From the UHGV virus genome UHGV-0185805: DNA of 17,212 nt, one strand, 5' to 3'. How positions within the stretch are numbered: position 1 is the first letter of the stretch; the number at the start of each line of letters is the position of its first letter. The notes under the pieces are model-generated. The model had not been told where the DNA came from. It saw only the letters and a list, made by a program, of their open reading frames with translations, and did no database searches. This stretch comes from a virus. Shown one piece after another: positions 1 through 17,212 of the stretch. Made by a program: the position numbers and the translations under genes.

Positions 1-1230
1 CCACATGCGGTTGTAGTTAGTGTCATTCAGATTGCGCTGTATTTCGTCGTTATCATCTACGCTGCCGGTATTACCCGCAAACGGACGATTAGAGATCACC
101 GCATCGGCCCACGGTTTAGCCGTGTTAAAACCTTCGTTGATGGCGCTATCACGGATCACCACCTGACCGTTGGTATTGGCATCAACATCCAGCGAGCGGC
201 CCAGTTGCGCCACACCATCACCGAAAGCATTGAAACGGCTGTTTACGGCGAGGAAACCGTAGTAAATGTTGGACAGCGTAGCCGGTGCAAACACATACGC
301 TTCTTGCTGAGTACGTGAGTTCACCACGCGGAATTCGGTGTTATCGAACACCACTGCGCCGCGACCAGAAACGATATCCACATCCCCTTCAATGTAGCTG
401 TTGGTCACCAGCGTACGCGGCTGACGATTCGTTTCCAGACGGTTCTGCACACCGCTGTTGGTGACAAAGAAGGTGTTCTGACGACCGAGAATGTTAACGT
501 TGTTAATCTGTACCTGGTCACCATCAGTACGCAGTGCCACCGCCGGATGGTTACCTGCATCTACGCTATCGCCCAGCGTGTTTTCGATGGTCAGATTTTG
601 CAGTTGCAGGCCATTGTTTTGTGACCAGAAGACCGCAGAGCAGAGAACACCGATACTGTCGCTGCGTTTGCTCTGGCAGCTATCGTACATATACCACGCT
701 GGTTTACCTGGCATATATTTGCCGCGCGGGTTGACGTCGTGACGCCAGTCGGCAGGGCTCATGCCACCATCAAGGGAAAGCCCAATCTTCACATCAATCG
801 GTTTTTCACCTGTACCGTACAGAGTAATTCCACCCGGAGCGGCAGGGACATATACCGTTCCCTGATACTCACCAGGCATCACGGCAATATACTGGCGCTT
901 GTTGGTACGCTTGATAATTGCCGCATCTACCGCCGCCTGAATCGTGGTATGCGTTACACCTTGAGTGCCCGCCGGGCCGACAACAAAGTCAGGTTGCGCA
1001 GGCAGGGTAATCGGGGAAGGATTCCACGCTGCAGCACCTGGTGTCAGGGATGCAAAATAGTGTTGAGCATCGAAATTCTGCGCTTCTTTTGCCGACAGAA
1101 TCGGGCGAGAAGAGGTACCAGGCGCGGTTTGATCAGAAGGACGTTGATCGGGCGGGGTTGAGCTACAGGCGGTCAGCGTCACGCCAAAAGCCAATGCCAG
1201 CGCCAGACGGGAAACTGAAAATGTGTTCAC
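1..1230 (-). CDS. ybhC: YbhC-like outer-membrane lipoprotein (pectinesterase-fold); 3' end of gene lies beyond window start; GTG start at 1228-1230
   Basis: Minus-strand translation from GTG (RBS GGAG upstream) reads VNTFSVSRLALALAFGVTLTACSS... (signal peptide plus lipobox LTAC) and stays open to position 1, ending ...NYNRMW in frame. Matches YbhC as remembered; no search run. Not in the ORF track because it runs off the window edge. Confidence 0.85.
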   Translation of the reverse strand, partial: MNTFSVSRLALALAFGVTLTACSSTPPDQRPSDQTAPGTSSRPILSAKEAQNFDAQHYFASLTPGAAAWNPSPITLPAQPDFVVGPAGTQGVTHTTIQAAVDAAIIKRTNKRQYIAVMPGEYQGTVYVPAAPGGITLYGTGEKPIDVKIGLSLDGGMSPADWRHDVNPRGKYMPGKPAWYMYDSCQSKRSDSIGVLCSAVFWSQNNGLQLQNLTIENTLGDSVDAGNHPAVALRTDGDQVQINNVNILGRQNTFFVTNSGVQNRLETNRQPRTLVTNSYIEGDVDIVSGRGAVVFDNTEFRVVNSRTQQEAYVFAPATLSNIYYGFLAVNSRFNAFGDGVAQLGRSLDVDANTNGQVVIRDSAINEGFNTAKPWADAVISNRPFAGNTGSVDDNDEIQRNLNDTNYNRMW

Positions 1231-1265
1231 AGGTTGCTCCGGGCTATGAAATAGAAAAATGAATC

Positions 1266-1364
1266 CGTTGAAGCCTGCTTTTTTATACTAAGTTGGCATT
1301 ATAAAAAAGCATTGCTTATCAATTTGTTGCAACGAACAGGTCACTATCAGTCAAAATAAAATCA
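1266..1364. other. attL (B-O-P') of lambda-type site-specific recombination; 15-bp core GCTTTTTTATACTAA at 1277-1291, P' arm 1292-1364
   Basis: Sequence gaagcctGCTTTTTTATACTAAgttggcattataaaaaagcattgcttatcaatttgttgcaacgaacaggtcactatcagtcaaaataaaatcattatttg reads as bacterial B arm, core, then lambda P' arm running into the 3' end of int, as remembered from lambda attP. Confidence 0.85.
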
Positions 1365-1973
1365 TTATTTGATTTCAATTTTGTCCCACTCCCTGCCTCT
1401 GTCATCACGATACTGTGATGCCATGGTGTCCGACTTATGCCCGAGAAGATGTTGAGCAAACTTATCGCTTATCTGCTTCTCATAGAGTCTTGCAGACAAA
1501 CTGCGCAACTCGTGAAAGGTAGGCGGATCCCCTTCGAAGGAAAGACCTGATGCTTTTCGTGCGCGCATAAAATACCTTGATACTGTGCCGGATGAAAGCG
1601 GTTCACGACGAGTAGATGCAATTATGGTTTCTCCGCCAAGAATCTCTTTGCATTTATCAAGTGTTTCCTTCATTGATATCCCGAGAGCATCAACATGCAA
1701 TGTTGTTGGGATGGCAATTTTTACGCCTGTTTTGCTTTGCTCGACATAAAGATATCCATCTACGATATCAGACCACTTCATTTCGCATAAATCACCAACT
1801 CGCTGCCCGGTAACAACAGCCAGTTCCATTGCAAGTCTGAGCCAACATGGTGATGATTCTGCTGCTTGATAAATTTTCAGGTATTCGTCAGCCGTAAGTC
1901 TTGATCTCCTTACCTCTGATTTTGCTGCGCGAGTGGCAGCGACAGGGTTTGTTGTTATATGGCCTTGTCGCCG
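1365..1973 (-). pseudogene. int: Lambda-type integrase fragment: C-terminal ~202 codons (catalytic domain) only; N-terminal arm-binding and most of core-binding domain absent; in-frame TAG at 1974-1976
   Basis: ORF 1365-1829 (MELAVVTGQRVGDLCEMKWSDIVDGYLYVEQSKTG...DDRGREWDKIEIK) matches the lambda Int C-terminus as remembered. In-frame homology (..GHITTNPVAATRAAKSEVRRSRLTADEYLKIYQAAESSPCWLRLA) extends 48 codons upstream to a TAG stop with no start codon. Catalytic residues (R in TGQR, HELR, GH, SQY) are retained. Confidence 0.85.
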
Positions 1974-2036
1974 CTACTTCGCGCAAGAAATCGACTTCCC
2001 ATTTCTCCCATGGAGTCTTTTTCATAGGCGATACCG

Positions 2037-2525
2037 TTATTTGATAAGAAGTGAAGGTTTCCCAACTTTGAGTTGAGCGCCGGGGATATTTATTCCTGCT
2101 TTTAGTTGGTGTTTGATTGCCAGTTTGTCGGCTTTAATTGTTGTTTCAAACTCAACGTATTCAGGAGGAAGGGCGCTTGAGTCGATTATTTCTACAATTT
2201 CTGACGGTTTGCGGATTGTTACCTGGTGAATACCTGCTCTAATCTTTTTCTTGCCTACCATTTCAAGCGATGACGCTATATATGATATGATGCTGTCAAT
2301 CTTATTTTGAATTACTGCGGCTCGCTCATTCAGTGACTTTGCCTCTTCCTTGAGGCGTTCAGCATAACCAGATTCATTTTTAATGACGGAAAGAAGTTGC
2401 TCTATTTTATCGGTAAATTCTCCTTCCATGCCTTCTATTGTGTCAGCAATCATCTCTGGCTCTAAATCTGAATCCATCAATTTTGCGTATTCATTGGCTA
2501 TTTCATATAGTTTACTCACTGGCAA
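2037..2525 (-). CDS. Phage Gp157-like protein (family commonly found beside RecT/ERF recombinases)
   Basis: 162-aa acidic helical ORF (MPVSKLYEIANEYAKLMDSDLEPEM...) immediately downstream of the RecT-like gene on the same strand. Family assignment is from memory of the Sipho_Gp157 pattern and synteny, not from a search. Confidence 0.5.
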   Translation of the reverse strand: MPVSKLYEIANEYAKLMDSDLEPEMIADTIEGMEGEFTDKIEQLLSVIKNESGYAERLKEEAKSLNERAAVIQNKIDSIISYIASSLEMVGKKKIRAGIHQVTIRKPSEIVEIIDSSALPPEYVEFETTIKADKLAIKHQLKAGINIPGAQLKVGKPSLLIK

Positions 2526-3168
2526 CCTCCAGTTTCGCTTTGCATTCTATGTAAATGGCTTGTACGTTATGCTGCAATTTCATTCCAGATGTCAGGCGAT
2601 ATGCTTCTGCAAAATATCGCTTCAAATCATCCATGTTTTCTGCCTGAGCCATTTCATCACAAAGAAGTTGTGCTTTATCCGTTATTTCCTGCTGGCGTTT
2701 CCGTTCATCTTCGCGGATATCTTCCTCTGATTTGTACGGCATAACTGGTTCAGTCCATACACCTTCTTCTTCGTTTAGTACGTGAATAGCACTATCAAGA
2801 CGTGATGCCTTAGGCCAATACTTGCTTGCACGCTTTACGACCGTCTTTCGCGCCATCTCATTCCAGTGATTTACCCATGGTCCTTTATCGCTGAATGCCG
2901 CCTTGCTTGTTTTCCTTACAGCCTCAATTTCAGCCAGACTCATCTCTTCCGTTAGATAATCACCTGCTGGCGTCTTAACTGTGCAGTAAACGCCAACGAT
3001 ATCACCACGATCACCGAAGGCGTTGTATTTATGGGTTGGTGCTTTATCAAGCCCGTTTGACTCATAGGTATCGTTAGCATGAACAAGTTTTGCCTGACCC
3101 CATGAGATAACACCAGACTCCATTGCAATATGGAGCAATCCCATATAACTGATATCAAGGCAAACCAT
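2512..3168 (-). CDS. recT: RecT-family single-strand annealing recombinase, N-terminally truncated; homology continues upstream to ~3255-3300 with no start codon
   Basis: ORF contains ...GPWVNHWNEMARKTVVKRASKYWP..., comparable to Rac RecT ...GPWVTHWEEMAKKTAIRRLFKYLP... as remembered. Reading upstream in frame gives ...AIINVAAIGITLNPASKLAYLVPRDG (RecT-like) back to a stop at 3301-3303 with no ATG/GTG/TTG, so roughly the first 70 residues of a normal RecT are missing. Confidence 0.7.
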   Translation of the reverse strand: MVCLDISYMGLLHIAMESGVISWGQAKLVHANDTYESNGLDKAPTHKYNAFGDRGDIVGVYCTVKTPAGDYLTEEMSLAEIEAVRKTSKAAFSDKGPWVNHWNEMARKTVVKRASKYWPKASRLDSAIHVLNEEEGVWTEPVMPYKSEEDIREDERKRQQEITDKAQLLCDEMAQAENMDDLKRYFAEAYRLTSGMKLQHNVQAIYIECKAKLEVASE

Positions 3169-3209
3169 GCCGTCGCGCGGAACTAGATAAGCAAGTTTGC
3201 TGGCCGGGT

Positions 3210-3377
3210 TTAAGGTGATGCCGATCGCCGCAACATTGATGATGGCGTAGGGCGGTGTAATACTTCTGAACTTATTGCTTCTTCGCGGGCCAGTACGCCG
3301 TTAGCTAATGCCTTTGCCTTTAAACGCTCACGACGACGAGAACGTGAATTGCCTTTGAACTGAGTTCTGCGTGTCAT
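3210..3377 (-). CDS. N: N-like transcription antiterminator, P22-type arginine-rich motif, truncated (55 codons, 3' part reads out of frame through RecT-derived DNA)
   Basis: First gene downstream of PL on the minus strand, RBS AGGAGG then ATG at 3375-3377: MTRRTQFKGNSRSRRRERLKAKALANGV... resembles the P22 N arginine-rich boxB-binding peptide (GNAKTRRHERRRKLAIER, from memory). A P22-type boxB hairpin lies in its leader. Normal N proteins are about 100 aa. Confidence 0.55.
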   Translation of the reverse strand: MTRRTQFKGNSRSRRRERLKAKALANGVLAREEAISSEVLHRPTPSSMLRRSASP

Positions 3378-3505
3378 ATAGACCTCCTGGTGAACTTTGG
3401 CGGTGAATACAGCCGGGCGACTAACTCCGGTAGCGTAATCATTGCAAAGCGCCTCCGCCGAGAAGGTTAGCTTCTGCATTCACCCCAAAGTTCACTTTGG
3501 TTATT

Positions 3506-3520
3506 GCGCTTTGTCAGCGC
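3506..3520 (-). promoter_or_regulatory. nutL boxB hairpin, P22 type (GCGCUGACAAAGCGC on the leftward transcript)
   Basis: Reverse complement of 3506-3520 is GCGCTGACAAAGCGC: 5-bp stem with GACAA pentaloop, between PL and the N-like start. Matches P22 boxB as remembered. Confidence 0.6.
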
Positions 3521-3578
3521 CGTAGATTCATATTTGAATCGTTGTATATTCACCGCCCTGGTGAGTAGTGCGTCCTGC

Positions 3579-3641
3579 TGATGTGTTTAGTATCACCGCC
3601 AGTGGTATTTATGTCAACACCGCTAGAGATAATTCATCACC
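3579..3641 (-). promoter_or_regulatory. Lambda-type OL1/OL2/OL3 operators with PL promoter (-10 GATACT at 3579-3584, -35 TTGACA at 3602-3607 on minus strand)
   Basis: OL1 TATCACCGCCAGTGGTA 3581-3597; OL2 CAACACCGCTAGAGATA 3605-3621; OL3 CATCACCGCAGATGGTT 3625-3641. 17-nt spacer between -35 and -10. Confidence 0.85.
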
Positions 3642-3802
3642 GCAGATGGTTATCTGTATGTTTTTTATATGAATTTATTTTTTGCAGGGGTGCATTGTTT
3701 GGTAGGTGAGAGATCTGAACTGCTATGTTTAGTGAGTTGTATCTATTTATTTTCAAATAGATACAATTGGTTATGTGTTCTTGGGTGAGGGGGATCGTGA
3801 GG

Positions 3803-3829
3803 CAAAGAAAACCCGGCTCTGTGGCCGGG
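3803..3829 (-). terminator. Rho-independent terminator at the end of the cI (PRM) operon, lambda t_imm-like
   Basis: Stem CCCGGC (3812-3817) / GCCGGG (3824-3829), 6-nt loop, followed on the minus strand by TTTTCTTTG; lies just after the stop of the ORF ending at 3838. Confidence 0.7.
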
Positions 3830-3837
3830 AATAACAT

Positions 3838-4216
3838 TTAGGAATCAAGGTCAGGTAGCATGATTTTCTCAATCAACGTCAATGCCCTTTGGTCTCGTTC
3901 AGCAAAATATTTAGGAGCGTACTGAGGCAGCCACACTTCGTTGAAGTATTGTTTGAAATCTGCAATATTCGTTTGGGTATAGACGTACCGGGAATGTCCG
4001 GCCATCTGGGTACTCATGGTTATATGTTGGGAATGTCTTCGGCTCAACCCCCCGGTTGTCACGGAGCCATTGCGAGAAAACCCTACCCTCTGAAATATCA
4101 GGGACCATTTTTTCTGGCAGCGTATATCCGGCCTGTTCAAGTGGCGCAACCAAGTTAAACGTCAGTTCATTAAGCATAGAAAAGTGCGTATGAGGAACTC
4201 TGCCTCGGTTTGTCAT
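3838..4216 (-). pseudogene. Hypothetical protein in the rexAB position, apparently disrupted by a -1 frameshift near 3985-4000 (ORF 3911-4216 carries the N-terminal part, ORF 3838-4149 the C-terminal part)
   Basis: Two overlapping minus-strand ORFs in different frames. 3911-4216 starts protein-like (MTNRGRVPHTHFSMLNELTFNLVAPLEQAGYTLPEKMVPDISEGRVFSQWLRDNRGVEPKTFPTYNHEYPDGR...) but ends Arg/Ser-rich. 3838-4149 starts junk-like but ends protein-like (...YVYTQTNIADFKQYFNEVWLPQYAPKYFAERDQRALTLIEKIMLPDLDS) right before the terminator. No family recognised. Confidence 0.45.
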
Positions 4217-4255
4217 ATACCGCTTAAGGTGGATAGGGAGTTCGGCAGGCGCTCT

Positions 4256-4597
4256 TTAACCTGACATCCACTCACGCACCCATCTCGATACTTGCACTGC
4301 AAATTTTGGAGATAGCCACTGAGCTAAATTAATTGCGATGTCTGGATGAACCCAAGTCCCTTGATTCTCTGCTCTTCCGCCTTTAAATGATTGAATTAAC
4401 TCCGATATGGGAATCCCCATATCGCGTGATAATTCATCAAAAAAATCTTGTGTTGTTTTTAGTCGTGTATAGTCAGCAAGTAGCTTCCCCGCAGACTTGC
4501 ACATCGCGGTGGCATTGATGTATCCGTCTTTGGTGCGAAGATGGATGACTTCTCCATCAACTTCTCTAGCGATTAATGCAAGTTGAAATTGTGTCAT
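4256..4597 (-). CDS. KilA-N domain protein (stand-alone, 113 aa) immediately downstream of cI
   Basis: ...DGYINATAMCKSAGKLLADYTRLKTTQDFFDEL...WVHPDIAINLAQWLSPKFAVQVSRWVREW fits the KilA-N/Bro-N signature as remembered. AGGA RBS 6 nt upstream of ATG; 31-nt gap after the cI stop. Confidence 0.75.
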   Translation of the reverse strand: MTQFQLALIAREVDGEVIHLRTKDGYINATAMCKSAGKLLADYTRLKTTQDFFDELSRDMGIPISELIQSFKGGRAENQGTWVHPDIAINLAQWLSPKFAVQVSRWVREWMSG

Positions 4598-4628
4598 AAA
4601 TCATCCTATTACGTGAAAAATAAAACAA

Positions 4629-5345
<717 letters not shown>

Positions 5346-5352
5346 TTAAATC

Positions 5353-5418
5353 TATCACCGCAAGGGATAAACTTCTAACACCGTGCGTGTTGACTATTTT
5401 ACCTCTAGCGGTGATAAT
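5353..5418. promoter_or_regulatory. Lambda-type OR3/OR2/OR1 operators with divergent PRM and PR promoters
   Basis: OR3 TATCACCGCAAGGGATA 5353-5369; OR2 TAACACCGTGCGTGTTG 5376-5392; OR1 TACCTCTAGCGGTGATA 5400-5416; PR -35 TTGACT 5390-5395 and -10 GATAAT 5413-5418; RBS TAAGGAGG before cro ATG at 5443. Confidence 0.9.
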
Positions 5419-5442
5419 GGTTGCCTGTACTAAGGAGGTTGT

Positions 5443-5643
5443 ATGGAACAACGCATAACCCTGAAAGATTATGCAATACGCTTTGGGCAAACCAAGACGG
5501 CTAAAGATCTCGGCGTATATCAAAGCGCGATTAACAAGGCCATTCATGCAGGCCGAAAGATTTTTTTAACTATAAACGCTGATGGAAGCGTTTATGCGGA
5601 AGAAATAAAGCCCTTCCCAAGTAACAAAAAAACAACTGCATAA
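5443..5643 (+). CDS. cro: Cro repressor (lambda type, 66 aa)
   Basis: [66 protein letters not shown], two substitutions relative to lambda Cro as remembered. Confidence 0.95.
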
Positions 5644-5650
5644 GTAACAC

Positions 5651-5696
5651 CGCTCTTTTCACAATGGACATTCGTCCTACGTCGCTGACAAAGCGA
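5651..5696 (+). promoter_or_regulatory. nutR: boxA-like CGCTCTTTT (5651-5659) and P22-type boxB hairpin TCGCTGACAAAGCGA (5682-5696)
   Basis: Located between cro and the cII-like gene, where nutR sits in lambdoid phages. The boxB loop (GACAA) is the same type as nutL. A hairpin ATGCGT-TTCC-ACGCAT at 5727-5742 may be a tR1-like structure. Confidence 0.55.
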
Positions 5697-5780
5697 GCCC
5701 CAAGATATCTGACCAACTAAGGCCATATGCGTTTCCACGCATACCTTTCAACTAACTATTCACTATTGGAAAATTAACAA

Positions 5781-6077
5781 ATGACACAAGCAAGTTATAG
5801 CAAGCCAACACAGCGAGAAATTGATCGCGCTGAAACTGATTTACTCATCAACCTGTCAACGCTTACCCAGCGCGGTCTGGCAAAGATGATTGGCTGTCAT
5901 GAATCGAAGATAAGCAGAACGGACTGGAGGTTTATTGCTTCGGTCTTGTGTGCTTTCGGAATGGCATCAGACATCAGTCCGATTAGCAGGGCTTTTAAGT
6001 ATGCATTGGATGGAATCACAAAGAAAAAATCCCCGGCCGCCACCGAGGATTTTAAGCAAATTGATATGCAATTCTGA
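5781..6077 (+). CDS. cII: CII-like transcriptional activator (98 aa), diverged from lambda CII
   Basis: Position after cro/nutR; C-terminus KKKSPAATEDFKQIDMQF parallels lambda CII NKKRPAATERSEQIQMEF (from memory); central HTH-like segment ...GCHESKISR.... Confidence 0.7.
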   Translation: MTQASYSKPTQREIDRAETDLLINLSTLTQRGLAKMIGCHESKISRTDWRFIASVLCAFGMASDISPISRAFKYALDGITKKKSPAATEDFKQIDMQF

Positions 6078-6109
6078 GGTCATTACTGGATCAATCTACA
6101 GGAGTAATT

Positions 6110-6271
6110 ATGACAAAACGTCGTAAGAAATACCAGGAAAAAGAAGAGATTCGACACCCTGATTCACCTGAGGGATTAGTGGTAGCCGCAGCAAATAACA
6201 GGGCGTTCGCAGAGCGCCTTGTTGGTGTTTACAGACTAGCCAAAGTAGGAGTGAAACATGGGCGTCGTTAA
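6110..6271 (+). CDS. Small hypothetical basic protein (53 aa) with strong RBS, unknown function
   Basis: AGGAG 7 nt upstream of ATG at 6110; MTKRRKKYQEKEEIRHPDSPEGLVVAAANNRAFAERLVGVYRLAKVGVKHGRR; stop at 6269-6271, 1 nt from the converging Q fragment stop. Below the ORF-track length cutoff. Confidence 0.3.
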   Translation: MTKRRKKYQEKEEIRHPDSPEGLVVAAANNRAFAERLVGVYRLAKVGVKHGRR

Positions 6272-6272
6272 G

Positions 6273-6752
6273 TTAGCTGATTGCTGGCATTCTTGAATAG
6301 CCGACACCTTTGCATCTTCCGCACTCTTTCTCAACAACTCTCCCCCACTGCTCCGTTTTGGCTATATCAACCGCACGGCCTGTACCGTGGCAATCTCTGC
6401 ATCTTGCACCCGGCGTCGCGGCACTACGGCAATAATCCGCATAAGCGAATATTGCGAGCACTTGCAGTACCTTTGCCTTAGTATTTCCTTCGAGCTTTGC
6501 CACACCACGGTATTTCCCCGATACCTTGTGTGCAAATTGCATCAGATAGTTGATAGCCTTTTGTTTGTCGTTCTGGCTGAGTTCGTGCTTACCGCAAAAT
6601 GCAGCCATCCCGAATCCGGCCTGTGATTGTGCCATCCCCATAGCAGCCATCACATCAGTACCGGAAAGAGAGTCAGAAGCTGTAGCCCGTGGTGAGTCGC
6701 TAATCATCGGGCTTTTTGGCGAATGAAATTTAGCTACGCTTTCGAGTCTCAT
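6273..6752 (-). CDS. Q: Antitermination protein Q, lambda type, C-terminally truncated (159 of ~207 aa), inverted relative to PR
   Basis: MRLESVAKFHSPKSPMISDSPRATASDSLSGTDVMAAMGMAQSQAGFGMAAFCGKHELSQNDKQKAINYLMQFAHKVSGKYRG...CRDCHGTGRAV...CGRCKGVGYSRMP matches the lambda Q N-terminal region including the zinc-binding cysteines as remembered; the ORF then hits a stop where lambda Q continues. Confidence 0.8.
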   Translation of the reverse strand: MRLESVAKFHSPKSPMISDSPRATASDSLSGTDVMAAMGMAQSQAGFGMAAFCGKHELSQNDKQKAINYLMQFAHKVSGKYRGVAKLEGNTKAKVLQVLAIFAYADYCRSAATPGARCRDCHGTGRAVDIAKTEQWGRVVEKECGRCKGVGYSRMPAIS

Positions 6753-7800
6753 GCGCCTTCTCCCTGTAATCGACCAGAATCATGCCAACACATCCTTTTT
6801 CTCGCTTGATTCGACGACTTTCGCTGACGATTTGAGCCAGAGATAATCCCGGCGTGTCGTCGATGTAAAGCAGGTCGATTTCACTCAAGCGATTGGCTGT
6901 TTCGATCGCCCTGTTGAAGTCACCATCGTAATCACCCTGATAGCCGTCATCAGCGTCATTTGTCGCCGGAAGGTAAAAAATATTCGGGTTAACACCAGAC
7001 TTCTGCCCTACCAGTTTTTCCAGTATCTGGTCACCTGGCATTTCAAGGCTGAACATCAGAGCGGGCTTTTTCTCATGCACTGCGCAGTTGATTGCCATCT
7101 GGCTGTATAGCGTCGTTTTCCCCATCTTAGGGCGAGCGCCAATGACAAACAGAGAGCCTTTCACCAGACCTTTCGGTGACAGCATCCTGTCCAGCGATGG
7201 GATCCCTGTGCTCATTCCTCGTTGTTCGCCTGACGGGTCAAATCGCTTCTCAAGGTCGCTAACCCAGTCTTCCATGACCTCACCAAATGAACGAAGGCCG
7301 CGACGCGATCCGGTTTTTGCATGGTCTGTCAGTTGCGTGAAAATCGACTGAATAGCTTCGTACTTCTGCGTTGCAGTCATTCCGTTGCGGGAATAGAGCA
7401 ATTCCGTCGCTTCAGTCATACGGTTGATGGCGTAGCGTTCCATTGCGGTTTCACGAACCTGCATTGCATAGGCAACGATGTTTGCTGCGCTTGGCGTGTT
7501 CTTTGCGATCTCAGCGATATAAGCAAAACCGCCAACAGACACAGTTAACGATTTACGCTCCAGTTCATCGAAAAGCGTCAGGCCATCTACTGGCTTTTGC
7601 TCCCGGTGCATTCTGGTTATTTCTTCGAAAAGGATTTTGTGTGGCCGGCTGTAAAATGAATCAGGCTTCAGCATCGCCAGAACCTTCTGGACGCGCTCAC
7701 TGCTGTCATCATCCAGAAGCAATCCACCAATCACCGCCTGCTCTGCCTCGATGCTATGGGGCGGCGCATAAAAATTATCGGTCATCGTGTTCACCCTCAC
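6730..7800 (-). CDS. DnaB-family replicative helicase (P22 gp12-like), C-terminally truncated at ~356 aa and abutting the Q start
   Basis: N-terminal DnaB signature SIEAEQAVIGGLLLD and Walker A GARPKMGKTT present; ORF ends ...GMILVDYREKAHETRKRS* just after the helicase motif where DnaB proteins normally continue ~100 aa; its stop overlaps the Q ATG. Confidence 0.75.
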   Translation of the reverse strand: MRVNTMTDNFYAPPHSIEAEQAVIGGLLLDDDSSERVQKVLAMLKPDSFYSRPHKILFEEITRMHREQKPVDGLTLFDELERKSLTVSVGGFAYIAEIAKNTPSAANIVAYAMQVRETAMERYAINRMTEATELLYSRNGMTATQKYEAIQSIFTQLTDHAKTGSRRGLRSFGEVMEDWVSDLEKRFDPSGEQRGMSTGIPSLDRMLSPKGLVKGSLFVIGARPKMGKTTLYSQMAINCAVHEKKPALMFSLEMPGDQILEKLVGQKSGVNPNIFYLPATNDADDGYQGDYDGDFNRAIETANRLSEIDLLYIDDTPGLSLAQIVSESRRIKREKGCVGMILVDYREKAHETRKRS

Positions 7801-8293
7801 GAACTTTCAGGTAGGTATTATCGTTAAGCAGGAAATCAAATCCCTTTTTGTGCCAGACAGTTCCGCGTTGATGGTTTGGACGCTCTTCGAACATCCATCG
7901 GCAATTTTCGCCTACGTAGCTCAAATAATTTCTCCAGTCCTGCATCGTGAACCCATGCCCGTCAAGCTGGCGGGTTATCACTCCGGCTTTGCGCCAGAAC
8001 GTTCGGATCTGGTTTTTACGCTTGTCATTCAGTGCGCGGATTCTTGGCGCTTCAGGAAGGATTTCGTGGTAAGCATCGACAACATCCTGACAGCTGACGG
8101 AAGGTTTTTTCTTGTCAGACTTTTTGTCTGCTGTAGCACTCTCTAATACGTCAGTATTAGAGATATTATTTATATTATTGTTTATGGACAACCGTTGGAC
8201 AATTTTTTGCCTGAAAATCGTCATATTTAACGATTGTAAACAGGCTAAATTTCTTCCCCATCGAGCAAATATTAAGCATACCTTTCGACTCAA
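7775..8293 (-). CDS. Replication initiator (O-like) linker and C-terminal part, in a different frame from the upstream N-terminal ORF (frameshifted single gene or two genes)
   Basis: ORF spans the AT-rich palindromic ori-like DNA (translated as ...SINNNINNISNTDVLES...) and ends overlapping the helicase start, as O-type genes do. Confidence 0.45.
   Translation of the reverse strand: MSRKVCLIFARWGRNLACLQSLNMTIFRQKIVQRLSINNNINNISNTDVLESATADKKSDKKKPSVSCQDVVDAYHEILPEAPRIRALNDKRKNQIRTFWRKAGVITRQLDGHGFTMQDWRNYLSYVGENCRWMFEERPNHQRGTVWHKKGFDFLLNDNTYLKVREGEHDDR
8140..8163. repeat. Perfect 10-bp inverted repeat TCTCTAATAC-gtca-GTATTAGAGA flanked by AT-rich DNA; candidate origin element inside the O-like gene
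   Basis: Read directly from the sequence; followed by tattatttatattattgtttat (8164-8186) and a second palindrome AATCGT-n8-ACGATT near 8214-8233. Confidence 0.4.
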
Positions 8294-8525
8294 AAGTCCG
8301 TAATAAGCTCCGAACTTTGTTGTCGGGGATGAATGTTTCTCTGACCAGCGACGGGCGTCCAGTTATCATCTGACCGCGATCAACAGTTATCGGACCGATA
8401 TCCGTATTGACGACAGTAGATTCGTGATTAGCCTTGAGGATTAAGTGAAGCCAAAGATGTACTGCCTGAGAGTCCTTATAGAGCCTGCTGTCCATAAACT
8501 GGCGGTGTATAGAGACATACCCCAT
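8175..8525 (-). CDS. Replication initiator (O-like / P22 gp18-like) N-terminal DNA-binding part
   Basis: MGYVSIHRQFMDSRLYKDSQAVHLWLHLILKANHES... resembles phage replisome-organiser N-terminal domains; directly upstream (same strand) of the helicase. Overlaps the next ORF 8175-8293 in another frame. Confidence 0.55.
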   Translation of the reverse strand: MGYVSIHRQFMDSRLYKDSQAVHLWLHLILKANHESTVVNTDIGPITVDRGQMITGRPSLVRETFIPDNKVRSLLRTFESKGMLNICSMGKKFSLFTIVKYDDFQAKNCPTVVHKQ

Positions 8526-8560
8526 ACTGGATGCCTCCTGATGTTGTACAGGGTTATGCC

Positions 8561-8869
8561 TGTAAACTCAAATCAACAGCCGCCGGACGTTACCAGCTTC
8601 TTTCCCGTTGGTGGGATGCCTACCGTAAGCAGCTTGGACTGAAAGACTTCTCTCCGAAAAGCCAGGACGCTGTGGCACTGCAGCAGATTAAAGAGCGTGG
8701 CGCTTTACCGATGATTGATCGCGGTGATATCCGTCAGGCTATCGACCGTTGCAGTAATATCTGGGCTTCACTGCCGGGCGCTGGTTATGGTCAGTTCGAG
8801 CATAAGGCTGACAGCCTGATTGCAAAATTCAAAGAAGCAGGCGGAACGGTCAGAGAGGTTGAGGTATGA
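8561..8869 (+). pseudogene. R: Endolysin R fragment (lambda-type transglycosylase, C-terminal ~100 codons only)
   Basis: ...[100 protein letters not shown] matches the lambda R C-terminal half as remembered. The N-terminal catalytic part and the holin gene are absent; the ATG at 8531 lies in junction DNA. Confidence 0.85.
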
Positions 8870-10443
8870 GCAAAGTCACCGCGATTATCTCCGCTCTGGT
8901 TATCTGCATCATCGTCTGCCTGTCATGGGCGGTCAATCATTACCGTGATAATGCCATCGCCTACAAAGAGCAGCGTGATAAAAAAGTCAGTGAGCTGAAG
9001 CAGGCGACTGCCACCATTACTGACATGCAGCAGCGCCAGCGTGATGCTGATGCACTCGATGCTAAATACACGAAGGAGTTAGCTGATGCGAAAGCTGAAA
9101 ATGATGCTCTTCGGCGCAAGCTTGATAATGGTGGCAGGGTGCTCGTCAAAGGAAAATGCCCTGTGCCATCCTCAGCCGAAACCTCCAGCGCCTCCGGCAT
9201 GGGCAATGATGCCACCGTCGAACTCTCTCCAGTTGCTGGACGAAACGTTCTCAGTATCAGATCTGGAAATCCAGCGTTTGTTGCACAGGCACAACAGGCG
9301 TTTTCCGGTCTTAATGAGCAGCAACGCAACGATATGGGCGATTTAGCCATGAGGGCTAACGTCGCTCTTTCTCAGGGACCGGAAGCCTACAGTAAATTCA
9401 TTACTGACAACAAGGACAGGTTAAATCGTGTGGGGGCTAATGCTGACTGGATGATTCAGACAGGTATCCAGAATCCAGAGCAGCTATCACACATGCTGAC
9501 TACTATGTCTCTCGGTGCACTTGGGCCAGAAAAGGCGTTTGCTGTTCAGGACAAGATAGCTGGTCGTGAGATTGACCGAGGCAGACTGGCAGAGACAATC
9601 CGCAGCAATCAGGCCAGCGAAGCACTTCAGGCGAGAGGGCAGGATATTAGCCGAGCAAATGCGTTAACGTCAGCATATGCACCAACAGCCGCAATGCAGA
9701 ATTACAATCAGTACGCGCAAATGTTAAAGGCGGATCCAGATGGTGCAGCGGCATTTGCGGCAGCGGCGGGAATTAATCCCAATGCTAAGAAATTACTTAA
9801 GGTTGAAACCAATCCTGATGGCTCGGTAACTAAGTATTACACCGATGGCAGCGAGGAAGCCGGAAAACTAAACCAACCTATATCTGGTGATGGCATTAAA
9901 CCAATTAGTTTGCCACAAGCGCAAAGCATCATAGATAAGGCTAATGAGGGTTCCAAGAAGGCGGCAGGATTTGCTTTGCGATTAAAAGATTCAATGGACT
10001 CAATGAATCAGCTTAGTAAAAGCATTGACCCTAAGCGAGTTGCATTAATAAATCGCTCTCTTGGTGATGGGACTATTGCAAATTTAAGCCTATCACCAGC
10101 GGAGCAGCAATATATGGTAAATGCGAGAGACGCCTTGTATGCAATTTTGCGCCCAGAAACAGGTGCAGCAATTACTCTGCCAGAGATGCAGGAGTATTCC
10201 AAAATGTACCTGCCTCAGCCTGGTGATTCCAAGGCTGCTACTGAAACAAAAATGCGAAAAATGCAGGGCCAATATAACTCATTACGTGGTCAGTCTGGTC
10301 GCGTTTATGATGCTTTGGTGGTTTCAAGTGTTGCAAATAGTCAACAACAGAGCAATAGCCAACAACCGACAAATACCCAACAGCAGCAGAGTCAATCCGG
10401 ATCATATACCTCAAAATCAGGCATTCAATTTACGGTGGAATGA
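8866..10443 (+). CDS. Chimeric ORF: Rz-like spanin 5' part (about first 125-135 codons) fused in frame to the C-terminal ~390 codons of a probable P22 gp20-type ejection protein
   Basis: N-terminus [31 protein letters not shown]...[16 protein letters not shown] matches lambda Rz and overlaps the R stop as in lambda; an Rz1-like lipoprotein ORF is embedded in the +1 frame. The remainder is Ala/Gln-rich and overlaps (ATGATGA) the start of the gp16-like gene. The gp20 assignment is by position, not by remembered sequence. Confidence 0.6.
9086..9346 (+). CDS. Rz1-like outer-membrane lipoprotein spanin embedded in Rz frame +1 (native end probably near 9275; 3' part may be junction-derived)
   Basis: [19 protein letters not shown] (signal peptide plus lipobox) followed by proline-rich [11 protein letters not shown], as in lambda Rz1. 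Confidence 0.5.
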
Positions 10444-12281
10444 TGAAAGTAACTGCAAACGGTAAGACATTTACCTTCCCTGATGGTACGAGCACGGAAG
10501 ATATTGGCACCGCCATTGATGAGTATTTTGCTGGTCAGGCTGTTCAGCAACAAACAGTTAATCAGGCCAATAATGAACCAGCACGTGAAGAACCATCATT
10601 GATGCAACAAGCTGGCGATTGGCTCACAGGTGGTCAAAGTGCAGGGCAAATTGCAGAGCAGGCTGGTCGTGGTCTGGTAAACATACCATTTGACGTATTG
10701 CAGGGCGGCGCAAGTCTGATTAATGCAATCAGTCAGGGGCTTGGTGGACCCAAGGTTTTGGATGATGTTTATCGTCCAGTAGACAGACCGACAGACCCAT
10801 ACGCACAAGCCGGTGAAACAATTGGTGGGTATTTAGTTCCAGGAGTTGGAACGGCAGGAAGCATGGCTATTGGATCACTGGCAGAGGCCGCAAATCAGAA
10901 AGGCGATTTCGCACAAAATGCAGCTAAAAATGCCGGAGTTAACCTTGCCGCTCAGGGGGTTCTTTCCGCAGCAGCAAAGGGAATAGGGCGTGGAATAACG
11001 GCTATAAAAGGTGATATTGCGCCAGAAGTGGCGAAGAAAATTGCCACATCAGAATCGATGGGCGTGACACCAATGACATCTGATGTTATCCCGCCGAAAA
11101 ATGCTTTCACTCGCGGCCTTACTCAGGATGCCGAGGGGGCTTTGCTCGGGACAGGCTCAAAGCGAGCGGAGCAATATGCAACGCGTAGTAAGTTGGTAAG
11201 TAATTATTTTGACCGTTTTGGTGAGTACAACCCGGATGATGTGGTGAAATCTCTGACCACCACGTTAAGGGGACGGAAGGATGCCGCTGGCGCTGTTATC
11301 AATGACGTCACCAATAAAATGGGGAATGCCGCAGTTGATACCACAAACACTATGAATGCTCTGAATACAGCGATCGCAAGACAGGAACGGCTTGGGACGT
11401 CTGCCAATCAAAGCCTGCTTACATCCTTGCGTAACCTACGCGAAGAATTAGCAAACCCTGCAACTGATTTGGATGTTACGTTTGATCTCTTGCGTCAGCA
11501 CAGAACAGCATTTAGATCTAATGTTCAGGGAGATGCTATGGTCTTCCCCAACCAGGCAAAAGCAGCTACCAATATGGTAGAGAATGCAATGTCAAAAGAC
11601 CTTCGTAACGCAGTTGCTAAAAACCTCGGTGCATCAGACGCAGCAAAATACCTTAAAGCAAATTCAGATTATGCAAACGTTTATAATAAGGTGCTTAATA
11701 AAAACATTGCTAACAAGCTCAACAAGGCAAGCAGTGAAGCCAGTCCTGAACTTATAAATACCGTTGTATTAAGCAGAAAACCATCTGACGTGAAACGAAT
11801 CTGGAGCGCATTGGATGATAAAGGGAAAGATGCTATGCGTGCAGCTTACGTCAGCAAAATAGCGGAAAAGGCCGGTGACTCTCCAGCCAAGTTCATCACT
11901 GAAGTTAATAAGCTTAAATCTCAGTCAGGCGGTGAAATTTACAACACTATTTTTTCTGGAAAGCACATGAAAGAGCTCGATGCTCTTCATGAAGTTCTAC
12001 AGCAAACAGCAAGGTCAGACACCGCAAATGTAGTAACTCAGACGGGGCAATCACAAGCCAACAGGATAAGGACGATTGGCGCAACTGCGACTCTTGGAGT
12101 ATCAATGGGGCTTGAGGCTGGTTTTGGTGCAATGATGCGTTTGTATGAGTCCAAAGCAGCAAGGAATGCGCTCTTACGTCTGGCAAACACTAAAGCTGGA
12201 ACGCCAGCTTATGAAAGAGCGCTAAATCAGGCTGCTACTGCCGTGCGCCCGCTCTTAGCTAACGAAGCGACCCGGCAGTAG
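10440..12281 (+). CDS. Probable DNA-ejection (internal virion) protein, P22 gp16-like (613 aa)
   Basis: Size close to P22 gp16 as remembered (~609 aa), Ala/Gly-rich, follows the gp20-like ORF with overlapping start and precedes the sieA-position / mnt-arc-ant / tailspike block as in the P22 map. Assigned by synteny; no search run. Confidence 0.6.
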
Positions 12282-12303
12282 CACTGTAAGCCAAGGACGG
12301 CAT

Positions 12304-12798
12304 TTATTTTATAGTTTTTATGAATTCTTTATTAAATCCCTTAGCTTCTCCGGGGTATCTTCCAAAGACAATTTTTATAAAAACAGAAAAAATAAAGATA
12401 GCAACGCTTAACAACAGTTGCAGTATCATTGGAACCCAAAGAACTACAGGCTCTATATTCATGAAACCAAATATTCTTCCGGCGATCATGGCGAAGTACC
12501 ACACTGTTATCAGCAAACTTAGTGGCATATGAATTACTGATATTACCAATCCAAGAGCATCAGTAATTCTATTTTCAAATTTTTCAGGGGAAAACTTTTC
12601 TTTAAGGTAATTCAGTGCGCAGGCCTCATTCTCTGGATTTTCAGCATTTTTCCCTATAGCAATAGAAATCTCAGATATCCTTGATTCAATTCTTTTGCGT
12701 TTAATAAAACTAGAAAAAAAGAACCACGCAATCTGCAACCCTATCCCCATAAATAGAGTTGCGGCAACTAGCACAGCGTAACTCATAGAATCAGACAC
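12304..12798 (-). CDS. Small inner-membrane protein (about 4 TM helices) in the position of P22 sieA; candidate superinfection-exclusion protein
   Basis: Hydrophobic segments ([25 protein letters not shown]; [31 protein letters not shown]; [30 protein letters not shown]); AT-rich. Start uncertain: GTG at 12796-12798 with GAGG 5 nt upstream, ATG at 12784-12786, or the track start at 12870. Confidence 0.45.
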
Positions 12799-13015
12799 AC
12801 CAACCTCTTTAGTTTTTCTAGTTACTTTGTCACGATAGGATATGCGAATTGATAAAACTAAATTGCGCACATGATAACTCAGTAATAATTGTTAATGAAA
12901 ACATGATCACCTATATTGCACAAGGCGAAACAGGAAGCATAATCTGGTTTCATGAGTGTGATCACGTTTGGGTAAATCAAAGTCAAGAGGAAATACTTGA
13001 AATTATCAAAAATAA

Positions 13016-13597
13016 CTATCTAAACGTTGCACACGACTCATCTATCCATTTTTCATAAAATTGTATACCGAGATAGGCAAGAACAGATGGATGTATATCA
13101 ACAAGCTTTTCGCCAAGATGTTCTGTTGGAGGTGGATAATCTTTTCCTTGGTTTCTTACGGTTATAGGCATAGTTGTTGCTGGATGAAACTCAACTATCA
13201 TAGGGTCGCCTTCGTATTTTGCTATTTTCCCTGTTGAATCAATGATTAACTCTTTAATATAATGGCTTCTTGCTCCCGGAAATGCCCCAAGAGTAGTATA
13301 AGGAGGTTCAAGTTTTGAGATTTCCATAGTGGAATGATGATCAGCATTTCTTGCTTGGTGAAGGTAAGCAAGTGTTTTGTCTGTTTTTCTAAGCATGAAC
13401 TTTTGGTTGAAGTGGCTGCTAAATTTTCCACTAACCGGCTTTGTTGCACAGAGCAACTTACTGAAAGACTTTTCTATATGCCCAAGACATTCTCGCCAGT
13501 GCATTTCAAAATCATCATGGTTTGTAGATGATTTCATCTGCTCTAGGCACTTTTTAGCTGCGATGATTTCTTTTTTTGCTGGGTTGTAATCGATCAT
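13016..13597 (-). CDS. Hypothetical 193-aa protein translationally coupled to mnt (ATGA overlap); possible HEPN-like RNxxxH motif; function unknown
   Basis: ATG at 13595-13597 overlaps the mnt stop (13594-13596); AGGA RBS lies inside the last mnt codons. AT-rich, no family recognised. Contains ...LHQARNADHHS..., which fits the HEPN Rx4-6H pattern but is weak evidence on its own. Confidence 0.6.
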   Translation of the reverse strand: MIDYNPAKKEIIAAKKCLEQMKSSTNHDDFEMHWRECLGHIEKSFSKLLCATKPVSGKFSSHFNQKFMLRKTDKTLAYLHQARNADHHSTMEISKLEPPYTTLGAFPGARSHYIKELIIDSTGKIAKYEGDPMIVEFHPATTMPITVRNQGKDYPPPTEHLGEKLVDIHPSVLAYLGIQFYEKWIDESCATFR

Positions 13598-13848
13598 TTT
13601 GCATCCTTGCCATACATGTTTTTAAGTGTCTCAAATACCACAGACTTGAACTGTTCAGCCTGCATCTCGGCTAATCGTTCAGCTTCATTGCGATAACCTT
13701 TTACAGGAGATGGTCTCGATAGAGCATCTTGGACGATTTGCAACAATTCTGAGTTCATTGATCTACCATTTGACTCTGCTCTGTATTTTAATTTTTCTCT
13801 TACTTCCAAAGGCATGCGGAAGTTAAAGTGCGGATCATCTCTAGCCAT
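13594..13848 (-). CDS. mnt: Mnt repressor (P22 immI maintenance repressor, ribbon-helix-helix)
   Basis: MARDDPHFNFRMPLEVREKLKYRAESNGRSMNSELLQIVQDALSRPSPVKGYRNEAERLAEMQAEQFKSVVFETLKNMYGKDAK is near-identical to P22 Mnt as remembered. It is the 3' 84 codons of track ORF 13594-14244, whose upstream extension is spurious. Confidence 0.85.
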   Translation of the reverse strand: MARDDPHFNFRMPLEVREKLKYRAESNGRSMNSELLQIVQDALSRPSPVKGYRNEAERLAEMQAEQFKSVVFETLKNMYGKDAK

Positions 13849-13870
13849 GCCATCACTCCAAGTTAGTGTA

Positions 13871-13922
13871 TTGACATGATAGAAGCACTCTACTATATTC
13901 TCAATAGGTCCACCGTGGACCC
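13871..13922. promoter_or_regulatory. immI control region: Pant (-35 TTGACA 13871-13876, -10 TATATT 13894-13899), Arc operator (13876-13896) and Mnt operator GGTCCACCGTGGACC (13907-13921)
   Basis: ATGATAGAAGCACTCTACTAT matches the P22 arc operator as remembered; the symmetric GGTCCACCGTGGACC matches the Mnt operator; arrangement between divergent mnt and arc as in P22. Confidence 0.7.
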
Positions 13923-13938
13923 ATATTGTGAGGTGAAT

Positions 13939-14100
13939 ATGAAAGGAATGAGCAAAATGCCGCAGTTCAATTTGCGGTGGCCTAAAGAAGTATTGGATTT
14001 GGTACGCAAGGTGGCGGAAGAGAATGGTCGGTCTGTTAACTCTGAGATTTATCAGAGAGTAATGGAAAGTTTTAAGAAGGAAGGACGCATTGGCGCGTAA
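13939..14100 (+). CDS. arc: Arc repressor (P22 immI, 53 aa)
   Basis: MKGMSKMPQFNLRWPKEVLDLVRKVAEENGRSVNSEIYQRVMESFKKEGRIGA is near-identical to P22 Arc as remembered; the track ORF start at 13876 lies inside the operator and is rejected. Confidence 0.9.
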   Translation: MKGMSKMPQFNLRWPKEVLDLVRKVAEENGRSVNSEIYQRVMESFKKEGRIGA

Positions 14101-14169
14101 AGTTGAAGCCCCAACTGCGGGAACAGTCAGGGCTTCGATATCGTAAAACCACGCATAGGAATTAACGAC

Positions 14170-15093
14170 ATGAAAAGTATAGCAACAGCAGTATCTACTA
14201 TCAATGTACCATTCCACGGCGCAGAGCTTTATGTTGTCAATCACAACGGTGAGCCGTACACCCCAATGAAACCTATCGTTGAGGGAATGGGTATGGATTG
14301 GGCTTCACAGTTTACAAAGTTAAAACAAAGATTTGCTAAAGGAATTGTGGAAATCGCAATACCTTCAGTTGGCGGTGTGCAGACCATGATTTGCCTTGCT
14401 TTACGTAAACTGAATGGCTGGTTGCAAACCATCAGCCCTAACAAAGTCCGCCCTGAAATCCGCGACAATGTAATCCAGTATCAAGAAGAGTGTGACGATG
14501 TGCTATACGAGTACTGGACTAAAGGCCATGTAGTTAACCCACGCAAAGCTAAAAAAGCGTTGCCGGGTAAAATCACCACTGAACAGCAGGAAGCCATTAA
14601 ACAACTCGTCATGAGTCGCGGTCAGTCTCTGCCAAAAGAAAAACAGGCTAAGGCGATGATCACCATGTGGTCGTCACTAAAATCCCATTTTGGATGTTCG
14701 TACAAAGAAATCAGTGAGGAGCAGTTTACCGAAGCACTATCACTTGCAGCTCGAGTTCCACTTGAAGGTGAGTTCATTGGCAAACAAGAGAAGAAAACCA
14801 ACGAGCTTTCTGCAAAAGAAGCAAACAGCCTTGTATGGTTATGGGATTATGCCAACCGTTCGCAGGCATTATTCCGCGAACTGTATCCGGCGCTAAAACA
14901 AATTCAATCGAACTATTCCGGCAGATGCTACGACTACGGTCATAAGTTCTCGTATGTTATCGGAATGGCGAGAGACGTTTTAATAAACCACACACGAGAT
15001 GTTGATATTAATGAGCCAGACGGACCAACGAATCTTTCCGCATGGATGAGACTTAAGAATAAAGAATTACCTCCTTCAGTACATAACTACTGA
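14170..15093 (+). CDS. ant: Antirepressor Ant (P22 immI type, 307 aa)
   Basis: Follows arc after a 69-nt spacer with an AGGA RBS and is followed by a terminator and the tailspike, exactly the P22 mnt-arc-ant-gene 9 synteny; size matches Ant (~300 aa). Confidence 0.7.
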
Positions 15094-15111
15094 CAGATAA
15101 CCAACGCAACG

Positions 15112-15136
15112 ACCCAGCTTCGGCTGGGTTTTTTTA
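15112..15136 (+). terminator. Rho-independent terminator downstream of ant
   Basis: Stem ACCCAGC (15112-15118) / GCTGGGT (15123-15129), loop TTCG, followed by TTTTTTT. Confidence 0.65.
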
Positions 15137-15193
15137 TGCCCAAAATTCACCGTAGCCATGCTGCGGCGATTCCTTGTATCTGGAGCAAATTAA

Positions 15194-17212
15194 ATGACAG
15201 ACATTACAGCTAATGTTGTAGTGAGCATGCCTTCGCAACTCTTCACTATGGCTCGTTCTTTTAAAGCTGTAGCCAATGGCAAAATTTATATCGGTAAAAT
15301 TGACACTGACCCGGTAAATCCTGAAAACCAGATTCAGGTTTATGTGGAGAACGAAGACGGATCTCACGTTCCTGTTTCGCAACCAATCATCATTAACGCT
15401 GCTGGATATCCGGTATATAACGGACAGATTGCCAAATTCGTTACCGTGCAAGGCCATTCTATGGCTGTTTATGATGCATATGGTGCTAAGCAGTTCTATT
15501 TTCCGAATGTGCTGAAGTATGACCCTGATCAATTAAGAGAGGAATTATCTAGTAAAGGTGGTTTTAATTTAGTTGGTGAGTTGGGTGCTGTATCTGATTT
15601 TTATGGAATGGAATCTAATAATGGAGATAAGGTTTTACTAAAGTCATGGTATCGAGATGGAAGTGGTGGTGGTGGTATTTTTGAGTTTAATGACAGCATA
15701 ATAAGGTCGAAGCATGACGGAGGGTGTATAATATCACCATCAGTTCCATATATTGGAGATGCATATGTATCAGACTATGTAAACGGAGTTGGAGATGAAC
15801 ATCCATCATCAAACGGTTGTTGGGTTAGAAGAGACATCAAAGAAATCACAGGTGAAATGTATGGTATGCATGGAAATCCTGATGATAACTTGGACTTATC
15901 ACCAAATCTAAGGAAGGCCATTTCAGCCGCCGGAGTTCTTGGGCTTGGGGTCGTTTTACCAGGCAATATTATAAATTTAAAATCACCAGTATCAATACCA
16001 ATACACCAGAGAGAAGGTGGAAAAGTAGCTTATATAAGAGGTGTTGACGAAAAGTTATCAATAGTAAATATACTAGCTTCAGAAACTTCGCAGAATAATT
16101 TCGGGATTTATCTTGATGGCTCTCTTTCAGTATTTTCATCATTCCCCATAGAAAACCTCACTATCAGATCTGTAGATTCAAGTGCCAATAGATCTGACTG
16201 GTCAGGATTTGGATTAAATATAAACAAATGCATCAGGCTTTCAATGAGGAATGTTCTGATAGATGGCTTTGAGATTGGGTGTAAACTGAAAGATTCATTA
16301 TATCTTGAGTTTAACAATTGTAGATTTACTTATAACAAAACAGCAATACAAGGAAGACTTGGTGAAGTGTCAGGACCAAACTCAATAAGACTTTCACGCT
16401 GTGATTTTCAGTACAATGCTGAATTTTGTATCGAAAACCAACACGCACACGCTTGGAAAATTGACACTTGTACGTTTGAAGCAAATGGAGGGAAATCATA
16501 TTCCAACGGGACCCCAATTGCATTTAATTCGTGCGTACAGTTTGCGTTGATTGGTGGTGCAGGTCGTGTCGCAGCAACAATTGATAATTGCTATTTCGAA
16601 TCAAATACTGGTTCTGATGTGAGTTTTTACATAAACAGAAACTTAAATCAAATTATTAACATAAATAATTCAATATTTAACTATAATTTAGATTCCGTTA
16701 GCGCATCTAGAGTTATAGTACAGTCAAATCAATCAGATCTCAGTTCTGGTGTTCAATGTTATTTGAATATGATGGGAAATGGTTTTCTTAACACTGGTGC
16801 TTCTGCTGAATCTGCATTTAAAGAAGTGCAATTTGTCGTCCCTTCATCTTTTGGTGTTAGCCATCTTGTTTTTACAGACTTTGGCAACCAAAATTCAATG
16901 AAATCACCATATTCTGGATTGGAAAAAGTTCAGAGAAATAGCCAAGGGTTGGTATCTGCAAGAGCAAATATTTCATCTACAGGTGCTTATTCATTAGCTC
17001 AGAACATATCAAATGTATCTAGACTGCCATCAGGAACATATAAGATAGATTTTACATTTAACGTTTCAACACTCGTTCCAAATATTACATTGTTTGGAGG
17101 ATCTGGTAGATATTCAAGTTTCTCAAGGGATTCAGACTATTCAATTACGGTTAAGACATTTAATAATACAGGTGCCAATGTTGATTTGGATTTTATTATT
17201 ACAGTAATGTAA
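15194..17212 (+). CDS. Tailspike protein: P22 gp9-type N-terminal head-binding domain (~115 aa) fused to a divergent AT-rich beta-helix receptor-binding domain (672 aa total)
   Basis: [60 protein letters not shown]...[31 protein letters not shown] matches the P22 tailspike N-terminus as remembered; homology and GC content drop after about codon 115 (near 15540). The remainder is rich in N/S/G/I repeats typical of right-handed beta-helix polysaccharide-binding or depolymerase domains. Stop at 17210-17212. Confidence 0.85.

Follow-up and report, generated by a model that had tools for sequence, protein, structure and literature searches.

Six junctions in a probable lambda/P22-type prophage remnant at the att-lambda site of Escherichia coli

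Introduction

The window studied here (the whole 17,212-nucleotide stretch of UHGV-0185805) places lambda-type and P22-type phage genes, many of them truncated, beside the host gene ybhC, and raises the question of how such a patchwork arose and whether selection kept what is left of it. An earlier note on this DNA described a composite prophage fossil with at least six deletion or fusion junctions, suggested that lysogen-expressed and host-interaction functions had been selectively retained, and proposed alignment to lambda and P22-family genomes, comparison across occupied att-lambda sites and a search for attR on the far side. We mapped the junctions by BLAST against lambda, HK97, P22, Dewey, PhiR5_2, the ST540, ETEC1716 and Combat2C1 prophages, and L038, a less-deleted relative that served as the collinear reference for the left-arm junctions; gene identities are backed by Pfam, PADLOC, PHROGs and Rfam (Table 1). 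The window is very probably a decayed lambda/P22-type prophage remnant of an E. coli lineage, lying at att-lambda between ybhC and ybhB. Every breakpoint could be mapped, all six junctions proved real, and the remnant is an ordinary case of prophage decay, through five large deletions and one inversion.

Results

The 15-bp lambda att core is intact on both sides of the element. The attR core lies outside the window, 467 bp past the tailspike stop in sister contigs; in one of these, L009, the cores are found at 2334 and 18814, and ybhB, bioA and bioB follow. A lambda-type tyrosine integrase, now truncated, sits beside attL; at the other end, attR is adjoined by a lambda P arm with 87-94% identity to lambda and HK97. 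Between the tailspike and attR is the 3' remnant of intS, a second type of integrase; the junction of this remnant with the P arm predates the fossil, because the ETEC1716 prophage has it too (94% identity).

Table 1. Features and junctions (J1-J6) of the UHGV-0185805 window in order of position.
Feature	Position	Strand	Basis
ybhC, host gene truncated 5' at the window edge; chromosomal DNA to the left of att-lambda	1-1230	-	99.7% identity to E. coli ETEC1716 ybhC; Pfam Pectinesterase on sister-locus gene call
attL core GCTTTTTTATACTAA (lambda att core)	1277-1291	+	exact match at 1277
int', C-terminal 200 codons of lambda-type integrase	1365-1966	-	99.1% identity to lambda 27724-28413; Pfam Phage_integrase 4.7e-41
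J1, int' to tail of small early-left gene	1960-1966		microhomology TGGCNTT (6/7); ~4.07 kb deleted
Sipho_Gp157 / Mu-Gam-like gene, intact, 160 aa	2037-2519	-	Pfam PF05565 full length 3.8e-36; phrog_253; 98% identity to phage Dewey
recT', without first 169 nt	2512-3248	-	Pfam RecT profile positions 60-186 only
N', first 43 codons of N antiterminator + 12 out-of-context codons	3210-3377	-	Pfam N_peptide profile positions 3-54 of 100
J2, recT' to N'	3247-3248		microhomology GT; 1795 bp deleted (gam, kil, cIII and others); L038 reference
oL1-oL3 (lambda specificity) with pL	3591-3651	+	0, 1, 1 mismatches to lambda oL1, oL2, oL3
bstA-like defence pseudogene (KilA-N + BstA C-terminal part)	3838-4597	-	PADLOC BstA and Pfam KilA-N matches
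cI repressor, intact, 237 aa	4629-5342	-	233/237 identical to lambda cI; Pfam HTH_3 + Peptidase_S24
oR3-oR2-oR1 with pRM/pR	5353-5416	+	0, 0, 1 mismatches to lambda
cro, intact, 66 aa	5443-5643	+	64/66 identical to lambda Cro
cII, HK97 type, intact, 98 aa	5781-6077	+	97% nucleotide identity to HK97; Pfam Phage_CII on sister-locus gene call
Small ORF, HK97 gp53-like, intact, 53 aa	6110-6271	+	phrog_1331 full length
Inverted block: Q' 6281-6752, J4 6766-6768, helicase' 6766-7785, O' 7775-8565	6281-8565	-	all references align reversed; Pfam Antiterm, DnaB
J3, O nt ~25 to reverse-complement Q nt 472	6281-6282		exact TT; 8/10 extended microhomology
J4, 16 nt upstream of Q start to helicase nt 1020	6766-6768		microhomology GTA; 4251 bp nin region deleted; ST540 prophage reference
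77-bp (7 x 11 bp) loss in TGGACAACCGT repeat region of O	8185-8202		specific to UHGV-0185805 copy and L020
J5, reverse-complement O nt 24 to R nt 172	8564-8565		microhomology AA; 992 bp missing
'R, endolysin without first 57 codons	8564-8869	+	92% identity to lambda from 45664; 94% to ST540
Rz'::gp20' in-frame fusion ORF, 525 aa	8866-10443	+	Pfam Phage_lysis residues 29-142; Inj_translocase residues 130-262
J6, Rz codon 134 to gp20 ~codon 101	9267-9268		~12.6 kb lost
gp16-type ejection (DNA transfer) protein, intact, 612 aa	10443-12281	+	phrog_770 full length; 99% identity to Combat2C1 prophage
sieA superinfection exclusion gene, intact	12304-12870	-	phrog_7745, SieA-like, 1.2e-108
193-aa ORF, function unknown, low G+C, between sieA and mnt	13016-13597	-	phrog_23516 full length
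mnt repressor, 84 aa	13594-13848	-	Pfam Arc + Repressor_Mnt
arc repressor, 53 aa	13939-14100	+	Pfam Arc on sister-locus gene call; 90% identity to P22
sar antisense RNA	14101-14168	-	Rfam RF00262, 81.8 bits, full length
ant antirepressor, intact, 307 aa	14170-15093	+	Pfam P22_AR_N + P22_AR_C
Tailspike, intact, 672 aa, P22-type head-binding + rare receptor-binding domain	15194-17212	+	Pfam Head_binding 1-113

The left arm has lost the N-terminal arm- and core-binding part of the integrase together with xis. The flanks of J1, which lies where the earlier note had put the loss of the int N-terminus (~1962), are ~4.07 kb apart in L038; this relative occupies the same att site, and its left arm runs from int to the repressor, where the fetched locus stops, with neither the J1 nor the J2 deletion. 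At J2, the Dewey match ends at 24917, 169 nt before the recT start codon at 25086 (minus-strand gene 24172-25086), and homology to HK97 and PhiR5_2 begins at 3247. A recT lacking its 5' end is indeed joined to a truncated N, but the position first given, 3260-3300, was 15-50 bp off.

The immunity region of the UHGV-0185805 copy is of lambda type and intact, as had been claimed. Three of the six operators match lambda exactly and three differ by one base; judged from these and from the sequences of cI and cro, the element is predicted to belong to the lambda immunity group (imm-lambda). Between N' and cI lies a dead gene that the first reading had overlooked. BstA abortive-infection defence relies on one protein, KilA-N at its N-terminus and a BstA domain at its C-terminus, whose gene lies beside the repressor (PMC8585504). 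The position and domains of the bstA-like gene fit this description, but its reading frame is broken in all copies by a stop codon (GAA>TAA at 4258) and a frameshift (a 2-bp deletion between 3966 and 3965, relative to the intact 253-aa PhiR5_2 gene).

The most complex rearrangement affects the replication genes and Q, which form a block read from the minus strand; its natural orientation is that of cro and cII. The DnaB_C match in the helicase fragment covers positions 1-141 of the 255 in the profile, and O is broken, without its first 8 codons. This inverted block had gone unnoticed in the earlier note, which listed deletion or fusion junctions; J3 and J5 are not simple deletions but inversion junctions with one common breakpoint in O. 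Also missed was the 77-bp loss in the O repeats, a region in which sister copies and phage references hold 66, 77 or 88 extra bases. The note took Q to be cut at codon 159 (~6273); 6273 is the stop of the resulting ORF and not the junction. Its helicase without a C-terminus, abutting the Q start at 6753-6770, corresponds to J4. The 992 bp lost at J5 comprise the Q C-terminus, pR', S and the R N-terminus, and the ORF call for 'R (8531-8869) begins in antisense O sequence. The endolysin gene is truncated close to where it was thought to be (~8560), but by 57 of its 158 codons, about a third and not half.

We propose that a single complex rearrangement, by serial template switching or by break-and-rejoin, probably produced J3, J4 and J5, because the outer junctions reuse a single O coordinate while 992 bp vanish on the opposite side; two events would have to coincide. 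The path would lead from O nt 25 into reversed Q (472 to -16), then through reversed helicase from nt 1020 to O nt 24, and finally to R nt 172. No intermediate with just some of the six junctions was found.

At J6 the fusion of Rz to gp20 is in frame, and the sequence from the 3' end of Rz to gp20 codon 100, with all of the head genes, is gone. The fusion to a late ejection gene and the removal of the morphogenesis region had thus been read correctly. Rz1, which is embedded in the fusion ORF from 9086, now runs on to 9346. This exact fusion protein is recorded on 133 contigs in 273 blocks of the collection. Downstream of it the element is P22-like, with gp20/gp16, sieA, mnt-arc-sar-ant and a tailspike carrying the P22 head-binding domain; the immI module and tailspike are intact in the UHGV-0185805 copy, in agreement with the note. 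The 193-aa ORF had no match in Pfam or PADLOC. The receptor-binding part of the tailspike is 99.1% identical to that of a 673-aa tailspike from an apparently complete prophage of E. coli S10.

About 20 independent assemblies, from isolates and metagenomes and with contigs of 4.9-5.3 Mb among them, show the same junctions at 99.8-100% identity; for all six, wherever a sister copy retains the region concerned, the junction is there too. The copies differ by no more than 0.06%, except for the indel-rich L012/L025 and a short, SNP-rich overlap with L014. Further nested deletions and IS insertions are seen among them: immI is gone from three sister forms, in which sieA is also either interrupted or deleted and the tailspike is missing or cut short, and at least two events, possibly three, account for this (IS5 in L011, an IS3-family, ISSen4-like element in L043, and a related, possibly derived deletion in L042). 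The arrangement is inherited vertically and still shrinking in sister genomes.

Discussion

Consideration of the missing DNA gives insight into the origin of the element. Five stretches are absent (~4.07, 1.8, 4.25, 0.99 and ~12.6 kb), and these 23.7 kb together with the 16.4-16.5 kb that remain add up to 40.2 kb, the size of one P22-like genome; the parent was pieced together from several relatives of 94-99% identity, with no single genome as reference, so that the deletion sizes are estimates. All in all we are confident that the element is a grounded, non-excisable remnant of a single phage of ~40 kb, defective in replication, lysis and assembly. The parent would have been a P22-like lambdoid phage with a lambda-type int/att module and lambda immunity, integrated at att-lambda. 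In the remnant, int/xis, N, O/P, Q, the holin-endolysin-spanin genes and the head genes are each truncated or absent. By analogy with lambda and P22 it would now be unable to excise, antiterminate, replicate, lyse the host or build particles; cI, conferring lambda-type immunity, SieA and Mnt are probably still made, on the basis of predicted expression, and the other genes are most likely silent cargo awaiting deletion.

Other origins for this structure were weighed against decay of a single phage. That the truncations are misassemblies or homopolymer frameshifts is so improbable as to be negligible: some copies are of low quality, and the L012/L025 assembly has 8 small indels in 8 kb that split even ybhC, but the junctions link non-adjacent or inverted DNA, unlike frameshifts, and their recurrence in the independent assemblies argues that they are not errors; a separate metagenome contig also matches 3992-10502 at 100%. 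The composite character that the earlier note saw need not mean two phages. For the left arm (int, cI, cro, Q, R, Rz) the most similar sequences come from lambda, HK97 or ST540-type phages, for the right arm from P22-like prophages, and with the intS remnant this might suggest a lambda/HK97-like siphovirus and a P22-like phage in tandem at att-lambda, with Rz::gp20 a deletion across their boundary. We regard this as very unlikely. Remnant and losses yield a normal 40-kb genome, so two sources are not required, and over 50 kb would have to be deleted from a tandem source; att-lambda does house P22-like prophages whose int/xis is of lambda type and whose lysis genes are of the lambda family, ETEC1716 having the same architecture at the same site, and the intS/P-arm junction that it shares is older than the fossil. 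It is also unlikely that the inversion, and some deletions, were the work of insertion sequences that have since disappeared. IS elements do remodel sister copies, derived forms reuse breakpoints (6299 in L026 and L042; within 3 bp of J4 in L011), and J3 and J5 may each carry the O dinucleotide TT/AA, a repetition like a short target duplication. However, no IS sequence was found anywhere in the window, there is no known mechanism by which two IS copies could leave both inversion junctions without a scar, and microhomology explains the 2-bp overlap equally well. All six junctions carry merely 2-7 bp of microhomology, and no repeats were found flanking them; short microhomology with neither repeat nor IS is the signature of illegitimate recombination, of the short-homology or replication-slippage type.

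A separate question is whether decay of this single phage was steered by selection for lysogen functions (cI immunity, SieA exclusion, Mnt/Arc control and perhaps the tailspike) while host-killing functions were purged. The idea of such retention is already established in the literature: incomplete prophages in surveys preferentially lose lytic genes and are enriched in tail-fibre genes (PMC7744054), and prophage 'grounding' has been argued to be favoured (PMC6379469). In keeping with it, the host-killing and mobility functions are all broken (int/xis, N, kil/cIII, O, P, Q, S, R and Rz), cI and its operators are intact in UHGV-0185805, and no sound sister form covering cI has lost it, whatever the search-anchor gene, only the indel-rich L012/L025 calling it broken. 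In the UHGV-0185805 copy three of four recognisable lysogen-type genes are intact, against ~9 of ~58 others (Fisher p = 0.02, from rough counts that take genes as independent, whereas deletion of contiguous blocks means that they are not independent samples). However, the bstA-like gene, typically lysogen-expressed, is dead in all copies, and cro, cII, gp16 and ant are intact with no role in the lysogen, the tailspike likewise not being a lysogen function. With 1-7 differences per 6-9-kb alignment block, the copies are too close for dN/dS. We therefore consider domestication a doubtful possibility for this element, and the selective retention put forward earlier at best weakly supported, because immI, sieA and the tailspike are gone from some sister copies and cI alone is kept throughout the sound copies covering it.

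DLP12, Rac, Qin and e14 are the standard examples of prophage grounding in E. coli K-12. Like the remnant, they are lambdoid, grounded by loss or truncation of int/xis, shortened by deletion, and made up of pseudogenes and a few working genes (PMC6379469). In contrast to them, the remnant lies at att-lambda, stems from a parent with P22-like virion genes and lambda immunity, is much younger, as the closeness of its copies and the intact att cores indicate, and retains a complete immI region and tailspike. Its right arm is collinear with the Combat2C1 and ETEC1716 prophages (gp20-gp16-sieA-(193 aa)-mnt-arc-sar-ant-tailspike, 97-99% identity); the S10 prophage has another module between gp16 and mnt. 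The Combat2C1 and S10 prophages look complete and are found at argW with intS, whereas the remnant, at att-lambda with a lambda-type int fragment, is without terminase through gp7.

J4 resembles the classical lambda nin5 deletion in taking out the nin region, which separates the replication genes from Q; other independent P-Q deletions are present in the ETEC1716 and D7 prophages. Unlike nin5, J4 is no termination bypass, because it also cuts the last 139 helicase codons and the whole block is inverted. Template-switch or MMBIR-type models come mostly from work on events in eukaryotes and in laboratory E. coli. By analogy, the J3-J5 pattern resembles what such models predict, with several 2-3 bp microhomology junctions, an inverted segment flanked by loss and one coordinate used twice.

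Limits of the element and its six junctions

From position 1277 onwards the window is entirely phage-derived, and its final codon is the stop codon of the tailspike gene. The attR sought on the far side is present in sister contigs, in which another att core, 467 bp past the tailspike stop, is followed by ybhB, bioA and bioB. With att cores on both sides, the element is a prophage at att-lambda bounded by attL and attR; it is ~16.4 kb long here and 16,495 bp in the sister locus L009.

We aligned the whole window to lambda, HK97, P22, the phages Dewey, PhiR5_2 and ECP1, the prophages of ST540, ETEC1716, Combat2C1 and S10, and L038, a less-deleted relative at att-lambda. The six junctions proposed in the earlier note are real; its coordinates are within a few bases for most of them, with J2 misplaced by 15-50 bp, and R lacks one third of its length and not the half suggested there. 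All genes were assigned by direct similarity, and the assignments are supported by Pfam, PHROGs, PADLOC and Rfam, with partial domain matches as expected. Direct or inverted repeats able to mediate the inversion or the deletions were not found, save for one 19-bp inverted pair (3507-3525 and 5677-5695) at the expected place of nutL and nutR, and a search of the window for IS remnants found none. Retention of the reading frame in the Rz::gp20 fusion is probably due to chance, which would give it in one case out of three. The embedded Rz1 lipoprotein frame (9086-9346) is nearly whole, at about 60 codons, with 26 further codons across J6.

Features of the prophage remnant and further deletions in sister copies. 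Positions are those of the window; a prime marks a truncated gene; sources in brackets are the references used to measure a loss.
Feature	Position	Sequences joined or affected	Microhomology	Loss
ybhC	1-1230	Host gene		
Lambda att core	1277-1291	GCTTTTTTATACTAA; start of the element		
J1	1960-1966	Lambda-type int (99% to lambda), C-terminal 200 codons only, to tail of small early-left gene	TGGCNTT (6/7)	About 4.07 kb (L038)
J2	3247-3248	recT without first 169 nt to first 43 codons of N	GT	1795 bp, including gam, kil, cIII (L038)
bstA-like pseudogene	3838-4597	KilA-N and BstA C-terminal part; N'-cI interval, rex position beside cI		
J3	6281-6282	First ~25 nt of O to Q nt 472, backwards	TT (8/10 over ten bases)	
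J4	6766-6768	16 nt upstream of Q start to helicase nt 1020	GTA	4251 bp of nin region (ST540)
J5	8564-8565	Reverse-complement O nt 24 to R nt 172	AA	992 bp
J6	9267-9268	Rz codon 134 to gp20 ~codon 101, in frame, 525-aa ORF	2 bp	About 12.6 kb: terminase, portal, scaffold, coat, gp4, gp10, gp26, gp14, gp7 (S10)
L011/L024/L035	12821	IS5 insertion		5535-6766; IS5 takes sieA 5' end, immI, tailspike
L023				5619-8704 and 8888-10506
L026				6300-10238
L027				6619-11127
L043		IS3-family element		12846-15473, replaced
L042/L044	6299	Joined through 134-bp IS end to 15474		sieA, immI, tailspike head-binding domain

Authenticity and distribution

Homopolymer errors, raised earlier as a way in which the truncations might be misread, cannot create these junctions, because they join non-adjacent or inverted DNA. 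Assembly error fares no better as an explanation: the same junctions are found in about 20 independent isolate and metagenome loci, including contigs of 4.9-5.3 Mb, which are 99.8-100% identical to the window wherever they overlap and carry every junction they cover. The exact Rz::gp20 protein is recorded on 133 contigs and in 273 blocks of the collection, assigned to E. coli by NCBI naming; the RecT fragment is recorded in 422 blocks, and GCA_900450495.1 is one of the carrier strains. The junctions are absent from all 5,426 complete RefSeq E. coli genomes, with best coverages of 43% for the whole window and 67% for 6100-9500 as queries. The exact J6 pattern was found in one contig of the JGI metagenomes and in none of the species-representative genomes.

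An inverted block between J3 and J5

All references align to 6281-8565, which holds Q', helicase' and O', in reverse orientation, while the flanks (cI-cro-cII on the left, R-Rz on the right) are in normal orientation. J3 and J5 are thus inversion junctions; the earlier note had listed them among deletion or fusion junctions and overlooked the inversion. In ST540 coordinates O is left at 15931-15933 (left junction) and entered again at 15932-15934 (right junction), so that the breakpoint in O is common to both to within 2 bp; on the other side, 992 bp from Q nt 472 to R nt 172 are missing.

A plain inversion with a later deletion would account for the reversed orientation, but the deletion would then have had to end exactly on an existing junction. 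No intermediate carrying only part of the junctions was found, including among the 5,426 RefSeq genomes. The prophage of strain D7 was considered as a helicase-Q deletion intermediate and rejected, as its P-Q deletion differs, its helicase is full-length and its Q is cut at the N-terminus. Judged from the sequence, a single complex event fits J3, J4 and J5 better than an inversion with a later deletion. We propose that these junctions could have arisen through a chain of template switches or multi-break rejoining, along a path that would run from O nt 25 to Q in reverse (nt 472 to -16), then in reverse from helicase nt 1020 to O nt 24, and finally to R nt 172.

One mosaic phage or two

The earlier note described a composite of lambda and P22. 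The mosaic character of a lambdoid phage at att-lambda is borne out; a fusion of two phages is not needed to explain it. The estimated losses of 23.7 kb and the 16.5-kb remnant add up to about 40.2 kb, as expected for a single P22-like genome. The ETEC1716 prophage at the same site combines lambda-type int and xis with an early region of lambdoid type, lysis genes of the lambda family and virion genes like those of P22. Between tailspike and attR (L009 18514-18605, ~170-260 bp past the window end), ~90 bp remain of the 3' end of an integrase gene of the intS (argW) type, and they abut the lambda P arm adjoining attR; the same junction is present in ETEC1716, and it looks like an older mosaic seam in the phage family. 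L038 (a 4.7-Mb contig, GCA_045584695.1; 1-9900) carries a left arm at att-lambda that is 95-97% identical and is without the J1 and J2 deletions; the arm, covered from int as far as the repressor, holds full recT, kil, cIII, full N and the early-left genes, and can serve as a reference close to the parent. The size sum, the ETEC1716 architecture with its shared seam and the L038 arm together lead us to read the remnant as one mosaic lambdoid phage that would have decayed in situ; it does not look like a fusion of two prophages.

An int' ORF of 154 aa is found in 773 blocks of the collection. We rejected the idea that truncated int is one old shared remnant, since truncation points and partners differ among blocks and J1 is specific to this fossil. 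Truncated lambda-type int beside ybhC (as in the loci L032-L041, with int' at 10001-10465 in each) is very common but stands in unrelated remnants, in which its surroundings include IS elements, DLP12-like genes and, in some genomes, a nearby IpaH-type gene; the latter genomes are probably Shigella. The att-lambda site appears to be a place where prophage remnants of independent origin have piled up.

Smaller lesions and continued erosion

The first 8 codons of O are absent from every copy. A further 77 bp of an 11-bp repeat array (TGGACAACCGT) are lost from the gene at 8185-8202, in the window and the metagenome contig L020 only. Other, otherwise identical copies have 66, 77 or 88 bp more than the window (for example the sister locus L013, 9232-9337), and array length shifts the O frame in some copies; these length differences stem either from slippage during replication or from repeats collapsed in assembly. 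Relative to the intact PhiR5_2 gene, the bstA-like gene is broken by a new stop codon at 4258 (GAA>TAA) and by the loss of 2 bp at 3966/3965, and its gene calls are split identically in all sister copies. BstA is described as an abortive-infection defence system (PMC8585504).

The sister copies have lost immI (mnt-arc-sar-ant), sieA and tailspike in three forms and at least two events, one by IS5 (L011) and one by an IS3-family element (L043); L042, which has the 15474 endpoint in common with L043, may derive from an L043-like copy. The full 1221-bp IS3-family element (L043 8745-9965) is 99.8% identical to the strain 81 element that carries the annotation ISSen4. A 134-bp piece of its end (bases 1088-1221) recurs without any difference, and with one common inner endpoint, at L042 9832-9965, L044 449-582, L023 7241-7374 and L041 9788-9921; its three contexts are unrelated, one of them being another att-lambda remnant.

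Two different deletions have 6299 as their left end, one reaching 10239 (L026 6870/6871) and one an IS fragment (L042 9833/9834, and L044). In L011 (7836-7838) 5534 is joined to 6767, a new deletion end within 3 bp of J4. Such coincidences suggest that later deletions re-use old coordinates more often than expected by chance. The broader proposition, that J3, J4 and J5 are one multi-step template-switch footprint in a natural genome and that prophage-decay junctions are hotspots for further rearrangement, with the recurrent 134-bp IS3-family end counted among the examples, seems to us rather unlikely.

Intact genes and predicted capacity

The P22-type immI, lambda-type immunity and tailspike described earlier as intact are so in the window's copy, by gene, operator and length comparisons. 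The intact genes are a Gp157/Mu-Gam-like gene, cI, cro, cII, a 53-aa ORF, gp16, sieA, a 193-aa ORF, mnt, arc, sar RNA, ant and a 672-aa tailspike. cI and cro match lambda at 233/237 and 64/66 residues, and the six lambda operators have 0-1 mismatch each. The receptor-binding part of the tailspike (15500-17212) has a low G+C content of 35-38% and is 99.1% identical to the 673-aa tailspike of the apparently complete S10 prophage. It is rare, being found in one of 5,426 complete E. coli genomes (S10, in an argW prophage), and its closest phage tailspike, from Hafnia phage Pocitis76, is 33% identical. The 193-aa ORF (13016-13597, between sieA and mnt; phrog_23516) has low G+C, no match in Pfam or PADLOC, and is kept in the prophages of ETEC1716, Combat2C1 and strain 81, which makes it a moron candidate.

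By analogy with lambda and P22 biology, the element is predicted to be unable to excise (no Xis and no Int N-terminal domains), antiterminate (N and Q truncated), replicate (O and helicase truncated, inverted and cut off from pR), lyse (holin absent, R without its N-terminal third) or assemble particles (head genes all gone). In lambda R, the third that is missing here contains the catalytic glutamate. cI should still be made from pRM, and SieA and Mnt are probably made from their own promoters; cI thus probably makes carrier strains immune to phages with lambda immunity.

Selective retention and relation to known prophages

The earlier note held that lysogen-expressed and host-interaction functions were selectively retained while lytic ones were purged. 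The window's copy fits this pattern: three of four recognisable lysogen-type genes are intact versus some 9 out of roughly 58 others (Fisher test, p = 0.02, from rough gene counts in one copy with genes treated as independent), and killing and mobility functions are all damaged. The case is weakened by the block-wise nature of deletion, the dead bstA-like gene and the survival of the non-lysogen genes cro, cII, gp16 and ant, and by the loss of immI, sieA and tailspike in sisters. Comparison across the sister copies is more informative, since it shows the same fossil still shrinking. Whatever gene anchored the search, cI is present in every form covering it, with the indel-rich assembly L012/L025 as the sole exception. 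At the sequence level the retention pattern is suggestive of selection for cI only. The observation in the earlier note is therefore confirmed and sharpened, and its interpretation is right in part.

The remnant alone matters little; its value lies in a clean, young and well-populated decay series, in which a single E. coli lineage has all six junctions in common and, on top of them, at least six additional variants by deletion or IS insertion. With shared junctions and derived variants, one could measure directly in what order and by which mechanism (microhomology or IS) erosion proceeds and whether it is selective, and the probable lambda-immunity of carriers matters where phages are used to type or treat this lineage.

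That lambdoid prophages become defective, lose lytic genes and retain immunity is textbook knowledge, and the remnant is one more of the well-known cryptic lambdoid prophages. Grounding, preferential lytic-gene loss and tail-fibre gene enrichment in incomplete prophages have already been published (PMC6379469, PMC7744054). The only features out of the ordinary, and these mildly so, are the three-junction inverted block with its shared breakpoint and the apparent re-use of breakpoints.

Follow-up and report, generated by a model that had tools for sequence, protein, structure and literature searches.

The stretch of DNA analyzed here (the window) comprises 17,212 nucleotides of the virus genome UHGV-0185805. 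It starts from ybhC on the left, and its recognizable phage features begin with a C-terminal fragment of a lambda-type integrase, 154 amino acids long (1365-1829, minus strand), which is joined at approximately 1960-1966 to a gp157/recT module. This module includes a recT remnant that lacks its first ~55 codons (recT', 2512..3248, minus strand) and in which the longest ORF still present begins at an internal ATG, at 3168. A truncated N gene (N'), PL and OL, cI and cro occupy 3210-5643, and between OL and cI lies a bstA-like pseudogene (3838-4597, minus strand) with an in-frame stop and a frameshift. To the right of cro are nutR, cII and a 53-residue ORF belonging to phrog_1331, which is of unknown function (5651-6271). 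Q, a C-terminally truncated DnaB-like helicase and a split O-like gene follow on the minus strand, opposite to PR (6273-8525), and then a C-terminal endolysin fragment (8531-8869) and a 525-residue ORF in which Rz is fused to gp20 (8866-10443). The remainder of the window, from 10440 to its end, holds a P22-like gp16, a possible sieA-like ORF that has no family match, an mnt-like gene, sar RNA, ant and the tailspike gene.

The N pseudogene (3210..3377, minus strand) consists of 44 native codons of an N of the HK97/H-19B type, followed by 11 codons of recT read out of frame and the stop TAA 3212-3210. Its start codon is ATG 3377-3375 on the minus strand, with a strong ribosome-binding site, AGGAGG, ahead of it. 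The 55-residue product is MTRRTQFKGNSRSRRRERLKAKALANGVLAREEAISSEVLHRPT followed by PSSMLRRSASP. Residues 1-44 are identical at 44 of 44 positions to the 127-residue N proteins of H-19B, HK97 and mEp234. An earlier reading of this DNA, made from the sequence only, had proposed that N keeps its boxB-binding N-terminus as about 36 native codons; the N-terminus is indeed kept, with the arginine-rich motif 12-RSRRRER-18 intact, and the alignment with these three proteins raises the native part to 44 codons. N' thus has 44 of the 127 codons of full-length N before the frame changes and translation stops. Residues 45-127 (83 residues) are gone, and with them the C-terminal motif LPxVALYAAGxRKSKQxTAR, which is the RNA-polymerase-binding end of the protein.

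Profile searches recognize the fragment as N-like. It matches phrog_271 (N-like) with E = 1.2e-9, and scores 25.8 bits against Pfam PF25694, over profile positions 6-55 only and below the cut-off of 27.9 bits; full-length H-19B N and P22 gp24 score 57.9 and 152 bits against the same profile. Residues 1-44 gave no match among PDB sequences, and a search for a second N remnant elsewhere in the window found none. An 89-residue ORF from ATG 3479 was considered as N and rejected as an in-frame extension into the leader; H-19B carries an additional base just ahead of its N start, and the equivalent of ATG 3479 is thereby out of frame.

The N-terminal part also distinguishes between possible N families. 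Residues 1-44 align with the N-terminus of P22 gp24 with a local score of 46, which was reached by none of 500 shuffled sequences, as against a score of 35 with lambda N, which was reached by 4 of 500. The arginine-rich region can be aligned with that of P22 gp24 (GN..RR.ER), and the full-length proteins have PF25694 in common, but their overall identity is low: in a BLASTP comparison, H-19B N and P22 gp24 match solely over the C-terminal 30 residues, at 70% identity, and the arginine-rich region is not reported. These 30 residues belong to the part that is deleted in N'. Lambda N has the same RRRER core in its arginine-rich motif but is otherwise barely alignable with an N of the type found in the window (pairwise E = 0.012).

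Both nut sites are present. On the minus strand, nutL is composed of a boxA-like element, CGCACTACT (3564..3572), named after the annotation of EF120460; a spacer hairpin, GAUUCA-AAUA-UGAAUC (3525..3540), with dyad symmetry of the H-19B type, between boxA and boxB; and boxB, GCGCUGACAAAGCGC (3506..3520), which has a 5-bp stem and a GACAA loop. On the plus strand, nutR (5651..5696) has the same arrangement, with boxA CGCTCTTTT at 5651-5659, a spacer hairpin GGAC-AUUC-GUCC at 5666-5677 and boxB UCGCUGACAAAGCGA at 5682-5696. The boxB elements read GCGCTGACAAAGCGC (3520..3506, minus strand) and TCGCTGACAAAGCGA (5682..5696, plus strand). They have in common the 11-mer GCTGACAAAGC, which occurs as exactly two copies in the 17.2-kb window, both at canonical nut positions: approximately 60 nt past the PL start, and between cro and cII. 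Predicted folding energies are -8.5 kcal/mol for the nutL boxB and -6.4 kcal/mol for the nutR boxB (z = -3.5 and -2.4 respectively, against dinucleotide shuffles). Letters and RNA folding agree on a GACAA-loop hairpin at each of the two places where one had been proposed.

The spacer hairpin of nutL is present in both the minimum-energy and the centroid predicted folds, and a comparison of H-19B, mEp234 and the window shows its stem to be conserved and its loop to be variable. Such dyad symmetry in the spacer was reportedly described by Neely and Friedman in 2000 as a hallmark of H-19B nut sites. The gathering-threshold scan of the window with Rfam found no nut or boxB family, its sole match being the sar RNA. 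At the level of individual letters, the nutL boxB is identical to the nutL boxB of P22 (15/15) and to the annotated boxB of mEp234, while boxA and boxB of nutR match those of HK97 and mEp234 exactly and nutR of H-19B is near-identical. All four elements, that is boxA and boxB of both nutL and nutR, are annotated letter for letter in EF120460, the record of the mEp234 immunity region.

Four groups of phages were compared with the locus in detail. HK97, mEp234 and HK106 (NC_002167, EF120460 and EF120461) are wild lambdoid phages with lambda immunity specificity. They agree with the window in OL and PL, cI, OR, cro, the boxA and boxB elements of the nut sites, N residues 1-44, cII, and the mosaic borders described below; they differ from it in being viable and in having a full-length N of 127 residues. 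Between OL and cI they carry hicAB or gp48/49, where the window has the bstA-like pseudogene. HK97 has the same nutL as the window but a different leader between boxB and the N start, the leader of the window being the H-19B version. In H-19B (AF034975), which has the N-nut of the 933W family of Stx phages, the PL transcript is near-identical to that of the window over the whole length between +1 and N codon 44, nutL and the leader included, and both the nutR spacer hairpin with its boxB and the motif 12-RSRRRER-18 are as in the window. H-19B differs in having an intact N and an immunity of its own, with only 40 of 237 cI residues and 14 of 66 Cro residues identical.

P22 (NC_002371) is like the window in its nutL boxB and in having GACAA loops in both boxB hairpins. 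It is unlike the window in that its nutL has a canonical boxA and lacks a spacer hairpin, its nutR boxB stem is CCGCC/GGCGG, and its c2/cro immunity is unrelated. Lambda agrees with the window in the positions of the nut sites, in PL and PR, in the operators and in the repressor, but its boxB elements are GCCCUGAAGAAGGGC (nutL) and GCCCUGAAAAAGGGC (nutR), with GAAGA and GAAAA loops, and it too lacks the spacer hairpin. The window contains neither a boxB of the lambda form GCCCUGAARAAGGGC nor an N of the lambda family.

On these comparisons we assign the N/nut module to that of HK97, H-19B and mEp234. The sequence-only reading had called it P22-type. As the name of a class this appears to be correct, given the GACAA loops, the membership of full-length N of this type in PF25694, the 15/15 match of the nutL boxB and the alignment scores of 46 and 35, and alignment of the nut regions with lambda and P22 likewise gives hairpins of the P22 class rather than those with lambda GAAGA or GAAAA loops. 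P22 itself is not the nearest relative, however; HK97, H-19B, mEp234 and HK106 are nearer.

The region between the two nut sites is of a different origin. PL (-35 TTGACA, -10 GATACT) and the three left operators, OL1 (3591-3607), OL2 (3615-3631) and OL3 (3635-3651), make up a lambda-type control region at 3589..3651 on the minus strand. The cI gene (4629..5342, minus strand) is intact and encodes a repressor of 237 residues, of which 233 are identical to lambda and 235 to HK97. It is followed by OR3 (5353-5369), OR2 (5376-5392), OR1 (5400-5416) and PR (5390-5418), all lambda-type and within 5353..5418 on the plus strand, and by a lambda-type cro (5443..5643, plus strand) whose 66-residue product is identical to lambda Cro at 64 positions. 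Each of OL1-3 and OR1-3 has 0-1 mismatch to lambda, with the lambda spacing kept, and the hexamers of PL (3617-3589) and PR are those of lambda. The immunity module is on this basis predicted to have lambda specificity, which bears out the proposal that its operators, cI and cro are of lambda type. Beyond nutR, the cII gene (5781..6077, plus strand; PF05269) is of the HK97/H-19B type, with 97 of 98 residues identical to HK97, 88 of 98 to H-19B and 32 of 98 to lambda.

The bstA-like pseudogene sits at the position of rexAB in lambda, and is of an abortive-infection gene type. Its KilA-N part (4256-4597) ends at the in-frame stop, a middle piece (3911-4216) matches BstA in PADLOC with E = 4e-12, and the last piece (3838-4149) carries a frameshift, with a terminator-like hairpin beyond it (3829-3812). 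A 345-residue gene between N and cI of one relative (L017) was considered as an intact version of the gene at 3838-4597, and proved to be unrelated.

The lambda-specificity module (OL/PL, cI, OR/PRM/PR and cro) is thus flanked on both sides by an antitermination module of the HK97/H-19B type, with nutL (degenerate boxA, spacer hairpin and GACAA boxB) and N on the left and nutR and cII on the right, in what is the natural layout of HK97, mEp234 and HK106. The borders can be placed quite precisely. On the left, a 161-nt query running from OL3 to boxB has homology to lambda over 3655-3550 and to H-19B over 3583-3495, and the overlap indicates an exchange point within approximately 30 nt at the start of the PL transcript, which is common to all these phages (3583-3550). 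On the right, the two homologies coincide in a single short stretch, the cro stop and the boxA of nutR, at approximately 5637-5657. Alignment with lambda is lost just past the conserved start of the PL transcript on one side and past the boxA of nutR on the other. The joints therefore lie on either side of the immunity module, at short sequences that are conserved, and not inside it.

The same arrangement is found elsewhere. The complete joint was present in 10 phage records, HK97, mEp234, HK106 and PhiR5_2 among them, and both the joint and the pairing of lambda immunity with an HK97-type N-nut occur in 111 of 5,426 complete E. coli genomes. A mosaic joint had been proposed within the immunity region; the joint exists, but it lies at the borders of the module and is not peculiar to this DNA, since it recurs in HK97, mEp234 and HK106. 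The pairing of this N/nut type with lambda immunity is already known from these phages, and is common. The cI-to-N region is described as a hotspot of mosaic diversity in PMC8585504, which cites the study by Degnan et al. (2007, Mol Microbiol 64:232) of wild phages that carry lambda immunity.

A further difference from these phages is the junction of N with recT. Homology to phages and prophages that bear N ends at 3247; from 3248 to approximately 1960 the sequence is homologous to the recT-gp157 module found in HK140, mEpX1, Dewey and others. The recT remnant is 97-98% identical to recT of HK140, mEpX1 and Dewey; its match to the 912-nt recT of HK140 begins at nt 167, that is 166 nt into the gene, and against Pfam PF03837 it covers profile positions 60-186. 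The junction (3247..3248, minus strand) joins N codon 44 to recT codon 56, with a 2-bp microhomology, AC, present in both parents. The intact N parent reads ...CACCGCCCTAC|TCTAAGC across the joint and the intact recT parent ...CACAGAAC|GCTATCATC, while the window reads ...CACCGCCCTAC|GCCATCATC. AC comprises the only bases in common at the joint, as is characteristic of an illegitimate deletion. Within recT, the frame of N' is off by one base and meets a stop after 11 codons. Homology on both sides therefore confirms the claim of a truncated N-like ORF that continues out of frame into recT DNA.

In relatives, the interval between N and the recombinase gene is approximately 1.8-2.6 kb and is filled with small genes, including those of cIII and kil type. 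We therefore estimate that the deletion was roughly 2-3 kb, a size inferred from relatives that are not identical to the parent. We propose that an illegitimate deletion of this length produced the fusion at the 2-bp microhomology. It took N residues 45-127, including the RNA-polymerase-binding C-terminal domain, and left the boxB-binding arginine-rich motif; it would also have removed all of the genes normally present between N and recT, which by analogy with the non-identical relatives probably included cIII- and kil-type genes.

The truncated allele is found in many assemblies. The exact 55-residue product is encoded in 287 blocks of the assembly collection, on 199 contigs labeled E. coli (for example strain SCD1), and always lies beside ybhC-ybhJ-ybhI-ybhH. 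The window is 99.8-100% identical to eight of the loci carrying this product. Sister copies show further deletions, with 5535-6766 absent in two of them (L012 and L015) and 6526-15473 absent in a third (L013); there is a 77-bp indel among the sister loci at 8185-8202, and in one (L014) only a 90-residue ORF is found at the position of cI, which is disrupted. The occurrence of the junction in many loci, some of them with additional deletions, indicates that it is real and inherited within a lineage, and that the element is still eroding. The junction is absent from 5,426 complete RefSeq E. coli genomes, in which no place covers at least 80% of the junction-spanning query, and an exact scan with a 38-nt junction sequence found no match in contigs representing one genome per species. 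A host other than E. coli was considered in view of this absence, but the 55-residue protein is labeled E. coli.

The adjacency of two reading frames could in itself suggest a sequencing or assembly artefact, or a programmed frameshift that joins N to RecT, and nothing else speaks for either. An artefact is hard to reconcile with an identical 55-residue product and junction in many independent assemblies, some of them with multi-megabase contigs. Frameshifting is hard to reconcile with a reading frame that is one base out of register in the recT DNA and stops after 11 codons. Moreover, both partners are truncated, N by 83 codons and recT by 55, as a deletion produces. We give this explanation practically no credence, and retain the deletion.

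The same type of N shows other states in E. coli. In strain 81 (L001, 6343-6729) it is frameshifted at approximately residue 88, and in HB37 (L016, 10062-10442) it is intact at 127 residues according to tblastn. In RefSeq, the HB37 gene is represented by a partial pseudogene and an unrelated overlapping ORF, and automated annotation of this small gene is unreliable. A 367-residue protein (P0003) that falls in the same 90% cluster as the 55-residue N' resembles a membrane permease and is unrelated by eye; it is probably a clustering artefact.

The likely effect of the truncation can be judged from work on H-19B N, in which the N-terminal arginine-rich motif (12-RSRRRER-18; PMC3526286) binds boxB and the C-terminal domain binds RNA polymerase (PMC3526286, PMC4499122); L108 lies in this C-terminal domain (PMC4499122). 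H-19B N deleted for residues 101-127 still allows passage of tR1, a nut-proximal, Rho-dependent terminator, whether in vivo or in vitro, whereas read-through of a second, distal terminator is lost, and deletions in 88-95 cause a partial defect even at tR1 (PMC3526286). Since N' lacks the whole of 45-127, processive antitermination at distal terminators is almost certainly lost, and N' is most probably inactive. The sequence-only reading had considered antitermination to be probably lost. For the processive activity this can be put more strongly, as an inference from the H-19B deletions; a loss of all antitermination is less certain, because the C-terminally deleted H-19B protein still acts at tR1. 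PL is under the control of an intact cI, so N' would be expressed only after derepression. A simple scan of the minus strand between N' and ybhC found no terminator-like site.

The activity of C-terminally deleted H-19B N at nutR/tR1 (PMC3526286), together with the intact 12-RSRRRER-18 motif and boxB hairpins of the window, raises the question of whether N' could be a functional mini-N that binds boxB after derepression and locally blocks Rho at tR1, allowing expression of cII and of genes downstream. We consider this very improbable. The published deletions remove at most the last ~40 residues, where N' misses 83 of 127, and the missing part very probably includes the NusA-contact region that the local effect requires. 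In addition, beyond tR1 lie only cII and a replication block that is inverted and broken, and nothing else of use. It is still less probable, and indeed hardly to be expected, that N' has been kept as a boxB decoy against superinfecting phages of the HK97/H-19B/933W type, including Stx phages, by occupying boxB without recruiting RNA polymerase. Were this true, it would amount to a Nun-like or dominant-negative exclusion of phages with the same nut specificity.

The region of N' is very probably the PL-proximal part of the early-left control region in a defective prophage, a lambdoid/P22-like hybrid integrated at att-lambda beside ybhC in E. coli, with an N gene cut by deletion. The xis gene and the N-terminus of int are gone from the window, what is left of int being joined to sequence downstream of the gp157-like gene, and the element therefore cannot excise. 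The window has no xis, head or terminase genes; the normal layout can be seen in relatives that are intact and occupy the same chromosomal site. It has the makeup of a cryptic prophage: int is a fragment, the O-like gene is frameshifted, the helicase is truncated, the Q block is inverted, the lysis genes are broken and head genes are lacking. The prophage is thus non-viable for several independent reasons, so that the loss of N has no further effect on its viability as a phage.

Other parts of the element show its history. Q is 159 residues long (PF03589), and the block of Q, helicase and O-like gene lies on the strand opposite to PR-cro-cII, which indicates an inversion together with loss of the nin region, with endpoints at approximately 6272 and 8526. 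In the Rz::gp20 fusion, an Rz-like spanin extends from residue 1 to approximately 135 and an ejection protein of the P22 gp20 type from approximately residue 97, and the deletion at this point took the end of the lysis cassette and all of the head genes. Further to the right, the sar antisense RNA of P22 immI (14101-14168, minus strand) matches Rfam RF00262 at 81.8 bits; it has an mnt/arc-like ORF (13594-14244) on one side and ant (14170-15093) on the other. From this position we conclude that a second immunity region, of the P22 type, has been retained in the remnant; the tailspike gene beside it is cut off by the end of the window.

Although so much has been lost, cI, the operators and PRM are intact while almost all lytic functions are damaged. 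This pattern could reflect positive selection for the deletion: loss of N and of kil/cIII-type genes would ground the prophage, so that SOS derepression is no longer lethal, while cI maintains immunity to superinfection. It is well established that lambda prophages that are N- are not lethal upon induction. In relatives, the space separating N from the recombinase gene holds kil and cIII-like genes, and the allele is on record on 199 contigs; both observations point in the same direction. Against this, the prevalence may merely reflect clonal descent; the disrupted cI of L014 and the deletions in L012, L013 and L015 look like continuing neutral erosion; and the neighboring bstA-like defense gene is itself a pseudogene. 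We therefore see selection as a possible but rather unlikely explanation of the deletion. Irrespective of how the deletion arose, the remnant may still confer immunity of the lambda type on its host by means of the intact cI, which would be a known kind of prophage domestication.

The practical value of these results lies in annotation. The 55-residue product, which databases describe as a hypothetical protein or as "Phage antitermination protein N", can be recognized as a fragment of an N pseudogene, and the boxB hairpins can be assigned to the HK97/H-19B class of nut sites. Nothing here is new in kind, and the truncation of N is one of many scars that this cryptic prophage carries. The locus provides a textbook example of two processes: the modular exchange of lambdoid phages at short conserved boundary sequences around the immunity module, and the step-by-step decay that a resident prophage undergoes through microhomology-mediated deletions.

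What the first reader, a model, noticed from the sequence alone, without database searches (positions are those of the whole stretch)
3838..4597. rexAB replaced by a KilA-N gene plus a frameshifted unknown gene inside the cI operon
In lambda the DNA between cI and t_imm/OL carries rexA-rexB, an abortive-infection system made in lysogens from PRM. Here the flanks are lambda-like (cI ~98% identical, OL1-3, t_imm-like hairpin) but the cargo is a stand-alone 113-aa KilA-N domain protein followed by a ~125-codon unknown reading frame. This is a recognised hotspot for prophage-encoded exclusion or defence functions, and neither protein has an obvious known role.
Basis: partly seen in the sequence, partly recalled or inferred. 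Interest (0 to 1): 0.7.

Follow-up and report, generated by a model that had tools for sequence, protein, structure and literature searches.

The report
Broken bstA phage-defence gene beside cI
The DNA that replaces rexAB next to the lambda-type repressor is one gene, not two: a member of the known BstA family of prophage abortive-infection genes, disabled here by a premature stop codon and a 2-bp deletion.

Summary
The flanks are lambda-like: cI is 233/237 aa identical to lambda cI, and OL, OR and the t_imm hairpin are present. Window 3830-4627 replaces lambda rexB-rexA exactly.

The cargo is a single reading frame, not a KilA-N gene plus a second unknown gene. The 113-aa KilA-N ORF and the next ORF are in the same frame, separated by one TAA. 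Related prophages (E. coli D5, phage PhiR5_2) carry an intact 253-aa gene that is 99% identical.

The window copy differs from that gene by four changes:
- G>T at 4258 (E114*);
- a 2-bp deletion between 3965 and 3966;
- H218Y;
- one synonymous change.

The intact protein belongs to the BstA family. It matches PHROG 6287 over its full length (E 2e-82) and the PADLOC BstA model (E 3e-20). Homologues carry Pfam BstA_C plus KilA-N, and hhalign against BstA-BTP1-type proteins gives 97.8% probability. It also sits in the family's usual place, just downstream of the repressor.

BstA is a published abortive-infection defence (Owen et al. 2021). The copy here is a pseudogene in a decayed prophage.

Two observations remain unexplained. 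The dead haplotype is very widespread (at least 1000 contigs). The same E114* change also occurs on a second haplotype.

Interest is low.

The parts
3838..4597 (-). bstA-family gene (KilA-N + BstA_C, 253 codons when intact), here a pseudogene.
   Evidence: The window copy is 99% identical to the intact 762-nt genes of E. coli D5 and phage PhiR5_2 and differs by G9A, G340T, del633-634 and C652T. The three window fragments match consecutive parts of PHROG 6287 (BstA): profile positions 6-121, 164-253 and 245-301.
4259..4597 (-). The only ORF still linked to the native start codon and ribosome-binding site: a 113-aa KilA-N (APSES-like) DNA-binding domain.
4256..4258 (-). Premature stop codon: TAA replaces GAA (E114*; G>T at window 4258). 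It lies at the start of the interdomain linker.
   Evidence: Alignment column 383; G340T; pLDDT dips over residues 111-120 of the model.
3965..3966 (-). Site of a 2-bp (TC) deletion between these two bases. It shifts the frame at codon 211/212 and removes the conserved C-terminal helix.
   Evidence: The residues lost include the invariant F215, F219, W223, Y231 and F232.
3948..3948 (-). C>T substitution, H218Y in the restored frame, at a residue conserved in at least 90% of family members.
4598..4628 (-). 31-nt leader between the cI stop codon and the bstA start codon. It contains an AGGA ribosome-binding site, and no terminator-like site was found in it. Together with the first ~34 nt of the coding sequence it occupies the position that the aba self-immunity element has in BTP1.
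   Evidence: Sequence; the terminator scan found no site in the leader. The leader travels with the gene behind different repressors. The position of aba is taken from PMC8585504. No BTP1-like aba motif was found.
3812..3829 (-). Intrinsic-terminator hairpin (CCCGGCCACAGAGCCGGG followed by TTTTCTTT) that ends the cI-bstA transcript. It is the counterpart of lambda t_imm.
   Evidence: it lies within the segment 92% identical to lambda 35550-35824.
4629..5342 (-). Lambda-type cI repressor, apparently intact. It is the upstream gene of the presumed operon.
   Evidence: 233/237 aa identical to lambda cI.
3589..3651 (-). PL and OL1-OL3.
   Evidence: Promoter match TTGACA-17-GATACT. OL1 is identical to lambda OL1 at 3591-3607; OL2 and OL3 have one mismatch each (lambda annotation; the lambda operator sequences are from my own knowledge).
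5353..5418 (+). OR3-OR2-OR1 with PR. PRM, the presumed lysogenic promoter for cI-bstA, diverges from this region.
   Evidence: Ungapped 96% alignment to lambda 37226-38255, lambda operator coordinates, PR match.

Best explanation
Window 3838-4597 (minus strand) is a single, inactivated gene of the BstA family of prophage abortive-infection proteins. It lies immediately downstream of a lambda-type cI, in the slot where lambda carries rexA-rexB.

The intact gene, seen in E. coli D5 and phage PhiR5_2, encodes 253 aa. It has an N-terminal KilA-N/APSES-like DNA-binding domain (residues ~1-113), a short linker, and the family-defining BstA_C domain. By inference it is read together with cI from PRM/PRE in lysogens and ends at the t_imm-like hairpin.

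By analogy with the tested BstA proteins of BTP1, E. coli NCTC10963 and Klebsiella Kp52.145, the protein would block DNA replication of a superinfecting phage, so that the infected cell dies without releasing progeny. A DNA element overlapping the 5' end of the gene (aba) would spare the prophage's own lytic growth.

In this window three lesions rule out the full-length protein:
- E114* stops translation after the KilA-N domain.
- A 2-bp deletion at codon 211/212 destroys the conserved C-terminal helix.
- H218Y hits a nearly invariant residue.

At most a 113-aa KilA-N fragment is made from the native start codon, so the defence function is very probably lost. The surrounding prophage is itself a decayed remnant.

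What is shown: gene identity, the lesions, family membership and synteny. What is inferred: co-transcription with cI, the abortive-infection mechanism of the intact form, and loss of function.
For: One frame, one stop:
- Translation of 3838-4597 in a single frame reads the KilA-N domain, one stop, then continues as orthologous sequence.

Intact orthologues:
- A 253-aa protein is annotated in E. coli D5 and PhiR5_2 directly after cI.
- The nucleotide alignment shows only G>T (E114*), a 2-bp deletion, C>T (H218Y) and one synonymous change.

Family assignment:
- PHROG 6287 'BstA abortive infection system', E 1.8e-82 over residues 1-252.
- PADLOC BstA, E 2.5e-20.
- BLASTP against BstA-BTP1: 29% identity over residues 133-251, E 5e-15.
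- Homologues carry precomputed PF26567 + PF04383, and BstA-BTP1's own cluster carries PF26567. PF26567 is named BstA_C, 'BstA-like C-terminal domain'.
- hhalign between the two subfamilies: probability 97.8%, E 1.2e-12 over 228 columns.

Synteny and operon signals:
- The gene lies downstream of the repressor, as reported for BstA (PMC8585504).
- Exact lambda breakpoints. Terminator, and no terminator-like site in the 31-nt leader.

Selection:
- Intact haplotypes show 15-29 nt differences but only 1-4 aa differences. The intact gene is therefore under purifying selection, and the window allele is the derived one.

Decayed prophage:
- Truncated int, RecT and N; an inverted block of Q, DnaB-like and O fragments; Rz fused to an ejection protein.
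Against: - This 253-aa subfamily has not itself been tested for defence. It shares only 29% identity with BstA-BTP1, and only in the C-terminal domain. Its N-terminal domain is a canonical Pfam KilA-N, which BstA-BTP1 does not match.
- The PADLOC BstA model covers only the C-terminal part (profile positions 149-271 of 292).
- No aba-like motif could be recognised.
- The dead haplotype is identical in many prophage backgrounds, and its 113-aa product occurs on at least 1000 contigs. E114* also recurs on a second haplotype. Both could mean that the truncated allele keeps some function.
- Neither expression nor loss of function was measured.
Confidence: 0.9

Rival explanations
1. The truncated allele is kept because it is still useful. 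Either the retained 5' DNA (leader plus first ~34 nt, the position of aba in BTP1) still neutralises the cognate intact BstA of resident prophages, or the stand-alone KilA-N domain acts as a decoy or dominant-negative. On this reading it would be an immunity-only or anti-defence allele that avoids the cost of abortive infection.
For: - Owen et al. showed that aba works as DNA and still works when bstA carries stop codons (PMC8585504).
- The exact 113-aa product is on at least 1000 contigs, against 924 for the commonest intact protein.
- The four-change haplotype is identical in all 10 places read in the exact-product look-up, in E. coli EC2641 (L002), and in 7 of the 10 stop-allele viral contigs. 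Two more of those viral contigs carry it with one or two extra changes. Several of these places have apparently complete replication modules.
- G340T also occurs on the H6/L022 haplotype, whose closest intact relatives keep G340. A 113-aa variant also exists in Klebsiella.
- Only 109 nonsense substitutions are possible in the gene.
- The stop lies exactly at the domain boundary.
Against: - The high counts may reflect clonal sampling of one successful lineage that carries this remnant. Only 3 of 5426 complete E. coli genomes have the allele, against about 15 with the intact lambda-linked allele.
- Other null alleles exist: W177*, and truncated products of 69-239 aa. This fits plain recurrent decay.
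- The haplotype also carries a second lesion and H218Y, as expected for a dead gene.
- No aba signature can be defined outside BTP1, and none was found.
- Two recurrences are too few for statistics.
Confidence: 0.12
2. One reading: two separate genes, a native stand-alone KilA-N protein and a second frameshifted gene of unknown family, forming a new defence cassette.
For: - The ORF list shows separate ORFs of 113, 101 and 103 aa.
- NCBI annotates only the 113-aa ORF in genomes with this allele.
- Owen et al. mention a few homologues that have only the KilA-N part or only the C-terminal part.
Against: - The 113-aa and 101-aa ORFs share one frame and are separated by one TAA that is GAA in orthologues.
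- 23 viral contigs and about 17 complete genomes carry the uninterrupted gene.
- The KilA-N + BstA_C architecture of ~250 aa is conserved across Proteobacteria at about 60% identity.
- Both halves match consecutive parts of a single BstA profile.
Confidence: 0.02
3. The stop codon and the 2-bp deletion are sequencing or assembly errors, and the gene is really intact.
For: None specific. The 2-bp deletion lies in a short TA/TC-rich context.
Against: The identical four-change haplotype is present in more than 20 independent assemblies from different sources, including isolate genomes, metagenomes and viral contigs.
Confidence: 0.01

Closest known systems
BstA of Salmonella prophage BTP1 (Owen et al. 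2021, PMC8585504; PHROG 6287; PADLOC PDLC02356; Pfam PF26567 BstA_C)
   Same: - Two-domain plan: an N-terminal KilA-N-type domain plus BstA_C.
- Position directly downstream of the prophage repressor, on the same strand, followed by its own terminator and then OL/N.
- C-terminal domains are homologous (29% identity, E 5e-15). The profiles align over 228 columns.
   Different: - 253 aa instead of 307 aa.
- The N-terminal domain is a canonical Pfam KilA-N (E 8e-27), whereas BstA-BTP1 gives no Pfam KilA-N hit.
- No CCCGCC-flanked aba sequence is present.
- This subfamily is untested, and the window copy is a pseudogene.
BstA-Ec (E. coli NCTC10963) and BstA-Kp (K. pneumoniae Kp52.145), the other tested homologues
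   Same: Prophage-borne and next to the repressor, with abortive-infection defence shown experimentally.
   Different: They are about 298 aa long and 42-48% identical to BstA-BTP1, so they belong to the long subfamily. The 253-aa type is not among the E. coli entries of the paper's Table S1.
Lambda RexA-RexB
   Same: Same genomic slot with the same boundaries, between the cI stop codon and t_imm. Same logic: an abortive-infection function expressed with the repressor in lysogens.
   Different: No sequence similarity. RexAB is a two-protein sensor plus membrane effector, whereas BstA is a single DNA-associated protein that blocks phage replication.
Stand-alone KilA-N / APSES DNA-binding domain proteins (Pfam PF04383; Mbp1, Bqt4)
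   Different: Here the stand-alone form is created by a nonsense mutation in a longer gene. It is not a native architecture.

Membership tests
BstA abortive-infection family | C-terminal BstA_C domain (PF26567). | tested here: met
   For the intact orthologue: PADLOC BstA E 2.5e-20 over residues 120-237; BLASTP to BstA-BTP1 E 5e-15; homologues carry PF26567, as does the BstA-BTP1 cluster; hhalign probability 97.8%. In the window the domain survives only as two out-of-frame fragments, which still match PHROG 6287 positions 164-253 and 245-301.
BstA abortive-infection family | N-terminal KilA-N(-like) DNA-binding domain. | tested here: met
BstA abortive-infection family | Located just downstream of the prophage repressor on the same strand (typical of the family, not obligatory). 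| tested here: met
   A 31-nt gap after the cI stop codon, with no terminator-like site found in it. The arrangement is the same in D5, PhiR5_2 and BTP1.
BstA abortive-infection family | Uninterrupted ORF encoding both domains in one polypeptide. | tested here: not met
   E114* (TAA at 4256-4258) and a 2-bp deletion between 3965 and 3966. The window copy is a pseudogene of the family, not a functional member.
BstA abortive-infection family | Cognate aba DNA element overlapping the 5' end of the gene that confers self-immunity. | tested here: inconclusive
   No match to the BTP1 aba and no CCCGCC terminal repeats. Only short chance-level repeats lie near the start codon. The aba elements of other homologues have not been mapped, so no general signature exists. 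The leader does co-travel with the gene.
BstA abortive-infection family | Abortive-infection phenotype: block of superinfecting phage DNA replication. | not testable with these tools
   This needs phage challenge of strains carrying the repaired and the native alleles.
Lambda RexAB exclusion system | RexA and RexB homologues between cI and t_imm. | tested here: not met
   blastn finds no similarity between window 3830-4627 and lambda 35825-37225. No Rex family appeared in the Pfam, PHROG or PADLOC hits.
Native stand-alone KilA-N proteins | Stop codon after the KilA-N domain conserved among orthologues. | tested here: not met
   The codon is GAA in D5, PhiR5_2, DY612 and 23 viral contigs.

The most novel reading that the evidence does not exclude
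The widespread E114* allele may not be mere debris. It could be a selected immunity-only form of a BstA locus. Such an allele gives up the costly abortive-infection effector domain. It keeps the 5' aba-like DNA, the free KilA-N domain, or both, and these would let the carrying phage escape the cognate intact BstA of related resident prophages.
Probability: 0.1. Interest if true: 0.55.

Novelty: new member of a known kind. Interest (0 to 1): 0.2.

Why it matters
The practical value is correct annotation. NCBI labels this locus 'KilA-N domain-containing protein'. It is in fact a BstA-family defence gene in the rexAB slot of lambda-immunity prophages, and in this genome it is dead.

This shows that the cI-to-t_imm slot exchanges complete defence cassettes (leader, gene and terminator) between different repressor types.

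It also shows that this short BstA subfamily is conserved under purifying selection in some prophages and repeatedly knocked out in others. That pattern is typical of costly abortive-infection genes.

If the truncated allele did retain aba-type immunity, it would be a natural example of a defence locus turned into an anti-defence locus. Nothing here demonstrates that.

Tried and rejected
- Search for the BTP1 aba sequence and for CCCGCC...CCCGCC repeats in the window: no matches. Repeat search around the start codon found only 6-7 nt chance-level repeats.
- Comparison of the 5' region with the 86%-identical protein variant of phage 613R10. Its upstream DNA is unrelated and the pattern was not informative.
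- NCBIfam: no hit. The local Pfam copy lacks PF26567, so that assignment rests on precomputed annotations.
- Literature: no paper found for phage PhiR5_2, and no later mechanistic study of BstA in the library. The 253-aa type is not among the E. coli entries of Table S1 of Owen et al..
A third independent origin of E114* could therefore not be checked.
- The whole window has no match covering at least 80% of its length in complete E. coli genomes.
- Sequencing error was rejected because the same haplotype occurs in many assemblies.

Full report
**Observation**

The minus strand of window 3200-5700 reads as a lambda-type immunity region. blastn against lambda gives two matching segments:
- window 4628-5657 = lambda 37226-38255 (96%, ungapped);
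- window 3550-3829 = lambda 35550-35824 (92%).

In lambda, cI ends at 37227 and rexB ends at 35825. Window 3830-4627 (798 bp) therefore replaces rexB-rexA and its spacers base for base.

cI (4629-5342) is 233/237 aa identical to lambda cI, and Cro is 64/66 identical. The PL and PR consensus promoters are found, and the operator sequences can be read directly. A GC-rich hairpin followed by TTTTCTTT at 3812-3829 (minus strand) lies 8 nt after the cargo's stop codon.

**The cargo is one gene**

The ORF list shows a 113-aa ORF (4256-4597), a 101-aa ORF (3911-4216) and a 103-aa ORF (3838-4149). Translating 3838-4597 in a single frame gives the KilA-N ORF, one stop, and then continuous sense sequence ('...WMSG*RAPAELPIHLKRYMTNRG...'). 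The first two ORFs therefore share a frame and are separated only by a TAA.

megablast against complete E. coli genomes finds 22 genomes that cover most of the region. In E. coli D5 and in phage PhiR5_2 the same position, directly after cI, holds one 762-nt gene for a 253-aa 'KilA-N domain-containing protein'.

Alignment shows that the window differs from this gene by four changes:
- G>A at coding position 9 (synonymous; window 4589);
- G>T at position 340 (GAA>TAA, E114*; window 4258);
- deletion of TC at positions 633-634 (between window 3965 and 3966);
- C>T at position 652 (H218Y; window 3948).

**What the gene is**

The intact protein matches known BstA models:
- PHROG 6287 'BstA abortive infection system, replication inhibitor' over its whole length (E 1.8e-82);
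- the PADLOC BstA model over residues 120-237 (E 2.5e-20);
- Pfam KilA-N over residues 13-112 (E 8e-27).

The three window fragments match consecutive parts of the same PHROG profile, positions 6-121, 164-253 and 245-301.

BLASTP against BstA of Salmonella phage BTP1, fetched from its genome record, gives 29% identity over residues 133-251 (E 5e-15).

A database search returns 2748 relatives. The best 120 listed are mostly ~250 aa long, come from many Proteobacteria, and share about 60% identity with the query. All listed relatives carry precomputed PF26567, and all but one partial sequence also carry PF04383.

The same search with BstA-BTP1 returns proteins carrying PF26567 alone. Sources name that domain 'BstA-like C-terminal domain' or BstA_C. 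A profile-profile comparison of the two subfamilies gives 97.8% probability and E 1.2e-12 over 228 columns.

**What is known about the family**

Owen et al. 2021 (PMC8585504) showed that BstA proteins of prophage BTP1, E. coli NCTC10963 and Klebsiella Kp52.145 give population-level defence by abortive infection and prevent replication of the incoming phage's DNA. The genes typically lie just downstream of the prophage repressor and presumably share its promoter. The authors themselves point out that lambda carries rexAB in the same slot.

Self-immunity is given by aba, a 63-bp DNA element made of 29 bp upstream plus the first 34 bp of bstA. It is flanked by CCCGCC repeats, acts as DNA, is specific to its cognate BstA, and still works when bstA carries stop codons.

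The 253-aa type found here is a shorter, divergent subfamily. It is not among the E. coli entries of their Table S1, and I found no experimental test of it.

**State of the window copy**

E114* sits at the start of the interdomain linker. The 2-bp deletion shifts the frame at codon 211/212. This removes residues that are invariant or nearly invariant in the family: D214, F215, H218, F219, W223, P225, A228, Y231, F232, R235 and D236. H218Y alters one of these.

Intact haplotypes differ from one another by 15-29 nucleotides but only 1-4 amino acids. The intact gene is therefore under purifying selection, and the window allele is the derived, degenerate one. Only the 113-aa KilA-N fragment can be made from the native start codon.

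The prophage around it is a remnant:
- truncated integrase, RecT and N;
- an inverted block holding fragments of Q, a DnaB-like helicase and O (6273-8525);
- an Rz open reading frame fused to an ejection protein (8866-10443), with all head and packaging genes missing.

**Mechanism proposed**

Shown: the identity, architecture, position and lesions of the gene.

Inferred from the family and from lambda biology: the intact gene is transcribed with cI from PRM in lysogens, helped by the 31-nt leader with its AGGA ribosome-binding site and no terminator-like site, and the transcript ends at the t_imm-like hairpin. The protein would associate with the DNA of a superinfecting phage through its KilA-N domain and block replication through the BstA_C domain. 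A 5' DNA element would protect the prophage's own induction.

In this window the effector domain cannot be made, so the defence is very probably lost.

**Unexplained observations**

The dead haplotype is not private to this remnant:
- The exact 113-aa product is recorded on at least 1000 contigs (1970 blocks), compared with 924 contigs for the commonest intact protein.
- All ten places read carry the identical four-change haplotype. Several lie in prophages with apparently complete replication modules.
- Among viral contigs, 10 carry the stop allele and 23 the intact codon.
- The same G340T is found on a different haplotype (E. coli H5/H6 and contig L022, 19 differences including the adjacent T339C). 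Its nearest intact relatives keep G340.
- A Klebsiella 113-aa variant also exists.

With 109 possible nonsense substitutions in the gene, recurrence at one site is somewhat unexpected.

Against reading much into this:
- Other null alleles occur, including W177* and truncated products of 69-239 aa.
- The counts are inflated by clonal sampling. Only 3 of 5426 complete genomes carry the window haplotype.
- The allele has accumulated further lesions.

The possibility that the truncated locus still provides aba-type immunity, or a KilA-N decoy, cannot be tested here. No aba signature was found.

**Verdict**

The flanks, the KilA-N ORF and the frameshift are real, but there is one gene rather than two. 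It is a pseudogenised member of the BstA family, from a short subfamily that has not been tested experimentally. Interest is low.

Noticed in passing
window 4256-4258; L008 (E. coli H6), L022: The same G>T nonsense change (E114*) occurs on two distinct bstA haplotypes. The window type has T339 next to it. The H6/L022 type has C339 and 18 other differences, and its closest intact relatives (L040, L050) keep G340. A 113-aa Klebsiella variant also exists. This looks like recurrence at the domain boundary.
   Followed up: partly
window 3838-4597; L010-L021, L023-L029: The four-change dead haplotype is identical across many different prophage backgrounds, with one or two extra changes in L023 and L029. 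Its 113-aa product is recorded on at least 1000 contigs, about as many as the commonest intact allele.
   Followed up: partly
L020-L052 (upstream and downstream 45 nt of bstA): The bstA cassette keeps the same boundaries behind different repressor genes. Upstream these are the last codons of the repressor (...TTTGGGTGA) plus a 31-32 nt leader. Downstream it is a CCCGGCC...GCCGGG hairpin terminator. This suggests that the whole leader-gene-terminator unit is exchanged as a module.
   Followed up: partly
L037 (IMG/VR contig 2857980404_000006): An independent null allele of the same gene, W177* (TGG>TGA). It matches the 176-aa truncated product seen in Raoultella (P0247).
   Followed up: no
window 6273-8525: A block with fragments of antiterminator Q (6273-6752), a truncated DnaB-like helicase (6730-7800) and two pieces of an O-like initiator (7775-8293, 8175-8525). 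It lies on the minus strand, inverted relative to cII. The nin region is missing, and the junction falls right after the 53-aa ORF at 6110-6271.
   Followed up: partly
window 8531-10443: An endolysin fragment (8531-8869) is followed by a 525-aa ORF whose first ~135 residues match an Rz-like spanin and whose remainder matches a P22-type ejection protein. A deletion has therefore removed all packaging and head genes.
   Followed up: no
window 12304-12870 (-): A SieA-like superinfection-exclusion gene that appears full length (PHROG 7745, E 1e-108). A second prophage exclusion function may therefore still be intact in this remnant.
   Followed up: no
window 13016-13597 (-): A 193-aa ORF lying between sieA and the Arc/Mnt-Ant region. 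It matches PHROG 23516 (unknown function) over its full length.
   Followed up: no
window 1365-3479: The left arm is degraded. It holds a 154-aa integrase fragment, a Mu-Gam-like gene, a RecT lacking its N-terminus, and an 89-aa ORF of which only residues 33-79 match antiterminator N. The same remnant architecture next to a pectinesterase-family host gene is seen in L010, L012, L015, L018 and L019.
   Followed up: partly
L005 (phage vB_EcoS-613R10): An 86%-identical intact bstA homologue whose upstream DNA is unrelated to the window's leader. No repressor gene is annotated upstream of it in this partial genome record.
   Followed up: no

Follow-up and report, generated by a model that had tools for sequence, protein, structure and literature searches.

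Gene content of the locus

The DNA analysed here, referred to below as the window, is the entire 17,212-nt stretch of virus genome UHGV-0185805. It very probably represents a P22-like prophage in an advanced state of decay, with lambda immunity, that has become fixed beside ybhC in a lineage of E. coli; the host flank on the ybhC side shows 99.75% identity to E. coli. The immunity region has the features of a lambdoid prophage, with cI (PF00717 and PF01381), Cro, CII and a PR-like site all present. The putative PR promoter is of the lambda type (TTGACT-17-GATAAT; 10/12 consensus match) and lies on the plus strand at 5390-5418, between lambda-like cI and cro. Both cro (5443-5643; PF09048, E = 8e-34) and the CII-family gene (5781-6077; PF05269, E = 2e-33) are intact and in their usual rightward orientation on the plus strand. 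A plus-strand ORF of 53 aa is found at 6110-6271 (phrog_1331, E = 2e-37). In intact phages (L001, L002, L007, HK75 and others), this ORF is immediately upstream of the O-like replication initiator gene, rep, and overlaps it by 14 nt.

Three genes on the minus strand make up the block of interest, and each of them is damaged. The antiterminator gene Q, of the P22 gp23 type (6273-6752; PF03589, E = 6e-39), retains 157 of 207 codons, followed by two foreign codons and a stop; its identity to Q of L001 is 96.9%. The DnaB-like helicase gene (6730 to about 7785-7800) retains 340 of 478 codons and carries a foreign tail of 11 codons. Although the helicase is 99.4% identical to that of L002 and PF00772 is complete, PF03796 is matched only at profile positions 1-141 of 255, i.e. 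the ATPase domain has lost its second half and there is no complete RecA-like C-terminal domain. The O-like initiator gene (7775-8525), whose intact homologue matches phrog_345 ('replication initiation O-like', E = 1e-85), is frameshifted and now appears as two ORFs, 8175-8525 and 7775-8293. Its 5' leader and ribosome-binding site, corresponding to rep nucleotides 26-63 of the annotated long form, lie at 8526-8563, also on the minus strand.

To the right of the block, the reading direction returns to the plus strand. A chimeric lysozyme ORF (8531-8869; phrog_90 endolysin, E = 4e-43) begins with ∼11 codons that run antisense to the leader of rep and continues with lysozyme residues ∼58-158. Residues 1-57 of the intact enzyme are thus missing, a segment that presumably holds the residue equivalent to the catalytic Glu of lambda R. 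Next to it is an Rz-gp20 fusion gene (8866-10443), in which Rz (PF03245, residues 29-142) is in frame with C-terminal sequence from an injection protein resembling P22 gp20 (PF16928, residues 130-262, profile positions 85-217). This fusion is the product of a separate large deletion that removed packaging and head genes. Other marks of a defective prophage include an integrase truncated to 154 aa (356 aa in L007), missing morphogenesis genes, pseudogenes and the chromosomal flank. Immunity and exclusion genes, namely cI and SieA, have been kept. The only Rfam match in a scan of the whole window, sar RNA at 14101-14168, has no connection with the minus-strand block.

The replication-Q block is reversed relative to its flanks

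In intact relatives of the element (L001, L002 and L007), the replication and Q genes are collinear with the rest of the early-right operon, giving the rightward order cro, cII, initiator, helicase, nin, Q, lysis. The window departs from this order. By BLAST against these relatives, window positions 6042-6290 align in one orientation (L001 11524-11276), positions 6281-6763, 6766-8202 and 8185-8565 align in the opposite orientation with 96.9-99.7% identity, and positions 8564-9095 are back in the first. Hence a segment of ∼2.3 kb (∼6283-8563) is reversed with respect to cI-cro-cII on the left and the lysis genes on the right. Chance is ruled out as the source of this reversed match, which extends over ∼2.3 kb at 98.3-99.7% identity on the strand opposite to that of the flanks.

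An earlier note, made from the sequence of the window, had described the O-like initiator, DnaB-like helicase and Q genes as reading on the minus strand, convergent with cro and cII, and had proposed an inversion or deletion endpoint. The gene coordinates agree with this description, the 53-aa ORF being convergent with the block as well, and the opposite alignment of 6281-8565 and its flanks bears out a secondary inversion. The 1-nt gap that was noticed between the stop of Q (6273-6275) and that of the 53-aa ORF (6269-6271) is also there. The note took this pair of stop codons to mark the endpoint; the inversion stands, but the left junction is really at 6281-6282. Similarly, the helicase ORF does end inside Q, with an overlap of 23 nt (6730-6752), and the nin genes are missing between the two, a deletion having taken the last 138 helicase codons along with the entire nin region. 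What had been called a fusion of helicase to Q is a juxtaposition created by this deletion, not a translational fusion. Finally, the note held that the block is cut off from PR and that Q is unable to act. Our analysis supports this, as Q is without its last 50 codons and the downstream target region is absent.

Three junctions define the rearrangement. At the left inversion junction (J1, 6281-6282), rep nucleotide 25 abuts Q nucleotide ∼472 in reverse complement, with a microhomology of TT. Alignment to rep of L001 reveals what this join left behind, an orphan stub comprising the first 25 nt of rep in its original, plus-strand orientation (6258-6282), and the last two codons and stop of Q are antisense to this stub. 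At the deletion junction (J2, 6766-6768; mapped by alignment with L002 and L014), helicase nucleotide 1020 meets the 3' end of a ninI-like gene that immediately precedes Q, with a microhomology of GTA. At the right inversion junction (J3, 8564-8565), ∼40 nt past the rep ATG at 8525, the reverse complement of rep nucleotides 24-26 is joined to lysozyme nucleotide ∼171, with a microhomology of AA. All of the junctions thus connect phage sequence directly to phage sequence through 2-3 nt of microhomology.

The break in rep is reciprocal, with nucleotides 1-25 on the left, nucleotides 24/26 onward on the right, and no loss. On the other side of the block, the intact relatives have a region downstream of Q (PR'/qut, holin and the 5' end of the lysozyme gene; ∼1.06 kb in L001) for which BLAST found no counterpart in the window. 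The window therefore has neither a full-length Q (∼207 aa) nor the late promoter and qut that would follow it, and its O-like gene is separated from its promoter.

Could the layout be the native order of an unusual phage with a leftward replication module? Phage genomes are mosaic, and divergent replication modules occur in some temperate phages. However, rep is split between the two strands, Q lacks 50 codons and the lysozyme gene 57, in each case at a junction. Because all three genes are truncated in this way, the arrangement cannot be a native one. The head genes and most of the integrase gene are missing as well, and the left junction is absent from a phage collection of 50,697 records. 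We consider a native order to have practically no chance of being correct.

The inversion is inherited in multiple strains

L003, L004 and L005 have the junction too, and exact matches to the truncated and chimeric proteins are numerous. The truncated Q protein, identical in sequence, was found in 125 blocks of the collection (79 contigs), and the chimeric lysozyme in 318 blocks (185 contigs); E. coli SCD1 and contigs of 5.2-5.3 Mb are among the carriers. Copies are at least 99.78% identical, and all aligned segments are at least 99.95% identical except one segment of L029 (99.78%, with indels). More than 20 loci were fetched, and in every one the block has the same orientation.

These copies speak to the possibility that an assembler set the block backwards. 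In favor of such an artefact, the arrangement is missing from 5,426 complete RefSeq E. coli genomes, in which none of the three junctions was found. Against it, identical junctions come from independent ENA, JGI and NCBI projects and assemblers, in contigs as long as 5.3 Mb, and the junctions contain no repeats able to mislead an assembler. Moreover, the copies differ from one another in SNPs and indels and must, for that reason, derive from different strains. An assembly artefact is effectively refuted on these grounds, and we assign it a vanishingly small likelihood. The inversion is real and inherited. Thus, neither of the outcomes by which the earlier note said its reading could fail has materialized: the junctions recur in many independent assemblies, some of them the size of a chromosome, and the inverted layout is absent from the phage records and from the complete E. 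coli genomes. A search of a collection of species-representative genomes for the junction patterns gave no match, as expected of a strain-level feature. Neither a non-inverted ancestor nor an intermediate came to light in the complete E. coli genomes, searched for the three junctions, or in the phage collection, searched for the left one.

Comparison of the copies also orders the events. The origin lies within rep as an array of GGACAACCGTT iterons, of which a remnant is found at 8185-8202, the site of a 77-nt deletion between two iteron clusters; this deletion is the frameshift that interrupts the initiator ORF of the window. Both clusters are still present in L004 and other copies, and L004 and many others have an intact rep ORF of 275 aa despite the inversion (the ORF is intact in L018 too). 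The inversion preceded the iteron deletion. Other copies differ by iteron changes of +11, -11 or -77 nt, or by an additional frameshift in the helicase gene. The length of the origin iterons was altered at least three times after the inversion, with rep frameshifted each time, and neutral decay of the block probably continued once it had been flipped.

Signals at the block and its breakpoints

Certain bacterial DNA segments are inverted in a programmed fashion by a Hin/Gin/Pin-type recombinase or a phage integrase. Cryptic prophages of E. coli have switches of this sort, an example being PinQ (PMC12529663). Several observations weigh against such a switch here. The microhomology amounts to just 2 nt, and no inverted repeats pairing 6270-6290 with 8555-8570 were found, short pairs being at chance level. 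The nearest inverted pair, I13, is 13 nt long and 85% complementary, with one arm 50 nt off the left junction. Short inverted repeats, which the earlier note had suggested looking for at the block ends, do not flank the junctions. No serine recombinase or invertase gene was found among the ORFs of the window that were searched or the called genes of the sister loci, and the integrase is truncated. In addition, every recovered copy has the same orientation, and DNA was lost at one junction, whereas conservative recombination loses none. We therefore regard a programmed invertible segment as exceedingly improbable.

Another way to invert DNA is via insertion sequences, either by intramolecular transposition with later loss of the IS or by recombination of two IS copies in inverted orientation. 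IS elements are frequent in related remnants (e.g. ISSen4 in L006), and exact re-use of a breakpoint is typical of IS-adjacent deletions. Yet none of the junctions, in any copy, has an IS, the end of one or a longer target duplication, and scarless loss of two IS copies is itself very unlikely. An IS-made inversion has, in our estimation, only a slim probability.

A third scenario is that the block is a piece of a second, oppositely oriented prophage that was inserted or recombined into the first. Similar lambdoid prophages occur several to an E. coli genome (median of 2 places per genome), and identity to the references is 94-97.6% for the flank as against 98.3-99.7% for the block. On the other hand, a single cut in rep yields halves that abut to the nucleotide, as predicted by an intramolecular flip and not by an insertion, and the junctions are non-homologous. 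A foreign origin is thus highly improbable.

In a scan for promoters and terminators, counts did not exceed those of shuffled sequences (4 promoter-like sites versus 5.0 expected), and no convincing leftward promoter was identified for the inverted block. Folding of single-stranded DNA at the four parental breakpoints gave z-scores of -1.45 to +1.35, which leaves hairpin-driven breakage unsupported. A small quasi-palindrome surrounds the break in rep; it is not significant.

A proposed history of the remnant

The parental operon would have contained, from left to right, cro, cII, the 53-aa ORF, O-like rep, the DnaB-like helicase gene, nin genes, Q, PR'/qut, holin, lysozyme and Rz. We propose that illegitimate recombination, guided by microhomology only, broke rep after nucleotide 25, reversed the segment from rep nucleotide 26 to Q nucleotide ∼472, and discarded the ∼1.06 kb between Q nucleotide ∼472 and lysozyme nucleotide ∼171. 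A further deletion would account for the loss of the 3' third of the helicase gene and the nin region. The flip most likely formed in a single multi-break, template-switch or end-joining event. While the manner of formation is proposed, the anatomy of the locus, its junctions and their inheritance across assemblies are documented directly by the alignments and copies.

Q and the helicase are broken, as is the initiator of this copy, and the late promoter is gone. With its integrase truncated and its head genes lost as well, the element is predicted to be incapable of replication, lysis or excision. We infer that the block is now functionless and silent; transcripts from PR would traverse it in the antisense direction.

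Overall, we interpret the locus as a case of ordinary prophage decay. One observation is not predicted by purely random breakage. In sister copies L019 and L022, a deletion between cro and the helicase gene has its endpoint no more than 3 nt from the older helicase junction. Helicase nucleotide ∼1020 thereby takes part both in the ninI|helicase join seen in most copies and in the cro|helicase join of these two. A non-random origin can be imagined in two versions, which even jointly we deem unlikely. In the first, a defined break or MMBIR-like replication restart at rep nucleotide 25/26, beside the origin, may have made all junctions together, and the shared helicase position could mark a sequence-specific fragile site in the replication module. 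In the second, the flip may have been selected because it turned, in one step, an inducible prophage into a safe immunity/exclusion island (cI, SieA), with PR perhaps now driving antisense RNA across the replication genes.

Relation to known prophages and inversions

The cryptic lambdoid remnants of E. coli K-12 include DLP12, Rac and Qin. Like such prophages, the element in the window has decayed by deletion, frameshift and truncation, has kept immunity and exclusion genes, and is a vertically inherited chromosomal island. Its closest counterparts are P22-like/lambdoid PR operons in prophages of E. coli W46, 2018-05-5CC and ETEC1716, the last also located at the ybhC site; in P22 terms, the O-like, DnaB-like and Q genes correspond to genes 18, 12 and 23. 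These operons share with the window the same genes (95-99.7% nucleotide identity), the overlap between the 53-aa ORF and rep, and an 11-bp iteron origin inside rep. They differ in that the window has the rep-to-Q segment reversed and is without nin, PR'/qut, holin and parts of four genes.

Defects described for the pool of defective prophages of O157 Sakai are frameshifts, deletions and IS insertions (PMC2669165); a small internal inversion with non-homologous junctions, as seen here, is a less commonly described lesion. Large chromosomal inversions mediated by prophages have been reported in E. coli O157 (PMC9997748). Both they and the inversion studied here involve prophage DNA, but ours spans 2.3 kb within one prophage, has 2-nt microhomology and was accompanied by sequence loss. 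The P segments of Pin/PinQ (PMC12529663) likewise flip within a dead prophage; the window, by contrast, has no crossover repeats or recombinase gene, a single orientation, and truncated genes. The literature searched deals in general terms with the decay of prophages and the inversions they mediate, and no description of this particular remnant was found in it.

While the importance of the locus for biology at large is limited, it is a well-resolved case of prophage disablement, with junctions defined at the base level. In practice it serves as a caution. A dead remnant has been deposited among viral genomes, as a 'Caudoviricetes sp.' MAG and in IMG/VR, and its chimeric ORFs carry the annotations 'antitermination protein' and 'phage endolysin'. 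The later decay, i.e. iteron slippage, an additional frameshift and an additional deletion, provides an internal clock, and the sister copies may constitute a small natural experiment in illegitimate recombination and iteron instability in E. coli.

Inversion of the replication-Q block

In the prophages of E. coli W46 (L001), 2018-05-5CC (L002) and ETEC1716 (L007), which are intact or less damaged, genes run collinearly on a single strand in their canonical order: cro, cII, 53-aa ORF, rep, helicase, nin genes, Q, holin, lysozyme and Rz. The window was compared with these relatives by BLAST. Against L001, window positions 6042–6290 aligned in one orientation (11524–11276, 94.4% identity). Q (6281–6763) aligned in the other (8001–8482, 96.9%), as did helicase plus rep (6766–8202; 9409–10845, 98.3%) and rep (8185–8565; 10905–11285, 99.7%), and the first orientation resumed at lysozyme plus Rz (8564–9095; 6937–6427, 87.6%). 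For 6766–8202, identity to L002 was 99.4%. Hence, the block aligns opposite to both flanks and is inverted relative to the PR side. The earlier note had read it in this way, with the helicase next to Q and an inversion or deletion endpoint; that interpretation is correct, although its coordinates need small shifts, to 6281–6282 and 8564–8565. In L001, an inserted HNH endonuclease gene (11542–11970) separates cII from the 53-aa ORF; the window and L002 lack it.

Junctions and their possible origin

Base-level alignment to the relatives defined three junctions. At J1 (6281–6282), rep nucleotides 1–25 abut Q at nucleotide ∼472 in reverse complement, with microhomology TT. At J2 (6766–6768), helicase nucleotide 1020 meets the 3′ end of a ninI-like gene that lies immediately upstream of Q, with microhomology GTA. 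At J3 (8564–8565), the reverse complement of rep from nucleotides 24–26 is joined to lysozyme nucleotide ∼171, with microhomology AA. The rep gene was cut once, without loss at the break. Between Q and lysozyme, L001 has a stretch of ∼1.06 kb that is missing from the window; it comprises the Q 3′ end, the PR′/qut region, a small ORF, the holin gene and 57 codons at the start of lysozyme. These data show that an inversion-deletion with three breakpoints and 2-nt microhomologies took place, in addition to a deletion with a 3-nt microhomology.

Inverted repeats pairing the two block ends, for which the earlier note suggested a check, were not found. The base-level alignments of J1–J3 contained no IS sequence, and no invertase gene was found among the ORFs and called genes searched in the window and in sister loci carrying the inverted layout. 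Promoter-like sites were not above chance (4 found versus 5.0 expected), and the DNA around the four parental breakpoints showed unremarkable folding.

We give slightly less than even weight to a single complex event behind the rearrangement. Two steps would be less economical than such an event, because the rep break is exactly reciprocal while the partner side lost ∼1 kb, and because a two-step route needs a later deletion ending exactly on a junction. A break at rep nucleotides 25/26 could have been followed by microhomology-primed template switching, and a template ending at the rep break itself would account for the reciprocity. Alternative end-joining after two breaks is another possible route.

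Damage to genes and probable functional consequences

The ORFs described in the earlier note are present with the identities it gave, and its 23-nt helicase/Q overlap and 1-nt gap between two stop codons are both exact. Truncated Q (Q′; 6273–6752, minus strand; PF03589 match) retains 157 of 207 codons and ends with two codons and a stop antisense to the rep stub. The helicase (6730–7800, minus strand; PF00772 match and partial PF03796 match) retains 340 of 478 codons, followed by an 11-codon tail, with Pfam DnaB_C matched at profile positions 1–141 of 255 only. The initiator gene rep (7775–8525, minus strand), whose intact L002 homologue matches phrog_345 'replication initiation O-like' (E 1e-85), keeps its ribosome-binding site and ATG at 8525; it has lost PR, and is frameshifted as well by a 77-nt deletion between two groups of 11-bp iterons (GGACAACCGTT) that presumably form the origin. 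Lysozyme lacks its first 57 residues, the stretch that holds the catalytic Glu of lambda R, and what remains belongs to a chimeric ORF of 112 aa beginning in the antisense rep leader.

After cI cleavage, PR transcription would cross the block antisense and continue through the lysozyme fragment to the Rz-gp20 fusion gene. We infer an inert block, with neither replication nor late transcription nor lysis possible.

Order of events and breakpoint re-use

Many sister loci (L004, L008, L010, L012, L013, L016, L018, L020 and others) have the inversion but keep the 275-aa rep ORF intact; therefore, the 77-nt deletion came after the inversion. The iteron array (window 8140–8202; ∼3560–3700 in L018, L019 and L021) is length-unstable among otherwise near-identical copies, with changes of −77, +11 (L021/L030) and −11 nt (L019/L022). 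All of these break the rep reading frame, which fits a silent rep under no selection. L008/L015 carry a helicase frameshift.

A further deletion in L019/L022 (2171–2173; window 5534 to 6767) brings cro nucleotide 92 right up against the inverted helicase and ends within 0–3 nt of J2, the older helicase-ninI junction, so the same helicase position occurs in two different junctions. By a rough estimate, for a coincidence noticed post hoc, the chance of this is a few per thousand, and the helicase breakpoint may be a hot spot. An independent prophage at the same ybhC site in ETEC1716, in normal orientation, also has a deletion (L007 9336–9892), which starts inside the helicase gene, after ∼345 nt, and extends to a partial ninI-like phosphatase gene beside Q. 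Deletions from helicase to nin thus recur in these prophages.

Distribution and comparison with known elements

The inverted layout is inherited and is not a misassembly. The 26-mer spanning J1 occurs in a metagenome contig (L003) and two IMG/VR contigs (L004, L005). The exact Q′ protein was found on 79 contigs and in 125 collection blocks, the exact chimeric lysozyme on 185 contigs and in 318 blocks, and the truncated helicase in 308 blocks. Among the carriers are E. coli SCD1 and, from NCBI, assemblies that have 5.2- and 5.3-Mb contigs, sizes that would imply long-read or finished assemblies. Every locus fetched has the same layout, with at least 99.78% identity; aligned segments are all at least 99.95% identical except in L029 (a 99.78% segment, also with indels). 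J1–J3 are all missing from 5,426 complete RefSeq E. coli genomes; the 50,697 phage records lack J1, and J1 and J3 patterns had no match among species-representative genomes. The arrangement therefore marks one E. coli lineage rather than a phage genome type. Database entries for the remnant include a 'Caudoviricetes sp.' MAG and IMG/VR viral genomes (DAT36809.1, DAT36815.1; IMGVR_UViG_2579778919_000009, IMGVR_UViG_3300029076_000063), and databases name its chimeric ORFs 'antitermination protein' and 'phage endolysin'.

The element is a defective lambdoid/P22-like prophage, of the same kind as the K-12 cryptic prophages. It also resembles in kind the defective prophage pool of O157 (PMC2669165). 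Its inversion differs from prophage-mediated large chromosomal inversions (PMC9997748) in size and in its non-homologous junctions, and from Pin-type switches (PMC12529663) in its lack of crossover sites and, among the ORFs and called genes searched, of a recombinase gene. The significance is modest: this is a well-resolved new example of a kind of genome decay already known.

Remainder of the prophage

Window 1–1966 matches the ybhC-integrase region of E. coli ETEC1716 at 99.75% identity, and the sequence beyond is a P22-like prophage with lambda-type immunity. A 154-aa integrase fragment (1365–1966; 356 aa in L007) is joined to the Gp157 and RecT genes, which follow it in the left part of the prophage, where an N-like gene also lies. 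Next come cI (4629–5342, minus strand), a PR-like site (5390–5418), and, on the plus strand, cro (5443–5643), a CII-family gene (5781–6077) and the 53-aa ORF (6110–6271). After the block and the lysozyme fragment, an in-frame fusion links Rz with the C-terminal portion of a P22 gp20-like injection protein (8866–10443, plus strand; PF03245 at residues 29–142, PF16928 profile positions 85–217). The fusion junction lies near 9256–9292 and reflects a single deletion, which took out the entire packaging, head and tail-accessory region. Since the integrase is truncated and both xis and the ea region are gone, the element is unable to excise; together, the integrase truncation and the Rz-gp20 fusion show it to be a grounded, headless remnant.

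To the right of the block lie gp16, sieA and the immI region with sar RNA and ant. The sar antisense RNA (14101–14168, minus strand; RF00262, 81.8 bits) adjoins ant (14170–15093) and appears intact. The tailspike gene, in the right part, extends beyond the window end; in its distal part (15500–17212) G+C drops to 35–38%, consistent with a horizontally exchanged receptor-binding module. Just downstream of cI, a bstA-like abortive-infection gene lies in pieces (3637–4597, minus strand), of which 4256–4597 matches positions 6–121 and 3911–4216 positions 164–253 of phrog_6287 (304 positions). It resembles a pseudogenized defence gene; in sister loci, a 55-aa product with a weak BstA_C match maps to approximately window 3838–4005.

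Follow-up and report, generated by a model that had tools for sequence, protein, structure and literature searches.

The question raised by this locus is whether an open reading frame (ORF) of 525 aa, in what had been read as a prophage with a deleted morphogenesis region, is indeed a chimera of the spanin Rz and an ejection protein, as a preliminary description of the DNA had it, or a native protein of a single family. The ORF lies in a window of 17,212 nucleotides (UHGV virus genome UHGV-0185805), by which we mean the whole stretch of DNA analysed, and was found exactly where it had been placed:

8866..10443, + strand: chimeric ORF of 525 aa with an ATG start, Rz(1-134)::gp20(101-491) plus stop codon

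Two unrelated families match adjacent halves of the encoded protein separately, which bears out its reading as an Rz/ejection-protein chimera. In profile searches the Pfam family Phage_lysis (Rz, PF03245) covers aa 29-142 (E 1.9e-22) and Inj_translocase (PF16928) covers aa 130-262, i.e., profile positions 85-217 of 218 (E 2.5e-65), while PHROG 13 (Rz-like spanin) covers aa 1-136 and phrog_917 (gp20 type) aa 131-525, i.e., profile positions 97-509 of 509. Each half thus represents a shortened member of a different family. Further features recorded earlier were also recovered: hydropathy reveals one hydrophobic segment at ~aa 4-24, the N-terminal transmembrane (TM) anchor, and no other in the chimera; the ~390-aa Ala/Gln-rich downstream part comprises 391 aa with 13.3% Ala and 9.7% Gln; and the stop codon overlaps the start of the gp16 gene (TGATG/ATGATG at 10440-10445) like that of P22 gene 20 overlaps gene 16. 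A PDB sequence search with the chimera yielded solely a marginal adhesin match (E 0.007) and no solved homologue by sequence, and a single-sequence AlphaFold2 model is of low confidence (mean pLDDT 53, pTM 0.30, and below 50 in the junction region).

The fusion point was located by a codon-level three-way alignment of the window with the Rz gene of the E. coli M9 prophage (97% DNA identity) and the full-length gp20 gene of the Combat2C1 prophage; other parental alleles were also compared.

9267..9268, + strand: crossover, a 2-nt AA common to both parents

At base resolution Rz homology runs to 9268 and gp20 homology from 9267, and the sequence is unrelated to the respective parent beyond these points on either side; in a Megablast search against phage genomes the Rz-side homology ends at 9252-9268 and the gp20-side homology begins at 9267. 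The Rz parent reads AGA TCC GGA ATC (R S G I) at the junction, the gp20 parent GCC CAG GAA AAT CCA (A Q E N P) and the window AGA TCT GGA AAT CCA (R S G N P), which places the junction at residue 134/135. With this breakpoint the 525 aa do not form a native single-family protein, and the downstream part is plainly gp20: residues 135-525 agree at all 391 positions (100% identity) with residues 101-491 of a gp20 allele common in E. coli (many 491-aa "DNA transfer proteins") and differ at two from the allele of the Combat2C1 prophage. Both parents are in equal codon phase at the crossover. A joint will be in frame by chance in one case out of three, and the long chimeric ORF then arises automatically because the downstream frame is that of a native gene.

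The proposed deletion of the morphogenesis region is supported by intact relatives, which hold the terminase-to-gene-7 genes between both breakpoints. The distance separating the breakpoints is 12,494 bp (~12.5 kb) in the intact Lederbergvirus JEP4, where the interval contains the genes for terminase, portal, scaffold, coat, gp4, gp10, gp26, gp14, and gp7, all of which are absent from the window. With intact separate parents, a sharp breakpoint of low homology and the intervening genes missing, the ORF is a deletion-derived fusion ORF. We consider it likely that it is a fusion pseudogene formed by a microhomology-mediated deletion in the course of prophage decay. A P22-like (Lederbergvirus-type) prophage would have resided at the lambda attB site of E. 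coli (ybhC / ybhB-bioA), and illegitimate recombination at the 2-nt microhomology would have removed the ~12.5 kb between Rz codon 134 and gene 20 codon 100/101. Translation from the native Rz start would then run on to the end of gene 20, whose native stop overlaps gene 16, a read-through that would have arisen because the breakpoints happened to match in codon phase. The same deletion would have rewritten the C-terminus of the Rz1 frame embedded in Rz.

What remains of the spanin genes is the following:

8866..9266, + strand: Rz-derived part, codons 1-134, with the TM domain (TMD, ~aa 4-24), CC1, a linker with Cys98 and the first third of the distal coiled coil
9086..9346, + strand: embedded Rz1' frame, 86 aa, in the +1 frame, matching Pfam Rz1 positions 1-40 of 41

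The Rz part equals the protein of the E. coli M9 prophage through ...RNVLSIRSG and lacks the final 21 residues of the 155-aa parent. The identity to lambda Rz reported for the first ~30 aa was recovered (30 of 31 residues), and the part beyond, described before as divergent and Rz-like to about residue 125, is Rz-like, although it ends at residue 134 and the divergence amounts to 65% identity to lambda over aa 1-132. To judge from its 97% DNA identity to the M9 prophage gene, the Rz half is an ordinary allele rather than a degenerate Rz. In an alignment with lambda Rz, the fusion point falls at approximately residue 133. In lambda Rz, CC2 comprises residues 121-150, its distal end touches Rz1, and every nonsense allele through codon 152 is lysis-defective (PMC5295617). 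Hydropathy, the Pfam and PHROG matches and alignment with the Rz proteins of lambda, P22, ST540, and JEP4 show that the N-terminal TM anchor followed by the periplasmic coiled coil CC1 is present in the chimera. As in lambda-type Rz/Rz1, it also has the linker Cys, the native ribosome-binding site and start, an overlap with the endolysin stop and an Rz1 frame at +1; in contrast to lambda-type Rz, the complete distal coiled coil is missing, most of CC2 and the Rz1-binding C-terminal end with its Cys being replaced by 391 unrelated residues. A working holin/endolysin/spanin cassette under a late promoter is missing as well: unlike in the lambda-type cassette, the holin is absent, the endolysin is shortened and the C-terminus of Rz1 is replaced. 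The chimera would thus be unable to act as an i-spanin, since the Rz1-binding end and most of CC2 are lost and lambda nonsense mutants through 152 are defective.

The embedded Rz1 lipoprotein frame that had been noticed before is present (Pfam Rz1, PF06085, E 4.3e-20), but its C-terminus is altered. Relative to its 68-aa counterparts in ST540 and JEP4, its final ~10 native residues are swapped for ~28 residues of out-of-frame gp20 sequence. The lipobox (...VAGC), and with it the lipoprotein signal, and the proline-rich mature domain are kept. The exact Rz1' ORF was absent from the protein collection searched. Lambda Rz1 tolerates truncation to residue 55 (PMC5295617); the end of Rz with which Rz1' would pair is absent from the chimera.

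The second half of the chimera and the gene that it overlaps are, from the parent alignments and the domain map of P22 gp20:

9269..10443, + strand: gp20-derived part, parental codons 101-491
10443..12281, + strand: intact gp16 ejection-protein gene, 612 aa (phrog_770, 2.4e-280; PF26808, Phage_P22_gp16)

In the P22 ejectosome, gp20 forms the channel across the periplasm. The extracellular channel of gp7* is lined by its residues 1-47; an outer-membrane helix (~51-66) is followed by the PP1 bundle (68-185), the PP2 barrel (186-255) and, at the cytoplasmic membrane, the plinth (256-435), and the C-terminal tail makes contact with gp16 (bioRxiv 10.64898/2026.09.03.749273). The chimera keeps, in P22 numbering, residues 101-185 of PP1 together with the barrel (PP2), the plinth (PP3) and the tail at the C-terminus, and the conserved C-terminal sequence of gp20 (14 residues) is present. 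Lost with residues 1-100 are the gp7*-lumen segment (1-47), the outer-membrane helix (~51-66), for which the parental allele conserves the outer-membrane residues V51, L53, L56, L59, V62, I65, and Y66, and the first third of PP1, which is cut within its helix bundle; the chimera begins at parental residue 101. As in P22, the end of the gene overlaps gene 16, which has an alternative ATG at 10440 and the same length as in the intact Combat2C1 prophage. In contrast to P22, gene 7 and the virion genes do not lie alongside, so that of the virion-producing late operon in which gp20 is made with gp7 and gp16 and packaged, gene 16 alone remains. The foreign N-terminal anchor would moreover give the chimera the opposite membrane polarity, as the N-terminus of native gp20 is at the outer membrane. 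It is, in our analysis, not expected to act as an ejection protein, since it has neither a capsid to be packaged in nor gene 7 alongside, and has itself lost the segment that binds gp7, the outer-membrane helix and a portion of PP1.

The surroundings of the ORF show that this deletion is one of several lesions. The remnant lies between ybhC and ybhB-bioA of E. coli, i.e., in the lambda attB region, and the flanking ybhC is 100% identical to that of K-12-lineage E. coli. The intact ST540 prophage at this site (L002) served as the reference for mapping it. On the left, what remains of the integrase is the C-terminal 154 aa; cI, cro, cII, and orf53 have stayed intact, and a bstA-like gene adjoining cI is split into three frames. 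Two further features separate this arm from the fusion:

6281..8565, - strand: inverted O-to-Q block with Q' (codons 1-157), dnaB' and a frameshifted O', identified from their families and the ST540 L002 map
8531..8869, + strand: endolysin remnant R', a 112-aa ORF of which residues 12-112 correspond to lambda R 58-158 at 97%

Within the inverted block the nin region has been deleted (at 6766-6768), the O frameshift results from a 77-nt deletion between 18-nt direct repeats, and dnaB is truncated. At the right inversion joint (8564/8565) the 3' end of Q, the late-promoter (PR') region, the holin and R codons 1-57 are missing; R' accordingly lacks its N-terminal 57 codons, and its stop overlaps the ATG of the chimera. 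Three other novel joints in the remnant have 2-3 nt of microhomology each, like the Rz-gp20 joint. To the right of the fusion the intact genes are gp16, sieA, mnt, arc, ant and that for the tailspike, together with sar RNA. The loss of the late route with the O-to-Q inversion, the chimeric Rz1 frame and the clonal fixation and deposition of the locus described below had escaped the preliminary description.

This architecture invites a different account of the origin of the ORF, in which two co-resident prophages, one lambdoid and contributing the int-to-Rz part and one P22-like and contributing gene 20 to the tailspike gene, recombined illegitimately. The best match of the left arm, the ST540 prophage at the same site, indeed carries non-P22 head genes downstream of Rz, and the best match of the right arm, Combat2C1, resides at a different attachment site and has a different integrase. 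However, lambdoid and P22-like phages are mosaic, so best matches of the two arms in different genomes are to be expected, and both JEP4 and ETEC1716 are single elements in which late genes of the P22 type go with the same integrase or attachment site. The remnant also has the order of one P22-like prophage, with int on the left and the tailspike gene on the right, and is flanked by one ybhC and one ybhB-bioA. A recombination between two prophages seems, therefore, unlikely. The sequenced Lederbergvirus JEP4 has a 99% identical integrase, the same type of Rz allele and the same gp20 N-terminus, and because it combines these features, descent of the remnant from one ancestral phage built in this way is plausible.

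The distribution of the junction bears on whether the ORF is real and how old it is. The exact 525-aa protein occurs in 273 blocks of the assembly collection and was seen on 133 contigs. Eight loci, together with three more found by the 24-mer of the junction, have 99.8-100% DNA identity to the window across the whole remnant, and in view of this identity the carriers represent one young E. coli clone. Exact 24-nt junction scans gave the true carriers L016-L018; L014 (a MAG labelled Anaerolinea thermophila), the one hit among genome contigs, and L015 from the metagenome scan were rejected as chance 24-nt matches in unrelated coding sequence with no further similarity. Each of the 11 true carriers is 0-8 SNPs away from the window over ~17 kb, and the 1-nt indels of L010 resemble long-read errors. 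Because the carriers differ by so few SNPs there is no power for a dN/dS analysis, and the clone is too young for the integrity of the ORF to count either way. Among 5,426 complete E. coli genomes in RefSeq there is none that crosses the junction; in each of them a single side is matched.

Chimeric ORFs can be artefacts, and it is this prior that speaks for an assembly or sequencing mis-join, or for a native modular family with this architecture. The identical junction was, however, found in independent isolate assemblies (including two contigs >5 Mb), gut metagenome scaffolds, IMG/VR, and Logan contigs. Independent Rz-gp20 fusions were found neither among the best 120 matches of a word-indexed search of 5.8 billion proteins nor among the best 150 matches of an exhaustive search of 1.84 billion cluster representatives, and the two-domain architecture occurs among these matches in this clone alone; both halves are, moreover, truncated versions of complete families. 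An artefact or a native family is thus hardly credible. An 81-aa query spanning the junction returned short partial Rz and gp20 entries alone and missed even the known chimera.

All two-domain proteins in both searches share this junction: those of the clone itself, P0031, and P0156. P0031 (489 aa, both domains) was considered as a second fusion and rejected, as its junction is the same; the metagenome scaffold that encodes it, L020, shows zero SNPs but several dropouts of 100-240 nt, so that the 36-aa gap of P0031 probably arose in assembly. P0156 (380 aa), recovered from at least four sequencing runs, descends from the chimera; in it chimera residue 156 runs in frame into gp16 residue ~389. 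The underlying deletion (window 9335-11605) removes the gp20 residues from chimera position 157 on and two-thirds of gp16, and the gp20 body is thus dispensable in this sub-lineage. The P0156 contigs have also lost window 5616-8704, which fuses cro in frame to R', so that in this sub-lineage (L023/L024) the Rz::gp20'::'gp16 fusion stands directly behind cro in the PR operon. In another sub-lineage (L009, L013) positions 5535-6766 are missing, and an IS element after 12821 replaces the mnt-to-tailspike part. Erosion of the remnant is still continuing, and one branch has already lost most of the gp20 body again.

Whether the chimera is produced is a separate matter. The native Shine-Dalgarno (SD) sequence and ATG of Rz are intact ahead of it, the RNA shows no unusual folding at the start codon (z = 0.09), and in a scan for promoter and terminator consensus sequences sites were no commoner than in shuffled sequence. 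Because the late-promoter region, the 3' end of Q and the holin are deleted, we infer from the sequence that the chimera is poorly expressed or silent in the lysogen. The sole transcription able to reach it would be that from PR, running antisense through the inverted block, and PR would be repressed by the intact cI. If the protein is made, targeting to the membrane, as suggested earlier, is plausible because the TMD, the SD sequence and the start of native Rz are intact. It would then be anchored in the inner membrane by the Rz TMD, with the remainder in the periplasm, where Rz that is unable to form a complex with Rz1 undergoes proteolysis (PMC5295617).

Two observations count against viewing the locus as a relic. 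Neither the chimeric ORF with its SD sequence and ATG nor gp16, sieA, the immI region or the tailspike gene is damaged, and both additional deletions in L023/L024 preserve the frame, a pattern that might point to selection favouring translation of the product. The deletions are in frame in three cases out of three (a nominal chance of 1/27). We do not take this pattern as evidence for selection, as two of the cases were found through their long or novel ORFs and are subject to ascertainment bias.

These observations belong to a reading in which the chimera has been exapted as an inner-membrane decoy: a periplasmic gp20 fragment (PP1'-PP2-PP3), with or without gp16 and SieA, would disturb the trans-envelope channel of P22-like phages and add to superinfection exclusion. 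The parts required for this are in place, as the Rz TMD, SD sequence and start, as well as gp16, sieA, mnt/arc/ant, the sar RNA and the tailspike gene, are intact, and the retained part of gp20 has a self-associating barrel and a plinth contacting gp16 and the cytoplasmic membrane (bioRxiv 10.64898/2026.09.03.749273). Mutations in P22 gp20 that escape SieA map to residues 338-350, which is within this part (bioRxiv 10.64898/2026.09.03.749273; PMC10461980), and the deletions of the sub-lineage remain in frame and retain the C-terminal domain of gp16 behind PR-cro. However, there is no evident promoter, the late-promoter region and the Q 3' end being deleted, and no defence family in PADLOC-DB matches the chimera or gp16 at E <= 0.001. 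The sub-lineage has lost nearly all of the gp20 body, in which the function can, therefore, not reside. PP1 is truncated within its seven-helix bundle, Rz that is not in a complex falls to proteolysis in the periplasm (PMC5295617), clonal youth by itself accounts for the integrity of the ORF, and the in-frame pattern is open to ascertainment bias. We regard such a decoy function as improbable. The bolder proposal that Rz::gp20, and in the sub-lineage Rz::gp20'::'gp16 behind PR-cro, is translated into dominant-negative decoys selected as a de novo superinfection exclusion system is, in our estimation, very improbable.

The fusion pseudogene that we favor has parallels. Like other deletion-born chimeric ORFs in decaying prophages, it comes from a large microhomology deletion that joined two genes on the same strand in frame, and other Rz fusions of a like kind occur in the database, i.e., P0186 (lambda R::Rz) and P0255 (an Rz N-terminus with tail-fibre-like sequence). 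According to one report, large deletions form chimeric genes in E. coli evolution experiments (PMC13626634). In contrast to those chimeras the parents are here unrelated and not paralogous, and nothing indicates use of the product.

Fusion ORFs of this kind are already well known, and the present one matters chiefly for annotation. It has been deposited in more than 100 assemblies without sign of its spanin/gp20 chimerism: the NCBI names for it are "phage DNA ejection protein" or "acyltransferase," and in some PGAP annotations a 395-aa call starting at ATC codon 131 is the only one made. The combination of PF03245 and PF16928 in one protein could mislead surveys of domain architecture and callers of prophage completeness. 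The locus would acquire biological weight only if membrane-anchored gp20/gp16 fragments are expressed and hinder the entry of P22-like phages. As it stands, it provides a well-resolved case of the stepwise erosion of a prophage by microhomology deletions and one inversion, in which the parents, the joints and the derivatives are identifiable.

The features that surround the Rz::gp20 chimera in the window (truncated or broken genes are primed) are as follows.

1365-1966, minus strand: integrase remnant, a C-terminal ORF of 154 aa
3838-4597, minus strand: bstA-like abortive-infection gene adjoining cI, broken into three frames
4256-4597, minus strand: KilA-N ORF of the bstA-like gene
within 3911-4216, minus strand: BstA profile 160-226
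within 3838-4149, minus strand: BstA profile 236-272
6281-8565: O'-dnaB'-Q' block, in the opposite orientation to that expected from cII/orf53 and what is left of the lysis genes
12304-17212: right-arm genes sieA (188 aa), orf193, mnt, arc, sar antisense RNA, ant and tailspike
14101-14168: sar antisense RNA (Rfam match, 81.8 bits)

Homology of the integrase remnant to the intact genes of ST540 and JEP4 ends at 1966 and, because of this truncation, excision of the prophage remnant is probably impossible. The inverted replication-to-antiterminator block has novel joints at ~6282, ~6767 and ~8565, all three with a microhomology of 2-3 nt. At the right joint (~8565) the 3' end of Q, the late-promoter region, the holin gene and codons 1-57 of the endolysin gene R are gone, and at the internal joint (~6767) the nin region is gone. 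Within this block, the O-like replication gene has lost 77 nt between 18-nt direct repeats (8185-8202), probably in the iteron region of ori, and the resulting frameshift splits O into two ORFs. This deletion is shared by the window and two of the loci carrying the same junction (L016 and L018) and is absent from L006-L013, in which O encodes 275 aa. The right arm is P22-like and looks intact; its tailspike gene is complete (672 aa), with a stop codon that ends on the final base of the window.

Further deletions mark two sub-lineages of the clone. In L009 and L013 the equivalent of 5535-6766, i.e., the 3' end of cro through Q', is deleted, and an IS element (DDE_Tnp_1/DUF772 transposase) is found after 12821, beyond sieA, where mnt-arc-ant-tailspike would be. 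L023 and L024, whose sub-lineage was detected in at least four sequencing runs, lack the equivalents of 5616-8704 and 9335-11605. Both deletions are in frame: the first yields the 111-aa ORF cro::R' and the second the 380-aa ORF Rz::gp20'::'gp16 (database protein P0156). The fusion thereby comes to lie directly within the PR-cro operon. All three same-strand ORF-to-ORF joints in the lineage of the clone are in frame, which likely reflects ascertainment bias.

The chimera itself is annotated inconsistently. Some NCBI entries (P0004) let this gene begin at a non-canonical ATC (9256; codon 131 of the chimera), slightly 5' of the junction, and list its product as a "phage DNA ejection protein" of 395 aa, so that the Rz part is concealed; names for the 525-aa form vary and include "acyltransferase". 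Two other candidate carriers of the junction, L014 (3406-3429; from a MAG labelled Anaerolinea thermophila) and L015 (minus strand; one metagenome contig), were rejected, since their exact 24-nt matches are chance occurrences inside unrelated coding sequence, and neither shows similarity to the window beyond these 24 nt.

Public data also contain two other fusions involving Rz: P0186 (284 aa), in which lambda R (residues 1-~134) is joined in frame to Rz, and P0255 (293 aa), in which the N-terminus of Rz (~70 aa) is joined to tail-fibre-like sequence. Judged from these sequences, Rz-containing chimeras produced by prophage decay are, therefore, not confined to the locus of the window.

Follow-up and report, generated by a model that had tools for sequence, protein, structure and literature searches.

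The 193-residue product of the gene that follows the maintenance repressor gene mnt in the virus genome UHGV-0185805 (17,212 nucleotides, the whole of which is referred to as the window) may be a HEPN-like nuclease that acts alone in abortive infection and is expressed in the lysogen, comparable to HepS of the Salmonella prophage Gifsy-1. We put this reading forward tentatively, by analogy and from a conserved motif, a predicted fold and the position of the gene. The gene itself (ORF193) is genuine, conserved and under purifying selection; its alleles differ by 10 synonymous and 7 non-synonymous polymorphisms, with an excess at third codon positions, and with cutoffs of E<=1e-3 and E<=1e-10 relatives were found in 1772 and 1296 clusters, respectively (clusters at 50% identity), spanning Gamma- and Alphaproteobacteria and several prophage types.

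Layout of the locus and coupling of ORF193 to mnt

The block containing ORF193 comes from a P22-type E. coli prophage, and the window, a prophage that has undergone deletion and rearrangement, retains it. As the preliminary description had stated, an AT-rich two-gene block (~35% GC) is present on the minus strand; the GC fraction was 0.34-0.39 over positions 12250-13600 (about 35-39% for the ORF193 block) compared to 0.43-0.51 in the flanks. The features of the region are as follows.

12304-12798, minus strand: sieA, 164 aa, GTG start, multi-pass membrane protein (PHROG 7745, identity to P22 SieA)
12799-13015, minus strand: 217-nt spacer between ORF193 and sieA (alignment with P22)
12849-13058, plus strand: antisense 69-aa ORF, with a TTG start here (ORF in the same place in locus L012)
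13016-13597, minus strand: ORF193, 193 aa (PHROG 23516, family, AF2 model)
13091-13333, minus strand: codons for residues 89-169, predicted beta-rich insert (AF2 secondary structure)
13112-13132, minus strand: codons for P-P-x-x-H-L-G, with P157 and H160 (conservation counts)
13334-13351, minus strand: codons for R83-N-A-D-H-H88, the R-x4-H motif (family conservation)
13594-13597, minus strand: ATGA, mnt stop and ORF193 start (sequence reading)
13604-13608, minus strand: AAGGA, Shine-Dalgarno sequence for ORF193 within the last mnt codons (sequence reading)
13594-13845, minus strand: mnt, maintenance repressor, 83 aa, ribbon-helix-helix (RHH) protein (Pfam, identity to P22 Mnt)
13871-13899, plus strand: Pant, face to face with Pmnt (promoter scan)
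13876-13904, minus strand: Pmnt, promoter-like site TTGAGA-17-TATCAT, facing Pant (promoter scan)
14101-14168: sar RNA (RF00262, 81.8 bits)

The product of mnt matched the Pfam families Arc (2.7e-27) and Repressor_Mnt (3.4e-11) and was 79% identical to Mnt of P22. The promoter scan scored the Pmnt and Pant sites at 10/12 and 11/12, respectively, and the region annotated in P22 as Pmnt/Pant/Oarc/Omnt was 97% identical in the window, where Ant domains were also matched with Pfam. The features of an immI region were therefore all found: an Arc-like RHH protein with a Mnt C-terminal domain, divergent Pmnt and Pant with their operators, and arc, sar and ant alongside. As the promoter and operator region is so close to that of P22, the lysogen-expressed logic of P22 should also apply to ORF193.

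It had been proposed that the ATG of ORF193 overlaps the stop codon of mnt and that its ribosome-binding site is embedded in mnt. Reading of the sequence confirmed both: the mnt TGA (13596-13594) shares the ATGA with the ORF193 ATG (13597-13595), and the AAGGA (13608-13604) lies 6 nt upstream of this ATG, inside mnt. The 4-nt overlap is annotated likewise in E. coli genomes and was retained with a different Mnt type in locus L043. The ATGA, the AAGGA and the recurrence of the coupling elsewhere support the idea that ORF193 is cargo in the mnt transcription unit, translationally coupled to the repressor gene. Its expression may be conditional, since in Gally, a P22-like E. coli prophage that lacks ORF193 and is the only such prophage with published RNA-seq, expression at the mnt end did not exceed background in LB and increased only in macrophages, by 6- to 40-fold (PMC9928086).

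Accessory genes that share a lysogeny repressor's transcript, and so are expressed in the lysogen, include rexAB of lambda, which lies downstream of cI and has been compared with genes 44/45 downstream of the repressor gene in epsilon34 (PMC2629481). One relative of ORF193 (L014) sits exactly there, directly downstream of an S24 CI-type repressor. ORF193 differs from rexAB in being carried by mnt, whose product is the secondary (immI) repressor, and in being coupled to it translationally, through the ATGA; Rex, a membrane system made up of two proteins, has no relationship to it in sequence. The block is also in the same place, with the same flanking genes, as the 'ant moron' of P22-like phages, a variable and mosaic region between gene 16 and the tailspike gene that holds genes of unknown function and that in P22 contains sieA, hkcC, orf59a, mnt, arc, sar and ant (PMC2629481). 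ORF193 overlaps the mnt stop codon, whereas in P22 orf59a lies downstream of mnt at a distance of 99 nt; ORF193 is also unrelated to orf59a (PHROG 3202) and to hkcC-like proteins (PHROG 6823).

sieA as an independent neighbour

The second gene of the block had been described as encoding a small multi-pass membrane protein at the sieA position of P22. Three hydrophobic stretches (residues about 5-32, 78-113 and 112-150) bear out the membrane protein, and the position is correct; more exactly, the gene is sieA itself. The ORF matched PHROG 7745 (SieA-like) at 8e-107, and its product has the same length as P22 SieA, with 151 of 164 residues identical (92%), and is encoded in the same position next to gene 16, between that gene and immI. 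The start codon is the GTG at 12798, which gives the 164 residues, and not the one at 12870. The suggestion that the block is foreign and has no similarity to the P22 core thus holds for ORF193 and the 217-nt spacer but not for sieA. Similarity to P22 begins again some 20 nt ahead of the sieA start, and the spacer and ORF193 together take the place of orf59a, the mnt terminator, hkcC and PsieA of P22. The spacer includes the ribosome-binding site of the third gene and is retained with different third genes.

No minus-strand terminator-like or promoter-like site was found in the spacer, and a search for RNA structure found no structured RNA there and nothing unusual (z = -0.05). Since the putative PsieA of P22 is not conserved in the window, transcription of sieA may here need read-through from Pmnt or an unrecognised promoter, and, with no terminator- or promoter-like site between them, ORF193 and sieA may be co-transcribed from Pmnt.

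This adjacency on the same strand is what would be expected if ORF193 and the membrane protein formed a two-component exclusion or defence module, as had been suggested, with ORF193 as the effector and the membrane protein as its partner. The distribution of the genes contradicts this model, which was rejected and which we regard as highly improbable. [quoted passage not shown] If ORF193 is an antiviral nuclease, it would act independently of SieA, and the two would be separate layers of prophage-encoded protection.

The ORF193 family, its predicted fold and the HEPN superfamily

ORF193 matched PHROG 23516, for which no function is annotated, at 7e-120; this was the only match in PHROGs, and scans with Pfam, NCBIfam and PADLOC gave nothing. 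The protein is labelled hypothetical by PGAP (WP_000568382.1), and no mention of WP_000568382 was found in the literature. A tblastn search with ORF193 of 50,697 GenBank phage records gave no match, and 15 IMG/VR viral contigs, 10 of them full-length (38-42 kb), carried members of the family. No hydrophobic segment was found in ORF193, which by its sequence is a soluble protein. As judged by these searches, the family is a large one and previously without annotation in Pfam, NCBIfam, PADLOC or PDB.

The preliminary description had drawn attention to an RNADHH stretch, residues 83-88, that fits the Rx4-6H motif of HEPN RNases. In the ORF193 sequence alone this stretch is meaningless, because Rx4-6H was present in 65% of ORF193 shuffles. 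Conservation was assessed in 141 diverse members, each only 22-62% identical to ORF193. W34, R83, H88 and P157 were invariant in all 141 and H160 was near-invariant. The residue after R83 was N in 77 members, D in 36, H in 14, G in 13 and S in 1, so that N, D or H was present in 127/141 (90%). N, D or H is also preferred after the motif arginine in HEPN proteins, which are defined by a four-helix bundle whose third helix ends in an Rx4-6H motif (PMC3710099). The acidic motif of helix 2 is only partly present: position 42 was E in 80 members, D in 16 and N in 22 (E/D 68%), and the K/R at position 43 and the K at 47 that follow have a spacing other than the Ex3[KR] typical of HEPN proteins.

A model of ORF193 obtained with AF2 from a 31-sequence alignment (pLDDT 93.1, pTM 0.83) had helices at residues 5-23, 27-58, 61-72, 74-88 and 170-191, and eight strands between residues 94 and 154, that is, between helix 3 and the last helix. 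In this model R83-H88 lies at the C-terminal end of helix 74-88, which corresponds to helix 3. The predicted fold is thus the four-helix bundle anticipated for a HEPN protein, at pLDDT 93, with the addition of a beta insert of about 80 residues that holds the invariant P157 and the near-invariant H160. As in HEPN proteins such as the HepT toxins, AbiV, Csm6/Csx1 and RnlA (PMC3710099), the R-x4-H is invariant, is followed by N, D or H and lies at the end of predicted helix 3, and members of the family occupy conflict-type genomic contexts. The predicted helical element between H2 and H3 and the beta element after the motif also have precedents, in a reported helical insert at the former place and in the beta-hairpin that follows the motif directly in Csx1; the inserts described are of up to 60 residues (PMC3710099), a length that the insert of ORF193 exceeds.

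Profile searches identified no known HEPN family. Pfam matched 0/141 family members and 0/47 cores from which the insert had been removed, NCBIfam matched 0/141, and PADLOC matched only 2/141, both marginally to RTasHEPN (E 0.0019). Against PDB sequences the family profiles produced nothing beyond chance matches (such as radixin and a Rab6-interacting protein), whether at full length or stripped of the insert, and a Foldseek search of PDB and BFVD with an earlier ORF193 model of pLDDT 80 gave nothing significant; the fold matched HEPN proteins no better than unrelated helical bundles. Since neither a profile nor a significant fold match links it to a known HEPN family, membership of the ORF193 family in the HEPN superfamily is only probable, as suggested by the sequence conservation and the model. 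At the level of the family, with R83/H88 invariant at the end of predicted helix 3, the HEPN lead is considerably stronger than it could have looked from one sequence, although the fold matches were not specific.

W34, P157, H160 and the 80-residue insert fall outside the canonical description of HEPN. They would also fit a different active site, for example a metal-dependent one.

HepS of Gifsy-1 is a partner-less HEPN abortive-infection protein that was first identified on comparable evidence and later proven; its tetramer, its tail-tip trigger and its cleavage of tRNA anticodons have been established by experiment (PMC13043305), whereas ORF193 is known here from its gene and predicted structure. 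ORF193 further differs from HepS in the ~80-residue beta insert after the motif, in the invariant W34 and P157 and near-invariant H160, and in its translational coupling to a repressor gene. The family profile matched no PDB chain, and the crystal structure of HepS should be among these chains; no obvious HepS candidate was found in the LT2 Gifsy-1 record.

By this analogy, ORF193 would most likely be a four-helix bundle bearing the metal-independent RNase active site of the HEPN type (R83...H88), and the catalytic motif would be separated from the last helix by a beta domain of about 80 residues. In HEPN proteins this activity usually comes from a dimer, in which two motifs meet. Transcription from Pmnt would provide a low level of the protein in the lysogen, where it would rest inactive until an infecting phage supplied an activating component, for which the beta insert may be the sensor. 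The activated protein would then cut RNA (tRNA, rRNA or mRNA), and the infected cell would yield no phage. Were this so, ORF193 would be the second partner-less HEPN-type effector after HepS, kept silent by the prophage until a foreign phage arrives, and an active solo nuclease of this kind would add to the antiphage catalogue a large family that is invisible to defence-finder, Pfam and NCBI models. With somewhat greater reserve, we suggest that the family could be a new one of single-gene antiviral nucleases, with a HEPN-type core and a built-in beta-domain sensor, and that the slot behind mnt could be a translationally coupled hotspot for defence genes and other cargo, at which such genes are exchanged.

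Genomic contexts and other readings of ORF193

In two loci (L043 and L044) a 100% identical ORF193 was coupled to a Mnt type only 33-34% identical to that of the window, and in a third (L032) a homologue with 62% identity was coupled to another RHH gene. ORF193 and its spacer thus move as a cassette between Mnt types and downstream genes. Other relatives were located at the ends of prophages, one tailspike-bearing, one P2-like and one lambda-like. Nine alphaproteobacterial members have housekeeping genes, and no phage genes, in their vicinity, which indicates that the family is not exclusively phage-borne, and no gene family was common to the neighbours of these nine loci. No conserved neighbour or partner gene was found in any context examined, and the small ORFs downstream of family members were mutually unrelated except for those of the window and L012.

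In other E. coli P22-like prophages the slot after mnt is occupied by different cargo of benefit to the lysogen, with genes for a Rap1a/Tai immunity protein, for a ClpP-like protein, or for a YafO toxin and a hypothetical protein, and in some it is empty. The codon-overlapped slot is thus a site of interchangeable cargo in these prophages, and could be mined in the way that the P2/P4 hotspots are. A 199-aa protein behind mnt in UTI89 was considered as a relative of ORF193 and ruled out (hhalign probability 0.3%).

An RHH gene followed by a putative toxin gene with a 4-nt overlap is the standard layout of type II toxin-antitoxin systems, and mnt and ORF193 could be an addiction pair of this sort, in which ORF193 would be the toxin, neutralised or auto-regulated by the RHH protein, and the prophage or its remnant would thereby be stabilised. 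The recurrence of the layout with two other RHH proteins (L032 and L043), and the retention of the mnt-ORF193 block in a prophage as deleted and rearranged as that of the window, would agree with this. However, the Mnt of the window is a true Mnt of the P22 type, which has the C-terminal domain of Mnt and is encoded alongside P22 operators; closely related mnt genes precede an empty slot or unrelated cargo; outside the Mnt-type slot, no RHH gene lies upstream of the family members; and no gene family recurs among the neighbours of the alphaproteobacterial members. As mnt and ORF193 do not co-occur obligately across relatives, Mnt was rejected as an antitoxin, and we consider an addiction pair improbable.

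An alternative that deserves more weight, and is only somewhat less likely than the HEPN-like nuclease, is that the lysogen expresses ORF193 as cargo that is neither a HEPN RNase nor concerned with antiphage defence. It could be an enzyme of another kind, such as a hydrolase that depends on metal and uses H88, H160 and acidic residues, or else a protein whose binding or regulatory activity affects host physiology or the prophage cycle. The failure of profiles to link the family to HEPN, the conservation of P157 and H160 in the insert outside the HEPN core, the nine members among housekeeping genes and the diversity of the slot cargo, which is not only antiphage (Rap1a/Tai is a T6SS immunity protein), all speak for it. 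It is opposed by the exact and invariant R-x4-H, with N, D or H next to it in nine-tenths of members and at the end of predicted helix 3, which is a specific match to the definition of HEPN (PMC3710099), and by the recurrence of the gene in repressor operons and at prophage ends, where exclusion and abortive-infection genes are classically found. The HEPN-like nuclease is the reading that we retain.

A final possibility concerns the antisense 69-aa ORF, which might encode a small regulator, antitoxin or trigger mimic and form a convergent two-gene unit with ORF193. This we consider a shade less credible even than an addiction pair with mnt. All seven of its polymorphisms are non-synonymous, with none synonymous and none at third codon positions, as against the ratio seen in ORF193; no homologues were found beyond the window-type and L012 lineages; and the ORF is absent from the other family loci and is not annotated by PGAP. 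In its favour, it accompanies ORF193 at all 18 loci, it has an AGGA 8 nt upstream of a start codon that is TTG in the window and ATG in some alleles, and L012, whose ORF193 homologue is 53% identical, carries an ORF 37-40% identical to it in the same place and orientation.

Organisation of the block behind mnt

Three minus-strand genes were found between the gene 16 homologue, which encodes an ejection protein, and the immI control region:

10440-12281, plus strand: gene 16 homologue, flanking the three-gene block
12304-12798, minus strand: membrane ORF of 164 aa matching P22 SieA, GTG start at 12798 and 3' end at 12304
12849-13058, plus strand: antisense 69-aa ORF; it starts with TTG, or with ATG in some alleles, and AGGA precedes the start by 8 nt
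13016-13597, minus strand: ORF193, 193 aa, read from the sequence
13594-13597, minus strand: ATGA overlap of the mnt TGA and the ORF193 ATG, read directly from the sequence
13594-13845, minus strand: mnt (Pfam Arc 2.7e-27, Repressor_Mnt 3.4e-11; 79% identity to P22 Mnt)
14101-14168, minus strand: full-length sar antisense RNA between arc and ant (Rfam RF00262, 81.8 bits)

The preliminary description of a low-GC, two-gene minus-strand block joined to mnt by an ATGA junction, with its ribosome-binding site inside mnt, was correct: AAGGA lies within mnt, 6 nt 5' of the ORF193 ATG, and GC content is 0.34-0.39 across 12250-13600 versus 0.43-0.51 in the flanks. The stretch with the divergent Pmnt/Pant promoters and the operators for Arc and Mnt shares 97% identity with its annotated P22 counterpart, and beyond it come arc, sar and then ant. 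As full-length sar is retained between arc and ant in an otherwise deleted prophage, the immI control circuit looks complete. The central palindrome base of the Mnt operator (window 13915, alignment A9) is GGTCCACCGTGGACC in the window and GGTCCACGGTGGACC in P22.

Read from GTG 12798, the membrane ORF has 151 of 164 residues the same as P22 SieA and matches the SieA-like PHROG (phage protein family) at 8e-107; it is an ordinary sieA. P22 SieA is by itself necessary and sufficient to keep P22-like phages from injecting their DNA (Leavitt et al., 2024, PMC10883804). In the alignment with P22, homology restarts only about 20 nt 5' of the sieA start, and ORF193 and a 217-nt spacer (12799-13015) stand in place of P22 orf59a, the mnt terminator, plus-strand hkcC and the putative PsieA. 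The spacer's minus strand showed no terminator-like or promoter-like site, and no unusual RNA structure was found in the spacer, which makes it plausible that Pmnt transcription runs on into sieA.

PGAP annotation of sieA (window 12304-12870, minus strand; loci L002 and L038) is inconsistent between genomes. The ORF is extended at its N-terminus to 188 aa (GTG at 12870), and this extended form is named 'hypothetical protein' in some genomes and 'superinfection exclusion protein A' in others; GTG 12798 is the counterpart of the P22 start. The P22 hkcC gene (BK000583, 2117-2494, plus strand, between sieA and orf59a) contains an HExxH-like H-E-C-A-H, and its relative place is taken in several E. 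coli prophages by a plus-strand gene for a 139-aa protein of unknown function (PHROG 6823).

Distribution of ORF193 and its neighbours

ORF193 was present at ≥95% nucleotide identity in 21 of 5,426 complete E. coli genomes (20 of the 21 at ≥99%) and was joined to mnt in every one. The whole sieA-ORF193-mnt block occurred in only 12 of the 5,426; some genomes have a 122-aa PHROG-2651 protein after ORF193 in sieA's stead, and others carry sieA without ORF193. ORF193 is also present, at 99-100% identity, in 15 viral contigs from IMG/VR (10 are 38-42 kb), where a P22-type SieA comes next in 10, the 122-aa protein in one and something else in four. In these four the gene 16 protein is only 29-31% identical. 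In two of the contigs the upstream repressor is only 33-34% identical to the window Mnt, with ORF193 100% identical and the overlap preserved. As ORF193 stays constant while repressors and third genes change, the mobile unit is ORF193 plus the spacer, up to the ribosome-binding site of whichever third gene comes next. The suggestion that ORF193 and the membrane protein act as effector and membrane partner in a two-component exclusion module is contradicted by this distribution, in which each occurs without the other, and by the identity of the membrane gene as a solo-acting sieA; we consider it extremely improbable.

The position behind mnt is a cargo slot. In E. coli P22-like prophages (loci L020, L021 and L035-L037) the equivalent of window 13016-13597 carries interchangeable cargo, including a Rap1a/Tai family (T6SS-type) immunity protein and a 178-aa ClpP-like protein, which overlap or abut the mnt stop as ORF193 overlaps it. 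UTI89 has a 199-aa hypothetical protein and a YafO-family toxin 42 nt 3' of mnt, and some prophages have nothing in the slot. Mosaicism of the 'ant moron' in general was reported in 2008 (PMC2629481); in the literature on the region we found no mention of the codon-overlapped slot or its contents. That Mnt serves as antitoxin to ORF193 would suit the gene order and overlap, but it is improbable given the empty or different slots behind closely related mnt genes and the lack of a ribbon-helix-helix (RHH) neighbour beside family members outside a Mnt-type slot.

A pairing of ORF193 with the antisense 69-aa ORF, which lies in the spacer and covers the last 43 nt of ORF193, was also considered. 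A 65-aa ORF, 37-40% identical and weakly FlbD-like (E 0.018), occupies the same place in locus L012 beside a 53%-identical ORF193 homologue, and some alleles begin with ATG. However, all seven polymorphisms across 18 loci are non-synonymous (0 synonymous), and a search for other homologues or a wider family found none, making this pairing very improbable. At the sequence level, ORF193 is a partnerless moving cassette, whose translation is coupled to that of a P22-type mnt under control signals of the P22 type.

The ORF193 family and its HEPN-like motif

ORF193 is soluble, with no hydrophobic segment. It had no match in Pfam, NCBIfam, PADLOC or GenBank phages; its only library match was PHROG 23516, of unknown function, and PGAP labels it a hypothetical protein (WP_000568382.1). 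A word-indexed search returned only 7 relatives; when 1.84 billion cluster representatives were searched exhaustively with a profile, 1772 passed E≤1e-3 and 1296 passed E≤1e-10, almost all of them stand-alone and around 170-220 aa long. Across 141 aligned members, 22-62% identical to ORF193, W34, R83, H88 and P157 are invariant and L38, R70, D73, L75, L76, Y78, A82 and H160 are conserved in ≥90%. None of the 141 matched a Pfam or NCBIfam model, PADLOC gave only two marginal matches (RTasHEPN), and the family profiles matched no PDB sequence. ORF193 thus belongs to a large, entirely unannotated family. ORF193 is a real, conserved protein; its E. coli alleles differ by 10 synonymous and 7 non-synonymous changes with a third-position excess, which shows purifying selection.

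Among the few longer, fusion-type members (P0112, P0076 and P0072 are examples), one has an N-terminal region weakly like DUF6941 (E 4.5e-4, under Pfam's threshold), one a Cys-rich, hydrophobic N-terminal 200 residues and one a 95-residue C-terminal extension; such fused parts could hint at partners or sensors.

In enterobacterial prophages the family gene has been found repeatedly in moron positions, either lysogen-expressed or at the prophage end. An 83-aa RHH gene overlaps P0002 (62% identical), as mnt overlaps ORF193. Just 5' of P0136 lie a same-strand S24 CI-type repressor gene and 65-aa ORF, which puts P0136 in a position like that of lambda rex. P0004 (47%) sits at the boundary of a tailspike-bearing prophage and host genes, P0167 at the end of a P2-like prophage, P0168 (53%) beside lambda-like tail genes and P0003 near a tape-measure gene. 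Other relatives and nine alphaproteobacterial loci (hosts include Methylocystis, Mesorhizobium, Aurantimonas and Sphingomonas) lie in heterogeneous chromosomal neighbourhoods with occasional transposases and one S24 peptidase. No gene neighbour was common to these loci, and the family gene is thus a solo unit.

The HEPN-like motif proposed for ORF193 (R83-N-A-D-H-H88) was worthless as a single-sequence match, since Rx4-6H occurs in 65% of shuffles of the protein. At family level the match is specific: the invariant pair is R-x4-H, with N, D or H directly behind the R in 127 of 141 members. AlphaFold2 models of ORF193 (pLDDT 80 from 8 sequences; pLDDT 93.1 and pTM 0.83 from 31) place the motif in the last turns of a helix (74-88). 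Helices 5-23, 27-58 and 61-72 come before it; after it come a beta region of eight strands (94-154), the loop P-P-x-x-H-L-G and a last helix (170-191). In HEPN proteins helical inserts between H2 and H3 are frequent, and Csx1 has a beta-hairpin directly after the motif (Anantharaman et al., PMC3710099); the R-x4-H, its predicted helix-end placement and the surrounding topology fit these described features. However, Foldseek, run with the pLDDT-80 model against the PDB and BFVD, found nothing significant, no profile link to any described HEPN family was obtained with or without the beta insert, and helix 2 shows the acidic motif only in part. Also outside the canonical description are the invariant P157 and the near-invariant H160, both in the 80-residue insert. 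We rate HEPN-type chemistry in the family as somewhat probable; cargo with a non-HEPN, non-defence function, which the missing profile link would favour, appears unlikely but deserves consideration.

A possible mode of action and the remainder of the prophage

ORF193 is best read as a putative new architectural variant of a solo HEPN-type prophage defence effector, a reading drawn from the invariant motif, the confidently predicted topology and the genomic context rather than from homology to a known family. In lysogens Pmnt would drive low-level synthesis of ORF193, which would be latent at rest; a component of an infecting phage might switch it on, possibly via the beta insert, and R83 and H88, perhaps with H160, would then cut RNA so that the infection fails. 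For this proposed mechanism the nearest characterised precedent is HepS from Gifsy-1, a HEPN protein that a prophage encodes without a partner; it is not toxic until siphovirus tail-tip proteins activate it, and it then cuts tRNA anticodon loops (PMC13043305). Single-gene HEPN abortive infection on prophages is an established kind; ORF193 is a candidate, concrete enough to test, for a new defence family, and the mnt slot one for a new cargo hotspot. Expression of ORF193 may be conditional: in Gally, a P22-like prophage of E. coli LF82 lacking ORF193, the mnt end was not above background in LB and was 6- to 40-fold up in macrophages (PMC9928086).

The prophage in the window is P22-like but not intact. 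Region 1-10443 opens with ybhC, integrase and RecT, then a lambda-type cI, and head, portal and needle genes are missing:

4629-5342, minus strand: lambda-type cI
6273-8525, minus strand: Q-like antiterminator, DnaB-like helicase fragment and replication gene, inverted relative to cI/cII and internally deleted
8531-8869: truncated endolysin, after the replication block
8866-10443: 525-aa ORF with a lambda Rz-like N-terminus, joined at about residue 136 to gene-20 protein

The arrangement of 1-10443 was found in none of the 5426 complete E. coli genomes; in strain MB53 the sieA-ORF193-mnt block is set in a normal late operon.
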